Below are positions 1 through 64,000 of a stretch of DNA of 64,000 nucleotides, in pieces; within the stretch, counting starts at the first letter, position 1, and every line of letters begins with the position of its first letter. The notes beneath the pieces were generated by a model that did not search any database, was not told the DNA's origin, and was given only the letters and a program-made list of their open reading frames with translations. The translations under genes were made by a program, and so were the position numbers. The stretch comes from Candidatus Latescibacterota bacterium (GTDB lineage Bacteria; Latescibacterota; UBA2968; UBA8231): NCBI GenBank assembly GCA_965206595.1, contig OZ242214.1, forward strand, positions 6,944,001-7,008,000. Reading direction: 5' to 3'.

Positions 1-222
1 GCGGCGTTCGACGAAGGCTTCCACCAAGGCCGCGGGGAGCCCGGAGCGCTCTTGAGACATCGCCGCGGTGATCTCCATCAACGTCGGCGCACAAGATCCG
101 CGCGCGCTCATTTGCGCCTCCACCCGATCCAGCCATTGGTCCAAGGCTTCATGCGCCCGGCTTCGAAAGCGGTCCTGACTCTGCCGCTCCTGAAAAACTT
201 CCAGAGAGAGAATCGCACTCAT
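1..222 (-). CDS. N-terminus of a putative ISKra4-family transposase (partial)
   Basis: Hand translation MSAILSLEVFQERQSQDRFRSRAHEALDQWLDRVEAQM...PTLMEITAAMSQERSGLPAALVEAFVERR is open to the window edge with a GGGGAG RBS. Family call is from recalled resemblance. Confidence 0.5.
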   Translation of the reverse strand, partial: MSAILSLEVFQERQSQDRFRSRAHEALDQWLDRVEAQMSARGSCAPTLMEITAAMSQERSGLPAALVEAFVERR

Positions 223-345
223 CGCTCCCCTTCTTTCTGAAATCAGGGGAGCGCGCCGCAGGGGATGCGGCAAAAGAAAGCAACTTACTGTAAAATATAC
301 ACATACGCCACCTGAATTGCGCTATGACAATTACTTAAGACGCCC
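1..345 (-). mobile_element. Left end of a probable ISKra4-like IS (runs off the window edge), inserted into the IS701-like transposase
   Basis: Minus-strand end GGGCGTCTTAAGTAATTG at 345 coincides with the point where IS701-like coding sequence starts abruptly mid-gene (346). RBS and ATG lie at 222. Confidence 0.55.
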
Positions 346-1082
346 GATGGGACGGGAAATGGCTCAACGAACATCGCCTGGAATGGTTGCAGGAGCACCC
401 CTCGACGCGCTATTCGGGGCGCGGAGTGATCGCCATCGACAACACCTTGGTCGGCCACAGCGGAGACAAGATCGAGGACGTGGGTTGGTTCTGGGATCAC
501 TCCGACCAGCGCCATAGGATTGCCCACGACTACGTCATCGCCAACTACGTGTGCACCTCGGGGAAATACTATCCGATGGAATTCCGTCGCTTTCGCAAGC
601 GCCGGGAAGGGGAGACGGACGCGTCCTTCAAGAGCCATACCGAGCTGTTCAAAGAGCTGGTGGACGGGGTCGTGTGCCGACAGATCCCGGGTGATTTCGC
701 CTTCGACTGCTACTTCAGCAGTGTCGAGTGTCTCGATCACATCCATAGTCATGAGCGCGGCTACGTAGGAGCCCTGAAGAGCAACCGCAAGGTCGAGTTC
801 AAGGGCGGCCTGATGAAGGCCGCGGAAGTGGCTGCGAATATCCCACCCGAGGATCGCAAACAGGTCAGCATCGGCAAGCGCAAACAATGGTATTTCACCA
901 AAACCCTGAGTCTGCCCAAGCTCGAGCACCGGGTTCGCCTGGTGATCCTGTGGGATCGCAAGAACGGCAGGGAAGCGGTCAAGTTTCTACTCACCAATCG
1001 CGTGCACTGGGAGATCGCTCGTATACTGAACGTCTATCGCAAACGCTGGACAGGCACCGAGACCTTTCATCGGGACGGCAAG

Positions 1083-2483
1083 GAGCTACCTTCAAAAGGT
1101 GTGGAAAAAGAGAAAAGGCGACCCTAACCTTCCATTTTACAGTTCCAACCAAAACCGCCCGGTAGCCTCCGGGCACGGAAGGAGAGAGTCGCCATGAGAG
1201 AATCTACGCTGGAATCTGTAGCCCCGGCCATGCCCACGTTCGCCACGTTGGAGACCTGGGCCCGATCCTCGATCCAGGATCTGTTGCAACGGGTTCCGGA
1301 GGAGGAGGTGACGGAGTTTCTGGGACGGACGCGCTACCGGCGACGGTCCGCCGTAGACGGCACTCCCGGCTCCCGCAACGGGCACGGCAAACCGCGACAG
1401 GTGTCGTTGATGTCGGGCACCATCGAGGTGAGACGGCCGCGCGTTCGGGGATTGGAAGAGCGCTTCGAGAGTCGTATTCTGCCGCTGTTCATGCGCCGTA
1501 CCCACGAGGTGACCCGGATGCTGCCCGAGCTCTACCTGCACGGGCTGTCTCAGGGTGACTTCGAACGGGCTTTGCGGGGGCTTTTGGGCAACGGCGCTCC
1601 CCTGTCGGCTTCGTCCATTGGCCGGCTGCGGGCGCAGTGGGAGGAGGAGCTGGAGACTTGGCGAGAGCGACGTCTCGACGACCGCGAACTGGTGTATGCG
1701 TGGGCGGATGGCATCTACGTCAAGGCCGGGTTGGAGAAGGACAAGGCGGCCCTGCTGGTCGTCATCGGCGCCCTGAGTGATGGCCGGAAAGAGGTACTGG
1801 CCGTGTGGCCCGGCCACCGCGAGTCGACGGAGTCCTGGCTGAAGGTCCTGCGCGACCTGCGCGATCGGGGTCTGCGGGCCCCGCTGCTGTTGATGGCCGA
1901 CGGGGGCCTCCCAATTTGGAGCGCCACCGAACAGGTGTGGCCGCAGGCATCGCACCAGCGCTGCTGGAATCACAAGATCCTCAACGTGCTCGATGACCTG
2001 CCGAAGCGGGTTCAGGGAAAAGCGCGGGCGTTGTTGACGCAGATCCCTTCGGCGGAGACGCGCCAGGAGGCCGAGAACCGACGTAGCACGTTTGCCCGCC
2101 GCTACCGCGACCGGTATCCGCAGGCGGTAGCCACCCTCGAACGCGACTGGAAGCGCATGGTCACCTTCTACGACTTTCCCAGGGAGCACTGGAAACACCT
2201 GCGCACAACCAATCCGGTCGAGAGCCCCTTTGCGTCGCTACGCTTGAGGACCAATGCCGGAAAACGTTACAAACGCGTCCAGGGAGCAACCGCTCTGATT
2301 TGGCGCGTGTTGATGGTGGCAGAAAAACGCTTTCGAAAACTCAATGCGCCCGAATTACTGCCCCTCGTCTACGCCGGACAACAATACCAGGATGGGAAGC
2401 CCATCAAGAACGAAAAGACATCCACCAGGAGAAGGTTGGAGCGGGCCGCCTGATCTCATTTACACACCTTTTGACGTGACCTC
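1083..2483 (+). mobile_element. IS256-family insertion sequence, complete
   Basis: Imperfect TIRs GAGCTACCTTCAAAAGGTGT / GAGGTCACGTCAAAAGGTGT (reverse complement); 8-bp TSD ACGGCAAG at 1075-1082 and 2484-2491. Confidence 0.93.
1194..2453 (+). CDS. IS256-family (Mutator-type) transposase
   Basis: RNGH, YLHGLS, WADGIY, ESTESW, QRCWNHK and LRTTNPVES motifs. Confidence 0.95.
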   Translation: MRESTLESVAPAMPTFATLETWARSSIQDLLQRVPEEEVTEFLGRTRYRRRSAVDGTPGSRNGHGKPRQVSLMSGTIEVRRPRVRGLEERFESRILPLFMRRTHEVTRMLPELYLHGLSQGDFERALRGLLGNGAPLSASSIGRLRAQWEEELETWRERRLDDRELVYAWADGIYVKAGLEKDKAALLVVIGALSDGRKEVLAVWPGHRESTESWLKVLRDLRDRGLRAPLLLMADGGLPIWSATEQVWPQASHQRCWNHKILNVLDDLPKRVQGKARALLTQIPSAETRQEAENRRSTFARRYRDRYPQAVATLERDWKRMVTFYDFPREHWKHLRTTNPVESPFASLRLRTNAGKRYKRVQGATALIWRVLMVAEKRFRKLNAPELLPLVYAGQQYQDGKPIKNEKTSTRRRLERAA

Positions 2484-2960
2484 ACGGCAAGCACCATCTG
2501 GGCATGGGAGACTGTCAGTTACGCAGCGGCGAGGGCCAGACCCGGCATAGGTACCTCGTGATGCTGACGCACAGTCTGCTCAGGGCACGGATGCGGCAGG
2601 GCCGTGCGCGTGACTGGGCTCATACCGTGCTGACAACCATTGGCGAAGCCTGTCGAGCCGTGTCGCGAGAAACGCTCAACAAAACCATCTCCTGGGTAGT
2701 GGACCAAACCACAATAGGGTGGACAGAGCAGCGAATTGTCGCACACCTAAAACTTTAGTGAAAAAGCGGAGTTTGCAAAAGTCCAGTCCTGAGTTAAACA
2801 ATCCGGTGAAGATGGCTTATGACAACGGAAACGGCAGACAAGCCAGCGTCCTTGATGGGGGCGATTTCACTGTTGTTCAGACCGATACGGATACTACCCT
2901 GAACGGCATAGTCGATGTCGGAATGAAGGCAGCAGGAGCGTTGTATTCGGGGAATATCAA

Positions 2961-4783
2961 CCCTTGTTATTCATGGAATTTTAGTGGAGAGGGCTGTACT
3001 GGGTGCCTCCCATGCTTAGATTTCAGAGGGAAACACAAGGCAGTATCGCCCTTTGAACCCATCACACAGTAGGACACCCAATGGGTGAATTACCGTCACA
3101 CACCGAGTCCGAGCAAGCCGGGCCGATTCAGCCGTCTTTCAACCGCTCCATCCACATCGAAGCCCGCCCCACCCACCTTGGCAGCGACACCGGTGCGCTG
3201 ATTGGGTCGACGCCCACTTCGAGGATCTCCGTACCCAAGACCAGATCACGCACCCGCTGCCGGAGCTGCTGCGCACACAGATCGTGCTGCTGGCACAGGG
3301 CTGGACCCACGCCGCCGACGCCGACGCGTTGCGCCAAGATCCGATCCTGCGTCTGGCGGTCAGCGATCGCAAAGGGCAGGCGCCGTTGCGCAGCGGCGAC
3401 GAAGACCGGCCGCAGGGACTGGCCAGTCAGCCGACGCTGTCGCGCCTGCTCGAGCAAGCCTCGACTGCCTATAACCGCGAGGTGTTGGAGGAAGCCGTCC
3501 TGCGCAGCGCCCGGTCTCGTTGCCGGCTGCTGGAAGGACGGATGAAATACGAGGAGTTGGCCGTCGACATGGATGCCCTGCCGATGCCGGCGCACGGGCA
3601 CCAGGCGGGGGTCGAATACAACGGCTACTTCCACGCCTCGGGGTACCATCCCCTGCTCCTCGGCTCGGCGCAGACGGGCGATTTCTTCGGTGCCGTGCTG
3701 CGGCCGGGCAACGTGCACGCCCATGAGGGCGCCTCAGAGGCTCTCGGCAAGCGCTTGGACTGGATTCAGTCGCATCTGGCCCGGCGCCTCATCCTGCGCT
3801 TCGACGCGGCCTCGGTGAGCGGGTCTTTCCTGAGTGAGCTGGAAGCGCGGGCCGACACCTCGTACGTGGCGCGCATCAAGAAGAATGCGCGCCTGGAGGA
3901 GCTGGCTCGTGCCTGGGTGGAAGGCTATCAGCAGGAGCTGGCGCAGCACCCGGAAGAGCTGCGGGAAGAGGGTTTTCGCTGTCGCGAGCTGCGCTATCAA
4001 GCCAGGTCCTGGGCGCAGCCCCGGCGGGTGGTGTTGGTCCTGGTCCCTTCCGAGACGGAAGAGCTGCCCATCGCCCGCCACTTCTTCCTGATCACCGACC
4101 AGAGTCCCCAGACGATGAGCGGCCGCGACCTGGTCGCCTTTTATCGTCAGCGCGGCCTTTTCGAGCGCATGCTCGGCGAGTTGAGCTCCACCCTCCAGCC
4201 TCAGCTCTCCTCTACCACCCGTCGCAAGCAACACTACCGGGGTCGAGAGCCGCGTCAGCGCACCCCGTCCCGGGATGCCTTCGCTGCCAACCAGGCGCTT
4301 CTGACCTTGAACCTGCTGGCCTACAACCTGCTTCACCTGGGCCGCCAGGCCGCCGAACGCGCCGAGGCCCGACGCGGGCGGCCCCGCACATACGGACGCT
4401 CGACGACGGCCCTGAGCCTGGACAGTTTTCGACGGCGCTACCTGCGCCTGCCGTCCCGCGTCACCTTGCATGGGCGCAGGGTGGGCGTCATCCTGACCCA
4501 AGGGACGGCGGCTGCCTGGGATCGTCTGTGGAGATTTCTGGCCACGCTCAAACCGGTGGACGCGGCGATGGCGTAAGCGCAGGCCGGGTCGGTCGGGATG
4601 ATGGGCTCGCAAAGGCAAGCGTCTTCGAGAAGGCGTGTACAATTTCAACAAGGTCGGTAGAGATAAGGAGACGGCTCTACCCAAAAAGCCGACTATAGAA
4701 GGGACGCAAGCCTCTGAGGCTAAGCAAAGGGGTCTCGGAAGCGCCTATGTCCGCTTATGCGCGGGTTGAATGAATAACAAAGG
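2961..4783 (+). mobile_element. IS1380-family insertion sequence, copy 1 (defective)
   Basis: TIRs CCCTTGTTATTCAT / ATGAATAACAAAGG; near-identical to 44420-46279; imperfect 5-bp TSD ATCAA/CTCAA. Confidence 0.92.
3081..4576 (+). pseudogene. IS1380 transposase frameshifted by a 37-bp deletion near 3200
   Basis: Lacks the TGTTGCGTCAACTGCTCGAACAC... segment present in copy 2 (1823 vs 1860 bp); split into ORFs 3081.. and 3284..4576. Confidence 0.9.
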
Positions 4784-5319
4784 CTCAAAGACTGGTATTG
4801 CGAGAGCAGCGAGAATGCAGGTTCCAGCAAGGTCAGCTTTTGGATGATGATTGACGATCCTGATGCCCCAGTTGATATGATTCTGATGAAGGATCTATAC
4901 GTCTTATACAACAAATACAACAGCTACGCGAATAAGCCCTACTCCCTGAACATATCGCAGCCAGTGTTTCTTGAAGAATTTGCCAAAGCCTGCGACGTTG
5001 TTATTACCGACCCCTTCGTCCATCCGGGCACGAGAGCGGGGAAATACAACCAGAACCGCATTAGTGATGCAGCGGCAGAGCTGATATACGTCACTCGGGG
5101 AGACGGTAAAAGGTCGGTTCTTATTCTATGGTGGTGGGATCCCAACGAAGACAACCCCGCTCCTGGGGCCAATACTTCGGTCCTTTTCGGAAACTCCTTC
5201 GACAAGGCAGCAGAAAGTGACGTTGACGGCATCGGCGGGTGGAACTTCTCAGGGAGTGGGAATGATCTCAACTCCTTCACCAGCGATGATCCGGCAAAGA
5301 CTCAGAAAATCAGAGCCCT

Positions 5320-6381
5320 ATGGAGTGCAATAAAATCCAAAAATTCAGGCTGGCAGTCGCCTTCGTAGTTGTAGCTGTTGTCAGCATAGCTGGCGCAGAA
5401 GAGAAGATTCTATTCAGCTCCGAGGACTGCGGTGGGATATGCGTATCCGATCCGGTCCCCGGAGCTTTTCTAATTCACCTGTCTGTCGATGAATCCCTAA
5501 GTGATACTACTGAGGGATCAATTTTTGATGGATTTCAGGTTGTAGACTTCGACGTGTCTCCAGACGGAAAGAAGATTGCTTTTCTTTCGTATAACGGAGC
5601 GCAGTCAGACATATGGGTAATGAACTCGGATGGCACTGACCTTGATAGAACAAGGCATCAATCGAGATACTGGATTGATCCAAGGCATCCAGAAAACAAA
5701 GAGATAACTCTTCGTCCGTGGTATTTGGGAGGGATTGCATGGTCTCCTGATGGATCAGAATTCCTTTGGACAGGTGCTTTTGTTAGGGGTGGTGGAATTG
5801 GTTTTACAGACCAGAACGGTAGACCAAGGGGATACATAGATCATTATCCGATTGATGGCATCGGGAATTCTATCTATTGGTCGGCCCTTAGTGGGGATAT
5901 TGTTTTTTCAAAAAATGGAATAGTCAGAATAAACCGAGAGGGAGACAAGATACAGGAATTTGATGTCCTCGGGCGCCACCCCCACCTATCTCCAGACGAA
6001 ACCAAACTGTCATTTTCTTTTCCGGGAGTGCGTTACAGCAGACGACAGGGATTAGAGGACAATGCTGTCAAAGACAGTCTTTTCGTTATGGACATGGAAA
6101 CCCGAGAAATAACATTTGTCGATCATGGATTAGAGCATGATTGGTCTCCGGATTCTCAGAGGCTTGTGTATGGATATTGGCCCTATGGAGGTAGCGAGGG
6201 GACTGTGTTCATTATCGATGCAGACGGAACTAATCAGGTTACTTTTTATGAATCTCAAAGTTACGTTACAGATATCGAATGGGTTTCCATATTCGATCCA
6301 TCCGGGCCGACAGGCATATCTCCAACCTCCTGGGGAGCTGTGAAAAATTCGGTGGACACCAATAGAGAGGACGACCGATGA
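5320..6381 (+). CDS. Secreted TolB/PD40-like beta-propeller protein with a C-terminal SWGxxK tag
   Basis: Signal peptide; SPDGKKIAF, WSPDG, WSPDS repeats; C-terminus PTGISPTSWGAVK. Confidence 0.8.
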   Translation: MECNKIQKFRLAVAFVVVAVVSIAGAEEKILFSSEDCGGICVSDPVPGAFLIHLSVDESLSDTTEGSIFDGFQVVDFDVSPDGKKIAFLSYNGAQSDIWVMNSDGTDLDRTRHQSRYWIDPRHPENKEITLRPWYLGGIAWSPDGSEFLWTGAFVRGGGIGFTDQNGRPRGYIDHYPIDGIGNSIYWSALSGDIVFSKNGIVRINREGDKIQEFDVLGRHPHLSPDETKLSFSFPGVRYSRRQGLEDNAVKDSLFVMDMETREITFVDHGLEHDWSPDSQRLVYGYWPYGGSEGTVFIIDADGTNQVTFYESQSYVTDIEWVSIFDPSGPTGISPTSWGAVKNSVDTNREDDR

Positions 6382-6394
6382 ATAGATTCCTTAA

Positions 6395-6646
6395 CCCTTG
6401 TTATTCATGCAACCCGCGCATAGGCGGGCATAGGCGCTTCCGAGCCCCAATCGCATAGCCTCAGCGGCTTGCGTCCTTACTATAGTTGCCTTTTTGGGTA
6501 GAGCCGTCCCCGTACCTCTACAGACCTTTTTGAAATTGTACCCGCCTCCGTGGAGACGCTTCGCGTCCGAGCCCCCCCCCCCCGGACGACCCGGTCCCGG
6601 GGTTACGACCCAAGGGATGGCGGCTGCCTGGGACCGTCTGTGGAGA
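6395..6646 (-). mobile_element. Rearranged remnant of a related IS1380 (inverted right end plus a short direct-orientation transposase fragment)
   Basis: CCCTTGTTATTCATGCAACCCGCGCATAGGCGG resembles the reverse complement of the IS1380 right end; 6607-6646 matches 4496-4535. Confidence 0.75.
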
Positions 6647-6647
6647 C

Positions 6648-7241
6648 CACCGCTACTACCCGGCTCCCCATCGCTACCCCTACACCGCCGAGGATTTCGC
6701 CCGCCTGCGTTACCTGGCCTACCCCGACCTCTTCGCCCACAAGGACAAGACCTTCTACGTCGGTCCGGGCGCCGACCGCCCCGAGGCGGTCACCTACGGC
6801 CTCGGCGAGCAGCTGCCGCACCCCCTCGCCCCCGGCGAGTCGCGGACCGTGACCCTCGACGTGGCCGACGACATCGCCGCAAAACAGAAAGCCGGAGAAC
6901 TCTGGCGCTGCGAGCTGCAAGAGCTGCTGCAAGAGGACGAGGTGCGTTTGTTCTGGAACGGCGGCGAGATCGACGGCGGCGAGATACGCAAGGCCGACTA
7001 CGTCTTCCAGATGCGCCCCGGGGCGTGCACGCGGGGGTACCGCCTGCACGTCGACCTGAGCAGGGGGAGGGTGCCGGAGCAGGGGACCAACGAGCTGCGC
7101 GTCGAGCTGGTTACCAAGGACGAGCGCCTCGTCGACCCGGTCTCCGTGCACGACGTCTTCCTGGTGGTCGAGTACCTCAGACACCGGCACGCCCTCAGGG
7201 ACAACGAGCAGTACGGAATGCAGACGACCTTCACGCCGTAA
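6648..7241 (+). pseudogene. 3' fragment of a truncated gene (possibly the C-terminus of a GHL10/DUF187-like glycoside hydrolase)
   Basis: High-GC open frame HRYYPAPHRYPYTAEDFARLRYLAYPDLFAHKDKTFYV... starts directly after the IS remnant with no start codon. Confidence 0.55.
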
Positions 7242-7414
7242 GCCCGTCCGGCGGAAACAACCGGCCGATTCTGCAGCGCTCCGGGTCCGGGCCGGGCAGC
7301 AGGATTCCGTGAAAGAGGATCAGCGGCAAACGGCGAATTCCGCGTGAATTCGCCATCGACGTGCTTGCTGCTGATCGGCTTGCCCCTGACCCCGGGGGCC
7401 GCCGCGTCAAAGCG

Positions 7415-8521
7415 CTATCCCGAGCGGTACTGCGCGAGCAGCTCGTAGTCCGGCTCCATCCCCAGGCCGGGGCGGTCCGGCACGGCCACGCAGCCCTCGG
7501 CGTCGAGCTTGAGCGGCTCCTTGAAGATGCGGCCCCGCAGCGGGTCGACGGTCTCGCGGTAGAACTCGAGGATCAGCCCGTTGGCGATCGCCGCCACCAG
7601 GTGGATGTGGATCTCCTGGGCGCCGTGCGGGGCGATGCGCAGGTCCTGCGCCGCGGCCAGCGCCGCGACGTTCATGAACTCGGTGATGCCCCCGAGGATC
7701 TGCGCGTCGGCGTTGAAGATGGCGGCCGACTCGTGCTCGATGAGGTCGCGGAAGCCGTAGCGGGTGTACTCGTTCTCGCCGGTGGCGATCGGGATCGCCG
7801 TCGCCCTGGCGACCTGGGCGTGGCCGCGGTAGTCGTCGGGGGCCACCGGCTCCTCGAACCAGAAGACGTCGAACGGCTCGATCTTTCGCGCCAGCTCGAT
7901 CGCCTCGTACGCGGCATAGGCGTTGTTGGCGTCGACGAGCAGCTTGATGTCCGGGCCGATCGCCTCGCGCACCGCCCGCACGCGCTCGACGTCCTCGGTT
8001 ATGGGCACGGCCCCGACCTTCATCTTAACCGCCTTCGCGCCGAGATCGAGGCTCTCCTCCATCTCCAGGGCCAGCTCCTTCAGCCCCTTCCCCTCCTCGT
8101 AGTAGCCCCCGGCGACGTACGCCGGGATGCGGTCGGTGAAGCCGCCGAGCAGCTTGTGCACCGGCTTCCCCAGGGCCTTCCCCATCAGGTCCCACAGGGC
8201 GATGTCGATGGCGCTGATGATGTGGGTCGACATGCCGCGGCGGCCGACGATCTTCGGCAGCCACATGTTCTCCCAGAGGCGGCGGTACGCGAAGGGGTCT
8301 TCCCCGATCAGGGCCTCCCGGAAGTGGGCCACCATGGCCTCGCCCACGGCTCCGGGCCGGGTGGCCGCGGTGCCTCCGCCCCAGCCGATCCCCGACAGCC
8401 CTTCGTCGGTGTGCACGTGCACGAGGTTGAGCACCACCGTCCTGTAGGTGTACTTGCCGTTGCGGATCGGCTTCGGCCGCGGCCAGGCGTAGCAGTCGAT
8501 GGTCACGTCGGTGATTTTCAT
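7415..8521 (-). CDS. Mandelate racemase/muconate lactonizing enzyme family protein
   Basis: MKITDV start; SAIDIALWDL, KMKVG, DAN, WFEEP and GEN motifs. Confidence 0.93.
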   Translation of the reverse strand: MKITDVTIDCYAWPRPKPIRNGKYTYRTVVLNLVHVHTDEGLSGIGWGGGTAATRPGAVGEAMVAHFREALIGEDPFAYRRLWENMWLPKIVGRRGMSTHIISAIDIALWDLMGKALGKPVHKLLGGFTDRIPAYVAGGYYEEGKGLKELALEMEESLDLGAKAVKMKVGAVPITEDVERVRAVREAIGPDIKLLVDANNAYAAYEAIELARKIEPFDVFWFEEPVAPDDYRGHAQVARATAIPIATGENEYTRYGFRDLIEHESAAIFNADAQILGGITEFMNVAALAAAQDLRIAPHGAQEIHIHLVAAIANGLILEFYRETVDPLRGRIFKEPLKLDAEGCVAVPDRPGLGMEPDYELLAQYRSG

Positions 8522-8525
8522 CCGG

Positions 8526-9542
8526 CTATCCCACCTTAACAGGCAACACCCACGCACAGGGGGCGCCGGCGTCGTACTCGGCCGCCGGCTCGAGGGCGCC
8601 CCGTCCGTCGATGGCGAACGAGATCAGGATGTTGGACTGGTCGGCTCCCGAGAGCAGGTAATCGCCGTCGGCGTCGATCCCGAAGGAGCGGGGCATCCTG
8701 CCGGCCGGCTGCTGCCCCAGCGAGGAGATGGCGCCGCTTACCGGGTCGACGGCGAACATGGCGATGCTGTCCGGCCCCCGGTTCGAGGCGTACACGGCGC
8801 GCCCGTCCGGATGCAGGTGGAGCTGCGCGTTCGACTTCTCCCCCTCGAACCCCGCGGCCGGCAGGGTCGACTCGGTCTGCACCGCTTTGAGCTTCCCGCT
8901 GGTTTTGTCGAGGTGGTATACGGTGACACTGCACTCCTGCTCGTTGTCGGCGTACATGACGTCGAGGCGCGGGTGGAAGGCCATGTGGCGCGGTCCCTGG
9001 CCGGGACCTGCCGCGGTCTTTCCGTTGGGGGTCAGCCTGCCGCTGTTCTCGTCGAACAGGAACTGGTATATGGCGTTGGCGCCTTGGACGTGCGGCACGA
9101 AGGCGTAGCGGTTGGACGGGTCGGTCGCCACCCAGTGGGCGTAGCGCTCGGTTTCGCGGCGGTCGGCAGGAGGTCCGCAGGCGGCGCCGTCGGCCCCGAT
9201 CGGGTGCACGGTGACCAGACCGTCGCTGTAGTAGGCGGCCAGCAGGAAGCGGCCGCGGCGGTCGGTCGCCAGGTAGCAGGGGTGGCAGCCTTCGAGATCG
9301 ACCTCGCCGATCAATGAAAGGCCGCCGCTGCCCGGGTCGATGGCGTAGGTGGCGACGGCGATGTCCGACTCCTGCCGGGTCGTCACGTACAGGTGCCTTC
9401 TGTCCGGGTCCGTGCACATGGCCGAGCCGGCCGCGCGCAGCTCGATCTCCTCCGTCAGGATCAGGCCGCCCGAGCCGGGGTCGAGCTCGAGGATCAGCAG
9501 TCTCGGTTCGCCGCCTGTTGGGACGTAGACGTAATGGCCCAT
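8526..9542 (-). CDS. Lactonase family protein (6-phosphogluconolactonase/cycloisomerase-2 propeller)
   Basis: GPRHMAFHP, YASNRG and PRSF motifs. Confidence 0.9.
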   Translation of the reverse strand: MGHYVYVPTGGEPRLLILELDPGSGGLILTEEIELRAAGSAMCTDPDRRHLYVTTRQESDIAVATYAIDPGSGGLSLIGEVDLEGCHPCYLATDRRGRFLLAAYYSDGLVTVHPIGADGAACGPPADRRETERYAHWVATDPSNRYAFVPHVQGANAIYQFLFDENSGRLTPNGKTAAGPGQGPRHMAFHPRLDVMYADNEQECSVTVYHLDKTSGKLKAVQTESTLPAAGFEGEKSNAQLHLHPDGRAVYASNRGPDSIAMFAVDPVSGAISSLGQQPAGRMPRSFGIDADGDYLLSGADQSNILISFAIDGRGALEPAAEYDAGAPCAWVLPVKVG

Positions 9543-9594
9543 TTTGCGTCCTTTCTGTCGATTGTCAGCGGCCTGAAACGAAGAGGAGGAGCCG

Positions 9595-9969
9595 ATGCAA
9601 CGCAAGAACATCCCCGCCCCCGGAGAATTCCCCGCGGCCTACGGGTACTCCCGCGCCGTCAGGGTCGGCGATCAGATCCACGTCGCCGGCACCTGCGCCC
9701 AGCCTCCGCACGATACCGGGGACGCCTACGAACAGGCCACCGGCGCGCTGCGGATCATCGAGAACGCCCTCGCCGAAGCCGGGGCCTCTCTCGCCGACGT
9801 CGTGCGGACTGTCGTCTACATCACCGGGGTGGAGCACGCCGACGGGGTGACGCGCGCCCACGGAGAGGCCTTCCGAGGCGTCATGCCGGCGTCGACCATG
9901 GTGGTGATCGCCGCGCTCCTGAAACCGAACCTGTTCGTCGAGATCGAAGCCTACGCGATCCTGTCGTGA
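9595..9969 (+). CDS. RidA/YjgF family protein
   Basis: GYSRAVRVG, VAGT, DVVRT, PASTMV, VEIEA. Confidence 0.9.
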   Translation: MQRKNIPAPGEFPAAYGYSRAVRVGDQIHVAGTCAQPPHDTGDAYEQATGALRIIENALAEAGASLADVVRTVVYITGVEHADGVTRAHGEAFRGVMPASTMVVIAALLKPNLFVEIEAYAILS

Positions 9970-10045
9970 AGGAGCGGCTGTCCGGTGTGAACGGCGGCGC
10001 GGGGTCACAGCCGCCCGGTTATATTTCGATGGACAAGGAAATGCC

Positions 10046-10390
10046 ATGGAAACAGCCGAGCCGGCCTGGGCGATAACCCAGGAAAAGGTCGACGAAACAG
10101 TCGCAAGGATCGTGCAGAAGTGTTCGCCCCGCCGGGTCATACTGTTCGGCTCCTTCGCGCGTGGCGAGAGCGATCGCAACAGCGATCTCGACCTGCTGGT
10201 TGTGACCCGGCACGAGGTCGAGAGCCCGCGGCGAGAAAGCGTGCGGATCCGCCGGGCATTACGCGACATCTCCATGCCCATGGATATCCTGGTCGTGTCG
10301 GAGAGCAGGCTGCAGGCTCTGGCGGACGCCCCCGGACTGATCTACCGCGAGGCGCTGCGCAACGGCAAGGTCGTTTATGAGTCGCGGTGA
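10046..10390 (+). CDS. Minimal nucleotidyltransferase (MNT antitoxin-like)
   Basis: ILFGSFARG...SDLDLLV motif; overlaps the HEPN gene. Confidence 0.9.
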   Translation: METAEPAWAITQEKVDETVARIVQKCSPRRVILFGSFARGESDRNSDLDLLVVTRHEVESPRRESVRIRRALRDISMPMDILVVSESRLQALADAPGLIYREALRNGKVVYESR

Positions 10391-10781
10391 CAGCCTTCCG
10401 CAGTCCGCCGCCGAGTGGCTGGCGCATGCGGAAAGCGACCTGCGCCTCGGCCGGCTGGGGTCGGGGGAGGAAGAGATTTTACCTGCTCAGATCTGCTTTC
10501 ACGCCCAACAAGCAGCTGAGAAAGCCCTGAAAGCCGTTCTTCTTTCCGCGGGAACGGATTTTCCGCTGACACATGATCTCGGGCAACTTCTCGAGCTGTG
10601 CGGCCACGCCGGAATTGAGATCCCTCCCGAAATCCTGGAGACCGACGGTCTGACCCCCTATGCTGTCGAGACCCGCTATCCCGGACAGCTTGACGAAGTC
10701 ACTCGTGCGGAAATGAGGCACGCCCTCATGCTGGCGGCCGAGACGGTCGCCTGGGCTCGCTCTCTGTTGGACGAAGGGTAG
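10377..10781 (+). CDS. HEPN domain protein (partner of MNT, TA-like pair)
   Basis: CFHAQQAAEKALKA, THDL, RYP motifs. Confidence 0.9.
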   Translation: MSRGDSLPQSAAEWLAHAESDLRLGRLGSGEEEILPAQICFHAQQAAEKALKAVLLSAGTDFPLTHDLGQLLELCGHAGIEIPPEILETDGLTPYAVETRYPGQLDEVTRAEMRHALMLAAETVAWARSLLDEG

Positions 10782-10784
10782 TCC

Positions 10785-11213
10785 TCACGCCGGCTCGAAG
10801 GCGAGGAAGGTCCGCGCGCCGTCCGGACCGCCCCGGTGCAGAAACTTCACCTTCACCGGCATGCCGACGGCGAGTGTTTCCGGCGCCCTCGGGTCGACCC
10901 CCTCGATGCGGGCGACGACCCGCGCCCCTTCCCGCAGCTCCACGACCCCGGTGCAGTAGGGGTTGTCGCGGCCGTACCCCTCCTCGGACATGAACCGCGG
11001 CCCGATGGCGATGCTCGTGAACCCGGCCAGGGTCCCGGTCCCCTGCATCCGCTCCCACTCCATGCAGGTGCCGTAGCAGCGCGGGCAGAGGGATCGCGGC
11101 GGCACGAAGAGGCTGCCGCACGCCCGGCAGCGCGCCCCCATCAGCTTCTCCTCGGCGAGATAGCGCTCGAACGAGTGGTCGTTGACCGGTCTGGCCGCGG
11201 CCGCTTCTGACAT
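10785..11213 (-). CDS. Zn-ribbon/OB-fold protein (DUF35)
   Basis: CRACG...PPRSLCPRC followed by an OB fold; downstream of the thiolase. Confidence 0.9.
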   Translation of the reverse strand: MSEAAAARPVNDHSFERYLAEEKLMGARCRACGSLFVPPRSLCPRCYGTCMEWERMQGTGTLAGFTSIAIGPRFMSEEGYGRDNPYCTGVVELREGARVVARIEGVDPRAPETLAVGMPVKVKFLHRGGPDGARTFLAFEPA

Positions 11214-11215
11214 CG

Positions 11216-12481
11216 CTACCTCCGCTCGAGGATGGTGTAGGTGCAGGTGCCGCCGGTGCCGCCGAGGTTGTGGGCGGCGCCGAAGCGCAGGCCGCCGTTG
11301 CCTGCCTGCCGCTCTCCCGCCTGCTGCCGCAGCTGCTCCCAGATCTCGATCAGCTGCGCCGAGCCGGTGGCCCCCACCGGGTGCCCCTTGCACTTCAGCC
11401 CGCCGGAGGTGTTGACCGGCCTGGCTCCGTCGAGACGGGTCAGGCCGTCGGCGACCGCCCGGCACCCTTGCCCCGGCGGGAAGAAACCGAGGTCCTCGAT
11501 GTGGATCAGCTCGGCTATCGAGAAGCAGTCGTGCACCTCCGCGACCCCGATCTCCTCCGGCCCGATGCCGGCCATGGCGTAAGCCTCGGCCGCCGCGGCC
11601 TGCGTCGCCTCGAAGCTGGTCAGGTCCTCCGCGGCGTGCAGGCCGCGGCCGCTTCCCTGGCCGAGACCGGCGACGTGGAGCGGGGCGTCGGTGAAGCTGG
11701 CCGCCATCTCCTCGCCGACGAGCAGCAGGCAGGCGGCGCCGTCGCTTATCGGGCAGCAGTCGAACAGGTGGATGGGCCAGGCGACGGCGGGGTTGGCCTT
11801 CGCATCCCACAGGAAGTCCTTTTCGTCCGCCCATTCGGGGAGGGGCTGCCCCTTTGCTTTCGCCCGCTCGACCTTCCCCTTCATGATGTCCCCGATCGAG
11901 AGGTTGTACTGCGCCCGGGGATTGAGCGCCGCGTTCTCGTGGCTCTTGATGGTGACGTTCATCAGGTGCTCGCGGCCGGCCCCGTGCTTGTCGAAATAGG
12001 CGGTGGCGATGGTGCCGAAGACCCCGGGAAAGGTGAAACCGGCCTTGCGTTCGTACGGGACCGCGGCCAGGGCGAGCCCCTCGGCCACCTCCGCGGTGGT
12101 GCGCTTCGACATCTCCTCGACGCCGCCGACCAGCACCATGTCGTAGAACCCGGAAGCGATGGCGAACACCCCTTCGCGGAAGGCGAGCGCGCTCGAGGCG
12201 CAGGCCCCCTCGGTGCGCGTCGCCGGCTTCGGCACCAGCCCGATGGCGTCGGACATGATGGCGCTCCAGTGGGACTGCGCGACGAAGTAGTCGTTGGTGA
12301 AGTTGCCGAGGTAGAGAGCGTCGATGTCGCGGGGGTCCACCCCCTTGTCGACCGATGCCAGCGTGGCGGTGAAGGCGTCGGTGAACAGGTCCTTCGAGTC
12401 CCTGTCGTCGAACATGCCGAACTCCGACATGCCGGCGCCGACCACGGCGACGCCCCTGCCCAGCTTTCGTCTCTTTCCCAT
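11216..12481 (-). CDS. SCP2-type thiolase family protein
   Basis: EGACASS, DGAA, EVHDCF, NTSGGLKCKGHPVGATG, HNLGG. Confidence 0.92.
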   Translation of the reverse strand: MGKRRKLGRGVAVVGAGMSEFGMFDDRDSKDLFTDAFTATLASVDKGVDPRDIDALYLGNFTNDYFVAQSHWSAIMSDAIGLVPKPATRTEGACASSALAFREGVFAIASGFYDMVLVGGVEEMSKRTTAEVAEGLALAAVPYERKAGFTFPGVFGTIATAYFDKHGAGREHLMNVTIKSHENAALNPRAQYNLSIGDIMKGKVERAKAKGQPLPEWADEKDFLWDAKANPAVAWPIHLFDCCPISDGAACLLLVGEEMAASFTDAPLHVAGLGQGSGRGLHAAEDLTSFEATQAAAAEAYAMAGIGPEEIGVAEVHDCFSIAELIHIEDLGFFPPGQGCRAVADGLTRLDGARPVNTSGGLKCKGHPVGATGSAQLIEIWEQLRQQAGERQAGNGGLRFGAAHNLGGTGGTCTYTILERR

Positions 12482-12497
12482 TTGCTGCCCCTGTCGG

Positions 12498-14063
12498 TTA
12501 CACGACCTTGCGCTCGCGGCCCTTCCAGTAGCTGTCGCGCAGTTCCCGCTTGAGAATCTTGCCGTAGTTGTTCTTCGGCAGCTCGTCGACGAACTCGACC
12601 GCCCTCGGCTTCTTGTAGCTAGCGATCCGCTCCCTGCAGAAATCGATCAGCTCTTCGGCCGGGACCTCGCGGCCCGGAACGGTGGCGACCACCGCGATCA
12701 CCGCCTCCCCCCATTTCGGGTCGGGCGCCCCGACCACGGCGACCTCGCGCACCGCCGGATGCCGGACGAGGACCTCCTCGATCTCGCGCGGGTAGATGTT
12801 CTCGCCGCCGCTGATGATCAGGTCCTTCGACCGGTCCATCAGGAAGAGGTACCCCCTGTCGTCCATGCAGCCGACGTCCCCGGTGTGCAGCCAGCCGTTC
12901 CTCAGGGTCTCCGCGGTCGCCTCCGGGTCGCGCCAGTACCCCTTCATCACCAGGTCGGAGCGGGTCGCGATCTCCCCCATCCCGCCCGCGGGCAGCTCGT
13001 TGTCTTCGGCGTCGACGATCTTCACCTCGACCTCGGTGCGCGGGATCCCGGCCGATCCGAGACGCGCCAGCTGTTCGGGAGTGCCGTCGGCGACGTGGTC
13101 GCGGTGCGACAGGTAGGAGATCGTCATCGGCGATTCCCCCTGCCCGTAGAGCTGCACTAGACAGGGGCCGAGCCTGCGCAGCGCCGCCTTCGTGTCCTCG
13201 ACCAGCATCGGGGCGCCTCCGTACATCAGCGCCTTCAGGGAGCCGAGGTCGAAGCGGTCGAGCCGCGGGTGGTCGAGCAGCAGCTTGATCATCGTCGGGG
13301 CGGCGAACAGGTTGGTGACCCGGTGCCGCTCGATCAGCTGCAGCACCTCTTCGGCGGCGAACGACCTGCCCGAGGGGATCACGTTGAGGGCCGCCTTGGC
13401 GATGTTGGGCAGGGCGTAGAGGCCGCTGCCGTGGGAGAGGGGGGCGGCGAGCAGGACCACGTCCTCCGGGCTGCAGCCCGGCATCATGTCGGCGTAGAAG
13501 CTCGACGTCATCGCCAGCAGGTTGCGGTGTGTGAGCATCGCCCCCTTTGGCTGCCCGGTGGTGCCGGAGGTGTAGAACAGCCAGGCGACGTCCTCCGTAT
13601 CGACGTCGGCGTCGTCGAACTCCCCGGACCCGGCGGCGAGCAGCTGCTCGTAGTCGAGGACCTCCCCCCCGGTCCCGGCGGTCGCGATCACCCGGGGGGC
13701 GCTTCCAATGAGGTCGGCGACCTCGCGCAACGGCCCGACGAACTCGGGAGACACCAGCACCGCTTTCGCTTCGCTGTGGTCGATTATGTAGGCGAACTCG
13801 CGCGGGTGCAGGCGGAAGTTGATCGGCACCGCGCCGCAGCCGGCCTTGAAGCAGGCGAACATCGACTCCAGCATCTGCGGGCAGTTGTACATCAGCACCG
13901 CGACGTGGTCGCCCCTGCCGACCCCGAGGCGCCCCAGCCCGTTGGCGAGCTGGTTGGCGCGCCGGTTGAACTCCGCGTAGGTCTGCTTCTCGGGCCCCTG
14001 CACGGTGGCCGGGTACTCCGGGAAGCTGCGCGCGGACTTGGTCAGTAACTTGCCGATATTCAT
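12498..14063 (-). CDS. AMP-binding acyl-CoA ligase
   Basis: YTSGTTGQPKG, YGQGE, WLHTGD, ISGGENIYP, GKILK; likely start MNIGKLL. Confidence 0.93.
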   Translation of the reverse strand: MNIGKLLTKSARSFPEYPATVQGPEKQTYAEFNRRANQLANGLGRLGVGRGDHVAVLMYNCPQMLESMFACFKAGCGAVPINFRLHPREFAYIIDHSEAKAVLVSPEFVGPLREVADLIGSAPRVIATAGTGGEVLDYEQLLAAGSGEFDDADVDTEDVAWLFYTSGTTGQPKGAMLTHRNLLAMTSSFYADMMPGCSPEDVVLLAAPLSHGSGLYALPNIAKAALNVIPSGRSFAAEEVLQLIERHRVTNLFAAPTMIKLLLDHPRLDRFDLGSLKALMYGGAPMLVEDTKAALRRLGPCLVQLYGQGESPMTISYLSHRDHVADGTPEQLARLGSAGIPRTEVEVKIVDAEDNELPAGGMGEIATRSDLVMKGYWRDPEATAETLRNGWLHTGDVGCMDDRGYLFLMDRSKDLIISGGENIYPREIEEVLVRHPAVREVAVVGAPDPKWGEAVIAVVATVPGREVPAEELIDFCRERIASYKKPRAVEFVDELPKNNYGKILKRELRDSYWKGRERKVV

Positions 14064-14174
14064 GTCTAGCCGATGCTCCCTGCCCTCAAGCTCCGGCATC
14101 CGCGGGAGGGCGGCAAGTGCTTGACCGGTATGGGCAAAATCGGCTTTGTAGGGCCCCCAAATAGGAGCTTTCCC

Positions 14175-15365
14175 ATGTCGAAGAAATACACCGCGGCCAT
14201 CGTCGGCTGCGGCTCCATCGGCCACGCCCATGTCGAGGGCTACCGGCGCGCCGGCGTCGAGCTGGTCGCCGTCGCCGACCCGGTAGCCGAGGCGCGCCGC
14301 CAGTACATCCGCGAATACGGACCCCTCGAGGAGTTCGGCAGCGTCCACGAGCTGCTCGCCGGGTCTTCCCCCGACATCGTCAGCGTCTGCACCTGGCACC
14401 GGCTGCACCCGGAACCGGTGATCGCCGCGGCCGGTGCCGGAGTCGGGGGGGTGATCTGCGAGAAGCCGATGGCGGTCTGCATGGCCGACGCCGACCGCAT
14501 GGTCGAGGCCTGCGACGGCGGCGGCACCCGGCTCGTCGTCAGTCACCAGCGGCGCTTCACGCGCGGCTGGGAGCGCGCCCGGGAGCTGGTGCAGGAAGGG
14601 GCCATCGGCAAGCCGCTCACCGTCGACAACAAGGTCGGACACGGGCTGTTGAACTGCGGCACCCACACCATCGACGGGGGGCGCTTCGTCCTCGGCGATC
14701 CCGCCCCGGTCTGGGTGATGGGGGCGGTCGAGCGCCGCACCGACCGCCACGAGCGCAACACGCCGATAGAGGACTGCTGCATCGGCCTGGTCCATTTCGA
14801 CAGCGGCGCCCAGATGACGATCCAGTGCGACCTCGACATGGATGGGGCCTCGGCCGGGTCGTTTCTGATCCGCGGCTCCGAGGGAATGATCGCCGCCAGC
14901 GAGGCCAGGGTGTCGCTGTTCAACGGCGAGACCGGCGGCTGGCGCGAGATCGACCTCGGGGAGGAGGAGATCGCCGCCATCGGCGGCAACACCAACGCCG
15001 CCCAGGTGCGCGAGCTGATCGCCTGGATCGAGGGGGGCCCGGAGCACCGCGGCTCCGGGCACCAGGCCCGGATGACCGTCGAGGTCATGATGTCCCTCTA
15101 CGAATCGGCGCGGCGGAACCGGGTCATCCACCTGCCGCTTCAGGAGCGGGAGTACCCGCTTGAGCTGATGATCGCCGCGGGCGAGCTGCCGCTCGAGGAG
15201 GAGGGGCGCTACGACATCCGCGGCTTCCTCAGCTGGGAGGGGGTCGACTCCGGGCGCTTCGACGAGCTGCGCGATGAGGGCCTCGAGCACGGCCAGATCA
15301 TGATGCGGCTGCACGAGGAGAGGGAGCGGGAGCAGGTGCCGGTGGCGGGTGATTCACGGCCTTAA
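14175..15365 (+). CDS. Gfo/Idh/MocA family oxidoreductase
   Basis: IVGCGSIG, CEKPMA; AGGAG RBS. Confidence 0.92.
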   Translation: MSKKYTAAIVGCGSIGHAHVEGYRRAGVELVAVADPVAEARRQYIREYGPLEEFGSVHELLAGSSPDIVSVCTWHRLHPEPVIAAAGAGVGGVICEKPMAVCMADADRMVEACDGGGTRLVVSHQRRFTRGWERARELVQEGAIGKPLTVDNKVGHGLLNCGTHTIDGGRFVLGDPAPVWVMGAVERRTDRHERNTPIEDCCIGLVHFDSGAQMTIQCDLDMDGASAGSFLIRGSEGMIAASEARVSLFNGETGGWREIDLGEEEIAAIGGNTNAAQVRELIAWIEGGPEHRGSGHQARMTVEVMMSLYESARRNRVIHLPLQEREYPLELMIAAGELPLEEEGRYDIRGFLSWEGVDSGRFDELRDEGLEHGQIMMRLHEEREREQVPVAGDSRP

Positions 15366-15932
15366 ATGACCTCCGAGCCCCTCCTCTTCCTGGTGACCGG
15401 GCTCCCCTGCAGCGGCAAGACCGGCATCGCCTCCAGGCTGTCGGCCGAGCTCGCGCTCCCCATGCTCGCCAAGGACGACATCAAGGAGGGGCTGTTCGAC
15501 ACCCTTGGATACGGAGGCCGCGAGCGCTCGCTCGAGCTCAGCCGCGCCGCCTATGCGATCCTCTACCGCCAGGTGCGCCGCCTGCTGTCGGCGGGGCTGT
15601 CGCTGATCGCCGAGAGCAACTTCGACCCGGTGCAGGCCTCCGGGCAGCTCGCGGCGATCCGGTCGGACCTCCCCTTCGGCATGTTCCAGATCCAGTGTCA
15701 CGCGGCCGGCCCGGTGCTGGTGGAGCGCTTCCGGCAGCGGATGGAGAAGGGGCGCCACCCCGGGCACGCCGACGCCGAGCTCTTCGCCGAGATCCGCCCC
15801 CGGCTCGAGCGCGGCAGGCTGGGGCTGCTCGATATGGAGGGCGAAAAAATGGAAGTCGATACCACCGATTTTTCAGCCGTCGACCACGACACGCTGGCCG
15901 CCGCGGTGCGCCGCGCCCTGAAAGCCCGTTGA
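15366..15932 (+). CDS. P-loop kinase (AAA_33 family)
   Basis: GLPCSGKT Walker A, KDDIKE. Confidence 0.85.
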   Translation: MTSEPLLFLVTGLPCSGKTGIASRLSAELALPMLAKDDIKEGLFDTLGYGGRERSLELSRAAYAILYRQVRRLLSAGLSLIAESNFDPVQASGQLAAIRSDLPFGMFQIQCHAAGPVLVERFRQRMEKGRHPGHADAELFAEIRPRLERGRLGLLDMEGEKMEVDTTDFSAVDHDTLAAAVRRALKAR

Positions 15933-15951
15933 CCCGAACCGGGAAAGAGCG

Positions 15952-16764
15952 ATGAACAACCTGCCCGCCATAGAGATCTACTCCATCGGAACCGAGCTGC
16001 TCAACGGCCAGATCCAGGACACCAACTCCTGGTGGATGGCGCGGCAGATCGCCGCTCTCGGGGGGTACGTGCGGCGCATCGCCATACTCGACGACGACGC
16101 GGAGGAGATATCCGGGGTGCTGTCCGACGCCTGCCGCCGCGGCACGCGGATCGCGATCACCAGCGGCGGACTCGGACCGACGCCGGACGACCTCACCGTC
16201 GAGGTGATCGCCGGTATCATGGGGGTGGAGGTCGCCGTCGACGAGAGCCTGGTGGGCCGCTTCATGCGCAGCCGGGGAATCGAAAGGCGGGAGGAGGTCA
16301 ACCCGGGGTTGCTCAAGATGGCGACGATCCCGGAGGGGGCCACGGCGCATCCCAACCCCGCGGGAGTGGCCCCGTGCGTCGAGGTCCGGGTCGGCGGGAC
16401 CACCCTGTTCGCCCTGCCCGGACCGCCGCGCGAGGTGGAGGCCCTTTTCAGGCAGAGCGTCGAGCCGGTGATCGCCGAGCTCTACAGCCGCGCCCGCGTC
16501 TCCCGGCGGGTCGCCGTCAACCTGCCGGAGTCGCAGTGCGGTCCGATCCTGCAGAGCGTCATGGACGAGATGCCCAACACCTACCTGAAGGCGTTCGTCG
16601 CTCTCAGGGAGCGCACCGCGGAGGGGCAGCGGCTTCCGGTCGACATCGTCGCCTGGGGGGACTCGGGAGTGGAAGCGGAGGAGCTGCTAGAACGGGCCCT
16701 GGCGATGTTCGCCGGGCAGGCCGCGGAGAAGGGGAGCGCCATCGAGGCGGTGGAGGGCGGCTGA
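15952..16764 (+). CDS. Molybdopterin-binding/CinA N-terminal domain protein
   Basis: IGTELLNGQIQDTN, SGGLGPTPDDLT, LPGPPRE. Confidence 0.9.
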   Translation: MNNLPAIEIYSIGTELLNGQIQDTNSWWMARQIAALGGYVRRIAILDDDAEEISGVLSDACRRGTRIAITSGGLGPTPDDLTVEVIAGIMGVEVAVDESLVGRFMRSRGIERREEVNPGLLKMATIPEGATAHPNPAGVAPCVEVRVGGTTLFALPGPPREVEALFRQSVEPVIAELYSRARVSRRVAVNLPESQCGPILQSVMDEMPNTYLKAFVALRERTAEGQRLPVDIVAWGDSGVEAEELLERALAMFAGQAAEKGSAIEAVEGG

Positions 16765-16948
16765 TCCGGGCGGCAAAAATTCGGGGCGAGGCCGGGCTCG
16801 ATCCAAAGCGCGAAGGCCCGTCGAGAAATGGGCGGCGGCGCTCAATCCACGCGCGAGGACAGTTGAGGTCGGGAAGGCCGCTGAGTCCGGTGACCAAGCC
16901 TCGCCAATCCGGGCGCGAATGGCCGGGGGCCAACGTCGGCCCTGGCGC

Positions 16949-17776
16949 TCAATCAGCGGCGCGGACCGCAGGGTCGAGGGCGTCGAAACAGAACTGCGCC
17001 GCGGCCCAGAGATCGTACCCCTCCTTCCCCCAGATCTGCCCGGTGACCTCGGGACAGATGTAGCGGTCCCAACCCGCGGCCTTCACCACCTTCACGTACT
17101 CCTCGAGATCGAGGCCGCCGTCCCCGGGAAGCAGGTAGACGACGCGGCCTTCGGCGTCCCTGTACCCGTCCTTGATGTGGTTGTGCGCCGCCAGCGGCAC
17201 GTTGAGTTCCGCGCAGTGCTCGAGGTCCATCCCCTCCACCCGGAAATGGCTGTAGTCGAAGTTGAGCCGCAAATGCTCGTGAGCGGCGCGCTCGATCAGC
17301 CAGACCGCCTTCTCCGGGGTCTCGAAGTCGCCGCCGGCGTGCGGCTCGATGGCGAGGACGGAGCCGTAGCGGGCTGCCATGTCGGCCACCTCGACCACCA
17401 GCTCGACGATCCGCTCCCTGCCGCTCTCCCAGGGCCGCTCGTGCCCCAGGGTCGACGACACCACCAGCGGCGCGTCGTCGATCTTCAGATCCCGTGCCAG
17501 GGCGAACGAGGCCTCGAACTGCGCCAGGGCGGCGGCGCGCCCCTCCCCCTCGGCGCAGGGCTTGAGCAGCGCCATGATGGCGGGGGTGGGAAAACCGGCG
17601 CTCCGGAAGGCCGCGGCGAGGCGCCGGCGCGCCCCGGCGTCCATGCGGGCCGGCTCGGTCTGCCAGCCGGGCTGCACGGCCAGCTCCATCCCCCGGTACC
17701 CCATGTCGCGCAGGCGCGGCAGGGCCTCGAACACGTCGACGCCCTTCATGCCGTAGGTGCTGTAGTAGAGGTCCAT
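16949..17776 (-). CDS. Sugar phosphate isomerase/epimerase (AP-endonuclease-2 TIM barrel)
   Basis: IEPH, NFDYSH, HIKD, PGDG motifs. Confidence 0.88.
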   Translation of the reverse strand: MDLYYSTYGMKGVDVFEALPRLRDMGYRGMELAVQPGWQTEPARMDAGARRRLAAAFRSAGFPTPAIMALLKPCAEGEGRAAALAQFEASFALARDLKIDDAPLVVSSTLGHERPWESGRERIVELVVEVADMAARYGSVLAIEPHAGGDFETPEKAVWLIERAAHEHLRLNFDYSHFRVEGMDLEHCAELNVPLAAHNHIKDGYRDAEGRVVYLLPGDGGLDLEEYVKVVKAAGWDRYICPEVTGQIWGKEGYDLWAAAQFCFDALDPAVRAAD

Positions 17777-17787
17777 CGGGGCCGGTC

Positions 17788-18855
17788 CTATCCCAGGTCG
17801 ACGTCAAAGTCAGCAGGGTCGAGGCCGCTGTCCTCGGCCAGTCCCCGCAGGCTGATCAGCACGTCCTCCGGCATCTCGATCCCCTCGGCGAGCGCCTTCT
17901 CCCGGCGCTCCCACTCCATCTCGCCCGGCAGGAAGATCTCCGCCCCTTCGGCGAGGTCGGCGCTCTTGATCTCCTCCGCCATCGCCGCCATGCGCCCGTG
18001 GAACTCCGCGGCCGGCATGATGGCGCCGACGTCGATGGCGAGGAAGGCATGCCCCTGGTTCGACGGCTCCGGGTCGTCGTACGCCACCCAGCTGTGCACG
18101 CCGCTCATCACCGCGGACCCGCTGAGCACCGCGGTGAGAATCTCGACGAACACCGCCATGCCGTACCCCTTGTGCCCGGCCATCGGCAGCTGCGCCCCCT
18201 TTTCCGGGAAGATCGACGGGTCCGTCGTCGGCACCCCCTCCTCGTCGACCAGCCAGGTGTCGGGAATGGGGCGCCCCTCGTTGCGGGCGGCGAAGATCTT
18301 CGTCGCCGCGACGGCGCTGGTGGCGATGTCGAGCATCACCGTGCGCTCGCCCCCGGTCGGCGCCGCCCAGGCGATCGGGTTGGTCCCGAGGATGCGGCTC
18401 TTGCCCCCCGGCACGGTCATGCAGGGCTCGACGTTGCACATCGACATGCCGAACATGCCGTTCTCGGCGATCATGTTGGCGTAGAACCCGGCGGCCCCGT
18501 AGTGGCTGCTGCCGCGCACCCCGACGTAGGCCATGCCGGTCTCCCCCGCCTTGGCGAGGGCAAGTTGCACGGCGCGAAAGGAAATCGCCGGCGGCATGCC
18601 GTCCCGGGCGTCGACGATCGCCCAGGAGGGTCCCTCGGAGACGACCTCCTCCCTGGCGCCGCCGTCGAGCCGGCCGCTGCGCGCGTTGATCATCAGGCCG
18701 CGGATCTGCCGCGTGCCGTGGGTGAAGGTGCCCCAGGTGTCGGTCTTGACGAACACATGGGCGGAAAGCTCGGCGTCCTCCTGGCCGATGCCGGCCCGGG
18801 TCATGGCGGCGACGCAGAACTTCTCGAGGTCGGCAGCTTGGATCCTGGTGGCCAT
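17788..18855 (-). CDS. Ldh_2 family oxidoreductase (malate/L-lactate/ureidoglycolate dehydrogenase-like)
   Basis: THG, SSHYGA, GTNPIA, DIATS, GHKGYG, LPGE. Confidence 0.92.
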   Translation of the reverse strand: MATRIQAADLEKFCVAAMTRAGIGQEDAELSAHVFVKTDTWGTFTHGTRQIRGLMINARSGRLDGGAREEVVSEGPSWAIVDARDGMPPAISFRAVQLALAKAGETGMAYVGVRGSSHYGAAGFYANMIAENGMFGMSMCNVEPCMTVPGGKSRILGTNPIAWAAPTGGERTVMLDIATSAVAATKIFAARNEGRPIPDTWLVDEEGVPTTDPSIFPEKGAQLPMAGHKGYGMAVFVEILTAVLSGSAVMSGVHSWVAYDDPEPSNQGHAFLAIDVGAIMPAAEFHGRMAAMAEEIKSADLAEGAEIFLPGEMEWERREKALAEGIEMPEDVLISLRGLAEDSGLDPADFDVDLG

Positions 18856-19282
18856 TCGATGCTCCTGTGGATGCGGAATTCCGGTGCCTGACAGCCGTTG
18901 AAAAAGTCCATCCGGGAAGCGCCGGCCCGTGCGGCTCGGCCTCCCCTTCAGAGCAACTTTACCAACGGGATGCAAAACGAAGCGGGGAGAATCAGGGCCG
19001 CGGCCTCGGCGGGGTCAACTTCCGCGCGGGCGCCATTCAGTCTGCTCGCACGCCGGTCCGGGTTCCCGTTTCTTTCAAGGCCAATGCGATTGTGTCAGGT
19101 TTCTCAGGAACTCGAGCGCGATGGCGATCGCGCGGGAACTCGAGCGCCCCGAAGTTTTGCCTCGGCGCGCGTTTTCCGTATCGAATCGAGCCTCCCGTTC
19201 GACCGGCTGACAACATGACAGGCCACCAGGACTGTTGCGGGAAAACCGCGGCAGGGGTCCGGCAACAGGGAGAAAGGCAGCG

Positions 19283-20830
19283 ATGAAATACGCCTCCAAG
19301 GTACCACAGCGGACCTACGCGGCGCGGTTGGAAGAACAGCTCCGGCAGCTCGAGACGGACGAGCTGACACTCCGCTTCGCCGAATCGCGGCGGCGTCTCT
19401 CATCCGACCGCTACCGCCCGGTCTACCACTACGTCAACCCGGAAGGTCCCTCGAACGATCCCAACGGGTTCTGCAGGTGGCAGGGACGGTTCCACCTGTT
19501 CTATCAGCAGTACCCCCCGGAAGACAGGCGCCAGCACTGGGGCCACGCCGTCAGTGAAGACCTCGTGTACTGGCGGGATCTGCCCATCGCCATCTATCCC
19601 GGCATCGAAGAGAAATGCTACAGCGGCAGCGCCCTCACCGAGGAGGACCGCGTCCTCGCCTGCTACCACGGCACCGGCGCCGGCACGATGATCGCCGAAG
19701 CTTCGGATCCCCTGCTCCTCAACTGGGAGAAGATCCCCGGCAACCCCGTCATCCCGGAGGACGAGACGGCCGCCCCCGGGGACCCCTACTGCATCGGCGA
19801 CCCCTGTCTGTGGAAGGGAGAGAAGGGCTACTACTCCCTGTCGGGATCGCAGCAGGGCACGCGCCTGGTCGACTCGAAGCCGGTTGCCCACCTGTTCTTC
19901 TCCGAGGACCTGCGCCACTGGTCCTACCGGGGCCCGTTCCTGGAAGGGGACGTCTTCACCACCGCCGGCGAGGATTGCGCCGTGCCCTACTTCTGGCCCC
20001 TCGGCGACAAGCACATCCTCGTCTTCGGCAGTCACCAGCGGGGGTCGCAGTACCTGCTCGGCGACTGGGACGAAGAGGCCGGAAGGTTCAGGCCGTTCGC
20101 CCACGACCGTTTCTGTTTCGGCCCGATAAACAACGGCGGCACCAACGCCCCCACGGCCGCGCCGGACGGCGACGGCGGGGTATACATCATGCACATGCTC
20201 AGCTTCGGCCTGGACACCAAAGGCTGGAACGGCATGATGTCCCTGCCGAGCCGGCTCGGCCTGGGGCCGGGCAACACCGTCACCAACGAGCCCGTGGCCG
20301 CACTCGAATCGCTGCGCACCGACCACCGGCGGATCGGTGAAACGACGCTGCCCGCCAACCGCGACGTGCCTCTCGAAGGGGTGCGGGGAAATGCCATGGA
20401 GCTCGTGGCGCGGATCGATCCGAAGGATGCCCGGGAAGTCTGCATCGAGGTGCTGCGCTCTCCCGACGGAGAAGAGACCACGAGCATCCGCTATCTCCGC
20501 AACGGCGGCGCGGTAAAGACGAAAGGGCCGGAAACCTGGCACGACGCGCTCGTAATAGACACCTGCCGCACCTCGGTGCTGCCGGAGGTCCTCGCCCGTC
20601 CACCTGAGACGGCCCGGTTCAAGCTCGAAGACGGCGAGGTCCTAGAGCTGCGGATTTTCATCGACACGAGCATCCTCGAGGTCTTCGCCAACAACCGGCG
20701 CTACATGACCGTGCGAGTGCACCCGGGAGGCGACGACAGCCTCGGGGTCGGCATGCGCGCCCAGGGCAGCGATGCGGTTCTGCTTTCCCTCGATGCCTGG
20801 CGGATGAAGAGTATCTGGGAGAGGCAGTGA
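19283..20830 (+). CDS. Glycoside hydrolase family 32 protein (atypical active site)
   Basis: RPVYH, NDPNG, HLFYQ, HWGHAVSEDL, YSGS; C-terminal IFIDTSILEVFAN. Confidence 0.88.
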   Translation: MKYASKVPQRTYAARLEEQLRQLETDELTLRFAESRRRLSSDRYRPVYHYVNPEGPSNDPNGFCRWQGRFHLFYQQYPPEDRRQHWGHAVSEDLVYWRDLPIAIYPGIEEKCYSGSALTEEDRVLACYHGTGAGTMIAEASDPLLLNWEKIPGNPVIPEDETAAPGDPYCIGDPCLWKGEKGYYSLSGSQQGTRLVDSKPVAHLFFSEDLRHWSYRGPFLEGDVFTTAGEDCAVPYFWPLGDKHILVFGSHQRGSQYLLGDWDEEAGRFRPFAHDRFCFGPINNGGTNAPTAAPDGDGGVYIMHMLSFGLDTKGWNGMMSLPSRLGLGPGNTVTNEPVAALESLRTDHRRIGETTLPANRDVPLEGVRGNAMELVARIDPKDAREVCIEVLRSPDGEETTSIRYLRNGGAVKTKGPETWHDALVIDTCRTSVLPEVLARPPETARFKLEDGEVLELRIFIDTSILEVFANNRRYMTVRVHPGGDDSLGVGMRAQGSDAVLLSLDAWRMKSIWERQ

Positions 20831-20978
20831 ACGTCAGCGGGACGGGCGTCCCGACGACTGGCGCTCGCTGCCGGGGCCTCGGCATCAGCGCCGGCTGGGT
20901 CGCCTGGACGAGCCGGGCTTGTCGAAACTCCGCAGGAACTCTCGGCCCACGTTCAGGGCAGCGGATCCTGCCGCCCCT

Positions 20979-21794
20979 TCACGGGCTCGCATAAACCACC
21001 ACGTTTTCGATGGTCCAGCTGCTTGGGCCCACGCCCGAGATGGTGAGATAGGCGCCGTCCCCGATCGCTTCGGGGCACGAAGAGAAAAACCCGGTGATGT
21101 CGGCAGTATCCCGGACCTCACCGTCGAACGTCCACGACAGCGTATCGCCATCATCCGTCAGGTACAGCCCCAGACGGTGCCCGAAAGGGCTCTCCCTGAT
21201 TTCGACTGGGTCGTAGTGACGGACAGCCAGTCCGAGGCACGGTTCCGAAATGAAAATCCTCTGCCGCAGGTATTCCTTGAACGTCGGCATGCGCAAATCC
21301 CACTGCGGGTATCTGTCGTAATCCCCGGGCACCAGCGAACGCACGAGCCACCACTCCAGCCCCCAGTTGTCGATCATGTCGAAATGAAGCTGGACCCCCC
21401 GGCTCTCCCTGGGCTCACACCCGATCTGCCCGTGCCGGTCGGCAATCGTCAGGGCAAAGCCGGTGATGAAATGGGGAGCCAGCGGCTCGATGCCGTGCAC
21501 GATTCCCGACGCCCGCGCCGCCTCCGGATCGAACTCCGGGGCGCGGCGCTGGGAGAACCCGACCAGGTCGACCTCAAACCCGTTGGCACCCTTGAGACCC
21601 GGATTTAGCTGTTTCTCCCGCGTGCCGATTCCCGCCAGGCCGAAGCCATCGGTTTCGGGCGTCAGCCTGCACTGCCCGTTCCCAGCTTCGGCAGTGCCCT
21701 GCCAGTTTATCCAGCGCTTCGTACCGAGGCCATCGGGTGCACCGCACTGTTTCTGGAAGTCGTCCGAAAACTGCACGACCAGGTCCGAAGCCAT
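20979..21794 (-). CDS. Hypothetical protein (possible beta-sandwich)
   Basis: 271-aa ORF with globular-protein composition and a G-rich RBS; no family recognised. Confidence 0.65.
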   Translation of the reverse strand: MASDLVVQFSDDFQKQCGAPDGLGTKRWINWQGTAEAGNGQCRLTPETDGFGLAGIGTREKQLNPGLKGANGFEVDLVGFSQRRAPEFDPEAARASGIVHGIEPLAPHFITGFALTIADRHGQIGCEPRESRGVQLHFDMIDNWGLEWWLVRSLVPGDYDRYPQWDLRMPTFKEYLRQRIFISEPCLGLAVRHYDPVEIRESPFGHRLGLYLTDDGDTLSWTFDGEVRDTADITGFFSSCPEAIGDGAYLTISGVGPSSWTIENVVVYASP

Positions 21795-21953
21795 GGCCAG
21801 GCCCCCCCTTGTCCGTCCTTTGTGCCGTTGATTACAGCCGATGGATAGGACAAAATAGGTTGCACCTGATACTGCCTGAAAACCGGGCCGTACCCAACGC
21901 GGCTCATGGTTGCCGGTCTGTCGTCAGCGCTTCATACACCGACGGAGGACACC

Positions 21954-22418
21954 ATGCTCAATCTGGTAAACGTGCTCGACCACGTATCGGTTACGGTCAG
22001 AGACATGGACCGCTCTCTGGCCTTCTACCGCGACCTGCTCGGGCTGAAAGAGGTGGAACGTCACTTCCTCGAGGGGGAAGGGATCTCGAAGATGGCCGGC
22101 AAGGACAACGTCGCCATGCAGGTCGTGCGTCTCGTCGCGCCGGAAACGGAAGGGATCGAGATCGACCTCCAGCAGTACGTCGAAGGCGGGGGCAAGGCCG
22201 CGGACGCCGAACTGGGAGACGTCGCCCACTCCCATATCTGTTTCGGCGTGCCCAACCTGGCGGAAGCGTATCGAACCCTGACAGAAAAAGGGGTGGAGTT
22301 CGTCTCCGAACCGGTCAGCTTCGACCTGGAATGGGCGGTCGTACACGTAGTCTTTTTCAAGGATCCCGACGGGTACGTGCTGGAGTTGATGCAGGTGCCC
22401 TTCGAGACCAGAAACTGA
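21954..22418 (+). CDS. VOC/glyoxalase family protein
   Basis: HVSVTVRD, FYRDLLG, HICF, FFKDPDGYVLEL. Confidence 0.9.
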   Translation: MLNLVNVLDHVSVTVRDMDRSLAFYRDLLGLKEVERHFLEGEGISKMAGKDNVAMQVVRLVAPETEGIEIDLQQYVEGGGKAADAELGDVAHSHICFGVPNLAEAYRTLTEKGVEFVSEPVSFDLEWAVVHVVFFKDPDGYVLELMQVPFETRN

Positions 22419-22431
22419 ATCGGAGTGCGCC

Positions 22432-23229
22432 ATGCCGAGTTATGACCTCGATGGACAGGCAGCCATCGTGACCGGCGCGGGGCGCGGAATCGGCCGCGCG
22501 ATCGCCCTGCGGCTGGGGCGCGAAGGCGCTGCCGTAACCGTTGCCGACCTCGACGAATCGAACGCGAGCGAGGTCGCTCGAGAGATCGCGACAGCCGGCA
22601 GCCGCTCCCATGCAGTTGCAGTGGATGTTTCCCGGAAGGACGAGGTCGAGTGCATGGTGCATGCGGCAGTCGAGCGGTTCGGACGGCTCGATATCCTGGT
22701 CAACAACGCCGGCATCGGGTTGGTCGCGACGCTCATGGATACCGATGAAGAAGCCTGGGATGCGCAGATGAACGTGAACGCCAAGGGCGTTCTGCTTTGC
22801 TCGCAGGCGGCCGCGCGCCGGATGATCGCCCAGGGCCACGGCGGCCGCATCGTCAACAACGCCTCGGGTGCCGGCAAAATCGCCCCGGGCAAGGACCTCC
22901 CCCTCGGCGCCTACGCCGCCAGCAAACACGCCGTCGTCGGGATCACCAGGCAGATGGGGCTGGAGCTGTCCGACCACGGGATCCTCGTCAACTGCGTGTG
23001 CGCCGGGATCGTCGACACACCGATGTGGGACCTGATCGACCGCGAAACAGCGAAGCTGCGGGGAGCGCCCGCCGGATCGGTGAAGGAAGCGGCCGTAGCC
23101 GCCATCCCCCTCGGCCGCATCCAGCAGCCGGAAGACGTCGCCAACCTCGTGGCCTTTCTCGCTTCATCGGACGCCGGCTACATGACCGGGCAGGCGTACA
23201 ACGTGTGCGGCGGGATCCTGCCCTGCTGA
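22432..23229 (+). CDS. SDR family oxidoreductase
   Basis: TGAGRGIG, NNAG, YAASK. Confidence 0.93.
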   Translation: MPSYDLDGQAAIVTGAGRGIGRAIALRLGREGAAVTVADLDESNASEVAREIATAGSRSHAVAVDVSRKDEVECMVHAAVERFGRLDILVNNAGIGLVATLMDTDEEAWDAQMNVNAKGVLLCSQAAARRMIAQGHGGRIVNNASGAGKIAPGKDLPLGAYAASKHAVVGITRQMGLELSDHGILVNCVCAGIVDTPMWDLIDRETAKLRGAPAGSVKEAAVAAIPLGRIQQPEDVANLVAFLASSDAGYMTGQAYNVCGGILPC

Positions 23230-23373
23230 TTTGGACGATCCCAAAGGGCGGTTGCAGAAAGACGGCCGAGCGGGGGCGATGCCCCCCGGCTTCCGCTGCT
23301 TTGACGATGCCCGGCCGCCGGAACTTATTGTCGCCTCCCCCACCGCCACCCTCTCCCCGAATCGAGAAGAACC

Positions 23374-24828
23374 TTGAGCGCCAGCCCGCCCAACATCCTG
23401 CTGATCATGTCCGACGAGCACGCCCCGTTCTACAGCTCGACCTACGGACACCCGCTGGTGCGCACCCCGGCGATGGACCGGCTCGCCGCCGAGGGGGTCA
23501 CCTTCGACAACGCCTACTGCAACTCCCCGCTCTGCCTGCCCTCGCGCATGTCGTTCATGACCGGCCGCTTCGTGCACCGGATCGGCGCCTGGGACAACGC
23601 TTCCCCCCTGCCTCCGGAGGAGGTCACCTGGGCCCATCTGCTGCGGGCCGCCGGCTACGACGCGGTGCTGTGCGGCAAGCAGCACTTCTGCGGGCTCGAC
23701 CAACTGCACGGCTTCCGCGCCCAGCTGGCGCGGGACCTGCACGCCGAGGGTTGGACGGTGGACGGCGCCCCGCGCGGGGTGCCCGACTGGTCGCGGGGAA
23801 CGCCGCCGGCAGCCAGGCCCTGGCCCGCCCTCGAGGACGCCGGCCCGGGAAGGACCGAGGAGATCGAGGTCGACGACCTCGTCGAGGAGCGCGCCCTGGA
23901 CTACCTGCGCGACCCGGCCCGCGGCGAACAGCCCTGGATTCTGACCGCCTCCTTCATCGCCCCTCACTTCCCCTTCGTCGTGCCGCAGCGGTTCTGGGAC
24001 ATGTACCCCCTCGACGAAATCGACCTGCCGGTAATTCCGCCGGGCCACCTCGAAAACCAGCACCCGGTGTACCGGCGCTTGCGCAGCCACTTCGGCAGCG
24101 TCGACTTCCCCGAGGAACTGGTGCGCCGGGCACGGGCCGGGTACTACGGACTGGTCAGCTACCTCGACGAGAAGATCGGCAACCTGCTGCAGGCCCTCGA
24201 CGACACCGGGCAGGGCGAGGACACCCTCGTCATCCACCTCAGCGACCACGGCGAGATGAACGGGGAGCACGGCATGTGGCGGAAGTCCAACTTCTACGAG
24301 GCCTCTTCCCGGGTGCCGCTGCAGATCCGCTGGCCCGGGGAGCTTGCTGCCGGCAGGCGCGTGCGCGAAATCGTCTCTCTTGTTGACGTCGCCGCTACCA
24401 TCGCGGACGTCTCCGGGACCGCCGCCGAAGCCGAGCTCGACGGGGACAGCCTGCTGCCGCTGATGAGGGGGGACGGGTCCTGGAAGGACGAGGCCTTCAG
24501 CGAGTACCTCGCCCACGGCGTCGCCGGACCGATGGCGATGCTGCGCCGGGGGCGCTACAAGCTCAACTACAGCCTCGGGGATCCCCCCGAGCTCTACGAC
24601 ATCGAAGCCGACTCCGGCGAGTTCACCGATCTCGCCGGCGACCCCGCCTACGCCGGGGTGGCCGCCGAGCTGCAGGAGGAGCTGCTGTCGCGCTGGGATC
24701 CGGTCGCCCTCGACCGGCAGGTCCGCCGCAGCCAGCGCCGCCGCGGGCTGATAGAGCGGGTCCACAACCCCGACGTCCTCGATGACGTCCAGGAGCTCGG
24801 AAACCAGCGCATAGGGATGCGCCGATAA
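23374..24828 (+). CDS. Formylglycine-dependent sulfatase (choline-sulfatase-like, no signal peptide)
   Basis: PNILLIMSDEH, CLPSR, GKQH, SDHG. Confidence 0.92.
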   Translation: MSASPPNILLIMSDEHAPFYSSTYGHPLVRTPAMDRLAAEGVTFDNAYCNSPLCLPSRMSFMTGRFVHRIGAWDNASPLPPEEVTWAHLLRAAGYDAVLCGKQHFCGLDQLHGFRAQLARDLHAEGWTVDGAPRGVPDWSRGTPPAARPWPALEDAGPGRTEEIEVDDLVEERALDYLRDPARGEQPWILTASFIAPHFPFVVPQRFWDMYPLDEIDLPVIPPGHLENQHPVYRRLRSHFGSVDFPEELVRRARAGYYGLVSYLDEKIGNLLQALDDTGQGEDTLVIHLSDHGEMNGEHGMWRKSNFYEASSRVPLQIRWPGELAAGRRVREIVSLVDVAATIADVSGTAAEAELDGDSLLPLMRGDGSWKDEAFSEYLAHGVAGPMAMLRRGRYKLNYSLGDPPELYDIEADSGEFTDLAGDPAYAGVAAELQEELLSRWDPVALDRQVRRSQRRRGLIERVHNPDVLDDVQELGNQRIGMRR

Positions 24829-24879
24829 GGCCCTCTTGCGGGCTGGAACTGAGCCAACAGGTTGGAGGATTCGTCCTGA

Positions 24880-25647
24880 TATGATCTGTCCCGCGCTCAG
24901 ATCGCTCACCACGGACCCCTCGGGACTGGTCAGGTCTTCCCTGCGGTCGAACGGGGTGACGTACAGCTCGATCGACCAGAAGACGGGCGCTTCCCCGATT
25001 ACCCTGCCGGCGGCCTCCGCGTAGGGGCGCAGGGTCATCCAGGAGGAGACCCCACCCACGTGTCTGGACTTCGGGTCATCCAGGAGAAGTCCGTCAGGGG
25101 TGCGGGAAATGGCATGATATGCCTGCGCATTCCCCCTACTCTCCGCGATTCTATCCCGCCCCATCCATCCTGCAAACCCGGGACCGCCGCTGTGATCTCC
25201 GTCGACTCCAAGGGCAATGCCGTCGTTACCACCTCGCCAACCGGACAGCATTCTGGCTGTGGTAGTGGTAGCAGGCCCCGTGTAGGTAAAGGTATTCCAG
25301 TAACTGTCGTCGGCGGCCACGAAGGCTACGTAGAGGCGAGCCGGCTCATCGTGCCAGGCCAGCCAGATGCGGAAGTCCAGGTCGGCCGGATCATGGATTG
25401 ATTCTTCGACCTCGTCCAGGAAATCCACCGAGGTCAGGGCAGGTTCGCCGATCAGATCGAACCACTCCTCGTACACATAGCCGTCGAGCTGAATCCCGGC
25501 CAGCATCTCGTCGGTCAGCTCGGGGATAGGGAAGACCCGACTGCCGACGTGGGCTTCTGCCCGGGCAGGCAGGCAGGCCCACAGGGCCGACCCGACGAGC
25601 AGGCCGAGGGCCATGCTCCACTGATTCCGGATGCGAAAAAGGGGCAT
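24880..25647 (-). pseudogene. DOMON/CBM9-like secreted paralog A1, 3'-truncated
   Basis: Signal peptide, HVGSRVFPI, DLDFRIWLAWHD, DGDHSGG, IELYVTPFD; homology ends after GQII and the SWGRIK tail is missing. Confidence 0.8.
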
Positions 25648-25762
25648 CTGTCTCCTCCTCTGGTTCGCCCGGCATGGGCTCGGCAGGCTTTCCCCGTTCC
25701 CTGGCGATTTTTCCTGAACGGTGCGGTCGGCCTTCGTTCTCTTCAATTTCGTTCTCTTCAAT

Positions 25763-25829
25763 AAAAAAGGACGAGGGCCCACAAAAAAGGACGAGGGCCC
25801 ACCCCCTGAAGGGGACGGAACCCTCGTCC
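25763..25829 (-). terminator. Intrinsic terminator/attenuator between peptide A and paralog A1 (3' arm duplicated)
   Basis: Minus strand stem GGACGAGGG...CCCTCGTCC followed by T6; 20-bp tandem duplication of the arm and T tract. Confidence 0.7.
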
Positions 25830-25867
25830 GTGAGTGCCTCGTCAGCGGGAAAGCCGCCACAGGATGC

Positions 25868-26119
25868 TCAGTCAGAGCACTCGCATTCCCAAGTCCCTGG
25901 GTCGGTGAGCTTAGCCCGGTACTCGTCGTGCCCAAGACGGGAGCAGTTGTAGGCGCATTTTCCGTCCGCCTCGCTGCTCGTGGAGGCGTACACCGTGTGG
26001 CAGTGGTGCCAACTGGTGCTCGAGTAGGCCTCCACCCACGACACGCCTCCGGTGGTCAGCAGGGCGCCCGCCAGGATGGCGAGGACGGCCTTCATGCTCT
26101 GCTTCAACCGATGTCTCAT
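25868..26119 (-). CDS. Secreted Cys/His-rich defensin-like peptide A
   Basis: GGAGG RBS; signal peptide ending VEA; mature HHC...CAYNCSRLGH...WECECSD; two paralogs in the window. Confidence 0.85.
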   Translation of the reverse strand: MRHRLKQSMKAVLAILAGALLTTGGVSWVEAYSSTSWHHCHTVYASTSSEADGKCAYNCSRLGHDEYRAKLTDPGTWECECSD

Positions 26120-26194
26120 TGCGGCCTCCTTTGTTTTTGGGGTCGCGCCTGTTCGCTACCCCGGTTCACCCAGATACAATGCAATGCAATGCAA

Positions 26195-26243
26195 TGCAAT
26201 AGGCGTGCCGGTACCTGGCCGGGCAATGCAATAGGCGTGCCGG
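26195..26243 (-). promoter_or_regulatory. Tandemly duplicated sigma54 -24/-12 promoter, cassette A
   Basis: Two copies of CCGGCACGCCTATTGCA (GG-N10-GC) at 26195-26211 and 26227-26243. Confidence 0.85.
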
Positions 26244-26380
26244 TACCTGGCCGGCAGCTCCATCGGTGCTTGTCCGTTATGGCGCAACTCATTGTTTTCT
26301 TCTTGTTGGTTATAACACCACATTTTTTATTTTCGGCAAAAACAAGCTCGCCTTTGCCCCCAGCGGCTGCTCGGTTTCGT

Positions 26381-26433
26381 CGTATTTAATACGATTAGGC
26401 CGTATTTGATACAATCCGGTGGTATCTAATACG
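26381..26433. promoter_or_regulatory. Three GTAT-N3-ATAC palindromes at 20-bp spacing (putative enhancer/UAS)
   Basis: CGTATTTAATACG at 26381, CGTATTTGATACA at 26401, GGTATCTAATACG at 26421. Confidence 0.75.
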
Positions 26434-26565
26434 ATTACGATTTCCCTGATGGCCGGCGGCCCGGCGGGAGCGGCTGTTGCTTCTGCTTTCCTTCTTCATT
26501 TGAATTGTACGGTCCTCAGATAGCTACCTGATCACTTTGCTCTCACAAAGAAAACAGATTCGAAG

Positions 26566-29500
26566 ATGAACGATGCACCCGAACCCCTTTCCCCATCCAC
26601 CCGGGTCGAGGGTGGACCGGTGGCTTTCGACCATATCCTCGGGCGCCAGTACACCGTCTTCGACGGGCTGGGCGGGATGCACGTGGAAGACATATACCAG
26701 GACCGCCGGGGGCTCCTGTGGGTGGCCACCGCCGACGGCGGGGTCAGCCGCTTCGACGGGGCCCGGTTCGAGACCTTCGGCCCCTCGAACGGGCTTCCCC
26801 ACCTCAACGCGATGACCATTGCCGAGGACGAGGACGGGCGCCTGCTGTTCGGGACTCTCGGGGGCGGTCTGGCCGCCTTCGACGGGCAGGGGTTTCAGGT
26901 GTACACCACCGCGGACGGACTGCCCTCCAACGACATATTGAGCCTGCACCCCCAGGCGGACGGCTCGGTACAGGTGCTGACCGGGAACGGGATCGCCCGC
27001 TTTGTCGAGGGGCGGTGCCTGGAGTCTGTGACCGACCTTGCTGACCAACCCCTCGGTGCGGTGTACGACATGGCCACCGACGCGGGGGGTACTACCTGGC
27101 TGGCGTCGCGGGAGCGGGGGATCATCGATCTGGAAGGTCAGCCCATGAACGGGCACCTGGGCACCGGGGAAACCGCCATGCAGTGGCCCTGGAAGTTCGC
27201 CCCGGACGCCTCCGGCGGTCTGTGGATCGGCTTCCGCTACGTCGGCAGCGAAGCCGTTATCGGCCGCTACGATCCCGAGCGCCAACAGCTCGACCTGATC
27301 GAGGTGGACCATGAGGTCGAAAGCGGTGAAGTCGTCCAGCACGGCACGCGGCATGTGCGCCAGGACGACAGGGGCTGGCTGTGGATGGCTCGCCGGGGGG
27401 TTCTGGTGTACGACGGGCAGGCCTGGCATCCGTTTTCGGCCCGCTTGCAGGGCACCCATTTCTCGGACACGCGGCTGACCTGCGAGGACCGCGAGGGCAA
27501 CATCTGGATCGGACTGTGGGGCGGGGGGCTGCTCTTCTGCGATCCGGTCAGCGTGCAATTGTACACGGAAGCCGACGGTCTGCCGGACAACGAGGTCCGG
27601 TGCCTGGACGAAGACGGGACGGGGCGGCTGTGGATCGGCACCATGGGGGGTCTGGCCTGCCGGGAAGACGACCGCATCCGTACGGTGGAGACCGGGCATG
27701 TAGTCTCGGCGCTGGAGGCGGACGGGCCGGAGCCGGTCTGGGGTGGCCCCGAGGGCAAGGTATTCAAATGGACGGGAAAGGAATCCCGAGCGATCGAGGT
27801 GGCCGAAACCGGCTCCGGGGAAGAGGTCACGGCCCTGTGCGCGGACGGCCGCGGGCGTGTATGGGCCGGCACCTCCCTGGGGCGCCTTGGGTGGTTGGAA
27901 GCCGACCGGTTCAACCCGTTGGCAGAAGGGCTGCCCCACGAGTGCCGCGCCGTGCTGCCGGCCCGGGACGGCGCCTTCTGGATCGGCACCGGGGGGCCCG
28001 CCCCGGCGCTGTACCGGTACGAGGACGGCCGCTTGCAGCCGCCGGCCATGGCCGGGTTGGAGGCCGTATCTCAAGTGACTGCCCTGTGCGAGCACGAAGA
28101 CAGGCTCTGGGTGGGCACAAACCAACAGCGGCCTGTTCTTCCTTGATTTCACCGCCGGGCAAGTTCGCCGGTTTACCGTGGACCAGGGGGACTTGTCGGT
28201 AAACGGCATTCTCTCCCTGCTGGCCGACCCGGAGCAGGACTGCCTGTGGGTCGGCACGAGCGGGGGGGGGCGTGATGAAGTACGACGGGCATGCTTTCCA
28301 GACCCTTCGCCTGGGGAACGCCAGCCTCGAGAACGTGGTCGAGGACATCCTGCGCGCCAGCGACGGCCGGCTGTGGTTCGGGACGCGGGCGGGGCTCATC
28401 GAGTACCAGGCAAACCGCACCCCTCCGGCCCTGGTGATCCGCGAGGTCGAGGCCGGGCGTCTCATCGAGGCCCCCCGGGCCGTGTCCTTTCCGGCAGGCA
28501 CCCGCGAGCTTCGAATCGACTTTCAAGGCATCAGTTTCCGAACCGGGGCGGATCAGATGCGCTACAGCCACCGGCTCGTGGGTCATGGCCCGGCGGAAGC
28601 CTGGAGCGAATTCACCTCCGCCGATTCGGTCTCGTTCTCCGGTCTGCCGGAAGGCCGGTTCCGCTTCGAGGTGCGCACCCGGGACCGCGACGGCCTGATG
28701 TCGGACGCGGTCAGCCTGGAGGTGCAGGTGGTCGCGGAGGAGGAAAGCGCACCCGTCCAGGCACTGAAGCACATGCCGTGGATCTCGCAGCAGGACATGC
28801 TCAGAAACAGTCCGGCCATGGCCCGGGTCCTGGAGCTGGCCGGACAGGTGGCCGGGACCGATGCGATGGTGCTGATCCTGGGCGAGACCGGGGTGGGCAA
28901 GGGGGTGCTCGCGCAGCACATTCACGCCGTGAGCCGGCGGCGGAAGCGCCCCTTTGTCGAGGTCAATTGCGGGGGCCTGCCCCCCGGGCTGGTGGAAAGC
29001 GAACTGTTCGGCCATGAAAAGGGCGCCTTTACCAACGCGGTAGAACGGAAGACAGGCCGCTTCGAACAGGCGCACGGGGGCACCCTGTTCCTCGATGAAA
29101 TCGGGGACCTGCCTGTGGAGGCCCAAAGGGTTCTGCTCCACGTTCTGGAGGATCGACACCTTTTCCGCGTCGGCGGGGAAACCCCCGTCCCGGTGGATGT
29201 CCGGGTGGTTGCGGCGACCAACCGGGATTTGAAGGAGGCCATGGACCAAGGGTTCCGGAAGGACCTGTTCTACCGCTTGAACGTGTTCCCGATAGAAATT
29301 CCGCCCCTGCGGAACCGCCGCGAGGAAATCCCGTTCCTGGCGGCCTACTTCGCGAACCGGTTTGCCCAGGAGTTAGGGCGTCCTGTTCCGACTCTGGGCT
29401 CGGAGGTGTCGAGGCATTTTCGGGAGAATCCCTGGCCGGGGAACGTGCGCGAGTTGGAGCACGTGATGCAGCGGGCGGTGATCGTGTGCCGGAATCCTGT

Positions 29501-29774
29501 CTTGCAACTCGAGGATGTGCTTTCTGTTCAGGACGGGGCAGGGGATGGACCTGTTTCGTCGCCGGCGTCCGCCCCGCCGGTCGAACAGGGTGGGGGGAGC
29601 GACTCCGACAAGGTCTTCAAAACCGAAAAGCAACAAATCCTGGAAGCCCTGAAGGCAACCGATGGGGTCATTTATGGGCCGAAGGGCGCGGCTGCCTTGT
29701 TGGGCATGAAGGTGGAGCGGTTGCGTTCCCGCATGCGTGTATACAAGCTGGAAAAACCAAAGAAGCGGTCTTGA
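26566..29774 (+). pseudogene. Sigma54-dependent activator with Reg_prop beta-propeller and Y_Y_Y sensor; two +1 frameshifts (~28118 and the G9 tract at 28262-28270)
   Basis: Repeated EDxxGxLWxGT blades; Y_Y_Y domain; GETGVGK, ESELFGHEKGAFTNA, FLDEIG, AATN, WPGNVREL; C-terminal HTH. ORFs 26566, 28178 and 28272 step +1/+1 in frame. Confidence 0.88.
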
Positions 29775-29871
29775 ACGGGGCTCTACCCGACGCGCCCCTC
29801 GGTGTCTCCGGTTTGGCGATTCGCCAGTGTGGCAGCACCATGGCGGATATTTTCCCCCACTTTCCCGGGGA

Positions 29872-30810
29872 TTACCAGTCAGCCAGCCAGCTGCTTAACC
29901 ATCGATTCATTCTATCGAAGAACGGTTCCGGCCTGTTGGAGACGAAGCAGATGCTCTCGCCGTCCGGCGACCAGGCCGGCTCCCGGTCCGTGAACTCCGT
30001 GGTCAACCTCGTCAGGCCGGTTCCGTCAACCGCCATGCGGTAGATATTGTCGTTCCAGTCCCGGTTGGACACGAAGGCGATCTCCCTGCCGTCGCCGGAC
30101 CAGGACGGCTCCCGGTCCTGGCGGGGGTGATTGCTGAGGTTGAACACCTCTCCGCTGACTACCTCAACGAGACAGATCTCGAAATTGCCGAAGCGGTCGC
30201 TCTCGATGGCGATGCGGCCCCCGGGGGACCAGACCGGACGCGCGTCGTGCCCCTCGTGCCGGGTCAGGTTTCTCAGGTTCCGGCCCTCAACATCGACGAG
30301 GTACACTTCGAGATTGCCGTCGCGGAACGTGGTAAAGGCGAAGAACCGTCCGTCGGGCGACCAGGCCGGCTGGATGCCGTTCTCCACGACCCGCCTTAGC
30401 CTTGGCACCGGCTCGCCGCCGGCCAGCTTCATGACGTAAATGTCGTACGACCCCTCGGCTGTTCCGCCGGCGAAGGCGATGGCCGTACCGTCCGGCGACC
30501 AGGAGAGGCCGGCCACGCTGGTTATCGGCGACGGTACCGACACCCTCGTCAGTCTCTCGCCGGCCGCGGAAACCACGTGGAACTCGTTTTTGTTTTCGGC
30601 GTGGGCGACGTACAGGACGCGCCGGCCGTCCGGGGCCCAGCGCGGGCTGGCGGTTCCCCATCCGGTTTTCTCGGCGGATATGCGCTGGACAGAGGATCCG
30701 TCCCGAGACATGCGAAAGACGCTCCCCTCGAAGTCGTGGGCGACGGCGGGGGGCTGCCACAGGAGCGGACAGAGCGAAAGGAAGACGGTCAGCTTGAGCG
30801 GTCCAGGCAT
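29872..30810 (-). CDS. Secreted TolB/PD40 beta-propeller protein
   Basis: Signal peptide ending AVA-H; WSPDG / FVSNR / ESDR repeats; last gene of cassette B. Confidence 0.85.
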   Translation of the reverse strand: MPGPLKLTVFLSLCPLLWQPPAVAHDFEGSVFRMSRDGSSVQRISAEKTGWGTASPRWAPDGRRVLYVAHAENKNEFHVVSAAGERLTRVSVPSPITSVAGLSWSPDGTAIAFAGGTAEGSYDIYVMKLAGGEPVPRLRRVVENGIQPAWSPDGRFFAFTTFRDGNLEVYLVDVEGRNLRNLTRHEGHDARPVWSPGGRIAIESDRFGNFEICLVEVVSGEVFNLSNHPRQDREPSWSGDGREIAFVSNRDWNDNIYRMAVDGTGLTRLTTEFTDREPAWSPDGESICFVSNRPEPFFDRMNRWLSSWLADW

Positions 30811-30844
30811 GTGTTCAGTAGAAGGAGGGCGGGAAAGGGCCAAG

Positions 30845-31854
30845 CTATTCGAACTCCAGGGAGGCCTTGATCCGACCCCAGGAAACCGCATCGACGGCGC
30901 TGCCTTCGATGCGCCCGGCCGGGTCGGAGGACAGCAGCAACCCGTCGACAAGGCCATTCCCGCGAGCGTTCCACAGGTCCACATACGCAGGTTTATCATC
31001 GGGCGGTTGCATTCCTTCGGGTTTCCAAAGCATCCACTCAAATGCATCGTCGTGGTCAGCTACCAAAATCGTAAAGCCGATGATCTGCCCGGCGGCCAGG
31101 TCGCTGACCAGGTGATCCCCGGCGCTGTCCCATCCTCCGCCCCAGCGGTCGAACGGGGTGACGTACAGCTCGATCACGCTGATGACGGGCGCTTCTCCGG
31201 CCACGCTACCGCCTCCTTCCCCGTAGGGAGGCAGGACCGTCCAAGGAAACTCCCCCGTCTGGTGTCTGGTGGCCACGTCATCCAGAATCGGGCCGCCGAC
31301 GGTGCGGGCAACCGCCTCGTACCACTGAGTCTGCCCACGAGCCTGCGGCCAATCCTCCTGTGAGCAACCCTCATTGGTACACCCCGCCCCTCCGCTGTGG
31401 TCTCCGTCGAATCCCATCATGATACTGTCATGATTCATCATATCATACTAGATGATTCAAACCAATCCCCACTGTAATCGTGGGTGTTGTCGTACACGTC
31501 GTCGCTGGCCACGAAAGCGACGTAGAGACGGGCAGGGTCGTCGTGCCAGGCCAGCCAGATGCGGAAGTCCAGGTCGGACGGATCCGGTCCCCGGCCCCAC
31601 TCTTCTTGGAAATCCAGCAGGGTCATGGACGGCTCGCCGACCAACTCCTGCCACTCGTCTATGCGGCCGTCGTCGAGCCGGATCTGTTCCAGCATCTCGT
31701 CGGTAAGCTCGGCAATCGGGTACAGGCGATCGCCGACATGGGCCCCGGCCTGGACAGACAGGCTGGCCGGCATCGCCAGGCAGAGGAGCAGAATCAGGGC
31801 GGGGTGCCCCTGTTGCCAGATCCGGGTGGTACAAGCCTTGTCCATGCGTTTCAC
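30845..31854 (-). pseudogene. DOMON/CBM9-like secreted paralog B1, frameshifted near 31445
   Basis: ORFs 31438-31854 and 30845-31441 together give a full paralog ending SAVDAVSWGRIKASLEFE; about 1 bp lost relative to the 36769 paralog. Confidence 0.85.
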
Positions 31855-31967
31855 TCCTTGCTCAATTTCCGCTGTAATCCCCGAACCGCCACCGGTCTTC
31901 CGGGCCGATACGGGACGGCCGGGTTTTTATGCATTTCCGGCATGAAAGCGGACAACTGACGTCTCAT
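31851..31967 (-). pseudogene. Degenerate peptide gene of cassette B
   Basis: Same promoter, leader and GGAGG RBS as cassette C and start MRRQL, but no hydrophobic core and no cysteines. Confidence 0.55.
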
Positions 31968-32027
31968 TTCCTGCCTCCTCTTGTTTTGGGGTCGCGCCTG
32001 TTCGCTACCCCGGTCACCCAAATACCA

Positions 32028-32044
32028 TGCAATGGGCGTGCCTG
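32028..32044 (-). promoter_or_regulatory. Sigma54 -24/-12 promoter, cassette B
   Basis: CAGGCACGCCCATTGCA (GG-N10-GC). Confidence 0.85.
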
Positions 32045-32178
32045 TACCTGGCCGGCAGAGCTCATGAATGGCGTATGTAGTTGCGTAACCTGTTGTTTTA
32101 CTGTGTCTTACTAATATCACTTTTTCTTTTTTCGTCGCCATCAGCTCGTCCTTGTCGCTACCGGCTTCTCGGTCCCGC

Positions 32179-32191
32179 CGTATTATATACG
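32179..32191. promoter_or_regulatory. GTAT-N3-ATAC palindrome (putative UAS), cassette B
   Basis: CGTATTATATACG. Confidence 0.7.
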
Positions 32192-32526
32192 GTTTTCACC
32201 GACGGGCCGCCGCCCGCCCCTCCTCCTTCAAGCTCGGTTCTACTCGAAAGAAGCCGCGCCGTCTCAGGCGCTGGATCGCTGGTTTTTTTCCGAAAATGGA
32301 AATTCTGCGAGGGAGTTCAGGTTTGACCCCCTTGCCGCGGGCAGGTGCCGAGCAGGCCCTGGCCGAACAGGCGGGTGATCTCGTCGACTTCGTAGCGCGG
32401 AAGCGGCACCAGGCGGCCTCGCCTCCGCAGTGGCAGGCCGGCGGACCGGCCGACCGCACGGGCGAGGACCTCGGCACCGATCCGGAAGCCCGCCGGGAAA
32501 TCGTGCAAATGCGAGAAAGATCGGGC

Positions 32527-33504
32527 TTACTCCATCTCCAACGAGGCTTTGATCCGCCCCCAGGAAACCGACTCGACCGCGCTGTCCCCTGGGTCGGTCG
32601 AGCCCGCGGGCAGCAGCAGCCCGTCGAGAAAGGTATCCGCCCGATTAAAAGAAATGTTGTTAAAGAACGTGGTGGATGTCTCGTCTGGTTGCTGGACTTC
32701 GACCGACCATCTTTGGGCATCAAATGCAGGCGGGTCATGGTCAAGCACTACCATCGCGAAACCGATCACCTGTCCCGCAGCAAAATCGCTGACCACGCTC
32801 CCCTCGGGGCTTTGCCACGTTTCCCCCCAGCGGTCGAACGGGGTCACGTACAGCTCGATCACCCAGATGACCGGAGCTTCTCCGGCCGCGCCGCCGCCGC
32901 TATCCCCATAGGGTGGCAAGGTCGTCCATGAAGCCTGTCCAATCTGGAATCTATACCTAAAATCATTCAGGGTCGGACCCCTGACAGTACGGGAAATAGC
33001 CTGGTAAAACGGAGCTTGCCCATGAATCTCGATAGCTTTTTCCAGTGGAGTTTCGGAATTACTCCCCTTTCCGCCGCTATGGTCTCCGTCGATCGCCAGC
33101 ATGATGCTGTCATACTGGGACATTCCATCACCAGAAGAACCGTAGTCGTGGGTGTTCTTGTACACGTCGTCGCTGGCCACGAAGCCGACATAGAGACGGG
33201 CCGGCTCGTCGTGCCAGGCCAGCCAGATGCGGAAGTCCAAGTCGGAAGGATCAGGTAGCAAAGGAGGCGAATGCGGCTCTTCTCCCGTGAAATCCAGTAG
33301 CGTCATAGTCGGCTCCCCGACCAGCTCGTACCACTCGTCTACCAACCCGTCGTCGAGTTGGATCTGTTCCAGCATTTCGTCACTGAGATAGGGAATCGGG
33401 AACACGCGGTCTCCGAGGTGGGCCTCTGCCCGGGCAGACAGCCCCAATCCGAGAAACAGAAAAAGGGCGGCGTGCCATTGCTTCCTGATACGAACACGGG
33501 TCAC
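32527..33504 (-). CDS. DOMON/CBM9-like secreted paralog C1
   Basis: Signal peptide AEA-H; LDDGLVDEW, DLDFRIWLAWHD, DSIMLAIDGDHSGG, IELYVTPFD, GQVIGF..V.DHD; tail SAVESVSWGRIKASLEME. Confidence 0.88.
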   Translation of the reverse strand: MTRVRIRKQWHAALFLFLGLGLSARAEAHLGDRVFPIPYLSDEMLEQIQLDDGLVDEWYELVGEPTMTLLDFTGEEPHSPPLLPDPSDLDFRIWLAWHDEPARLYVGFVASDDVYKNTHDYGSSGDGMSQYDSIMLAIDGDHSGGKGSNSETPLEKAIEIHGQAPFYQAISRTVRGPTLNDFRYRFQIGQASWTTLPPYGDSGGGAAGEAPVIWVIELYVTPFDRWGETWQSPEGSVVSDFAAGQVIGFAMVVLDHDPPAFDAQRWSVEVQQPDETSTTFFNNISFNRADTFLDGLLLPAGSTDPGDSAVESVSWGRIKASLEME

Positions 33505-33895
33505 GAGTTTTTCTCCTGTGTGAAGTTTGAACTGGCTTGCCTGCTTCGGGCAGGCATGGTGTGGTTAATGCAGGGCAGGCAGGCGCGGTGTCAATTCCTT
33601 CGTTCAGGTCTGGCTGCAACCCTTTGCTCACTTGCTCACCTATTGAGCGCTTGCGCGCGGGGCACCGCATCCGCCTGTCTGCCGGCACAGGCAGGCGGGC
33701 TGAACACCCTCCGTCGACGAGATCCCCGGATTCAAGCAGCCACTATCCCAGCATGGTCTATTTCCTGGACCGCTCCCTGCGCAGTGCGGCCAGGGCAGAA
33801 AGCCCGGCAGGAAAGGCGGAACAGCGCCCACACCCCTTAAAGAAACAGGGCATGGGCGCCTGAGCGACTGGAGCCTCCCCGCAGGAGGGGAGAGC

Positions 33896-34096
33896 TCAGT
33901 CGCAGTTGCAGCAGCCGTTGTAGGAGTACCCGTGCCCCAGTACGGAGCACAGGTAGGCGCACTCGCCGGCGGAGTTAACATTGGTGAAATGGTGCTGTCC
34001 GGTATGTGCGCTCAAGAAGACTGCACCGGCCGCGAGCATGACTCCCGCCGCAACGGCGAGGAAAGCCTTCCTGCTCCGATTCAATTGACGTTTCAT
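33896..34096 (-). CDS. Secreted Cys/His-rich defensin-like peptide C (66 aa)
   Basis: MKRQLNRSRKAFLAVAAGVMLAAGAVFLSA-HTGQHHFTNVNSAGECAYLCSVLGHGYSYNGCCNCD; GGAGG RBS. Confidence 0.88.
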   Translation of the reverse strand: MKRQLNRSRKAFLAVAAGVMLAAGAVFLSAHTGQHHFTNVNSAGECAYLCSVLGHGYSYNGCCNCD

Positions 34097-34157
34097 TTCT
34101 GCCTCCCTTTGGATTTTGGGGTCGCGCCTGTTCGCTACCCCGGTCACCCAAATACCA

Positions 34158-34174
34158 TGCAATGGGCGTGCCTG
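34158..34174 (-). promoter_or_regulatory. Sigma54 -24/-12 promoter, cassette C
   Basis: CAGGCACGCCCATTGCA. Confidence 0.85.
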
Positions 34175-34308
34175 TACCTGGCCGGCAGAGCTCATGAATG
34201 GCGTATGTAGTTACGTAACCTATTGTTTTACTGTGTCTTACTAATATCACTTTTTCTTTTTTCGTCGCCATCAGCTCGTCCTTGTCGCTACCGGCTTCTC
34301 GGTCTCGC

Positions 34309-34341
34309 CGTATTATATACGGTCTCGCCGTATTATATACG
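34309..34341. promoter_or_regulatory. Two GTAT-N3-ATAC palindromes at 20-bp spacing (putative UAS), cassette C
   Basis: CGTATTATATACG at 34309 and 34329. Confidence 0.75.
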
Positions 34342-34674
34342 GTTTCGCCGACGGGCCGCCGCCCGCCCCTCCTCCTTCAAGCTCGGTTCTACTCGAAAGA
34401 AGCCGCGCCCGTCTCAGGCGCTGGATCGCTGGTTTTTTTCCGAAAATGGAAATTCTGCGAGGGAGTTCAGGTTTGACCCCCTTGCCGCGGACAGGTGCCG
34501 AGCAGGCCCTGGCCGAACAGGCGGGTGATCTCGTCGACTTCGTAGCGCGGAAGCGGCACCAGGCGGCCTCGCCTCCGCAGTTGCAGGCCGGCGGACCGGC
34601 CGACCGCACGGGCGACGACCTCGGCGCCGATCCGGAAGCCCGCCGGGAAATCGTGCAATGCGAGAAAGATCGGG

Positions 34675-35661
34675 CTACTCCATCTCCAACGAGGCTTTGA
34701 TCCGCCCCCAGGAAACCGACTCGACCGCGCTGTCCCCTGGGCCGGCCGGATCGGCAGGCAGCAGCAGCCCGTCGAGAAAGGTATCCGCCCGATTAAAAGA
34801 AATGTTAAAGAACGTGGTGAACCAGGTGTATGTGTCGTCTGGTTGCTGGACTTCGGCCGACCATTCCTGGGGATCAAATGCAGGGGGGTCATGGTCGAGC
34901 ACTGCAATCGCGAAACCGATCACCTGGTCCGCGGCAAAACGGCTGACCACGCTCCCCTCCGGGCTTTGCCACGTTTCCCCCCAGCGGTCGAACGGGGTCA
35001 CGTACAGCTCGATCACCCAGATGACCGGAGCTTCTCCGGCCGCGCCGCCGCCGCTATCCCCATAGGGTGGCAAGGTCGCCCATGAAGCCTTTCCAATCTG
35101 GAATCTATACGAAGAATCATTCAGAGTCGGACCGCTGACAGTACGGGAAATAGCCTCGTAATCCGGAGCTTGCCCATAAAATTCGATAGCTTCTTCCCAT
35201 GGAGTGTTCTGGTCTCTCCCCCTTCCTCCGCTGTGGTCTCCGTCGATCGCCAACACGATGCTGTCATGCTCATTTCCGAAGGAAGGTGAACTACTGTAGT
35301 CGTGGGTGTTCTTGTACACGTCGTCGCTGGCCACGAAAGCGACGTAGAGACGGGCCGGCTCGTCGTGCCAGGCCAGCCAGATACGGAAGTCCAGGTCGGA
35401 AGGATCAGGCAGCAAAGGAGGCGAGTGCGGCATATGTCCCGTGAAATCCAGCAGGGTCATGGCCGGTTCGCCGATCAACTCGTACCACTCGTCTATGCGG
35501 CCGTCGTCGAGCCGGATCTGTTCCAGCATCTCGTCGGTAAGCTCGGCAATCGGGTACAGGCGATCGCCGAGGTGGGCCTCTGCTGGGACGGCGGATATTG
35601 CCAACCATAAAAGCAGGACCAAACTGCATTCAACTGCTTTTCGGATACGAACACGAGGCAT
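34675..35661 (-). CDS. DOMON/CBM9-like secreted paralog D5
   Basis: Same motifs as C1; SWGRIK tail. Confidence 0.88.
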   Translation of the reverse strand: MPRVRIRKAVECSLVLLLWLAISAVPAEAHLGDRLYPIAELTDEMLEQIRLDDGRIDEWYELIGEPAMTLLDFTGHMPHSPPLLPDPSDLDFRIWLAWHDEPARLYVAFVASDDVYKNTHDYSSSPSFGNEHDSIVLAIDGDHSGGRGRDQNTPWEEAIEFYGQAPDYEAISRTVSGPTLNDSSYRFQIGKASWATLPPYGDSGGGAAGEAPVIWVIELYVTPFDRWGETWQSPEGSVVSRFAADQVIGFAIAVLDHDPPAFDPQEWSAEVQQPDDTYTWFTTFFNISFNRADTFLDGLLLPADPAGPGDSAVESVSWGRIKASLEME

Positions 35662-35727
35662 GAGTCTTTCTCCATTCTGAGCGCTGTGAAAGCCCGAGGG
35701 CGATCACCGGAGAGGACGATACGCCGG

Positions 35728-36702
35728 TTACTCCATCTCCAGGGCGGCCTTGATTCGCCCCCAGGAAACCGACTCGACCGCGCTGTCTCCAGGCTGGGGC
35801 GAGCCCGCGGGCAGCAGGATGCCATCGACAAAGGTATCTCCTCTTACATCCCACAATTCTCCGAACACACTTCCATCAGACCGATGCATGGCTTCAGGTA
35901 CCCAACCCCTCCATCTCCCAGGTGGATCGCGGTCATGTACAATAATCGCAAAACCAATTACCTTCCCTGCGGCCAGGTCGCTGACCAGGTGATCCCCGGC
36001 GCTACTCCACCCTCCCCCCCAATGGTCGAAAGGGGTCACGTACAGTTCGATCACGCTGATGACGGGAGCTTCTCCGGCCACGCCTCCGCCCCCATCCCCA
36101 TAGGGAGGAAAAACCGTCCAAGGAAACTCCCCCGTCTGGTGTCTGACGCCCGGGTCATCCAGGGTCGGGCCGCCGACGGTGCGGGCAATTGCCTCGTACC
36201 ACTGAGTTTGCCCATGAGCTTCCGGCCAATCCGCTTCCAGTGAGCAACTCGAGGTACAACCCGCCCCCCCGCTGTGGTCTCCGTCGAATCCCATCATGAT
36301 ACTGTCATGATCCATCATATCATCTCTAGTAGATGATTCAAACCAATCCCCACTGTAGTCGTGGGTGTTTTTGTACAGGTCGTCGCCAGCCACGAAGGCC
36401 ACATAGATGCGAGCCGGGTCGTCGTGCCAGGCCAGCCAGATGCGGAAGTCCAGGTCGGACGGATCCGGTTCCAGGTTCTCCCACTCCTCTTTGAAATCCA
36501 GCAGGGTCATGGACGGCTCGCCGACCAACTCGTACCACTCGTCTATGCGCCCGTCGTCGAGCTGGATCTGTTCCAGCATCTCGTCTGTGAGCTCGGCAAT
36601 CGGGAACACGCGGTCGCCGACGTGGGCTTCGGCAGATATTGCCAACCATAAAAGCAGGACCAAACTGCATTCAACTGCTTTTCGGATACGAACACGAGGC
36701 AT
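35728..36702 (-). CDS. DOMON/CBM9-like secreted paralog D4
   Basis: Same motifs; GAGCTSSCS loop; SWGRIK tail. Confidence 0.88.
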   Translation of the reverse strand: MPRVRIRKAVECSLVLLLWLAISAEAHVGDRVFPIAELTDEMLEQIQLDDGRIDEWYELVGEPSMTLLDFKEEWENLEPDPSDLDFRIWLAWHDDPARIYVAFVAGDDLYKNTHDYSGDWFESSTRDDMMDHDSIMMGFDGDHSGGAGCTSSCSLEADWPEAHGQTQWYEAIARTVGGPTLDDPGVRHQTGEFPWTVFPPYGDGGGGVAGEAPVISVIELYVTPFDHWGGGWSSAGDHLVSDLAAGKVIGFAIIVHDRDPPGRWRGWVPEAMHRSDGSVFGELWDVRGDTFVDGILLPAGSPQPGDSAVESVSWGRIKAALEME

Positions 36703-36768
36703 GAGTCTTTCTCCATTCTGAGCGCTGTGAAAGCCCGAGGGCGATCACCGGAGAGGACGATACGCCGG

Positions 36769-37752
36769 TTACTCCATCTCCAGGGCGGCCTTGATTCGCC
36801 CCCAGGAAACCGACTCTACGGCGCTGTCTCCCGGCTCGGGGGGCAGCAGGAGGCCGTCGAGAAATGAATCTCCTCTTCTGTCCCACAATTCTCCAATCGC
36901 AATTCCATCAAGCCGCTGCATGGCTTCGGGTGCCCAACCCCTCCATCTCCCAGGTTGATCGCGGTCATGTACAATGATCGCAAAACCGATTACCTTCCAT
37001 GCGGCCAGGTCGCTGACCAGGTGATCCCCGGCGCTGTCCCATCCTCCCCCCCAATGGTCGAACGGGGTCACGTACAGCTCGATGACGCTGATGGTCGGGT
37101 TTTCTCCGGCCACGCCTCCGCCCCCATCCCCATAAGGAGGAAAAACCGTCCAAGGGAACTCCTCCGTCCGGTGTCTGACGCCCGGGTCATCCAGGGTCGG
37201 GCCGCCGACGGTACGCGCAATTGCCTCGTACCACTGAGTTTGCCCATGAGCTTCCGGCCAATCCTCCTGTGAGCAACTCGAGGTACAACCCGCCCCCCCG
37301 CTGTGGTCTCCGTCGAATCCCAGCATGATACTGTCATTATCCATCATATTATCTCTAGATGATCCGAACCAATCCCCCCCACTGTAGTCGTGGGTGTTCT
37401 TGTACACGTCGTCGCCGGCCACGAAGGCCACATAGATGCGAGCCGGCTCGTCGTGCCAGGCCAGCCAGACGCGGAAGTCCAGGTCGGACGGATCCGGTTC
37501 CAGGTCCTCCTCCCACTCCTCTTTGAAATCCAGCAGGGTCATGGACGGCTCGCCGACCAACTCGTACCACTCGTCTATGCGCCCGTCGTCGAGCCGGATC
37601 TGTTCCAGCATCTCGTCGCTGAGATAGGCAATCGGGAACACGCGGTCGCCGACGTGGGCCTCTGCCCGGGCAGACAGGCCGGCAGATATTGCCAACCATA
37701 GAAGCAGGACCAAACTGGCATTCAACTGCTTTCGGGTACGAGTACGGGTCAT
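36769..37752 (-). CDS. DOMON/CBM9-like secreted paralog D3
   Basis: Same motifs; GAGCTSSCS loop; SWGRIK tail. Confidence 0.88.
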   Translation of the reverse strand: MTRTRTRKQLNASLVLLLWLAISAGLSARAEAHVGDRVFPIAYLSDEMLEQIRLDDGRIDEWYELVGEPSMTLLDFKEEWEEDLEPDPSDLDFRVWLAWHDEPARIYVAFVAGDDVYKNTHDYSGGDWFGSSRDNMMDNDSIMLGFDGDHSGGAGCTSSCSQEDWPEAHGQTQWYEAIARTVGGPTLDDPGVRHRTEEFPWTVFPPYGDGGGGVAGENPTISVIELYVTPFDHWGGGWDSAGDHLVSDLAAWKVIGFAIIVHDRDQPGRWRGWAPEAMQRLDGIAIGELWDRRGDSFLDGLLLPPEPGDSAVESVSWGRIKAALEME

Positions 37753-37818
37753 GAGTCTTTCTCCATTCTGAACGCTGTGAAAGCCCGAGGGCGATCACCG
37801 GAGAGGACGATACGCCGG

Positions 37819-38778
37819 CTACTCCATCTCCAGGGAGGCCTTGATACGGCCCCAGGAAACCGACTCGACCGCGCTGTCTCCCGGGCCGGCCAAGTCGGCG
37901 GGCAGCAGCAGCCCATCGAGAAAGCCGTCTGCCCGGTGGTGAAAGAAAATTCGAAAAAGGTCCGTGGGGGTGTATTCTCCAGACTGCAGGGCTTCGGGTA
38001 CCCAATCCACCCAGTCGGAATCCGGCGACTCCCTATCCCGTACCGAAATCGCGAAGCCGATTACCTGTCCCGCTGTCAGATCGCTGACCGTGATCTCCCC
38101 GGGGCTGTGCCATCCCGCCCAGCGGTCGAACGGGGTGACGTACAGCTCGATGACGCTGATGGTCGGGTTTTCTCCGAACACCCCGCCACCGCCCTCCCCG
38201 TAGGGTGGAAAGACCGTCCAGGCGTACTCCCCCGTCTGGACTCTGGTGCCCCCGTCATCAAGGGTCGGGCCGATGGGAGTTCGGGCAATCGCCTCGTACA
38301 TCTGAGTCCGCCCGGCGATCTCCTCCCACTCTTCCAGCTGCGTACTGTTGCCAGCGCCGGCACCGCCGCTGTGATCTCCATCGATTACCAGCACAATACT
38401 GTCATTGTTGATGAAAAGTTCATCCGAGGCCCAACTGTGGGTGTTCTCGTACACGTCGTCGCTCGCGATGAAGGCGAGGTAGAATCGAGCCGGGTCGTCG
38501 TGCCAGGCCAGCCAGATGCGGAAGTCCAGATCGGACGGATCAGGTGTCACCTCTCCCCTCCGGTCGGCAAAATCCAGCACCGTCATGGTCGGTTCCCCGA
38601 CCAGCTCGGACCACTCGTCCACCAAGCCGTCCTTGAGATCGATCCTTTCCAGCATCTCGTCACTGAGATAGGGAATCGGGTACACGCGGTCTCCGAGGTG
38701 GGCCCCGGAGGACATCGCCAGTCCCAGGAGCAGAACGAGGGGGGCGTGCCATTGCTTCCTGATGGGAAAACCGATCAC
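37819..38778 (-). CDS. DOMON/CBM9-like secreted paralog D2
   Basis: GTG start after GGGAGA; signal peptide SGA-H; same motifs and tail. Confidence 0.87.
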   Translation of the reverse strand: MIGFPIRKQWHAPLVLLLGLAMSSGAHLGDRVYPIPYLSDEMLERIDLKDGLVDEWSELVGEPTMTVLDFADRRGEVTPDPSDLDFRIWLAWHDDPARFYLAFIASDDVYENTHSWASDELFINNDSIVLVIDGDHSGGAGAGNSTQLEEWEEIAGRTQMYEAIARTPIGPTLDDGGTRVQTGEYAWTVFPPYGEGGGGVFGENPTISVIELYVTPFDRWAGWHSPGEITVSDLTAGQVIGFAISVRDRESPDSDWVDWVPEALQSGEYTPTDLFRIFFHHRADGFLDGLLLPADLAGPGDSAVESVSWGRIKASLEME

Positions 38779-38851
38779 AAGTTTTCTCCCTTGTCTGACG
38801 CCCGGCGCGGTCGAGGCTCGAGAACCGCGCAAAGGATGGTCCGCATGCCGG

Positions 38852-39808
38852 CTACTCCATCTCCAGGGAAGCCTTGATCCGCCCCCAGGAAACCGACTCC
38901 ACCGCGCTGACACCCGGTCCGGCCGGATCGGCGGGCAGCAGCAGCCCGTCGAGAAAGGAATCCGCCCGATTGCGAATTATGTTCCAGAAGGTGGTGTCGG
39001 TCTCGTCTGACTGCTGGACTTCGACCGACCATCTTTTGACATCAATTGCAGGCGGGTCATGGTCAAGCACTACCATCGCGAAACCGATCACCTGTCCTGC
39101 GGCAAAATGGCTGACCACGCTCCCCTCGGGGCTTTCCCACGGTTCCCCCCAGCGGTCGAACGGCGTCACGTACAGCTCGATCACCCAGATGACCGGGGCT
39201 TCTCCGGCCACGCCGCCGCCGCCTTCCGCATAGGGTGGCAAGGTCGTCCATGAAGCCTGTCCAATCTGGACCCTATAGGGCACATCATTCAAGGTCGGAC
39301 CGCTGGCTGTGCGGGAAATAGCCTGGTAAGACGGAGCTTGCCCATGAATCTCGATAGCTTCTTCCAGTGGAGTGTTGGAGTCACCCCCCCTTCCTCCGCT
39401 ATGGTCTCCGTCGATTGCCAGCATGATGCTGTCATTTTCATGTAGGTATGGAGAACTACTGTAATCGTGGTTGTTCTTGTACACGTCGTCGCTGGCCACG
39501 AAGGCGACATAGAGGCGGGCCGGCTCGTCGTGCCAAGCCAGCCAGATGCGGAAGTCCAGATCCGCAGGATCGAGCGGCGATTGGTGGATTTCTTCGGTGA
39601 AGTCCAGCAGCGACAGGGTGGGCTCTCCGACCAACTCGTACCACTCGTCCACCAACCCGTCGTCGAGCTGGATTCCGGCCAGCATTTCGTCGCTGAGATA
39701 GGGAATCGGGTACACGCGGTCTCCGAGGTGGGCCCCGGAGGACATCGCCAGTCCCAGGAGCAGAACGAGAGCGGCGCGCCATGGCTTTTTGGTACAAACT
39801 CGGGTCAT
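38852..39808 (-). CDS. DOMON/CBM9-like secreted paralog D1
   Basis: Start MTRVCTKK after AGGAG; same motifs and tail. Confidence 0.88.
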   Translation of the reverse strand: MTRVCTKKPWRAALVLLLGLAMSSGAHLGDRVYPIPYLSDEMLAGIQLDDGLVDEWYELVGEPTLSLLDFTEEIHQSPLDPADLDFRIWLAWHDEPARLYVAFVASDDVYKNNHDYSSSPYLHENDSIMLAIDGDHSGGRGGDSNTPLEEAIEIHGQAPSYQAISRTASGPTLNDVPYRVQIGQASWTTLPPYAEGGGGVAGEAPVIWVIELYVTPFDRWGEPWESPEGSVVSHFAAGQVIGFAMVVLDHDPPAIDVKRWSVEVQQSDETDTTFWNIIRNRADSFLDGLLLPADPAGPGVSAVESVSWGRIKASLEME

Positions 39809-40176
39809 GGGTCTTCTCCTGCGCGAAGTTTGGACCGGCTGCCTGCTTCGGGCAGGCATTGTGTGGATAAAGCCCGGATCAATGGAGCGCTTGCGGACGG
39901 CCGGGCCCGCAATCCGCCTTTCTGCCTCCTGCCTGTCTCCTCTCTGCCTCGGCACAGGCAGGCGGGGCTGAAGACTTCCATCGACGAGACTATCCTGATT
40001 CATGCGCCGTCGAAATGCCTAATGCCGTCTTTGGTTATTTCTTGGAGCGCTCCCTGCGAGTCGCAGGGGGACCCCAAGAACCCAGCAGGAAATGCGGAAA
40101 GGCGCCCACACCCTATAGAAACAGGGCGCGGGCGCCTGAGCGGACTCGAGCCTCCCCCTTGGCAGGAGGGGAGAGC

Positions 40177-40383
40177 TCAGTTGCATTCGCAGCAGTTCCA
40201 AGAATCGTAGTAGGTGTACCCGTGCCCCAATTGAGAGCACATGTAGGCGCAATCATCTTCGGAGTCAACTCCGCTGAAATGGTGCGAACTGCCTGCGCTC
40301 AAGAAGGCCGCACCGGCCGCGAGCATGACCCCCGCCGCGATGGCGAGAAGGGCCTTTCTGCTCCGATTCAAATGACGTTTCAT
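40177..40383 (-). CDS. Secreted Cys/His-rich defensin-like peptide D (68 aa)
   Basis: Signal peptide ending LSA; GSSHHFSGVDSEDDCAYMCSQLGHGYTYYDSWNCCECN; AGGAGG RBS. Confidence 0.88.
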   Translation of the reverse strand: MKRHLNRSRKALLAIAAGVMLAAGAAFLSAGSSHHFSGVDSEDDCAYMCSQLGHGYTYYDSWNCCECN

Positions 40384-40442
40384 GGCTTCCTCCTGTGGTT
40401 TCGGGGCCGCGCCTTTCGCTAACCCCGTTCACCCAGAAGAGA

Positions 40443-40459
40443 TGCAAACGGCGTGCCTG
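40443..40459 (-). promoter_or_regulatory. Sigma54 -24/-12 promoter, cassette D
   Basis: CAGGCACGCCGTTTGCA (GG-N10-GC). Confidence 0.87.
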
Positions 40460-40593
40460 TACCTGGCCTGCGCCTCCACGAATGGGAACTGTAGTTCCGT
40501 AAGTCATTATTTTTCAGGTCTTTTACAAAATGTTTTTTATTTTTCGGGGGGCCGTCAGCTCGTTTTTGCCACGAACCGGCTTCCCGTGTCCGC

Positions 40594-40624
40594 CGTATTA
40601 AATACAAATTTTTGTATTTAATAC
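40594..40624. promoter_or_regulatory. Two GTAT-N3-ATAC palindromes (putative UAS), cassette D
   Basis: CGTATTAAATACA at 40594 and TGTATTTAATAC at 40613. Confidence 0.72.
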
Positions 40625-41952
40625 CACTACTGTCCGGTTGAGCGTTTTGAAGAATTGTGTAAATAACTAATCTACAATGAGTTGGGCGAATAAATGACCG
40701 TTTTCGATTTGAAATCGATCGTAGATTTGGGCCATTCAGCACTGCATTTAACCAGTGAGGGAATGGCCGATGCATACGGGACGAATGGTATTCTCACAGC
40801 TCATGGATTTCCTACCCAGGCACGAGTTCAACCGATGCGTGCGTCGGTATCATGGCAATTACAGGACACGGCACTTCAAGTGTCGCGATCAGTTTCTGTG
40901 CATGGCCTTTGCGCAACTGACCGGTCGGGAAAGCCTACGGGACATCGAGACCTGTTTACGCGCGATGCAGTCCAAGCTGTATCATGCCGGCATTCGATAC
41001 CCGGTTTCCCGGAGCACCCTGGCCGATGCCAACGAGCACCGGGACTGGCGCATCTATGCCGACTTCGCTCAGGTGCTCATTGGCCACGCCCGCAAGCTAT
41101 ACAGCCAAGACGACTTCGGAGTCCAACTCGAAGAGACCGCCTATGTCTTCGATTCCAGCACCATTGACTTGTGTCTTTCGCTGTTTCCGTGGGCCCGATT
41201 CCGTCAGCGCAAAGCCGCCATCAAGCTGCACACGTTGATGGATCTACGCGGCAATATCCCCTGTTTTATTCGCATTACAGAGGGGAAGACGCACGATGTC
41301 GGCCTGCTCGACGAATTGATTCTGGAACCGGGCGCCTTCTACATCATGGATCGCGGGTACATCGACTTTGCGCGGCTGTATACCTTCACTGAGCAGGCCG
41401 CTTTCTTTGTTATTCGAGCCAAACGCAATCTGGCCTATCGCCGGCGTGCCTCGCGTGGCGTCGACAAAACAACCGGCGTGCGTAGCGACCAGCGCATTGT
41501 CCTGTGCGGCCCCCAGACCAAAAAAGAATACCCGGATGCGCTTCGCCGCATAAGTTTTTTCGACGTCGAGTCGAAGAAGCGATTGGTCTTGCTGAGCAAC
41601 CAATTCCTGCTCCCTTCTTTTACCATCGCCCAATTGTATCGATGTCGCTGGCAGGTGGAGTTGTTCTTCAAGTGGATCAAGCAGCACCTGCGCATCAAGT
41701 CATTTTTCGGTACCTCCGAGAACGCGGTAAAGACTCAAATCTGGATCGCCATCAGCATGTACGTGATGGTGGCCATCATGAAGAAGCAGCTGCGGGTCGA
41801 GCGCAGTCTCTCCGAAATTCTGCAAATTCTCACCGTGTCACTTTTCGAGAAAGTTGATATTTTACAGGTACTTACAGAAATCCACCTCCAAAACCAATCG
41901 GCATACTCTTGTAACCAGTTGAATTTATTTGACTTATAACCGGACACTACTG
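40625..41952 (+). mobile_element. IS4-family insertion sequence, complete
   Basis: TIRs CACTACTGTCCGGTT / AACCGGACACTACTG; 9-bp TSD ATTTAATAC at 40616-40624 and 41953-41961. Confidence 0.93.
40770..41939 (+). CDS. IS4-family transposase (DUF4372 + DDE)
   Basis: VFSQLMDF, FDSSTIDL, MDRGY, YRCRWQVELFFKWIKQHLRIK. Confidence 0.95.
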   Translation: MHTGRMVFSQLMDFLPRHEFNRCVRRYHGNYRTRHFKCRDQFLCMAFAQLTGRESLRDIETCLRAMQSKLYHAGIRYPVSRSTLADANEHRDWRIYADFAQVLIGHARKLYSQDDFGVQLEETAYVFDSSTIDLCLSLFPWARFRQRKAAIKLHTLMDLRGNIPCFIRITEGKTHDVGLLDELILEPGAFYIMDRGYIDFARLYTFTEQAAFFVIRAKRNLAYRRRASRGVDKTTGVRSDQRIVLCGPQTKKEYPDALRRISFFDVESKKRLVLLSNQFLLPSFTIAQLYRCRWQVELFFKWIKQHLRIKSFFGTSENAVKTQIWIAISMYVMVAIMKKQLRVERSLSEILQILTVSLFEKVDILQVLTEIHLQNQSAYSCNQLNLFDL

Positions 41953-41954
41953 AT

Positions 41955-43361
41955 TTAATACGAATCCTCCATGCGCAGCCGATGGGCCGCGGTCCCGCCC
42001 GGCTCCGCCTCTTCCCGCCTCAGCCGCCGGGAGATCCAGATCACCGACAGCAGCGACGAGGCGACCGCGGAAGCGACGAACGTCCACCAGACCGCGGTCA
42101 GTCCGAAGTCCCAGTAGCGGGTCAGGGCGTACGAGACCGGCACCGCGATCAGCACCACGCGAAGGGCGGTGATGACCATCGCCGGGACGCCGCTGCCGAG
42201 GCCCTGGAAGACCCTGCTGCTGATCAGCCCGGCCGCTATGAACGGGAAGGCGAGCACGAACACCCGCAGGTAGGAGGTCGCCACCCCGGCGATGCGCTCG
42301 TCGTCGGTGAAGGCTCCGGCCAGCTGCGGCGCGAACAGGTAGAAGCCGAGGCCGAAAACGACGGCGAGCACCTCCGCCCTGAGGATGGTGTAAACCAGGG
42401 TCTTCCTGACGAGGTCGATGCGCCCGGCCCCGGAGAACATCCCCGCCAGGGTCACCTGGCTGGTGGCGAGGGCGAACACCGGCATGAAGAAGATCGAGTC
42501 CATGCGCCCGGCGACGCCGAGGCCGGCCACCGCCTCGGAGCCGAACACCGACACAATGCGGTTGTAGAAGATGCCGCCGCCCGAGATCAGCAGCATCGAC
42601 GCCGAGGAGGGGAGCCCCACCTTGAGGATGAGGCCCGCGGTTGTCCGCGTCAGCCCCCATGGTCCGGAGCCCAGATTCAGGAAGGTGCCCCGGCGCACGA
42701 AGATGTAGAAAAGGAACACGAGCATCACCGCGAACTGACTGATGATCGTCGCCCAGGCGGCCCCGGCGATTCCCAGGCCGGCCGTGAAAATCAGCAGCGG
42801 ATCGAGGGCGACGTTGAGGAGGGTGCCCCCGGCCTGGAAGAGGACGGGGGTTCTGGTGTTGCCTTCCCCGGTCATGATCGAGCGGAAGCAGGTGTTGACC
42901 ACGACGAAGGCGAACCCCGGGGCGGCGACCTCGAAGTAGCGGACGGCGAGGGCGGCGACCTCGCCGGTGGCCCCCAGGGCCGTCATGATTCCCCCCTTGA
43001 AGAGGACGGCGACGGCGATGACGGCGGCGGCGAACAGGAGCCCCATTACGATGGTCTGGCGGGCGGCGTCCTCGGCCGCCTTCCTGTCGCCGGCCCCCAG
43101 CGAGCGCGCGATGGCGCTCGTCGCCCCGGCGCCGAGCCCGAAGACCATGCCGATGGCGAGAAAGACCACCGGCATGTTGAAGGTCAGGGCGGCCAGGGCG
43201 TCCCCCCCGAGCATGCCGACGAAGAACATGTCGGTCAGGTTGTAGAAGGTGTAGACCGCCATGCCCATCATCACCGGCAGCGACAGGGTCCAGACGGCGC
43301 GGCGCGGATTGGCGATGAACTCCCCTACCCGGCCGTGGCTCTTTTGCGGCGCTTCACTCAT
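41955..43361 (-). CDS. MATE family efflux transporter
   Basis: ~12 hydrophobic segments; YNLTDMFFVG, GNTRTP, NVALDPLLIF, GIAGAAWAT. Confidence 0.93.
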   Translation of the reverse strand: MSEAPQKSHGRVGEFIANPRRAVWTLSLPVMMGMAVYTFYNLTDMFFVGMLGGDALAALTFNMPVVFLAIGMVFGLGAGATSAIARSLGAGDRKAAEDAARQTIVMGLLFAAAVIAVAVLFKGGIMTALGATGEVAALAVRYFEVAAPGFAFVVVNTCFRSIMTGEGNTRTPVLFQAGGTLLNVALDPLLIFTAGLGIAGAAWATIISQFAVMLVFLFYIFVRRGTFLNLGSGPWGLTRTTAGLILKVGLPSSASMLLISGGGIFYNRIVSVFGSEAVAGLGVAGRMDSIFFMPVFALATSQVTLAGMFSGAGRIDLVRKTLVYTILRAEVLAVVFGLGFYLFAPQLAGAFTDDERIAGVATSYLRVFVLAFPFIAAGLISSRVFQGLGSGVPAMVITALRVVLIAVPVSYALTRYWDFGLTAVWWTFVASAVASSLLSVIWISRRLRREEAEPGGTAAHRLRMEDSY

Positions 43362-44419
43362 CGATTCGAAGTTACGCTATTGCCCCGAAGGGGGATCAAA
43401 TCGGGATTCCGGCCATGTGCGGCGATCGGTCGGCGGCTGCCGAGTTATTGGCTTCCTGGCCCTGTGCAGGATCTGCCGCCCAACCGGGGTGCGGTGAATC
43501 ACCGCATGGTCGCCCCCGAGAGCCTCGACGAAAACCGCCGGCGCGGCCTCCGTCGGGAGCCTGGAGGCCAAAACCATCCCAGGGGCGGGGCTACGTGACA
43601 TCCGCGATCAGCCTGGGTTAGTTTCCCGGCGTCCCGCGGACCAAACCGCCGCGGACATTCCGTGCTCCATCCGGGAAGCCGCCGCGGGCCCGCGAAAACA
43701 GGTAAACCGAGGCCGGCGCTCGCGGTCTCGCCCGCACTACTGTGGCCGCCGCCGTAGAAAGAACCGGCCGGAAGGAGAAGCAAGTGAACTACGACGCGAC
43801 GACGCGAACCTTCGATTGCGAACCGACTCTCACCGACTTCGAGGTGCTCGACTTCTGCATCAACGGGTACCTCATGCTGGAGGGAGTGGTGCCCGACGAC
43901 GTCAACCGGCGCGCCTGCAACTACCTCGACGGCAGGATCCCGGCGAACCCTTCCTGGATCCCCGACGGCCTCGACGAGGAGCAGCTCGAGCGTATCCGCA
44001 ACTCGCACGAGCCGAGCTCGATCTTTCTCGAGGACTGGTACCTCGAGCACGTGCTCCTCAACCCGGTGCTCTGCGGGGCCATGCGCTCCCTCCTGGGAAG
44101 GAACGTCGGCCTTCCGGTGCTGGCCAGCCTGCACAAGACCGAGGGGCCGAGGGAAGCCCAGGGATGGCACCAGGACGCCGACCGCATCTTCGGCCCGGAG
44201 CTCGAGTTCGTCGAGGTCTTCTACTTTCCGCAGGACACCCCGGCCGAGCTGGGGCCGACCGAGTTCGTCCCCGGCACCCACTTCAGGATGCAGGACCACC
44301 AGGGGGACCACGAGGGGGTGCTCGCCTCCGGGCCGGCCGGCACCATCGGCATCCACCACCAGAGCATCCTGCACCGCCGCGGCGAGTCGACGCCCGGGGT
44401 CCGGCGCATGCTCAAGTAC

Positions 44420-46279
44420 CCCTTGTTATTCATGGAATTTTAGTGGAGAGGGCTGTACTGGGTGCCTCCCATGCTTAGATTTCAGAGGGAAACACAAGGC
44501 AGTATCGCCCTTTGAACCCATCACACAGTAGGACACCCAATGGGTGAATTACCGTCACACACCGAGTCCGAGCAAGCCGGGCCGATTCAGCCGTCTTTCA
44601 ACCGCTCCATCCACATCGAAGCCCGCCCCACCCACCTTGGCAGCGACACCGGTGCGCTGATGTTGCGTCAACTGCTCGAACACAGCCGGGTTCTGGATTG
44701 GCTCGACGCCCACTTCGAGGATCTCCGTACCCAAGACCAGATCACGCACCCGCTGCCGGAGCTGCTGCGCACACAGATCGTGCTGCTGGCACAGGGCTGG
44801 ACCCACGCCGCCGACGCCGACGCGTTGCGCCAAGATCCGATCCTGCGTCTGGCGGTCAGCGATCGCAAAGGGCAGGCGCCGTTGCGCAGCGGCGACGAAG
44901 ACCGGCCGCAGGGACTGGCCAGTCAGCCGACGCTGTCGCGCCTGCTCGAGCAAGCCTCGACTGCCTATAACCGCGAGGTGTTGGAGGAAGCCGTCCTGCG
45001 CAGCGCCCGGTCTCGTTGCCGGCTGCTGGAAGGACGGATGAAATACGAGGAGTTGGCCGTCGACATGGATGCCCTGCCGATGCCGGCGCACGGGCACCAG
45101 GCGGGGGTCGAATACAACGGCTACTTCCACGCCTCGGGGTACCATCCCCTGCTCCTCGGCTCGGCGCAGACGGGCGATTTCTTCGGTGCCGTGCTGCGGC
45201 CGGGCAACGTGCACGCCCATGAGGGTGCCTCAGAGGCTCTCGGCAAGCGCTTGGACTGGATTCAGTCGCATCTGGCCCGGCGCCTCATCCTGCGCTTCGA
45301 CGCGGCCTCGGTGAGCGGGTCTTTCCTGAGTGAGCTGGAAGCGCGGGCCGACACCTCGTACGTGGCGCGCATCAAGAAGAATGCGCGCCTGGAGGAGCTG
45401 GCTCGTGCCTGGGTGGAAGGCTATCAGCAGGAGCTGGCGCAGCACCCGGAAGAGCTGCGGGAAGAGGGTTTTCGCTGTCGCGAGCTGCGTTATCAAGCCA
45501 GGTCCTGGGCGCAGCCCCGGCGGGTGGTGTTGGTCCTGGTCCCTTCCGAGACGGAAGAGCTGCCCATCGCCCGCCACTTCTTCCTGATCACCGACCAGAG
45601 TCCCCAGACGATGAGCGGCCGCGACCTGGTCGCCTTTTATCGTCAGCGCGGCCTTTTCGAGCGCATGCTCGGCGAGTTGAGCTCCACCCTCCAGCCTCAG
45701 CTCTCCTCTACCACCCGTCGCAAGCAACACTACCGGGGTCGAGAGCCGCGTCAGCGCACCCCGTCCCGGGATGCCTTCGCTGCCAACCAGGCGCTTCTGA
45801 CCTTGAACCTGCTGGCCTACAACCTGCTTCACCTGGGCCGCCAGGCCGCCGAACGCGCCGAGGCCCGACGCGGGCGGCCCCGCACATACGGACGCTCGAC
45901 GACGGCCCTGAGCCTGGACAGTTTTCGACGGCGCTACCTGCGCCTGCCGTCCCGCGTCACCTTGCATGGGCGCAGGGTGGGCGTCATCCTGACCCAAGGG
46001 ACGGCGGCTGCCTGGGATCGTCTGTGGAGATTTCTGGCCACGCTCAAACCGGTGGACGCGGCGATGGCGTAAGCGCAGGCCGGGTCGGTCGGGATGATGG
46101 GCTCGCAAAGGCAAGCGTCTTCGAGAAGGCGCGTACAATTTCAACAAGGTCGGTAGAGATAAGGAGACGGCTCTACCCAAAAAGCCGACTATAGAAGGGA
46201 CGCAAGCCTCTGAGGCTAAGCAAAGGGGTCTCGGAAGCGCCTATGTCCGCTTATGCGCGGGTTGAATGAATAACAAAGG
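44420..46279 (+). mobile_element. IS1380-family insertion sequence, copy 2 (intact)
   Basis: 14-bp TIRs; perfect 5-bp TSD AGTAC at 44415-44419 and 46280-46284. Confidence 0.95.
44540..46072 (+). CDS. IS1380-family transposase
   Basis: SDTGAL, LRQDP, LASQPTLSR, HGHQ..YNGY, LRPGN, YRQRG..E. Confidence 0.95.
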   Translation: MGELPSHTESEQAGPIQPSFNRSIHIEARPTHLGSDTGALMLRQLLEHSRVLDWLDAHFEDLRTQDQITHPLPELLRTQIVLLAQGWTHAADADALRQDPILRLAVSDRKGQAPLRSGDEDRPQGLASQPTLSRLLEQASTAYNREVLEEAVLRSARSRCRLLEGRMKYEELAVDMDALPMPAHGHQAGVEYNGYFHASGYHPLLLGSAQTGDFFGAVLRPGNVHAHEGASEALGKRLDWIQSHLARRLILRFDAASVSGSFLSELEARADTSYVARIKKNARLEELARAWVEGYQQELAQHPEELREEGFRCRELRYQARSWAQPRRVVLVLVPSETEELPIARHFFLITDQSPQTMSGRDLVAFYRQRGLFERMLGELSSTLQPQLSSTTRRKQHYRGREPRQRTPSRDAFAANQALLTLNLLAYNLLHLGRQAAERAEARRGRPRTYGRSTTALSLDSFRRRYLRLPSRVTLHGRRVGVILTQGTAAAWDRLWRFLATLKPVDAAMA

Positions 46280-46587
46280 AGTACAACTACTGGCGCACCA
46301 CGCCCCCGCAGAGGGACTGGGTGGCGGCGCCGGAGTTCGACTTCCGCAGCGCCTGGTACGGGGGCCACAACGCCGCCCGCTACGCCGCCCACATGTTCTA
46401 CTGGCTGTGCGGGAAGGGGGAAGAGTACCGCATCATCGGCGGCCAGGGCTGGCCGTGGCGCACCGAGAACCAGATCGGCCCCTCCTGGGGGTACGGCCGG
46501 ACCGAGGGGTACCTGCCGGACTGGCGCGACGGCAACCGCGACGGGTACTCGCGTTAGCCGCCCCTTGGCCGGGGCGCCGGCTCCCGG

Positions 46588-47340
46588 TCAGCCAGCCGGC
46601 TCGACGTTGCGCTTCAGCAGTTGCTGCTCCAGCTCCGGCAAGCTCTCCCAGAACTCCCGGCGCACCGGGTTGTGGTGCCTCAGGCTGATCAGGCGGTACC
46701 AGGAGCGCTCGAAGCCGAGCACCGCAACCGGCCGCGGTGTCGCGGTGCGGTTCGGGGTGCCGCGGTGAAGGCAGCGGGGGTCGCGGATCAGCACGTCCCC
46801 GACCTTCATCGGCAGCTCCCGCCGTGCGAACTCGCCGCGGCCGATACCCTCCAGGGCCTGCGGCCGCGGCATGCGGTGGCTGCCGTCGGCGACCTCGAAA
46901 GGGCCGTTCTCGCGGTCGACGTCGACGAAGGAAAAGTTGACGGCGATGAGGGCCGGCGGCGTCACCAGGTCCGGCTCCTCCGGAAACAGGGAGGGCACGT
47001 CGCCGTGCCAGTCCTGAAAGACGCTGCCTTTCGCCGGGGTATCCGTGGCGTACTGAACCAGCTCGACGTCCTCGCCGAGGAGCTGCCGAACGACCCCGAT
47101 GATGTCCGGGTCCCCGTGGATCCGCGACTGGTAGAAGGGGGGCTCGAACGGCAGCTGTATGTAGTGGCGCATCGGGCCGCGGTTGGGATTGGCGCGGATC
47201 TCTTCGAGGTGGTCCTCCCAGACCGGGGCGAACGCCGCGGCGACCTCGGCCACCGCGTCTGCCGGGATCTGGTCCCGCAGGATGGTGTAGCCGGTGCGGC
47301 GCACCTCCGCGGCGCGCTCGGCCAGCTGTTCTTCGGTCAT
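46588..47340 (-). CDS. Phytanoyl-CoA dioxygenase (PhyH) family protein
   Basis: QDWHGD, NGPFEV..GSH, GDVLIRD...HRGTPN; start MTEEQL. Confidence 0.9.
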   Translation of the reverse strand: MTEEQLAERAAEVRRTGYTILRDQIPADAVAEVAAAFAPVWEDHLEEIRANPNRGPMRHYIQLPFEPPFYQSRIHGDPDIIGVVRQLLGEDVELVQYATDTPAKGSVFQDWHGDVPSLFPEEPDLVTPPALIAVNFSFVDVDRENGPFEVADGSHRMPRPQALEGIGRGEFARRELPMKVGDVLIRDPRCLHRGTPNRTATPRPVAVLGFERSWYRLISLRHHNPVRREFWESLPELEQQLLKRNVEPAG

Positions 47341-47429
47341 CTCCGATATTCCCGGAAGTGGCCGGACCCGCGGTCCCCTTGGTCCCTGTCGCGATCCCCT
47401 GGTCCCCGGAGCTCCCGCCAGCAGCCCGG

Positions 47430-48590
47430 CTACCGCTCGGCGACCACCAGCGACTGGTACTTCTCCTCGTCCCATTCCGCCCCCCAGCCCGGCAGGTCCG
47501 TGGGAGCGAGGCAGCCGTCCTCGACCAGCGGCGCGTTCATCATCCCCCAGGTCTCGCCCTGTTTTCTCAGGGCGTCCGCGTCGAGGCTCATGTACTCGTA
47601 GTAGGTGGTGTTGTCGATGCAGCAGCCCAGGGTCGCGTGGATGTGGCCGTAGACCCCGCCGGTGGCGTTCATCTCGACGGTGGTGTCGTACATCTCGGCG
47701 AAGTGGGCCATCTTGAGCACGAGGGTGGTGCCGTGGCGGGCGTTGGCGCGCAGCAGGTCGGTTCCCCCCTGGATCAGCCACTGCGTCGAGATCCCTATGT
47801 CGTGCATCAGCATCTCCGTCCCCATCACCGGAACCGTCAGCTCGCGGCACAGCTCCTGGTACTGGTTGAGCTTCTGCTCGTGGAACGGCTCTTCCAGCCA
47901 GATGAAGTCCAGCTCCTCCATGACGTGGCCGACCTCGATCGCCTCGCGCAGGTCGTAGGAGCAGACCGGGTCGTTGAGCAGCTGGTAGTCCGGTCCGACG
48001 GCGTCGCGCACCTCGCGGAAGATCGGTATGTCGTACTTGCCCCCCTTGTAGGTGTGAAACTTGTAGGCGTCGATGCCGATCTTCCTGCCCGCCTCGATCT
48101 GGTGGAAGTATCCCTGCAGGTCCATGTCCCCGCCGGTGAGATAGCAGGGAATGCGCTCCCGCACCCTGCCGATGAGGGCGTGCACCGGCAACCCCGCGGC
48201 CCTGCCGGCGATGTCCCACAGGCAGTTGTCGAAGTCGCCGAACCAGCCCGGTTTCTGGTACACCCAGCGCGTCCCCTTGTGGAACATCTGGTAAAGGCGC
48301 TCGCGGTGCAGGGGGTCCTCCCCGAGGGCCATCGAGTTGACGATGCCGAGGTGGTAGCCGTCCATGGTCGACACCGGCACGCGGCCGGTGATCCCCTCGT
48401 CGGTGCGCACCTCGAGGAAGGTCTCGCGCGGCTTCGACGGCGGCGTCTCGACCGGAATCCGCTCCGGGTCGTGGCCGGCGCGGTACTGGATGCGCCGCAG
48501 TCCGGGGACCTGCACGAGCTGCGGCATGCGGCCGGGGCCGCCCCCTTCGGGCAGCTCCAGGGTGACCATCTTGATCTCGGTGATTTTCAT
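47430..48590 (-). CDS. Mandelate racemase/muconate lactonizing enzyme family protein
   Basis: MKITEI, DNCLWDIAG, YKFH, WLEEP, PGWG. Confidence 0.9.
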   Translation of the reverse strand: MKITEIKMVTLELPEGGGPGRMPQLVQVPGLRRIQYRAGHDPERIPVETPPSKPRETFLEVRTDEGITGRVPVSTMDGYHLGIVNSMALGEDPLHRERLYQMFHKGTRWVYQKPGWFGDFDNCLWDIAGRAAGLPVHALIGRVRERIPCYLTGGDMDLQGYFHQIEAGRKIGIDAYKFHTYKGGKYDIPIFREVRDAVGPDYQLLNDPVCSYDLREAIEVGHVMEELDFIWLEEPFHEQKLNQYQELCRELTVPVMGTEMLMHDIGISTQWLIQGGTDLLRANARHGTTLVLKMAHFAEMYDTTVEMNATGGVYGHIHATLGCCIDNTTYYEYMSLDADALRKQGETWGMMNAPLVEDGCLAPTDLPGWGAEWDEEKYQSLVVAER

Positions 48591-48694
48591 TGTCTCGTCC
48601 TGTGGAAGAAGGGTCGGTTGGGTATATTGAGCATCGCTTCTATCCGCTCGTCAATTTTCCACAGCCAGTTCCATGCGATCGACCGGAGAAACCG

Positions 48695-49091
48695 ATGCCC
48701 TCAGTGCGCCACATCGCCCTGCGCTGCCGCGACTGCCGAGGTCACGCGGCGCTTCTACGCCGAAGTGCCGGGCATGCGCTTCGTCGACTACCGGGGCAGC
48801 GGCCCGGCCCTCGACATGAGCGATGGCTACTTCAACCTGACCCTGCTGCCCCACGACGGGGAGCGGCCCCCCGTGGTCGAGGGGGAGGAGTACATCCACT
48901 TCGGCCTGGTCGTCGACGACCTGCAGGAAACCTGGCGGCGGGTGCGCGCCTGGGGGGCGGATGCACCGAAGACGGTGAAGGGCCGCGTGGCGATCAGCAC
49001 CGACGAGCCGCCCTCGGTCGCCTTCAAGGCCTGTGATCCCGACGGCAACGTGCTCGACCTAACCAGCGACGAAGGGGAGTGGAAGATTTAG
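48695..49091 (+). pseudogene. VOC/glyoxalase family gene with a frameshift near 48736
   Basis: MPSVRHIALRCRD continues in another frame as EVTRRFY...IHFGLVVDD...DPDGNVLDL. Confidence 0.75.
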
Positions 49092-49299
49092 CCGACCGCT
49101 TCCGGGCAAGGTTCCCCGGTTGAATCCGCGCTGCGGCTGTAGAGGGGGCGCCCCTGCGAACGGAAAGGGGTGGTTCCCGGCGGCCGGCCGGTCCTGAGAG
49201 CCTGCGCAGGCAGCTCCGCGTGAATTCGGTCGCCGCTGAATCGGCTCCCCGGAGGACGCCCCTCCGACCCGGCAGGACTGATCCACCGGGCTGACAGGG

Positions 49300-50352
49300 C
49301 TACTCCCCGACCTCCACCCCCAGCTTCTTCGCGGTCGCGACCACGCTCTCCCAGACGTCGTCGGCAACCGGTATCCCGATCCGCTCCCGCTCCGCCTGCG
49401 CCCGCGCCTCCGGGTCGCCGGGAGCCAGCACTTCGCTGTGTCCCGGGGCCGGCGCCACCTTGCGCAGGCGTTCCGCCATCTCCGCGGCGCCCGCCTGAAA
49501 CTCCTCCAGCGGCCGGAACAGGTCCGCCCTGATCGCCAGGATGGTGGTGCCGTGATGGCGCAAGATGTCGGTGCTGCGGTGGTCCTCGGCGTACGTGTCG
49601 CTGCCGGTCAGGATGCGGCCGAGGTACTCGACCGCGACGTTCAGCGCGTACCCCTTGTGCCCGGCGAACGGCAGCTGGGCGCCCCCTTCCTCGAAAGCCC
49701 GGGGATCGGTGGTCGGCCGGCCCTCCCGGTCGACCATGCACCCGGGCGGCAGCTGCTCCCCGCGGCGGCTCGCGTTCAAAACCTTCACCCCCGATATCGC
49801 CGTCGTCGCGAAGTCGAACATCACCGGATCCGCGTCTTCCCCCGCGGGGAAGCCCATGGCGACCGGGTTGGTGCTCAGCACCCGCTCGCGCCCGCCGAAG
49901 GGGGCGGCCACCGGCACGATCTCGGAAAACCCTCCGGCGACGACGATGCCGACGCATCCCTTCGCCGCGGCCATCTCGACGAAGTGGCCGACGCGCCCGA
50001 TGTGATTGCAGCGCACCGTGCCGACGGCCGCCATTCCCTGGCCGAGGGCCTTCTCCACGGCGATTTCCGTGGCGACCATGGCGGTGGTCTGCCCGAAGGT
50101 CCAGTTGCCGTCGACGAGCGCGGAGACCGCGGTCTCGCGGATGACCTCCGGCCAGTTCGCCGGCAGCAGCTGCTCCGCGAGGATCTGATCGACGTAGAGC
50201 GGCAGGTGCCAGATGCCGTGGGTGTCGACGCCGCGCAGGTTGGACCGCACCTGGTGGTCGGCGAGACAGGAGGCGTTGCGCCCGTCCGCCCCGGCGGCGA
50301 TGCAGATATCGAAAACCAGCTTGTGCAGCTTGTCAGCGGCTATGACGTGCAT
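49300..50352 (-). CDS. Ldh_2 family oxidoreductase
   Basis: GVDTHG, NHIGR, STNPVA, DFATT, GHKGY, APGDPE. Confidence 0.92.
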   Translation of the reverse strand: MHVIAADKLHKLVFDICIAAGADGRNASCLADHQVRSNLRGVDTHGIWHLPLYVDQILAEQLLPANWPEVIRETAVSALVDGNWTFGQTTAMVATEIAVEKALGQGMAAVGTVRCNHIGRVGHFVEMAAAKGCVGIVVAGGFSEIVPVAAPFGGRERVLSTNPVAMGFPAGEDADPVMFDFATTAISGVKVLNASRRGEQLPPGCMVDREGRPTTDPRAFEEGGAQLPFAGHKGYALNVAVEYLGRILTGSDTYAEDHRSTDILRHHGTTILAIRADLFRPLEEFQAGAAEMAERLRKVAPAPGHSEVLAPGDPEARAQAERERIGIPVADDVWESVVATAKKLGVEVGE

Positions 50353-50642
50353 CCGGTGTCTCTCTCTTTCTTTCAGGGGGGCGTGCAGAAGGGAACCGGG
50401 TGGTTTCACCGGAGGGGCTCAGCGGATTCGATGCGAGGCCGGCGCGGCCTCATGGCGAACTCCCTTCTGCCGCCTCACCTCCGCATTGACGCCGCCCGGG
50501 GTCATCCTATGTTCGACCCGGCTCCGGCCCGTTGAAGGCCTCCCCGGTTTCTTCAACATGCCCCGACGCGTTTTCGCAAAAGTCCATCCGGGCTGCGGCC
50601 TCCTGCAGATCAACTTTATCGACGCTGGCAAGGAGTGAAGGC

Positions 50643-51671
50643 ATGAAACTCAACGAGCGGCAAGCGATCGGCAAACTCGGCCTGGAGGTGACCCGCATGG
50701 GGTTCGGCGGGGCCCCCTTCGGCAACCTCTTCAACCCGATTTCCGAGGAGGACGTCGCCGACTGCCTCGAGGCGGCGTACGGCGCCGGTGTCCGCTACTT
50801 CGACACCGCTCCCCTCTACGGCTTCGGGCTCAGCGAGAGCCGTTACGGCACCCACCTGGCCCGCCGCCGGGAGGAGATCGTCCTTTCGACCAAGGTCGGC
50901 TACTCCCTTGTGCCGCGACAAAGCGGCGATCCCGAGGACGGCTTCTTCGTCGACCACCCGCCGCTGAAATCGGTTTTCGACTACTCCGCCGAGGCCGTCA
51001 AGCGCTCCCTCGGAGAAAGCCTCGAGCGCCTCCGCACCGACCGCATCGACATCGTCTTCATCCACGACCCGGACGAAGGGATCAGCCTGCAGCCCGGCTT
51101 CGATCCCTACGCCGTCAGCCACTTCCGGGAGGCGATGGAGGAGACCTACCCGGTGCTCGACGAGCTGCGCTCCCAGGGGGTGATCAAGGCGGTCGGCGCC
51201 GGCATGAACCAGTGGCAGGTCCTGGCCGACTTCGCGCGCGCCGGCGATTTCGACTGCTTCCTGCTCGCCGGGCGCTACACCCTGCTGGAGCAGACGTCGC
51301 TGGAGGGGCTGCTGCCGCTCTGCGAGGAGAAAGGGGTGCGCATCGTCATCGGCGGCCCCTACAACTCGGGGGTCCTCGCTACCGGCGTGGTCGAAGGGGC
51401 GTACTACAACTACGCTCCCGCCCCGCTCCACATCCTCGGCCTCGTCGCCCGCATCGAGGCGGTCTGCGCACGGCACGGGGTGCGGCTGCCCGCCGCGGCC
51501 CTGCAGTTCCCGCTGGCGCACCCGGCCGTCGCCTGCGTCATCCCCGGCGGGCGCACCCGCGCCGAAACCGAGGCCAACGCCGCCCTGCTCGAGGAGGAGA
51601 TCCCGGCGGCGTTCTGGTCCGAGCTGCAGGAGCGGGGACTGGTGGACCCGGCCGCGCCGCTGCCCTCCTGA
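50643..51671 (+). CDS. Aldo/keto reductase (D-threo-aldose dehydrogenase-like)
   Basis: FDTAPLYG, STKVG, IHDPD, LAGRYTLLEQ. Confidence 0.92.
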   Translation: MKLNERQAIGKLGLEVTRMGFGGAPFGNLFNPISEEDVADCLEAAYGAGVRYFDTAPLYGFGLSESRYGTHLARRREEIVLSTKVGYSLVPRQSGDPEDGFFVDHPPLKSVFDYSAEAVKRSLGESLERLRTDRIDIVFIHDPDEGISLQPGFDPYAVSHFREAMEETYPVLDELRSQGVIKAVGAGMNQWQVLADFARAGDFDCFLLAGRYTLLEQTSLEGLLPLCEEKGVRIVIGGPYNSGVLATGVVEGAYYNYAPAPLHILGLVARIEAVCARHGVRLPAAALQFPLAHPAVACVIPGGRTRAETEANAALLEEEIPAAFWSELQERGLVDPAAPLPS

Positions 51672-51978
51672 GCGGAGGAGGGCCGCCGCCCCGGAAAAAC
51701 CCCTTCCCCTCGCCGCAGAGGCCGTCAGCAGGCCCGGTGAAGCCGCGGCGCCGATCAGGCGGAGGACCCGTCGAGAGAAACCGAATCGCGCGCCCCGCGG
51801 CCGGCCCGGTGGAAGTGAGTGCGGCGATCCGGCCGGAGACCCGGAGGAAAGCACGGGATCACGTTCCGCCGGGGGGCCGCATACGACCTTCTGCCGCTGC
51901 CGCTGCAAAACCGCGTTATCTTTCCACCGACGCTGCCCGAACCTGACACAACCGCACGACCAACCCACGGAAGCCGCC

Positions 51979-53298
51979 ATGACCGTCGAAGCCCTCAAGA
52001 GCCTTGATCTCCGCCGGGAGGCCGCCCGCTACATGCCGGGCGGCGTCGGCGCCGCCGGCCGCATCAACTCCTGCCTCGGCTACGCCCTGCACATCCAGTC
52101 CGCCGAAGGCTGCCGCATCCGCGACGTCGACGGCGACGAGTACATCGACTTCAACCTCGCCCACGGCGCCGCCTTCCTGGGATACAACCACCCGGCGACG
52201 AAACAGGCGATGGAGTCGGTTCTCGAAGCCGGCATCCTGTGCGGGTACGAAACCGAGGCCCACGTAGAGCTGGCCCGCCGCATCACCGAGATCATCCCCT
52301 GCGCCGAGGCGGTTCGCTACGGCAACACCGGCTCCGAGGGAACGATGATCTGCGTGCGCCTGGCCCGCGCCCACACCGGCAGACCGAAGATCCTGAAGTT
52401 CTGGGGGCACTTTCACGGGCTCTACGACTACGTGATGTACAACTCCCACTCGCCGCTCACCCCCGTAGAGCCCGGCAGCATCATACCGCCGCAGCGGGAA
52501 TCGGCCGGCATGCCGGAGGTGCTCGACGACCTCGTCGTCGTCGTCCCGTGGAAGGACGAGGCCGCTCTCGAGCGCGCCATGGAGAAGCACGGGGACGAGA
52601 TCGGCGGCATCATCATGGAGCCCATCAACTACAACCAGGGCTGCATCACCGCCGATGCCGGGTACATGCGCTTCGTCCGCGAGCGGGCAACGGCCAGCGG
52701 CAGTGTCCTCATCTACGACGAGACCCTGTCGGCCTTCCGCACCGGACCGGGCTGCGCCCAGGGGTACTACGGCGTCACCCCCGACCTCTGCGTGCTCGGC
52801 AAGGCGGTCGCCAACGGCGGCGCCGTGGTCGTAGTCGCAGGCAAGGCCGAGATAATGAACCAGGTGAATCCGCACGGGGAGGTTTGCCAGAGCGGGACCT
52901 TCACCGGCAACCCGCCGGCGATCAACTGCGCCCTCGCTTCCGTGAACGAGATCACCAGCTTCGGTTTTTACGACCACATCGAAATGACCTCGCAACGGTT
53001 GTATACAGGGATGACGGAGATCTTCGACCGTGCAGGGGTTCCCGCCCGCGTGCAGGGCCTGGGCGCCCGCTTCGGAATCTTCTTCGGATTCACCGATCCG
53101 GTGGAACGCTTCGACGACACCCTGAAGCGGGACCGCGAAACGGGCACGCGTTTCATCCGCGCCTGCGCCGACAGCGGCGTCTACTTCCACGACTACGGCG
53201 ACCTGGTCGCCGGGCATCACGGCGTTTCGGCCTCGCACTCCCTCGCCGACATCGACGAAGCCCTCAACCGCATCGAGAGCGCCGTCGCCATCATGTAG
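51979..53298 (+). CDS. Class III aminotransferase (glutamate-1-semialdehyde aminomutase-like)
   Basis: DVDGDEYIDF, NTGSEG, IYDETLSAFR, PDLCVLGK, SGTFTGNP. Confidence 0.9.
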   Translation: MTVEALKSLDLRREAARYMPGGVGAAGRINSCLGYALHIQSAEGCRIRDVDGDEYIDFNLAHGAAFLGYNHPATKQAMESVLEAGILCGYETEAHVELARRITEIIPCAEAVRYGNTGSEGTMICVRLARAHTGRPKILKFWGHFHGLYDYVMYNSHSPLTPVEPGSIIPPQRESAGMPEVLDDLVVVVPWKDEAALERAMEKHGDEIGGIIMEPINYNQGCITADAGYMRFVRERATASGSVLIYDETLSAFRTGPGCAQGYYGVTPDLCVLGKAVANGGAVVVVAGKAEIMNQVNPHGEVCQSGTFTGNPPAINCALASVNEITSFGFYDHIEMTSQRLYTGMTEIFDRAGVPARVQGLGARFGIFFGFTDPVERFDDTLKRDRETGTRFIRACADSGVYFHDYGDLVAGHHGVSASHSLADIDEALNRIESAVAIM

Positions 53299-53548
53299 GA
53301 CAACCGCTCCGGATCGCCCGATCCGTGGGCAGCGGTACTTCCGGTCGCTCTCCTTCCACCTGCCGGGGCATTCCCGGGGTTTCACGGTGGAAAACATGGC
53401 CCCATTGTTTCCATGGGTGCCGAATTCGCCGTTCCTACTTATATTTCCAAAATCAGCCGCTTTTGTGTGCCGGATTGGCCTACGCTTATGTGTTTGTCAA
53501 ATTCGCCATTAAACCAACTGCAAACTCTTAATTTAAGGAAGGAGCTTC

Positions 53549-53980
53549 ATGCCTGACCTAGGTAGAACACTCAGGGAAGAAATGTCGCGGGTGGCCGCCA
53601 GAGAACTGCGAGCCGCCCTGAACCCGTTGAACGAACAAATCCGCAGCCTGGAGCGGGAAGTGTCCGCGCTCAGCTCGCAGATTGCCGGCACGCGGAAGCC
53701 GGCCCCCAAACCTTCCGGGAACTCCCCCGGGGACGCCAAGCCCGCCGCCAAGAACGAGACCGCCGCGGTCAGGGTTACCCCGGCATCGATCAAGAAGCAT
53801 CGCAAGCGGCTGCGCCTGTCCCAGGCCCAGATGGGCAAGCTGCTCGGAGTCAGTGCCATAACGATATTGAACTGGGAGCAGGGCAAGTCGAAACCGCGCG
53901 CGGCCAACAGGGATGCGATCGCCGAGCTGCGCACCATGAAACTGAAAGACGCCGAGCTGATGCTCGAGAGCATGGGCTAA
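53549..53980 (+). CDS. XRE-family helix-turn-helix protein with an N-terminal coiled coil
   Basis: LSQAQMGKLLGVSAITILNWEQGKSKP; AAGGAG RBS. Confidence 0.88.
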   Translation: MPDLGRTLREEMSRVAARELRAALNPLNEQIRSLEREVSALSSQIAGTRKPAPKPSGNSPGDAKPAAKNETAAVRVTPASIKKHRKRLRLSQAQMGKLLGVSAITILNWEQGKSKPRAANRDAIAELRTMKLKDAELMLESMG

Positions 53981-54037
53981 AGGCGCTGCACGCCGACAAA
54001 CAGAAACACCGCGCGGCTGACTCTTCAGGTGTTCTGT

Positions 54038-54078
54038 AGTGAAGTCGGGTGGTGGCCGAGGCCCCACCCGACTTCACT
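54038..54078. terminator. Perfect 15-bp inverted repeat between convergent genes
   Basis: AGTGAAGTCGGGTGG...CCACCCGACTTCACT. Confidence 0.6.
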
Positions 54079-54169
54079 CCTCGTTCTGCCGGACCCGGAA
54101 GTGTCCTCGCTCAGCCCCCCTCGCTTCAGCCCTGCACAACCGCGGAACCCCCAGCGGCGCAACAGTCCT

Positions 54170-55831
54170 TCACTCTTCCCCTTTGCGAATCTGCAAGCTC
54201 GCCGCTACCTGCCTTATACGTTCGTCGCGCCATTCGACCCCGCTCCGGTAGCGGTGGCGCAGCCCCTCGACGTACTTCTCGAACGCCTTCCTGTTCCTGG
54301 CCTGCCTGACCTGGTGCCGCAGAATCGGGGTCAGTTCCTCGAACGCGCGCGGCCTCCGGGGCAGCCGCTCTTCGACGCGCACGACCGCGAACCCGCCTTC
54401 GATTTCAAGCGGACCCAGCAGCGCTCCCTCTGGCGCTTCCCGGACGAGATCGAAGAGCCGTTCCCGTTTTTCCCCTTCCCCGTCTTTCAGGTGTAAATGC
54501 CCGCCGGTTCCGTCGGCCCCCGGACGGATGCTGTGGTCCCGGGCCAGCTTCTCCATGTCCGCGCCCGACTCGATCCGCCGCCGCAGCGCGGCCGCGGCGG
54601 CCCGTGACTCGACGAAGATCTCTACCGCCTCCACCGACGCCGGCAGCATGAACTCTCCCTTGACTTCCTCGTACCGGTGACGCAGCTCCTCCTCCGTGGG
54701 GGCGCCGACCTGATCGATAACCTCCCGGCGCCGCAGCCGATCGAGGAGCAGCCTCTTCAGCTCCCGCTCCATCGCCGACGCGAACTCATCGGTTTCGTGA
54801 AGGACGCGGCGCTCCGCTTCCAGCACCGCCAGGGTGTCGGCCATCACCCAGTGGCGGAGAGCCCAGGCGACTGAGGCGCTGTCCTTCAGGGCAGGGGGTT
54901 TCATCCCCCTTCTAACCAGGATTCGTCCGGCCTCCTGCGCGGAGATCTTTCTGTCGCCCGCCCAGGCAAGGGCGGGGTCGTCCTGGTGTGCCTCGGTCCC
55001 GGGATCCCGCTGCGCCGCCCCAACCATGGCGACCACCGCTTCGGGCCGGTAGGCGACCTCGAATTTGCGTGCCAGCGTGTCGAAAAAGGCCTCGCGGAGG
55101 GTTGCGGCTTTGCGGCGCTTCAGGGCCGCGGCGACCGCCGGCCCAGCCTCCTCGATGGGGACCGGGACGGCATCGAGAACCTTGAGCAGCTCGAAACCGC
55201 TTCCCGCGGGCAGCGGTCCGGCGACTTCGCCCGGGGACACCCCGCGCACCGCCATCCAGAGCTCACGCGGCAGCTCGCCGGCCCCGAGATAGCCGCCCAG
55301 GTCCCCGCCCCGTTCGGCGTCGGGCGCGGCCGAGCGCCTCCTGGCCAGCTCGGCGAAGTCCGCCCCCTCCTTCAGGGCGCGGCCGACCTCTTCCGCTTCC
55401 GCCTTCGTAGCGCAGGAGATATGGGCGATCCGCACCTTCGCGTCCCATCCGTCCCGCCGGTACGCCGCCTCGATCTCCTCCTCTCCGACGGAGACGGAAT
55501 CACCCAGGGCCTCGGCGAGGACCCGATCCCTGAGCCGCTTCACGTAGGTTTTGCGGAGCGGCCTGACGATCTCGGGTCTTTCAGGGTATCCGAGGGCCCT
55601 CGCCTCGGCGAGCATCAGCTCGCGGTCGACGAGACTCTGGAGCATATCGCGGACCGTCCCCTCCCGCGATTCGGACGCGGCCGGATCCGGCCTCAGGCCG
55701 TCCGGCAGCCTCGACACATACTCGGCAAGCTCCCCTTCCCGGATGGGGACGTCCAGCACCCGCACGAGGGGTTCGTCGGCGGGCACGCCGCAGCCGATCA
55801 GGAGGAGGAGCGCCGGCGCCGCCCGGTTCAC
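54170..55831 (-). CDS. Parvulin/PpiC-type peptidyl-prolyl isomerase lipoprotein (two rotamase domains)
   Basis: GTG start overlapping the upstream TGA; lipobox LLIG-C; FAELARRRS..GGDLG; MEKLARDHS..GGHL. Confidence 0.87.
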   Translation of the reverse strand: MNRAAPALLLLIGCGVPADEPLVRVLDVPIREGELAEYVSRLPDGLRPDPAASESREGTVRDMLQSLVDRELMLAEARALGYPERPEIVRPLRKTYVKRLRDRVLAEALGDSVSVGEEEIEAAYRRDGWDAKVRIAHISCATKAEAEEVGRALKEGADFAELARRRSAAPDAERGGDLGGYLGAGELPRELWMAVRGVSPGEVAGPLPAGSGFELLKVLDAVPVPIEEAGPAVAAALKRRKAATLREAFFDTLARKFEVAYRPEAVVAMVGAAQRDPGTEAHQDDPALAWAGDRKISAQEAGRILVRRGMKPPALKDSASVAWALRHWVMADTLAVLEAERRVLHETDEFASAMERELKRLLLDRLRRREVIDQVGAPTEEELRHRYEEVKGEFMLPASVEAVEIFVESRAAAAALRRRIESGADMEKLARDHSIRPGADGTGGHLHLKDGEGEKRERLFDLVREAPEGALLGPLEIEGGFAVVRVEERLPRRPRAFEELTPILRHQVRQARNRKAFEKYVEGLRHRYRSGVEWRDERIRQVAASLQIRKGEE

Positions 55832-58470
55832 AGCTGAACTCCTGCGTAGATGGTGATGAAGCTTCGCGTCGTCACCTCCGGCCTCAGACCCTCCGGGTCC
55901 GTGCGCACCAGCTCGAAACCGAAGGTCGTCATCAGGTCGTACCCCATGTACGCGGAGGCGTTGCGCAGCTGTACCGCGGTCGTCAGCCCGGTCGAGCTGT
56001 CCTCGCTGTCGGGCGGAGGCGGGTCCCGCAGCTGCCTGAAGATCTCGTACTCCATCCCCAGCTCGACGAAGCTCTTCCGCATCACCGGAAAGCGCAGCAT
56101 CGCCATGAACAGCTCGGTCAGCTCGCGGCGCTTGAATTCGTCGGCGAACACCGGCACCTGGCGCCGGTACTCGCTCTTCCAGCGCGGCACCAGGGTCCAC
56201 TTGCCGAGCTCGAGGGTGTACTCCGCCTTGTTGATAATGCCCAGGAAGGAGCCGTCCCGGCGCGTCCCGTGCCGGCGCAGCTCGAGGTCCTCGTCGAGCT
56301 GGTGGTAGCGCTGCCATTTGAGCTTGTGGGTCAGACTGATCCCGGCCGGAACCCGGTGATGCAGCCCCAGCCAGGTGGTGTTGATCCAAGTGTTCCTCGC
56401 CGGCCTCCGGTCCTCGACCAGCTGCAGCGCCCCGCGGGTGCCCGCGGGCTGGCGCCACTGCAGGAGATCGTCGGCGATCGTGTCCCTGACCCGGCGAAAA
56501 TCCTGGAAAACCAGGAGGCGGCCCCAGCGCGGGTGGTCGCGCTCGCCGACCAGGGTGACGTAGGACGCCTCGGTGACGCGGTCGTCGGTCTGCTGGTCCA
56601 TCTGCAGGCGCCCCACCATGAGGCGGGAGTCCGGGCCGAGGTTGGCGCCGCCGAACAGGTTGAAACCCTCCCGGTCCCGCTTGTACGGGTAGTCCGGCTC
56701 CTCGTCGTTCTCGAAGCGGTCTACGACGGCGTTGTGGTTCATGTCGACGCCGTAGAGGAACTCCGGCCGGTCGGCGTGGAAACGCAGGAACGGCTCCTCG
56801 TAGTCGGGGATCAGGTTGGGGCGGTCCTCGTTGTCGTTCTGGTTGAAATCGGAGATGAAATCGTTGTTCTCGTCCCAGCCGGGGAACACCTCGTCGTCGC
56901 CGGCCCCCCAGCCCTTGCGCCGCCAGTCCGGCCGCTGGTCCTGGTCGTCGTTGTCCTCGACCATCTCGTAGAGCTCGAAATCGTTCCCGAAGTCGAGCAC
57001 CCCGGTCTCGTTCGAGGTGACAAACGAGGTCGAGTAGCGCGGCGAAACGCTGAACAGCTCGACGAAACCGAACCAGGGAAGGGCCGTCTTCGACAGGTTG
57101 GCCATCCAGGCCAGCGCCTGGCTGCTCGCGGAGTGGTGGCTCTTCAGTCCGGGGTTGGGGTACTGGCGGAACTGGTGGTTGACGTCGATCTCGGCGTACC
57201 CCTTGAACCCGTGCAGTTCGGCGACCTCGAGGGTGAACCCGGCGATCTGGTTGGCCGTCGGCAGGCCGTAGTCGAGCGCCAGCACGCGCTGGTTGGAGCC
57301 GTCCTTGACGTTGCCCGAGGCCTGCGCCGCCGGCAGGAAGACCCGCTGGTCCCTGCCGTTGTACTGGCGGTCGGAAGACATCTCGACCAGGTAGTCGTTG
57401 GCGACCACCAGTTCCACCTGGACCTGCTCGATGTCGGTGGTGCTCGGACCGATGTAGCTGACGTCGGTGAAGTCGTAGCGCAGCTGGATCTCCTCGGTGC
57501 CGTCGGCGGAGAGATAGCCGCGGCGCTCGAAGCCGCCGTCGACGAAGGGACGGAACCCGATCTCGCTGCCGCGCACCTCGTTCCCCTCTACGTCGCGGAT
57601 GAGGATGTCGCTGGAGAAGAAGGCGCCGCCCCCTTCGTTGTCCCCGGGTGAGTCGTCCTTGATCGCCACGGCGATCTCCGTCACCGCGGCGAAGTTCATC
57701 GCCTCGGTCAGCTGCCCCTGGAAGATGTCGCCGTTGACCGCCTCGAGCTGGGACTGCGAGTGGTGGGTGTTTACATAGGTGCCGCCGATGCGGGCGAAGT
57801 CGCCGACCTGGGCGACCACCCTTCCCCCGAAGAGGTTGGTGTTGTTGGTCCGCGCCTCCCCGGCGAACCCGGACGAGTTGGGGGCGCTCACCCGCGACAT
57901 CAGCACCGTAGCCTCGTACTTGTCGGAGGAGAAATCCCACTGGACGCCGTTGAACAGCGGCTTGGAGAAGGTCATCGGCGTCAGGGTGGTGCGGATCCGG
58001 CTGCCCACGGTGATCGCGTAGTGGTACTGCCCCTTGTGGTCGGCGGCGACGACGAGGTTGTTGAACCAGGCATTGAACTGGCCCGTCTTCTCGAGGGTGC
58101 TGCCGAAAGGCTGCGGGTTCCGCTGCCGCCAGTCGTAGATCAGCCAGCCCCGCGTCAGGTAGTTCCCGTATACGTCGTAGAAATACTCCCCCTCGAGGGC
58201 GGTTCTGACGTAGCGCTGGTACTGGCGCCTCGAGTAGTTCGAGTACTCCCGCTGGCGCCACTGGTACTCGATGTAGAGCTCCTGGGGCACGTACCACTTG
58301 TGCACCGCCGGATCGAGGGCGTCGGTGAGAATCCCCGGGCCGGTCGGCTCGAAGGTCACCCGTCCCCCTCGCGTCACCGTTCCCAGGCGGGCGCCGAACT
58401 CCTGGGCTTCGAGGGCGGTTGCGGCCAGCAGCAGGGCGGCCGCGATAGTGAGAATCGGAGGTGTCATCAC
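55828..58470 (-). CDS. Large secreted hypothetical protein, putative outer-membrane protein (paralog of 60371-63046)
   Basis: Signal peptide; TLTPMTFSKPLFNG; Asp/Asn-rich DENNDFISD...DMNHN..DRFEND; amphipathic beta-strand C-terminus. Confidence 0.8.
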   Translation of the reverse strand: MMTPPILTIAAALLLAATALEAQEFGARLGTVTRGGRVTFEPTGPGILTDALDPAVHKWYVPQELYIEYQWRQREYSNYSRRQYQRYVRTALEGEYFYDVYGNYLTRGWLIYDWRQRNPQPFGSTLEKTGQFNAWFNNLVVAADHKGQYHYAITVGSRIRTTLTPMTFSKPLFNGVQWDFSSDKYEATVLMSRVSAPNSSGFAGEARTNNTNLFGGRVVAQVGDFARIGGTYVNTHHSQSQLEAVNGDIFQGQLTEAMNFAAVTEIAVAIKDDSPGDNEGGGAFFSSDILIRDVEGNEVRGSEIGFRPFVDGGFERRGYLSADGTEEIQLRYDFTDVSYIGPSTTDIEQVQVELVVANDYLVEMSSDRQYNGRDQRVFLPAAQASGNVKDGSNQRVLALDYGLPTANQIAGFTLEVAELHGFKGYAEIDVNHQFRQYPNPGLKSHHSASSQALAWMANLSKTALPWFGFVELFSVSPRYSTSFVTSNETGVLDFGNDFELYEMVEDNDDQDQRPDWRRKGWGAGDDEVFPGWDENNDFISDFNQNDNEDRPNLIPDYEEPFLRFHADRPEFLYGVDMNHNAVVDRFENDEEPDYPYKRDREGFNLFGGANLGPDSRLMVGRLQMDQQTDDRVTEASYVTLVGERDHPRWGRLLVFQDFRRVRDTIADDLLQWRQPAGTRGALQLVEDRRPARNTWINTTWLGLHHRVPAGISLTHKLKWQRYHQLDEDLELRRHGTRRDGSFLGIINKAEYTLELGKWTLVPRWKSEYRRQVPVFADEFKRRELTELFMAMLRFPVMRKSFVELGMEYEIFRQLRDPPPPDSEDSSTGLTTAVQLRNASAYMGYDLMTTFGFELVRTDPEGLRPEVTTRSFITIYAGVQL

Positions 58471-60371
58471 CAGGCCACCGCCAGGACGCCGGAGTGGGTC
58501 TCCTCGAATGCATCCGCGGCGACCCGGAGCACCCAGACGTAGGTCCCGGGAAGCGCCCTGCGGCCCTCGGCCGTGCGCCCGTCCCAGGTGAAGGCGGCCG
58601 GCCCCAGGCCCCGCTCCGCCTGCAGCGAGGCGATGGAGCGGCCAGACAGATCGTACAGCTCCAGGGATACCGGCACCGCCCGGACCACCTGCAGCAGGTT
58701 GAAACGGACCCGCAGCTCGTCGTTGGCGCCGTCCCCGTTCGGGGTGACGACGCGGCTGTCGAGGGCGATCTCCCCGACCAGCCGGCCGATCTGATCCTTG
58801 GGGATCTCGACGGTGAGGTTGGACAGCTCGTCGACGTCGTCCGGCCCGAAGTCGACGGCGTTGCCCGGCTCGAGCCGCTGCGGCACGGTAGGGAAGCGGC
58901 TGTCGAACACCCTCCCTGTGAAGGTCGTGCCGAAGCGGAAGATCGGGATGTCGAAGGTCAGCTCGAGGACGGAGCCGTCGCGGTCGATCCTCGGCAGGCT
59001 GATGCGGAAGCCGTCCCGGGTCGAGGACTCGATCTCGAACTCGACCGGGACGCCGTCGACCTGGACGTTGCCGATCCCCTCGACCGGGGCGTTGCTGTCG
59101 ATCTCGAGGCGGTCGTACCCGTGGATCTCGCCCCCGCGGCGCAGGAGCACGGCGTAGCGGAAGGTCGCCGGCTCCTCCGCCCTGGCCAGCCGCGGGTACA
59201 CCTCGGCGCGCAGGGTGTCGGCGATCGGAGGCTGCAGGTAGTCGAACTCGATCCTCTCGAGGAGCCGCGTGTCGAAGAGGCCGCCGGCGAACTCCATGCG
59301 GAAGCGGAGGAATCGCCGCGGCGCCGGCGCCGGGTTGAGGCCGCGGTTCTCCACCGTCTTCCAGGGGCTCCAGTTTTCCAGGTCTTCCTGGAGCGTCACC
59401 TGCTCGGACCGGGGCAGGGCCCAGTACTCCTCTCCCGTCACCTCGTCGAGGCGGACGAACATAAACTCCTGAATCCGCTGCAGGAACAGGATCGGCGTAT
59501 CGTCGAGGCCGGAGCGCATGCCGACGGTCAGGTTGGAGAAGAGCTCCTCCCCCACGACCTGCTCGCGCCAGCGGATCGACCCGATGGTAGCCGGCGCCCC
59601 CAGGTCGATCAGGTCCGACAGGAAGGTGCCCCGGGGCAGGTACCCGGACCCGTACACCTCGATCTCGTCGACCTCGAACGGCAGCTCGGTCAGGGAACGC
59701 AGCTTGATGAGGCGGACGTACTGCGGGGTCAGCGGCACGTCGACCACCGGCTCCTCGTTGTCGTGCTCCCGCACCGCGAGGCGGTCGGGGGCTCCCTCGA
59801 TCGTGCTGGTCAGCTGCTCGTTCAGCCAGACCTCGTAGCCGCGCAGGAAGTCGTTGTGGAAGGGATGGTCGGGACTGGCGGCCACGGTGTTGCGCGGGTA
59901 GAAGCGGATGCGCTCGACCCCGACCCGCTGACCGAAGTCGAGGATGATCCAGATGCCGAACGCCGGCACCACCGGGTTGAACGGCACCGGCTTGCGCTCG
60001 AAGGCGACCTCGTGATCGCCGTTGACCGTGCCCTCGAGCTGCGTTCGGCGCAGCACCGTCGCCGAGGTCGAGGAGTTGGGCGCCGTGATCGAGCCCTCCC
60101 CCTCGAGCACCAGCGCTGCGATGTTACGGCTGCCGTCGAAGAAAGTCGGGCTGACCCAGCCGCGCCGGGCAGCGAACTCGATGTCGTTGTCCGGGGTGTT
60201 GGTCGTGTCGAGGGTGGGGCTGAAGCGGCTGCCGGCAAGGATCACCGGATCGGTGCCGTCGCCGCCTCCCTCCCAGGGATGCTCGCTGCCCCCGAGAACG
60301 AAGGTCCGCATCTCTGCGGCCGCCGCGGACAGCGCCAGCAGAACCAGGGCGGCCGCCAGGGTCGGCGCCAT
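58467..60371 (-). CDS. Secreted protein with a discoidin-like domain and C-terminal FlgD-Ig/CHU_C-like domain
   Basis: Signal peptide MAPTLAAALVLL; ILDFG..IRFYPR; VVTPNGDGANDE, LYDLSGR, WDGR, PGTY. Confidence 0.83.
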   Translation of the reverse strand: MAPTLAAALVLLALSAAAAEMRTFVLGGSEHPWEGGGDGTDPVILAGSRFSPTLDTTNTPDNDIEFAARRGWVSPTFFDGSRNIAALVLEGEGSITAPNSSTSATVLRRTQLEGTVNGDHEVAFERKPVPFNPVVPAFGIWIILDFGQRVGVERIRFYPRNTVAASPDHPFHNDFLRGYEVWLNEQLTSTIEGAPDRLAVREHDNEEPVVDVPLTPQYVRLIKLRSLTELPFEVDEIEVYGSGYLPRGTFLSDLIDLGAPATIGSIRWREQVVGEELFSNLTVGMRSGLDDTPILFLQRIQEFMFVRLDEVTGEEYWALPRSEQVTLQEDLENWSPWKTVENRGLNPAPAPRRFLRFRMEFAGGLFDTRLLERIEFDYLQPPIADTLRAEVYPRLARAEEPATFRYAVLLRRGGEIHGYDRLEIDSNAPVEGIGNVQVDGVPVEFEIESSTRDGFRISLPRIDRDGSVLELTFDIPIFRFGTTFTGRVFDSRFPTVPQRLEPGNAVDFGPDDVDELSNLTVEIPKDQIGRLVGEIALDSRVVTPNGDGANDELRVRFNLLQVVRAVPVSLELYDLSGRSIASLQAERGLGPAAFTWDGRTAEGRRALPGTYVWVLRVAADAFEETHSGVLAVAW

Positions 60372-63046
60372 CACTCCAGCCCCGCGTTCACGGTGAAGAA
60401 CATCAGGTTCGCCCGCTCGCGGCGCCCGAACTCGAAGGCCCGCCGCGTCCACTGCATTCCGGTGCGCGTGACGATCCGGTACCCCTGGTAGGCGACCTGA
60501 TTGGTCAGCTGCACGACCACCGTCCAGGAGCGCAGGTCCTGGTCGATTTCCGCCCGCCTCCCCTTCAGCATCCACAGCTTCGACAGCTCGAGGCCGACCC
60601 GCAGCTCGGTGTCGAAGATCTGCCTGCCGTATCTGGCGAAGTACGAGGCCCGCGTCTGCTCGGCCAGCAGCGGCTGCGACCAGGTCAGGAAAACCGTCTC
60701 CTCGACGCTGGCCGCCTTCTCCCGGCGGCTCCGGTAGGGGCGGTCGAAGCGCACCTCGCTCTTCCAGCGCGGCTGGAAGAACCCGAGGCCGACCGGCAGC
60801 GACCACTCCGCCTTGTCGATGAGGCCGACGAACCCGGACCGCTTGCGCGCCAGCCTGCGCGCCACGGTCTCGTCGCCGTCGCGCTGGAGGGCGATGTCCC
60901 ACTTGAAGCGGTGCAGCAGGCGCAGGTCCTCGACGAGGCGGTGGCTGAGGTCGGCGTAGAAGGAGTTCTTCCAGGTGTTGCGCGCCGCCAGCGGGTCCTC
61001 GAGGTCGCGCATGCGCCCGATGGCGCCGACCGGCTGCACCCACTGCTGCAGGTCGTCGGGGACGTCGTCCCTGACCAGGGCGCCGAAGTCGAAGACCCGC
61101 ACCTTCCCGAACCCGGACAGCTCCCGCTTCCAGGCCGCCATCCCGTACACCGCCCGGGTGTGCCCGTCGCCGGAGATCAGGCCGCTGTTCTGGCGGCCGG
61201 CGAGGAGACTGCCGCCCCCTCCGGCCTGCACTTTCAGGTAGAGGTTGTAGCCGCGCTGATCCCTTCGGTACGGATAGTCCGGGAGGCGGTCGTTCTCGAA
61301 CCGGTCGATGGTGCCGTTGTGGTTCATGTCGGTGCCGAAGAGGAACTCCGGGCGGTCCGAGCGGTAGCGCAGGAACGGCTCGTCGTAGTCGGGGAACAGG
61401 TTGAGGTTCTGGTTGTGGTCGTGGATGAAGTCGCCGTTCTCGTCGTACCCCGGCCAGGCGACTTCCCGCGTCGAGGGCTGGAACGGCCGCTCCCATTCCG
61501 GGACGGCGTTGAAGTCGTCGTCGTCGACGACGAACTCGTAGAGGTCGGCTATGCGCGCCTTGAAGCGGATGGTGCCGTCCGATTGCGTCAACCAGTAGGC
61601 GGTCGCGTAGGCGTCGTCGATGGAGAACAGCTCGGCGTACAGCTTCCACGGGAAGCGCTGGTACGCGGCCTGGGCGTAGCCGGCGCGGGCGTTGCGGGTC
61701 GCGTGGTGCTGGAGCCCCTCCTCGAGGTTGGGGTACTTGCCGTGGCGCCGGTTGAGCACCGCCTCCCCCTGCAGCGACAGGCCGCCGGCGTCGACGACGT
61801 TGAAGTCGACGCCGATCAGCTCGTTCCCGGTCGGCAGCAGGTAGTCGAGCTTCAGCACCCTGCTGTTGCTGTTGTCGCTGACGTTGCCGCGGGCGCGGGC
61901 GACGGTGGTGAAGACCGGCTCGGCGTTGCGGACCTCGCCGTCGGTCTGCAGGTCGGAGGCCATCTCGACCCGGTAGTCGTCGGCCACCGCCAGCTCGAAG
62001 CTGAGGCGCTGCAGGTCGAGCGACTCCATCCCCTGCTCCTCGCCGAGGGAGGCGAGGTCGTACTCGAGCACCGCGGCCTCGCTGCCGTCGGCGGCGATCG
62101 CCCCTTCGCGCAGCACCCCGCCCCGTATCGTCGGCACCAGGCCGATGTCGCGGCCCCGGTGCACGCGCCCCGACTGGTCGACGAGGATGATCTCGTGGCG
62201 GAACAGCGCGGCCCCGCCGACACCGTCTTCCGGGGAGTCGTCGCGCAGGCGCACCCACACCTTCTTCAGCGGCTGGTTCTGCTTGGTCGTCAGCGCCCCG
62301 TGCAGCGGGTTGCCGACGTTGAAGTCGACCTGCGTCTGCGCGTTGTGGGCGTTTACATAGGTAGCCCCCATGGCGACCGCGTCGAGGACGCGGAACGAGG
62401 TGTGGCCGCCGAACAGGTGGGTCGAGTTGCTGCGCCGCGCCTGATCCGGGCTGCTGGGCCGCGAAAGCAGCAGCGACGACTGGTGGCGGTCGGAGGCGAT
62501 CTCGAGACGCAGGCCGTTGAAGCGGGGCTTGTTGAAGGTGAGCGGCGTCAGGTGGGTGGAGATCTGGTCGCCGATCATCAGACGGAACTGGTGGTCCCAG
62601 TGCCCGTCCGAGGCGATGACGAGGTTCTGGAAGATGCTGCCGTAGAAATCGGTGGCGGCCGGGTCGGCCGGCCTCTTGCGCAGGAAGCTGCCGTTGCGCA
62701 GCGACTGCCGCTGTTCCCAGGAGTAGACCAGCCAGCCGCGGCCGAGATGGTTGCCGAAGGAGTCGTACCACTCGTCCCCTTCGAGCTGGCGGTCCAGGTA
62801 GCGCTTGTAGAATTGGGTCGAGTAGCCGGTGTCGGTGGCGAACCAGGGATAGCGGTGGTACTCCGGCAGGTGGATGGGGACGTAGTTCTTGTGCACCTCG
62901 GGAACGACGTCCTCCATGCCGAAGGAGGGAGCGAGCCTGACTGGCAGGGCCGACGGCGTCGCCCCGGGAACGGCGCCCGGGTACTGGGCCCAGCACAGCT
63001 GCGCCGCGGCCCCCGCGACGGCCAGGGATGTCAGCAGCCTTCCCAT
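60371..63046 (-). CDS. Large secreted hypothetical protein, putative outer-membrane protein
   Basis: Signal peptide; LTPLTFNKPRFNG; DENGDFIHD...DMNHNGTIDRFEND; paralog of 55828-58470. Confidence 0.8.
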   Translation of the reverse strand: MGRLLTSLAVAGAAAQLCWAQYPGAVPGATPSALPVRLAPSFGMEDVVPEVHKNYVPIHLPEYHRYPWFATDTGYSTQFYKRYLDRQLEGDEWYDSFGNHLGRGWLVYSWEQRQSLRNGSFLRKRPADPAATDFYGSIFQNLVIASDGHWDHQFRLMIGDQISTHLTPLTFNKPRFNGLRLEIASDRHQSSLLLSRPSSPDQARRSNSTHLFGGHTSFRVLDAVAMGATYVNAHNAQTQVDFNVGNPLHGALTTKQNQPLKKVWVRLRDDSPEDGVGGAALFRHEIILVDQSGRVHRGRDIGLVPTIRGGVLREGAIAADGSEAAVLEYDLASLGEEQGMESLDLQRLSFELAVADDYRVEMASDLQTDGEVRNAEPVFTTVARARGNVSDNSNSRVLKLDYLLPTGNELIGVDFNVVDAGGLSLQGEAVLNRRHGKYPNLEEGLQHHATRNARAGYAQAAYQRFPWKLYAELFSIDDAYATAYWLTQSDGTIRFKARIADLYEFVVDDDDFNAVPEWERPFQPSTREVAWPGYDENGDFIHDHNQNLNLFPDYDEPFLRYRSDRPEFLFGTDMNHNGTIDRFENDRLPDYPYRRDQRGYNLYLKVQAGGGGSLLAGRQNSGLISGDGHTRAVYGMAAWKRELSGFGKVRVFDFGALVRDDVPDDLQQWVQPVGAIGRMRDLEDPLAARNTWKNSFYADLSHRLVEDLRLLHRFKWDIALQRDGDETVARRLARKRSGFVGLIDKAEWSLPVGLGFFQPRWKSEVRFDRPYRSRREKAASVEETVFLTWSQPLLAEQTRASYFARYGRQIFDTELRVGLELSKLWMLKGRRAEIDQDLRSWTVVVQLTNQVAYQGYRIVTRTGMQWTRRAFEFGRRERANLMFFTVNAGLE

Positions 63047-64000
63047 CAGTACACCACCCCGACCGCGGCCAGCGCCGATCCTGCGGCATCGGCATCGGTA
63101 GGTACCGAGACGCGCACGAGGTACAGGCCCGGACCGACCCGCCGGCCCTCGTCGTCGCGGCCGTCCCAGGGAACCGCGTGCTGTCCGCTGGGAATCTCCC
63201 GCACCCCCCCGAGGTCGCGCACCTTGCGGCCCGACAGGTCGTACACCCCCACCCGCAGGTCGCGCTCCCCCTTGATGCGGAACACGGAGAAGCGGATCCG
63301 GGTGGCCTCGTTGACGCCGTCGCCGTTGGGCGTGAACAAGGCCGGCTCGGCCCGCACGTTTTCGAGAATGGGGGCGTCCTCGACATCGGCGACCACCACC
63401 ATCGACTCGCTGCGCACATCGCTGCTCGCGTCCCCTTCGGTGAAGGCCTGCACCACCCCGGGCCGCTGCGAGTTCAGCAGCTCCACCGTGAACGTGGTCC
63501 CGCTCAGGAACACCTGCGTCCGTATCTCCGCCCTGTAGAGCAGGGAACCGCCCGAAACCCGCTGCGGCAGCTCGACGACGACCCCGCCTTCCTCAAGGGC
63601 TTCGATGCGGGCGCCGCCGGGCCACAGGCTCCTGCCGCGGCCGCCGCGCAGCTGCGCCTCGCTCCCCGACTGCAGCGACACCAGCTCGATCGGGGCCGCC
63701 GAGGAGGAGCGCAGGCGCATGCGGTCGAACCCGGAATCGCCGCTCTGGAACTCCGGCCGCATCCAGATGGCGAACTCCTCCTCCCTTCCGGGGCGCACCC
63801 CCTGGTTCGGCCAGATCTCGGCGAAGGTCTGTTCGACCAGCGGCGCCTCCAGCCCCAGCTCGATGCCCCGGATGCTCGCCGCGCGCAGCGGGTCGGCCGT
63901 CGACAGGCGCACCTGCAGCATCAGCATGCGCCGCGGACCGGGAGACCTGAACGGTTCCCCCTGCTCCCGGTACGGCTCGCTCCAGGCGCTCCAGCCTTCC
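63046..64000 (-). CDS. C-terminal part of a FlgD-Ig/CHU_C-tailed protein (partial; starts beyond the window)
   Basis: LFTPNGDGVNE, VYDLSGRKVR, WDGRD, PGLY; frame open to the window edge. Confidence 0.83.
   Translation of the reverse strand, partial: EGWSAWSEPYREQGEPFRSPGPRRMLMLQVRLSTADPLRAASIRGIELGLEAPLVEQTFAEIWPNQGVRPGREEEFAIWMRPEFQSGDSGFDRMRLRSSSAAPIELVSLQSGSEAQLRGGRGRSLWPGGARIEALEEGGVVVELPQRVSGGSLLYRAEIRTQVFLSGTTFTVELLNSQRPGVVQAFTEGDASSDVRSESMVVVADVEDAPILENVRAEPALFTPNGDGVNEATRIRFSVFRIKGERDLRVGVYDLSGRKVRDLGGVREIPSGQHAVPWDGRDDEGRRVGPGLYLVRVSVPTDADAAGSALAAVGVVY

Follow-up and report, generated by a model that had tools for sequence, protein, structure and literature searches.

Activators of the bEBP class, exemplified by those of the NtrC/XylR class, act at enhancer-dependent sigma-54 promoters. 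The locus described here, from the 7.05-Mb genome of an uncultured Latescibacterota bacterium, on which all genome-wide counts are based, shares with these systems an activator with an AAA+ Sigma54_activat domain bearing the GAFTxA loop and a C-terminal Fis-type helix-turn-helix, a regulator gene divergent from its target, and palindromes that lie 140-190 bp from a GG-N10-GC promoter with an A-rich, IHF-like spacer between. It departs from NtrC and XylR in that the sensor is a cytoplasmic Reg_prop/Y_Y_Y propeller with no known ligand, the family is uncharacterised and abundant in Latescibacterota and Gemmatimonadota metagenomes, and the regulator is frameshifted in this genome.

The genes under these promoters include those for beta-sandwich paralogs that resemble CBM9 from Thermotoga maritima Xyn10A (CBM9-2, PDB 1I82) and Caldicellulosiruptor (7NWN/7NWO), with Foldseek E values of 4e-8 to 4e-7 and TM scores of 0.70-0.73 on the target; some relatives also give weak CBM9_1 Pfam matches. 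Unlike CBM9, the paralogs are not enzyme modules but stand-alone, predicted exported proteins of about 300 aa. They are 11-15% identical to the solved CBM9 structures, carry an invariant N-terminal His, a DGDH[S/T]GG motif and a disordered, SWGRIKA-ended tail, and have expanded to 97 matches in one genome. Another gene, which the initial annotation called TolB-like, has the PD40 repeats and predicted export of TolB/PD40 propellers but is a PD40 propeller only: it scores 178 bits against the TolB equivalog cut-off of 343 (TIGR02800), lies outside any tol-pal operon and has more than 12 copies, each adjoining a CBM9-like gene.

According to the available sections of the survey of bacterial cis-defensins, 74 have been described in five classes, all with three disulfides and a GXC motif (PMC11561630). 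Like xanthusin-1, the peptide of our locus is small and predicted to be exported, and has a C-x3-C helix tied to a C-x-C strand. Unlike the cis-defensins described in those sections, it has two conserved disulfides and no conserved GXC, and it comes from a phylum that is not among the three reported there (PMC11561630). It is also acidic and His-rich, carries one invariant His four residues past the second Cys, has no significant structural match, and is encoded by a gene that always stands first, before CBM9-like genes. Literature searches found no published description of this gene set.

Results

Layout of the locus

Four minus-strand cassettes repeat within positions 24880-40624 of the window, by which we mean the whole stretch of 64,000 nucleotides analysed (Table 1). 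The layout is less regular than first described. Of the module that was said to occur four times, the dyads and promoters are present in all four cassettes, as are the paralogs in the numbers reported (five in D, one in C, one plus the PD40 gene in B, one in A), but the Cys/His peptide is found in only three, A, C and D; the 38-codon ORF of cassette B has no Cys core. There is no homopolymer at the frameshift near 31441 in paralog B. Paralog A matches residues 4-249 of 325 only, and its frame continues antisense to a sulfatase gene. Carbohydrate-related neighbours of the locus are GH32, sulfatase and SDR genes.

Table 1. Features of the locus (positions in the window).
Feature	Position	Strand	Remarks
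CBM9-like paralog A	24880..25647	-	homology ends at about residue 249 of 325; lacks the C-terminal SWGRIK tail
Two stem-loops directly 3' of peptide gene A	25780..25867	-	z -3.55; U6 run after the second
Peptide A	25868..26119	-	83-aa precursor: signal peptide, His-rich stretch, C-x3-C...H...C-x-C core
Cassette A promoter	26196..26241	-	two tandem -24/-12 copies (GGCACGCCTATTGC), 26196-26209 and 26228-26241, then CATTG repeats
Three GTAT-N3-ATAC dyads	26382..26432	.	at 26382, 26402 and 26422 (20 bp spacing), between divergent activator and cassette A
Sigma-54 activator	26566..29774	+	Reg_prop propeller, Y_Y_Y, AAA+, weak HTH_8 match
PD40 beta-propeller	29872..30810	-	predicted exported; predicted mature N-terminus HDFEG
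CBM9-like paralog B	30845..31854	-	two ORFs, frameshift near 31441
Peptide gene B remnant	31851..31967	-	38-codon ORF; first five peptide codons kept
Cassette B control region	32029..32190	-	promoter 32029-32042, one dyad 32180-32190
CBM9-like paralog C	32527..33504	-	325 aa, intact; protein used for modelling
Two strong stem-loops directly 3' of peptide gene C	33810..33895	-	z -5.61
Peptide C	33896..34096	-	66-aa precursor; predicted mature form 36 aa, His first
Cassette C control region	34159..34340	-	promoter 34159-34172, dyads 34310 and 34330
Five intact tandem CBM9-like paralogs, D5 to D1	34675..39808	-	D5 34675-35661; D4 35728-36702; D3 36769-37752; D2 37819-38778; D1 38852-39808
Two strong stem-loops directly 3' of peptide gene D	40090..40176	-	z -7.13
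Peptide D	40177..40383	-	68-aa precursor
Cassette D control region	40384..40624	-	conserved 5' leader, promoter 40444-40457, A-rich tract, dyads 40595 and 40614
IS transposase (DUF4372 + DDE_Tnp_1)	40755..41939	+	locus boundary, about 130 bp past the D dyads

Control DNA

The locus contains eight GTAT-N3-ATAC palindromes in four groups and five exact minus-strand GGCAC-N5-TTGC sites, the site of cassette A being a tandem duplicate; an A-rich tract lies between dyad and promoter. All three elements had been proposed in the initial annotation. The promoter consensus in the four cassettes is GGCACG-N4-TTGC, and in each of them about 143 bp separate the -24 GG from the promoter-proximal dyad upstream. 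The repeated arrangement exceeds chance. Genome-wide, the stricter GGCAC-N5-TTGC[AT] occurs 28 times. GTAT-N3-ATAC alone is not enriched in the genome (22 observed vs about 26 expected); dyads with an A/T-rich centre number 14, with eight here and four in three further cassettes elsewhere, and 12 of the 14 thus fall in seven such cassettes. In the seventh of these, an IS separates the dyads from the promoter.

Cassettes B and C share 98-99% identity upstream; as recent duplicates, these two regions do not count as independent instances. When six cassettes were aligned, mean column identity was only 64%, and the elements kept across them were the dyad, a GAAGCC..GGCGACA block, the A-tract, AAACAA-N4-TTR, the GGCAC-N5-TTGC promoter and a leader hairpin. 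This conservation of boxes and dyads across diverged cassettes, together with the Sigma54_activat domain and the single rpoN gene of the genome, bears out the earlier bEBP/sigma-54 reading. The same divergent activator-dyad-promoter-peptide layout is found in a second genome of the genus (G002), where one locus (L077) has three dyads, the promoter and the peptide beside an intact activator. Another locus of that genome (L080) has three dyads and the promoter, with no peptide match within the stretch examined.

The activator and the state of the locus

The activator matches Sigma54_activat (E 7.6e-66), AAA_lid_14, Y_Y_Y and Reg_prop repeats (E 1.3e-33) in Pfam, and the sigma-54 contact loop in its translation reads GAFTNA. 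Its HTH_8 match is below the Pfam cut-off (16.2 vs 22 bits), and it has no N-terminal hydrophobic segment. The domains and orientation are those expected of the embedded, divergent activator that had been proposed, but the gene is not a single open frame: it is spread over three frames here by two insertions of one base each, the first at 28121 and the second within the G9 run at 28262-28270. In another public run (X4) and in G002 it is one gene of 1068 codons, and the public run that best matches the DNA (X1) has the broken form. Full-length relatives of 1040-1070 aa have the same domains (3695 matches at E<=1e-10 among 7998 candidates scored); some carry the name "sigma 54-interacting transcriptional regulator".

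There are three copies of the activator in the genome, each divergent from an adjoining cassette. All three are frameshifted, so that expression in this genome may be off. Alternatively, expression would depend on the sensor-less C-terminal piece of the activator that starts at 28272, where the AAA+/HTH part behind the G-run is a 500-codon open frame from GTG. In this class, activators that lack a sensor are often constitutive.

These frameshifts raise the question of whether the cassettes are leftovers of segmental duplication and gene conversion whose expression has ceased, in which case the fourfold repeat would say little about function. The near-identical control regions of B and C, the deletion of peptide B, the frameshift of paralog B, the truncation of paralog A, the IS adjoining cassette D and the one that splits the seventh cassette all agree with such decay, as does dS along the paralog genes, which is mosaic, as gene conversion predicts. 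Against it, the locus has six intact paralogs and three intact peptide genes, cassettes that have otherwise diverged share the control motifs, the activator is whole in X4 and G002, and its AAA+/HTH part has stayed open in this genome. The stretch is also present, at half or more of the sampled words, in 11 public runs (20 matching rows from 9 studies). Compared in pairs, the six intact paralogs give dN/dS values of 0.33-0.47, which indicate that they are under purifying selection and lend no support to their description as diversifying. We consider decay an improbable account of the locus as a whole.

The exported proteins

The assignment of the paralogs to the DOMON/CBM9 fold was upheld. The model of paralog C (pLDDT 72, pTM 0.76) has as its best Foldseek match the CBM9 structure 1i82_A (E 3.9e-8, TM 0.70), followed by 7nwn/7nwo and then by NxrC and EbdC, haem-binding subunits of DOMON type; the nearest ESM Atlas clusters carry CBM9_1. 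The window's own paralogs have no Pfam match at E<=0.01, and only 7 of 63 relatives touch CBM9_1 (best E 1.2e-4). The C-terminal SAVExxSWGRIKA is invariant even at 30-40% identity, and a tail of the SWGRIKA type also terminates 13 ORFs that overlap no paralog match. DGDH[S/T]GG is among the places where the paralogs have many invariant Asp residues.

H29, the first predicted mature residue, is invariant in the 63 relatives. Of 11 sequences at 30-40% identity, 10 keep it, and the eleventh is cut short by the coordinates used. With cleavage sites read by eye under a crude rule rather than by a trained predictor, His directly follows the predicted A-x-A site in 18/23 paralog ORFs as against 3/164 other signal-like ORFs, and two of those three encode PD40 proteins adjoining paralogs. 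The propeller at this locus matches PD40 repeats at E 2.4e-39. For the 12 best PD40 matches the distance to a paralog is 20-360 bp, and in this genome a PD40 homologue is found within 10 kb of 14 of the 19 peptide matches; at least 9 of these 14 neighbours have [A/G/S]|H at the predicted cleavage place. The PD40 propeller thus recurs as the third component of the module and is more than an extra.

Matches to the peptide are rare, at 39 among 1.84 billion representatives and in 5 of 168 genomes of the phylum. The mature peptide would have 36-50 residues, with a His-rich N-terminus and two conserved disulfides predicted. By reading, 9 of 19 peptides begin with His and the rest have HH within a few residues. 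C46, C50, H55, C63 and C65 (C-x3-C...H...C-x-C) are invariant across the 19. In the model, whose core has a pLDDT of about 85, C46 and C50 fall in a helix (43-53), and C63 and C65 in the pair of strands 57-59 and 63-65.

All three exported proteins are therefore predicted, from sequence, to start with His. A brace formed by an N-terminal His is used by LPMO, CopC and related proteins. By analogy, the three proteins could bind or pass on a metal ion, copper being the obvious candidate, through the imidazole and the free amino group of their first His. The His-rich mini-protein would carry or chaperone the metal, and the DOMON/CBM9-fold proteins would be redox or capture metalloproteins; the haem-binding NxrC and EbdC among the fold matches and the invariant core His of the peptide point the same way. 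Both the N-terminal His common to the three and the richness of the peptides in His would be easier to reconcile with a metal role than with that of a lectin. However, the crude cleavage calls weaken the argument, the fold is that of CBM9 and not of LPMO, the invariant Asp residues could be CBM9 calcium sites, and none of the genes noted next to the locus is for copper handling. On balance we regard a metal-centred module as unlikely.

The earlier description of the peptide as defensin-like holds for the helix-plus-hairpin model but not for its composition. The mature peptides of the locus are net negative (about -6, -2 and -4, by reading), have no cationic patch and possess only four invariant Cys. 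Bacteriocin structural genes are usually small, stand first and have strong hairpins behind them, and cassettes of this form could encode an antimicrobial or signalling peptide made in bulk, with the downstream proteins as immunity proteins, carriers or receptors, which is the effector/immunity option of the initial annotation. The C-x3-C...C-x-C frame would suit such a peptide, and bacterial cis-defensins exist; in the available sections of their description, though, 74 of 74 have three disulfides and GXC, and xanthusin-1 itself showed no antimicrobial activity (PMC11561630). Foldseek returned no significant match for the peptide model (best E 2; a plant defensin at E 7.8), the cassettes contain no transporter, protease or modification gene, and the supposed partner family greatly exceeds the peptide in both size and age. 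A bacteriocin-type pair is thus very unlikely, the weakest of the readings considered.

Linkage and distribution

In this genome all 19 matches to the peptide HMM have a paralog 100-1507 bp downstream, and in G002 all 12 have one within 1.5 kb. The linkage of peptide and DOMON-like gene expected in other genomes accordingly holds inside the genus, but distant genomes have the paralog alone. Distances between peptides correlate with those between the adjacent paralogs (Mantel r 0.53; 0 of 2000 permutations as high), a pattern that we read from the sequences as shared inheritance only.

The 97 paralog matches in the genome form 59-64 clusters, depending on the gap allowed, so the paralog family is not specific to this locus. 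Fifty-five of 64 clusters have no peptide match within 900 bp upstream, and only seven cassettes with an A/T-centred dyad were seen in the genome; for this family, therefore, both the sigma-54 switch and the peptide are optional. The paralogs were also considered as a peptide-specific partner, and this was rejected, a peptide match lying 900 bp or less upstream in only 9 of the 64 clusters.

Discussion

The analysis shows the parts of the locus, their order, conservation and linkage, and their folds. On these we build the following model. A cytoplasmic activator of about 1068 aa would use its Reg_prop propeller and Y_Y_Y domain as a sensor, and would be switched on when the propeller senses a cytoplasmic, probably sugar-derived, ligand. 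Dimers of the activator, which has its helix-turn-helix at the C-terminus, would bind the 11-bp GTAT-N3-ATAC palindromes, and looping of the DNA over the A-rich, IHF-like bend would allow the AAA+ domain to contact sigma-54 and open the -24/-12 promoters about 143 bp downstream. Transcription from each promoter would cover an operon of exported proteins. The first would be the mini-protein of 36-50 residues, with two disulfides and a defensin-like helix-plus-hairpin; the two strong stem-loops that follow may keep the peptide message abundant while permitting partial read-through. Next would come one to five CBM9/DOMON-fold proteins with a His start and a SAVExxSWGRIKA end, and, at the end of the array, the PD40 beta-propeller. 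The exported proteins would probably have a binding role, on the cell surface or after secretion, and glycans would be their most probable ligands, with the tail docking the CBM9-like proteins to the envelope and the peptide acting as an accessory partner of the paralog array, not as a toxin. The glycan-binding role is our best guess, drawn from the modelled fold.

As a whole, we give a probability of about 0.5 to the reading that the locus is one of a lineage-specific sigma-54 regulon, in which a propeller activator switches a surface or secreted glycan-binding set. What is new is the PD40 propeller as a recurrent third component and the His start that appears common to the three predicted exported proteins. 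The switch is ordinary textbook sigma-54; its cargo genes form a lineage-specific set that has not been described before.

Control region of the cassettes

The window spans G000:C1:6944001-7008000, and all four of its minus-strand cassettes (A to D) open with the same parts in the same order (see the table). The GG at -24 is separated by about 143 bp from the promoter-proximal dyad, which lies upstream of it in 4/4 cassettes. Across six aligned cassettes the mean column identity is only 64%, with every motif block kept; the stretches upstream of B and C are duplicates with 98-99% identity and were therefore counted as one instance. Five GGCAC-N5-TTGC sites are present on the coding strand of the locus, and the genome, a single contig of 7.05 Mb, contains 28 occurrences of GGCAC-N5-TTGC[AT] and one rpoN gene (Sigma54_DBD, 204 bits).

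Features of the control module and the neighbouring transposase genes, in window coordinates
Feature	Position	Strand	Description
Control module, four copies	24880-40624	minus	made up of the five parts that follow
Control module, part 1		minus	11-bp palindromes GTAT-N3-ATAC, 1-3 per cassette
Control module, part 2			conserved block and A-rich tract
Control module, part 3			AAACAA-N4-TTR element
Control module, part 4			promoter GGCACG-N4-TTGC
Control module, part 5			conserved leader with hairpin and AGGAGG ribosome site
Transposase DUF4372 + DDE_Tnp_1	40755-41939		beside cassette D, in a stretch of ~53% G+C
Transposase DDE_Tnp_1_4	44540-46072		

Taken by itself, the sequence GTAT-N3-ATAC is not enriched genome-wide, with 22 observed against about 26 expected. 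Dyads with an A/T-rich centre number 14, of which 8 are inside the locus, and four further A/T-centred dyads belong to three other cassettes, at 0.52, 6.470 and 6.475 Mb. It is the placement of the dyads, rather than their raw count, that carries the significance. The activator would bind at these dyads, and the positions at which transcription would start are likewise predicted. The AAACAA-N4-TTR element resembles the IHF consensus. A search of Rfam gave no match in the region.

The initial annotation described one module repeated four times. This holds for the control region, which is found in 4/4 cassettes, but a profile of the peptide family finds its gene only in A, C and D. Cassette B has lost it, and what is left is a 38-codon ORF that lacks Cys and shares with the peptide gene no more than its first five codons.

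Several local irregularities were observed. The promoter of cassette A is a tandem duplicate followed by four to five CATTG repeats (window 26169-26241), and contigs from public runs appear to be cut at this repeat. A seventh cassette, at G000:C1:6469734-6470775 in the same genome, has two dyads about 0.9 kb apart from the promoter (GGCACGCCTTTTGC); the intervening stretch looks like an inserted mobile element, and the promoter drives a paralog directly, with no peptide gene between. A C12 homopolymer occurs at window 6572-6583.

The activator

The gene divergent from cassette A encodes Reg_prop repeats, a Y_Y_Y domain, Sigma54_activat (E 7.6e-66) and an AAA lid in Pfam, and its translation contains the sigma-54-contact loop GAFTNA, which is of the GAFTGA type. 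A helix-turn-helix (HTH_8) is matched weakly, at 16.2 bits against a cut-off of 22. Inspection of the translation revealed no hydrophobic segment at the N-terminus, and the propeller sensor is therefore expected to be cytoplasmic. Full-length relatives abound in metagenomes (3695 matches at E<=1e-10 among 7998 candidates scored), and the few that are named are sigma-54-interacting regulators of Gemmatimonadota. From these domains, the rpoN gene and the relatives it follows that the regulatory design is that of a classical bEBP/sigma-54 enhancer system with an uncharacterised sensor. The sigma-54 architecture proposed at the outset is thus borne out by the AAA+ domain, the -24/-12 promoters, the rpoN gene and the conserved, correctly placed dyads. 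PADLOC matched only the generic AAA+/HTH portions of the activator.

In contrast to classical bEBPs, the activator gene of the window is not intact. It is read in three frames because of two one-base insertions, an extra base at 28121 and a second one within a G9 run that occupies 28262-28270. A contig from a public DNA run (X4) has one letter fewer at each of these sites, and with both omissions the frame is open over 1068 codons; a second run (X1) carries the same broken form as the window. The state of the activator is therefore polymorphic, broken in the window and in X1 and open in X4. The G9 run replaces the GGC GGC GGG of relatives, and it could be a slipped-strand switch or a mere mutation. 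There are three activator copies in this genome, each divergent from a cassette, and 3/3 are frameshifted. The genome G002, of the same genus, has five copies with open frames (1072-1115 aa); one of these, at locus L077, is accompanied by three dyads, a promoter and a peptide, and another (L080) by three dyads and a promoter.

The peptide

The peptide precursors have a signal peptide. Those aligned range from 63 to 96 aa, and the three of the locus are 66, 68 and 83 aa long. C46, C50, H55, C63 and C65 are invariant in 19 sequences. In the predicted structure (core pLDDT about 85) the C-x3-C lies in a helix spanning residues 43-53 and the C-x-C in the second of two hairpin strands (57-59 and 63-65). 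The model thus has the cysteine-stabilised helix arrangement of the cis-defensins, but the peptide differs from these in having only four conserved Cys, in lacking a conserved GXC (gamma-core) column in its alignment and in being acidic and His-rich when mature. In the available text of PMC11561630, every bacterial defensin described has three disulfides, and the phyla represented are three others. Foldseek with the peptide model, in a query that included the signal helix, returned no match at E<=0.001, a plant defensin (6dmz) appearing at E 7.8. NCBIfam has no family for the peptides, and the ESM Atlas gave no match at or above 0.9.

The family is rare. Among 1.84 billion representatives there were 39 matches, and two of the 13 inspected were unrelated proteins; a larger collection held 11 close relatives, none of them named. 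Within the phylum, matches occur in 5/168 genomes, with 15 in the genome studied here and 12 in G002, and none was found in the third genome of the genus. Beyond the genus, G127 and G129 have a Cys-rich match (E 2.8e-6) with no paralog within the flanking 1.5 kb, and the match in G089 is broken and weak. Directly 3' of each of the three peptide genes of the locus are two strong stem-loops (z -7.1, -5.6 and -3.6), hairpins to which some role might be ascribed. Elsewhere in the genome, small exported Cys-rich peptides of different families precede paralogs at G000:C1:5331828, 2862385 and 3478355, and one of these contains at least six Cys, with C-x3-C and C-x-C among its motifs.

Linkage of the peptide, the paralogs and a PD40 propeller

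The linkage of peptide and paralog is directional. Each of the 19 peptide matches in the genome, some of which are frames of a single gene that overlap, is followed on its own strand by a paralog at 100-1507 bp, and 12/12 matches of G002 likewise have a paralog downstream. The reverse relation fails: only 9/64 paralog clusters have a peptide match within 900 bp upstream, and in more distant genomes the paralog is present and the peptide absent. Within the genus, the pairing that was initially proposed is therefore upheld from the side of the peptide but not from that of the paralog. In the distant Latescibacterota and Gemmatimonadota the single homologue is found in a conserved cluster (L043:397-12873; also L038 and L040-L058) together with an acyltransferase, a PMT_2 membrane glycosyltransferase and, at a distance of about 3.7 kb, a PD40 propeller. 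The cluster also encodes two unknown proteins and a pair of large ones that carry type IX secretion domains at the C-terminus.

The propeller gene of cassette B had been called TolB-like. This name does not survive: the protein scores 178.4 bits against the TolB equivalog TIGR02800, for which the cut-off is 343, and its neighbours are CBM9-like genes, without tol-pal context, so that it is better described as a PD40 propeller. Its presence is not incidental, because each of the 12 best PD40 matches in the genome has a paralog at a distance of 20-360 bp and 14/19 peptide matches have a PD40 gene within 10 kb downstream. From these data the recurring unit is a peptide, followed by one or more CBM9-like proteins, followed by a PD40 propeller, and cassettes D, C and B, taken together, have the appearance of a single unit of this kind enlarged by internal duplication.

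Distances among peptides correlate with those among the adjacent paralogs (Mantel r 0.53; 0/2000 permutations as high), and this correlation shows joint inheritance, not binding. Co-folding of the mature peptide and mature paralog of cassette C gave 0.00 and 0.06 against a mark of 0.32, values that are uninformative on binding either way.

The CBM9-like paralogs

Cassette D contains five intact paralogs and cassette C one. Paralog B falls into two parts at a frameshift near 31441, outside any homopolymer, and the match of paralog A covers only residues 4-249 of 325, after which it runs antisense into a sulfatase gene. A 539-aa protein (P0049) was considered as a fusion and rejected, as it is the read-through of a broken upstream paralog. 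There are 97 paralog matches in the genome (59 clusters with a 2.5-kb gap, 64 with a 1.5-kb gap), and none of the 730 relatives in a protein collection is named.

By sequence these proteins are hard to place. The four window paralogs that were scanned matched no Pfam family at E<=0.01, NCBIfam had no family for them at the threshold used, and a search of solved structures with the paralog profile gave nothing significant (best E 0.022). CBM9_1 (PF06452) is weakly matched in 7/63 relatives, with a best E of 1.2e-4. An AlphaFold model (mean pLDDT 72, pTM 0.76) was more informative: with Foldseek it matched 1i82_A (E 3.9e-8, TM 0.70), then 7nwn and 7nwo (TM 0.73 for the latter), with weaker matches to the haem-binding DOMON-type subunits of nitrite oxidoreductase and ethylbenzene dehydrogenase. 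The closest ESM Atlas clusters contain CBM9_1 and come from Latescibacterota, Gemmatimonadota and Poribacteria. The DOMON/CBM9 fold suggested initially is thus supported, at the level of a predicted structure, as a CBM9 beta-sandwich; the fold agrees with PF06452, although the window paralogs do not reach the threshold of that profile.

For the six intact paralogs, dN/dS between pairs ranges from 0.33 to 0.47. On these overall values positive selection was rejected, and the description of the paralogs as diversifying is not supported. A mosaic of dS along the genes suggests that gene conversion may have occurred. Third-position G+C in the paralogs at 32527-40003 is 0.66-0.74, compared with about 0.9 in flanking genes of housekeeping type. 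DNA contigs show joints between paralog copies, which may be strain rearrangements or effects of the assembly graph.

At 30-40% identity the paralogs keep His29, which lies right after the predicted signal cleavage, a DGDH[S/T]GG motif and several Trp and Asp. The strongest conservation is in the C-terminal SAVExxSWGRIKA, within a part that is disordered in the model. Across the genome 68 ORFs end in this tail, of which 55 overlap paralog matches and 13 do not, and it resembles a general tag for sorting or docking. Its form is [ST]WGxIK, often after AVE; examples outside the window are at G000:C1:48336-49067, 689121-690791 and 4998575-4999675. Nothing was found on a tail of the SWGRIKA type in the literature.

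Occurrence in public DNA and RNA

At least half of the sampled words of a 5.3-kb test stretch were present in 11 public runs, and the 20 rows containing this stretch came from 9 studies. The locus is real, repeatedly seen DNA.

The RNA evidence consists of assembled contigs from two public libraries. One (X19) contains an exact 285-nt piece of the AAA+ region of the activator (window 28728-29012); this library is labelled "sponge metagenome", which is a hint of habitat only. In the other (X20), a 1222-nt piece covers the activator propeller with an identity of about 91%, and short pieces fall on paralogs. X20 also contains a 223-nt piece at 40356-40570, which takes in the first 28 nt of peptide D and continues over the promoter into the spacer. 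Because it spans the promoter, this last piece alone does not represent a promoter-initiated transcript. No peptide gene is covered whole by the contigs of these libraries, and carry-over of DNA is possible. The contigs neither show nor refute expression.

Predicted N-terminal histidines and the possible ligand

With cleavage sites guessed by eye from a crude A-x-A rule, His directly follows the predicted site in 18/23 paralog ORFs, compared with 3/164 other signal-like ORFs, and two of those three are PD40 proteins that adjoin paralogs. The residue concerned, His29, is invariant in the paralogs; His is also the predicted first residue in at least 9/14 of the PD40 neighbours and, by inspection of the alignment, in 9/19 peptides. 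That three unrelated folds, co-encoded, are all predicted to begin with His is the most unusual feature of the system.

His as the first mature residue is a feature of histidine-brace copper proteins such as LPMO and CopC. The shared His therefore raises a rival explanation, in which the peptide, the CBM9/DOMON proteins and PD40 form a new extracellular metal-handling module, probably for copper, acting through the N-terminal His. The defensin-fold peptide would then be a secreted metallochaperone, and the expanded beta-sandwich family would be metalloproteins of the histidine-brace type that act in oxidation or electron transfer on glycans of hosts or algae, docked to the envelope by the invariant SWGRIKA tail. 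This proposal strikes us as improbable.

We favour instead a reading in which the cassettes specify a regulated set of binding proteins that dock to the envelope, glycans being their most likely ligands, and in which the peptide is an accessory partner; the proteins would be exported. Binding of glycans is suggested by the CBM9 fold, by the nearby carbohydrate genes (GH32, sulfatase, SDR) and by the type of the sensor domain, which senses oligosaccharides in Bacteroides hybrid two-component systems. As a whole, a classical switch would drive an undescribed three-part set of genes for predicted exported proteins. We found no description of such a layout, of the tail or of an activator of this kind in the literature, and in the available text of a paper on Latescibacterota genomes CBMs are mentioned only as a CAZyme class.

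The switch is textbook-like and offers a clean, compact system in which to find the ligand of a cytoplasmic Reg_prop/Y_Y_Y propeller, its assets being the 11-bp dyad, a spacing fixed at 143 bp and a large, unstudied activator family. The cargo is the more interesting part. The paralog family takes up a visible share of a 7-Mb genome, and it spans Latescibacterota and, to judge from the record titles of related loci and from the ESM Atlas clusters, Gemmatimonadota and Poribacteria. Should the tail serve in sorting or docking, it would point to an undescribed route of export or anchoring; should the shared N-terminal His bind metal, the family would form a new class of metalloproteins that act outside the cell with a helper of defensin fold. 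Either outcome would help to explain how these uncultured bacteria handle their surroundings.
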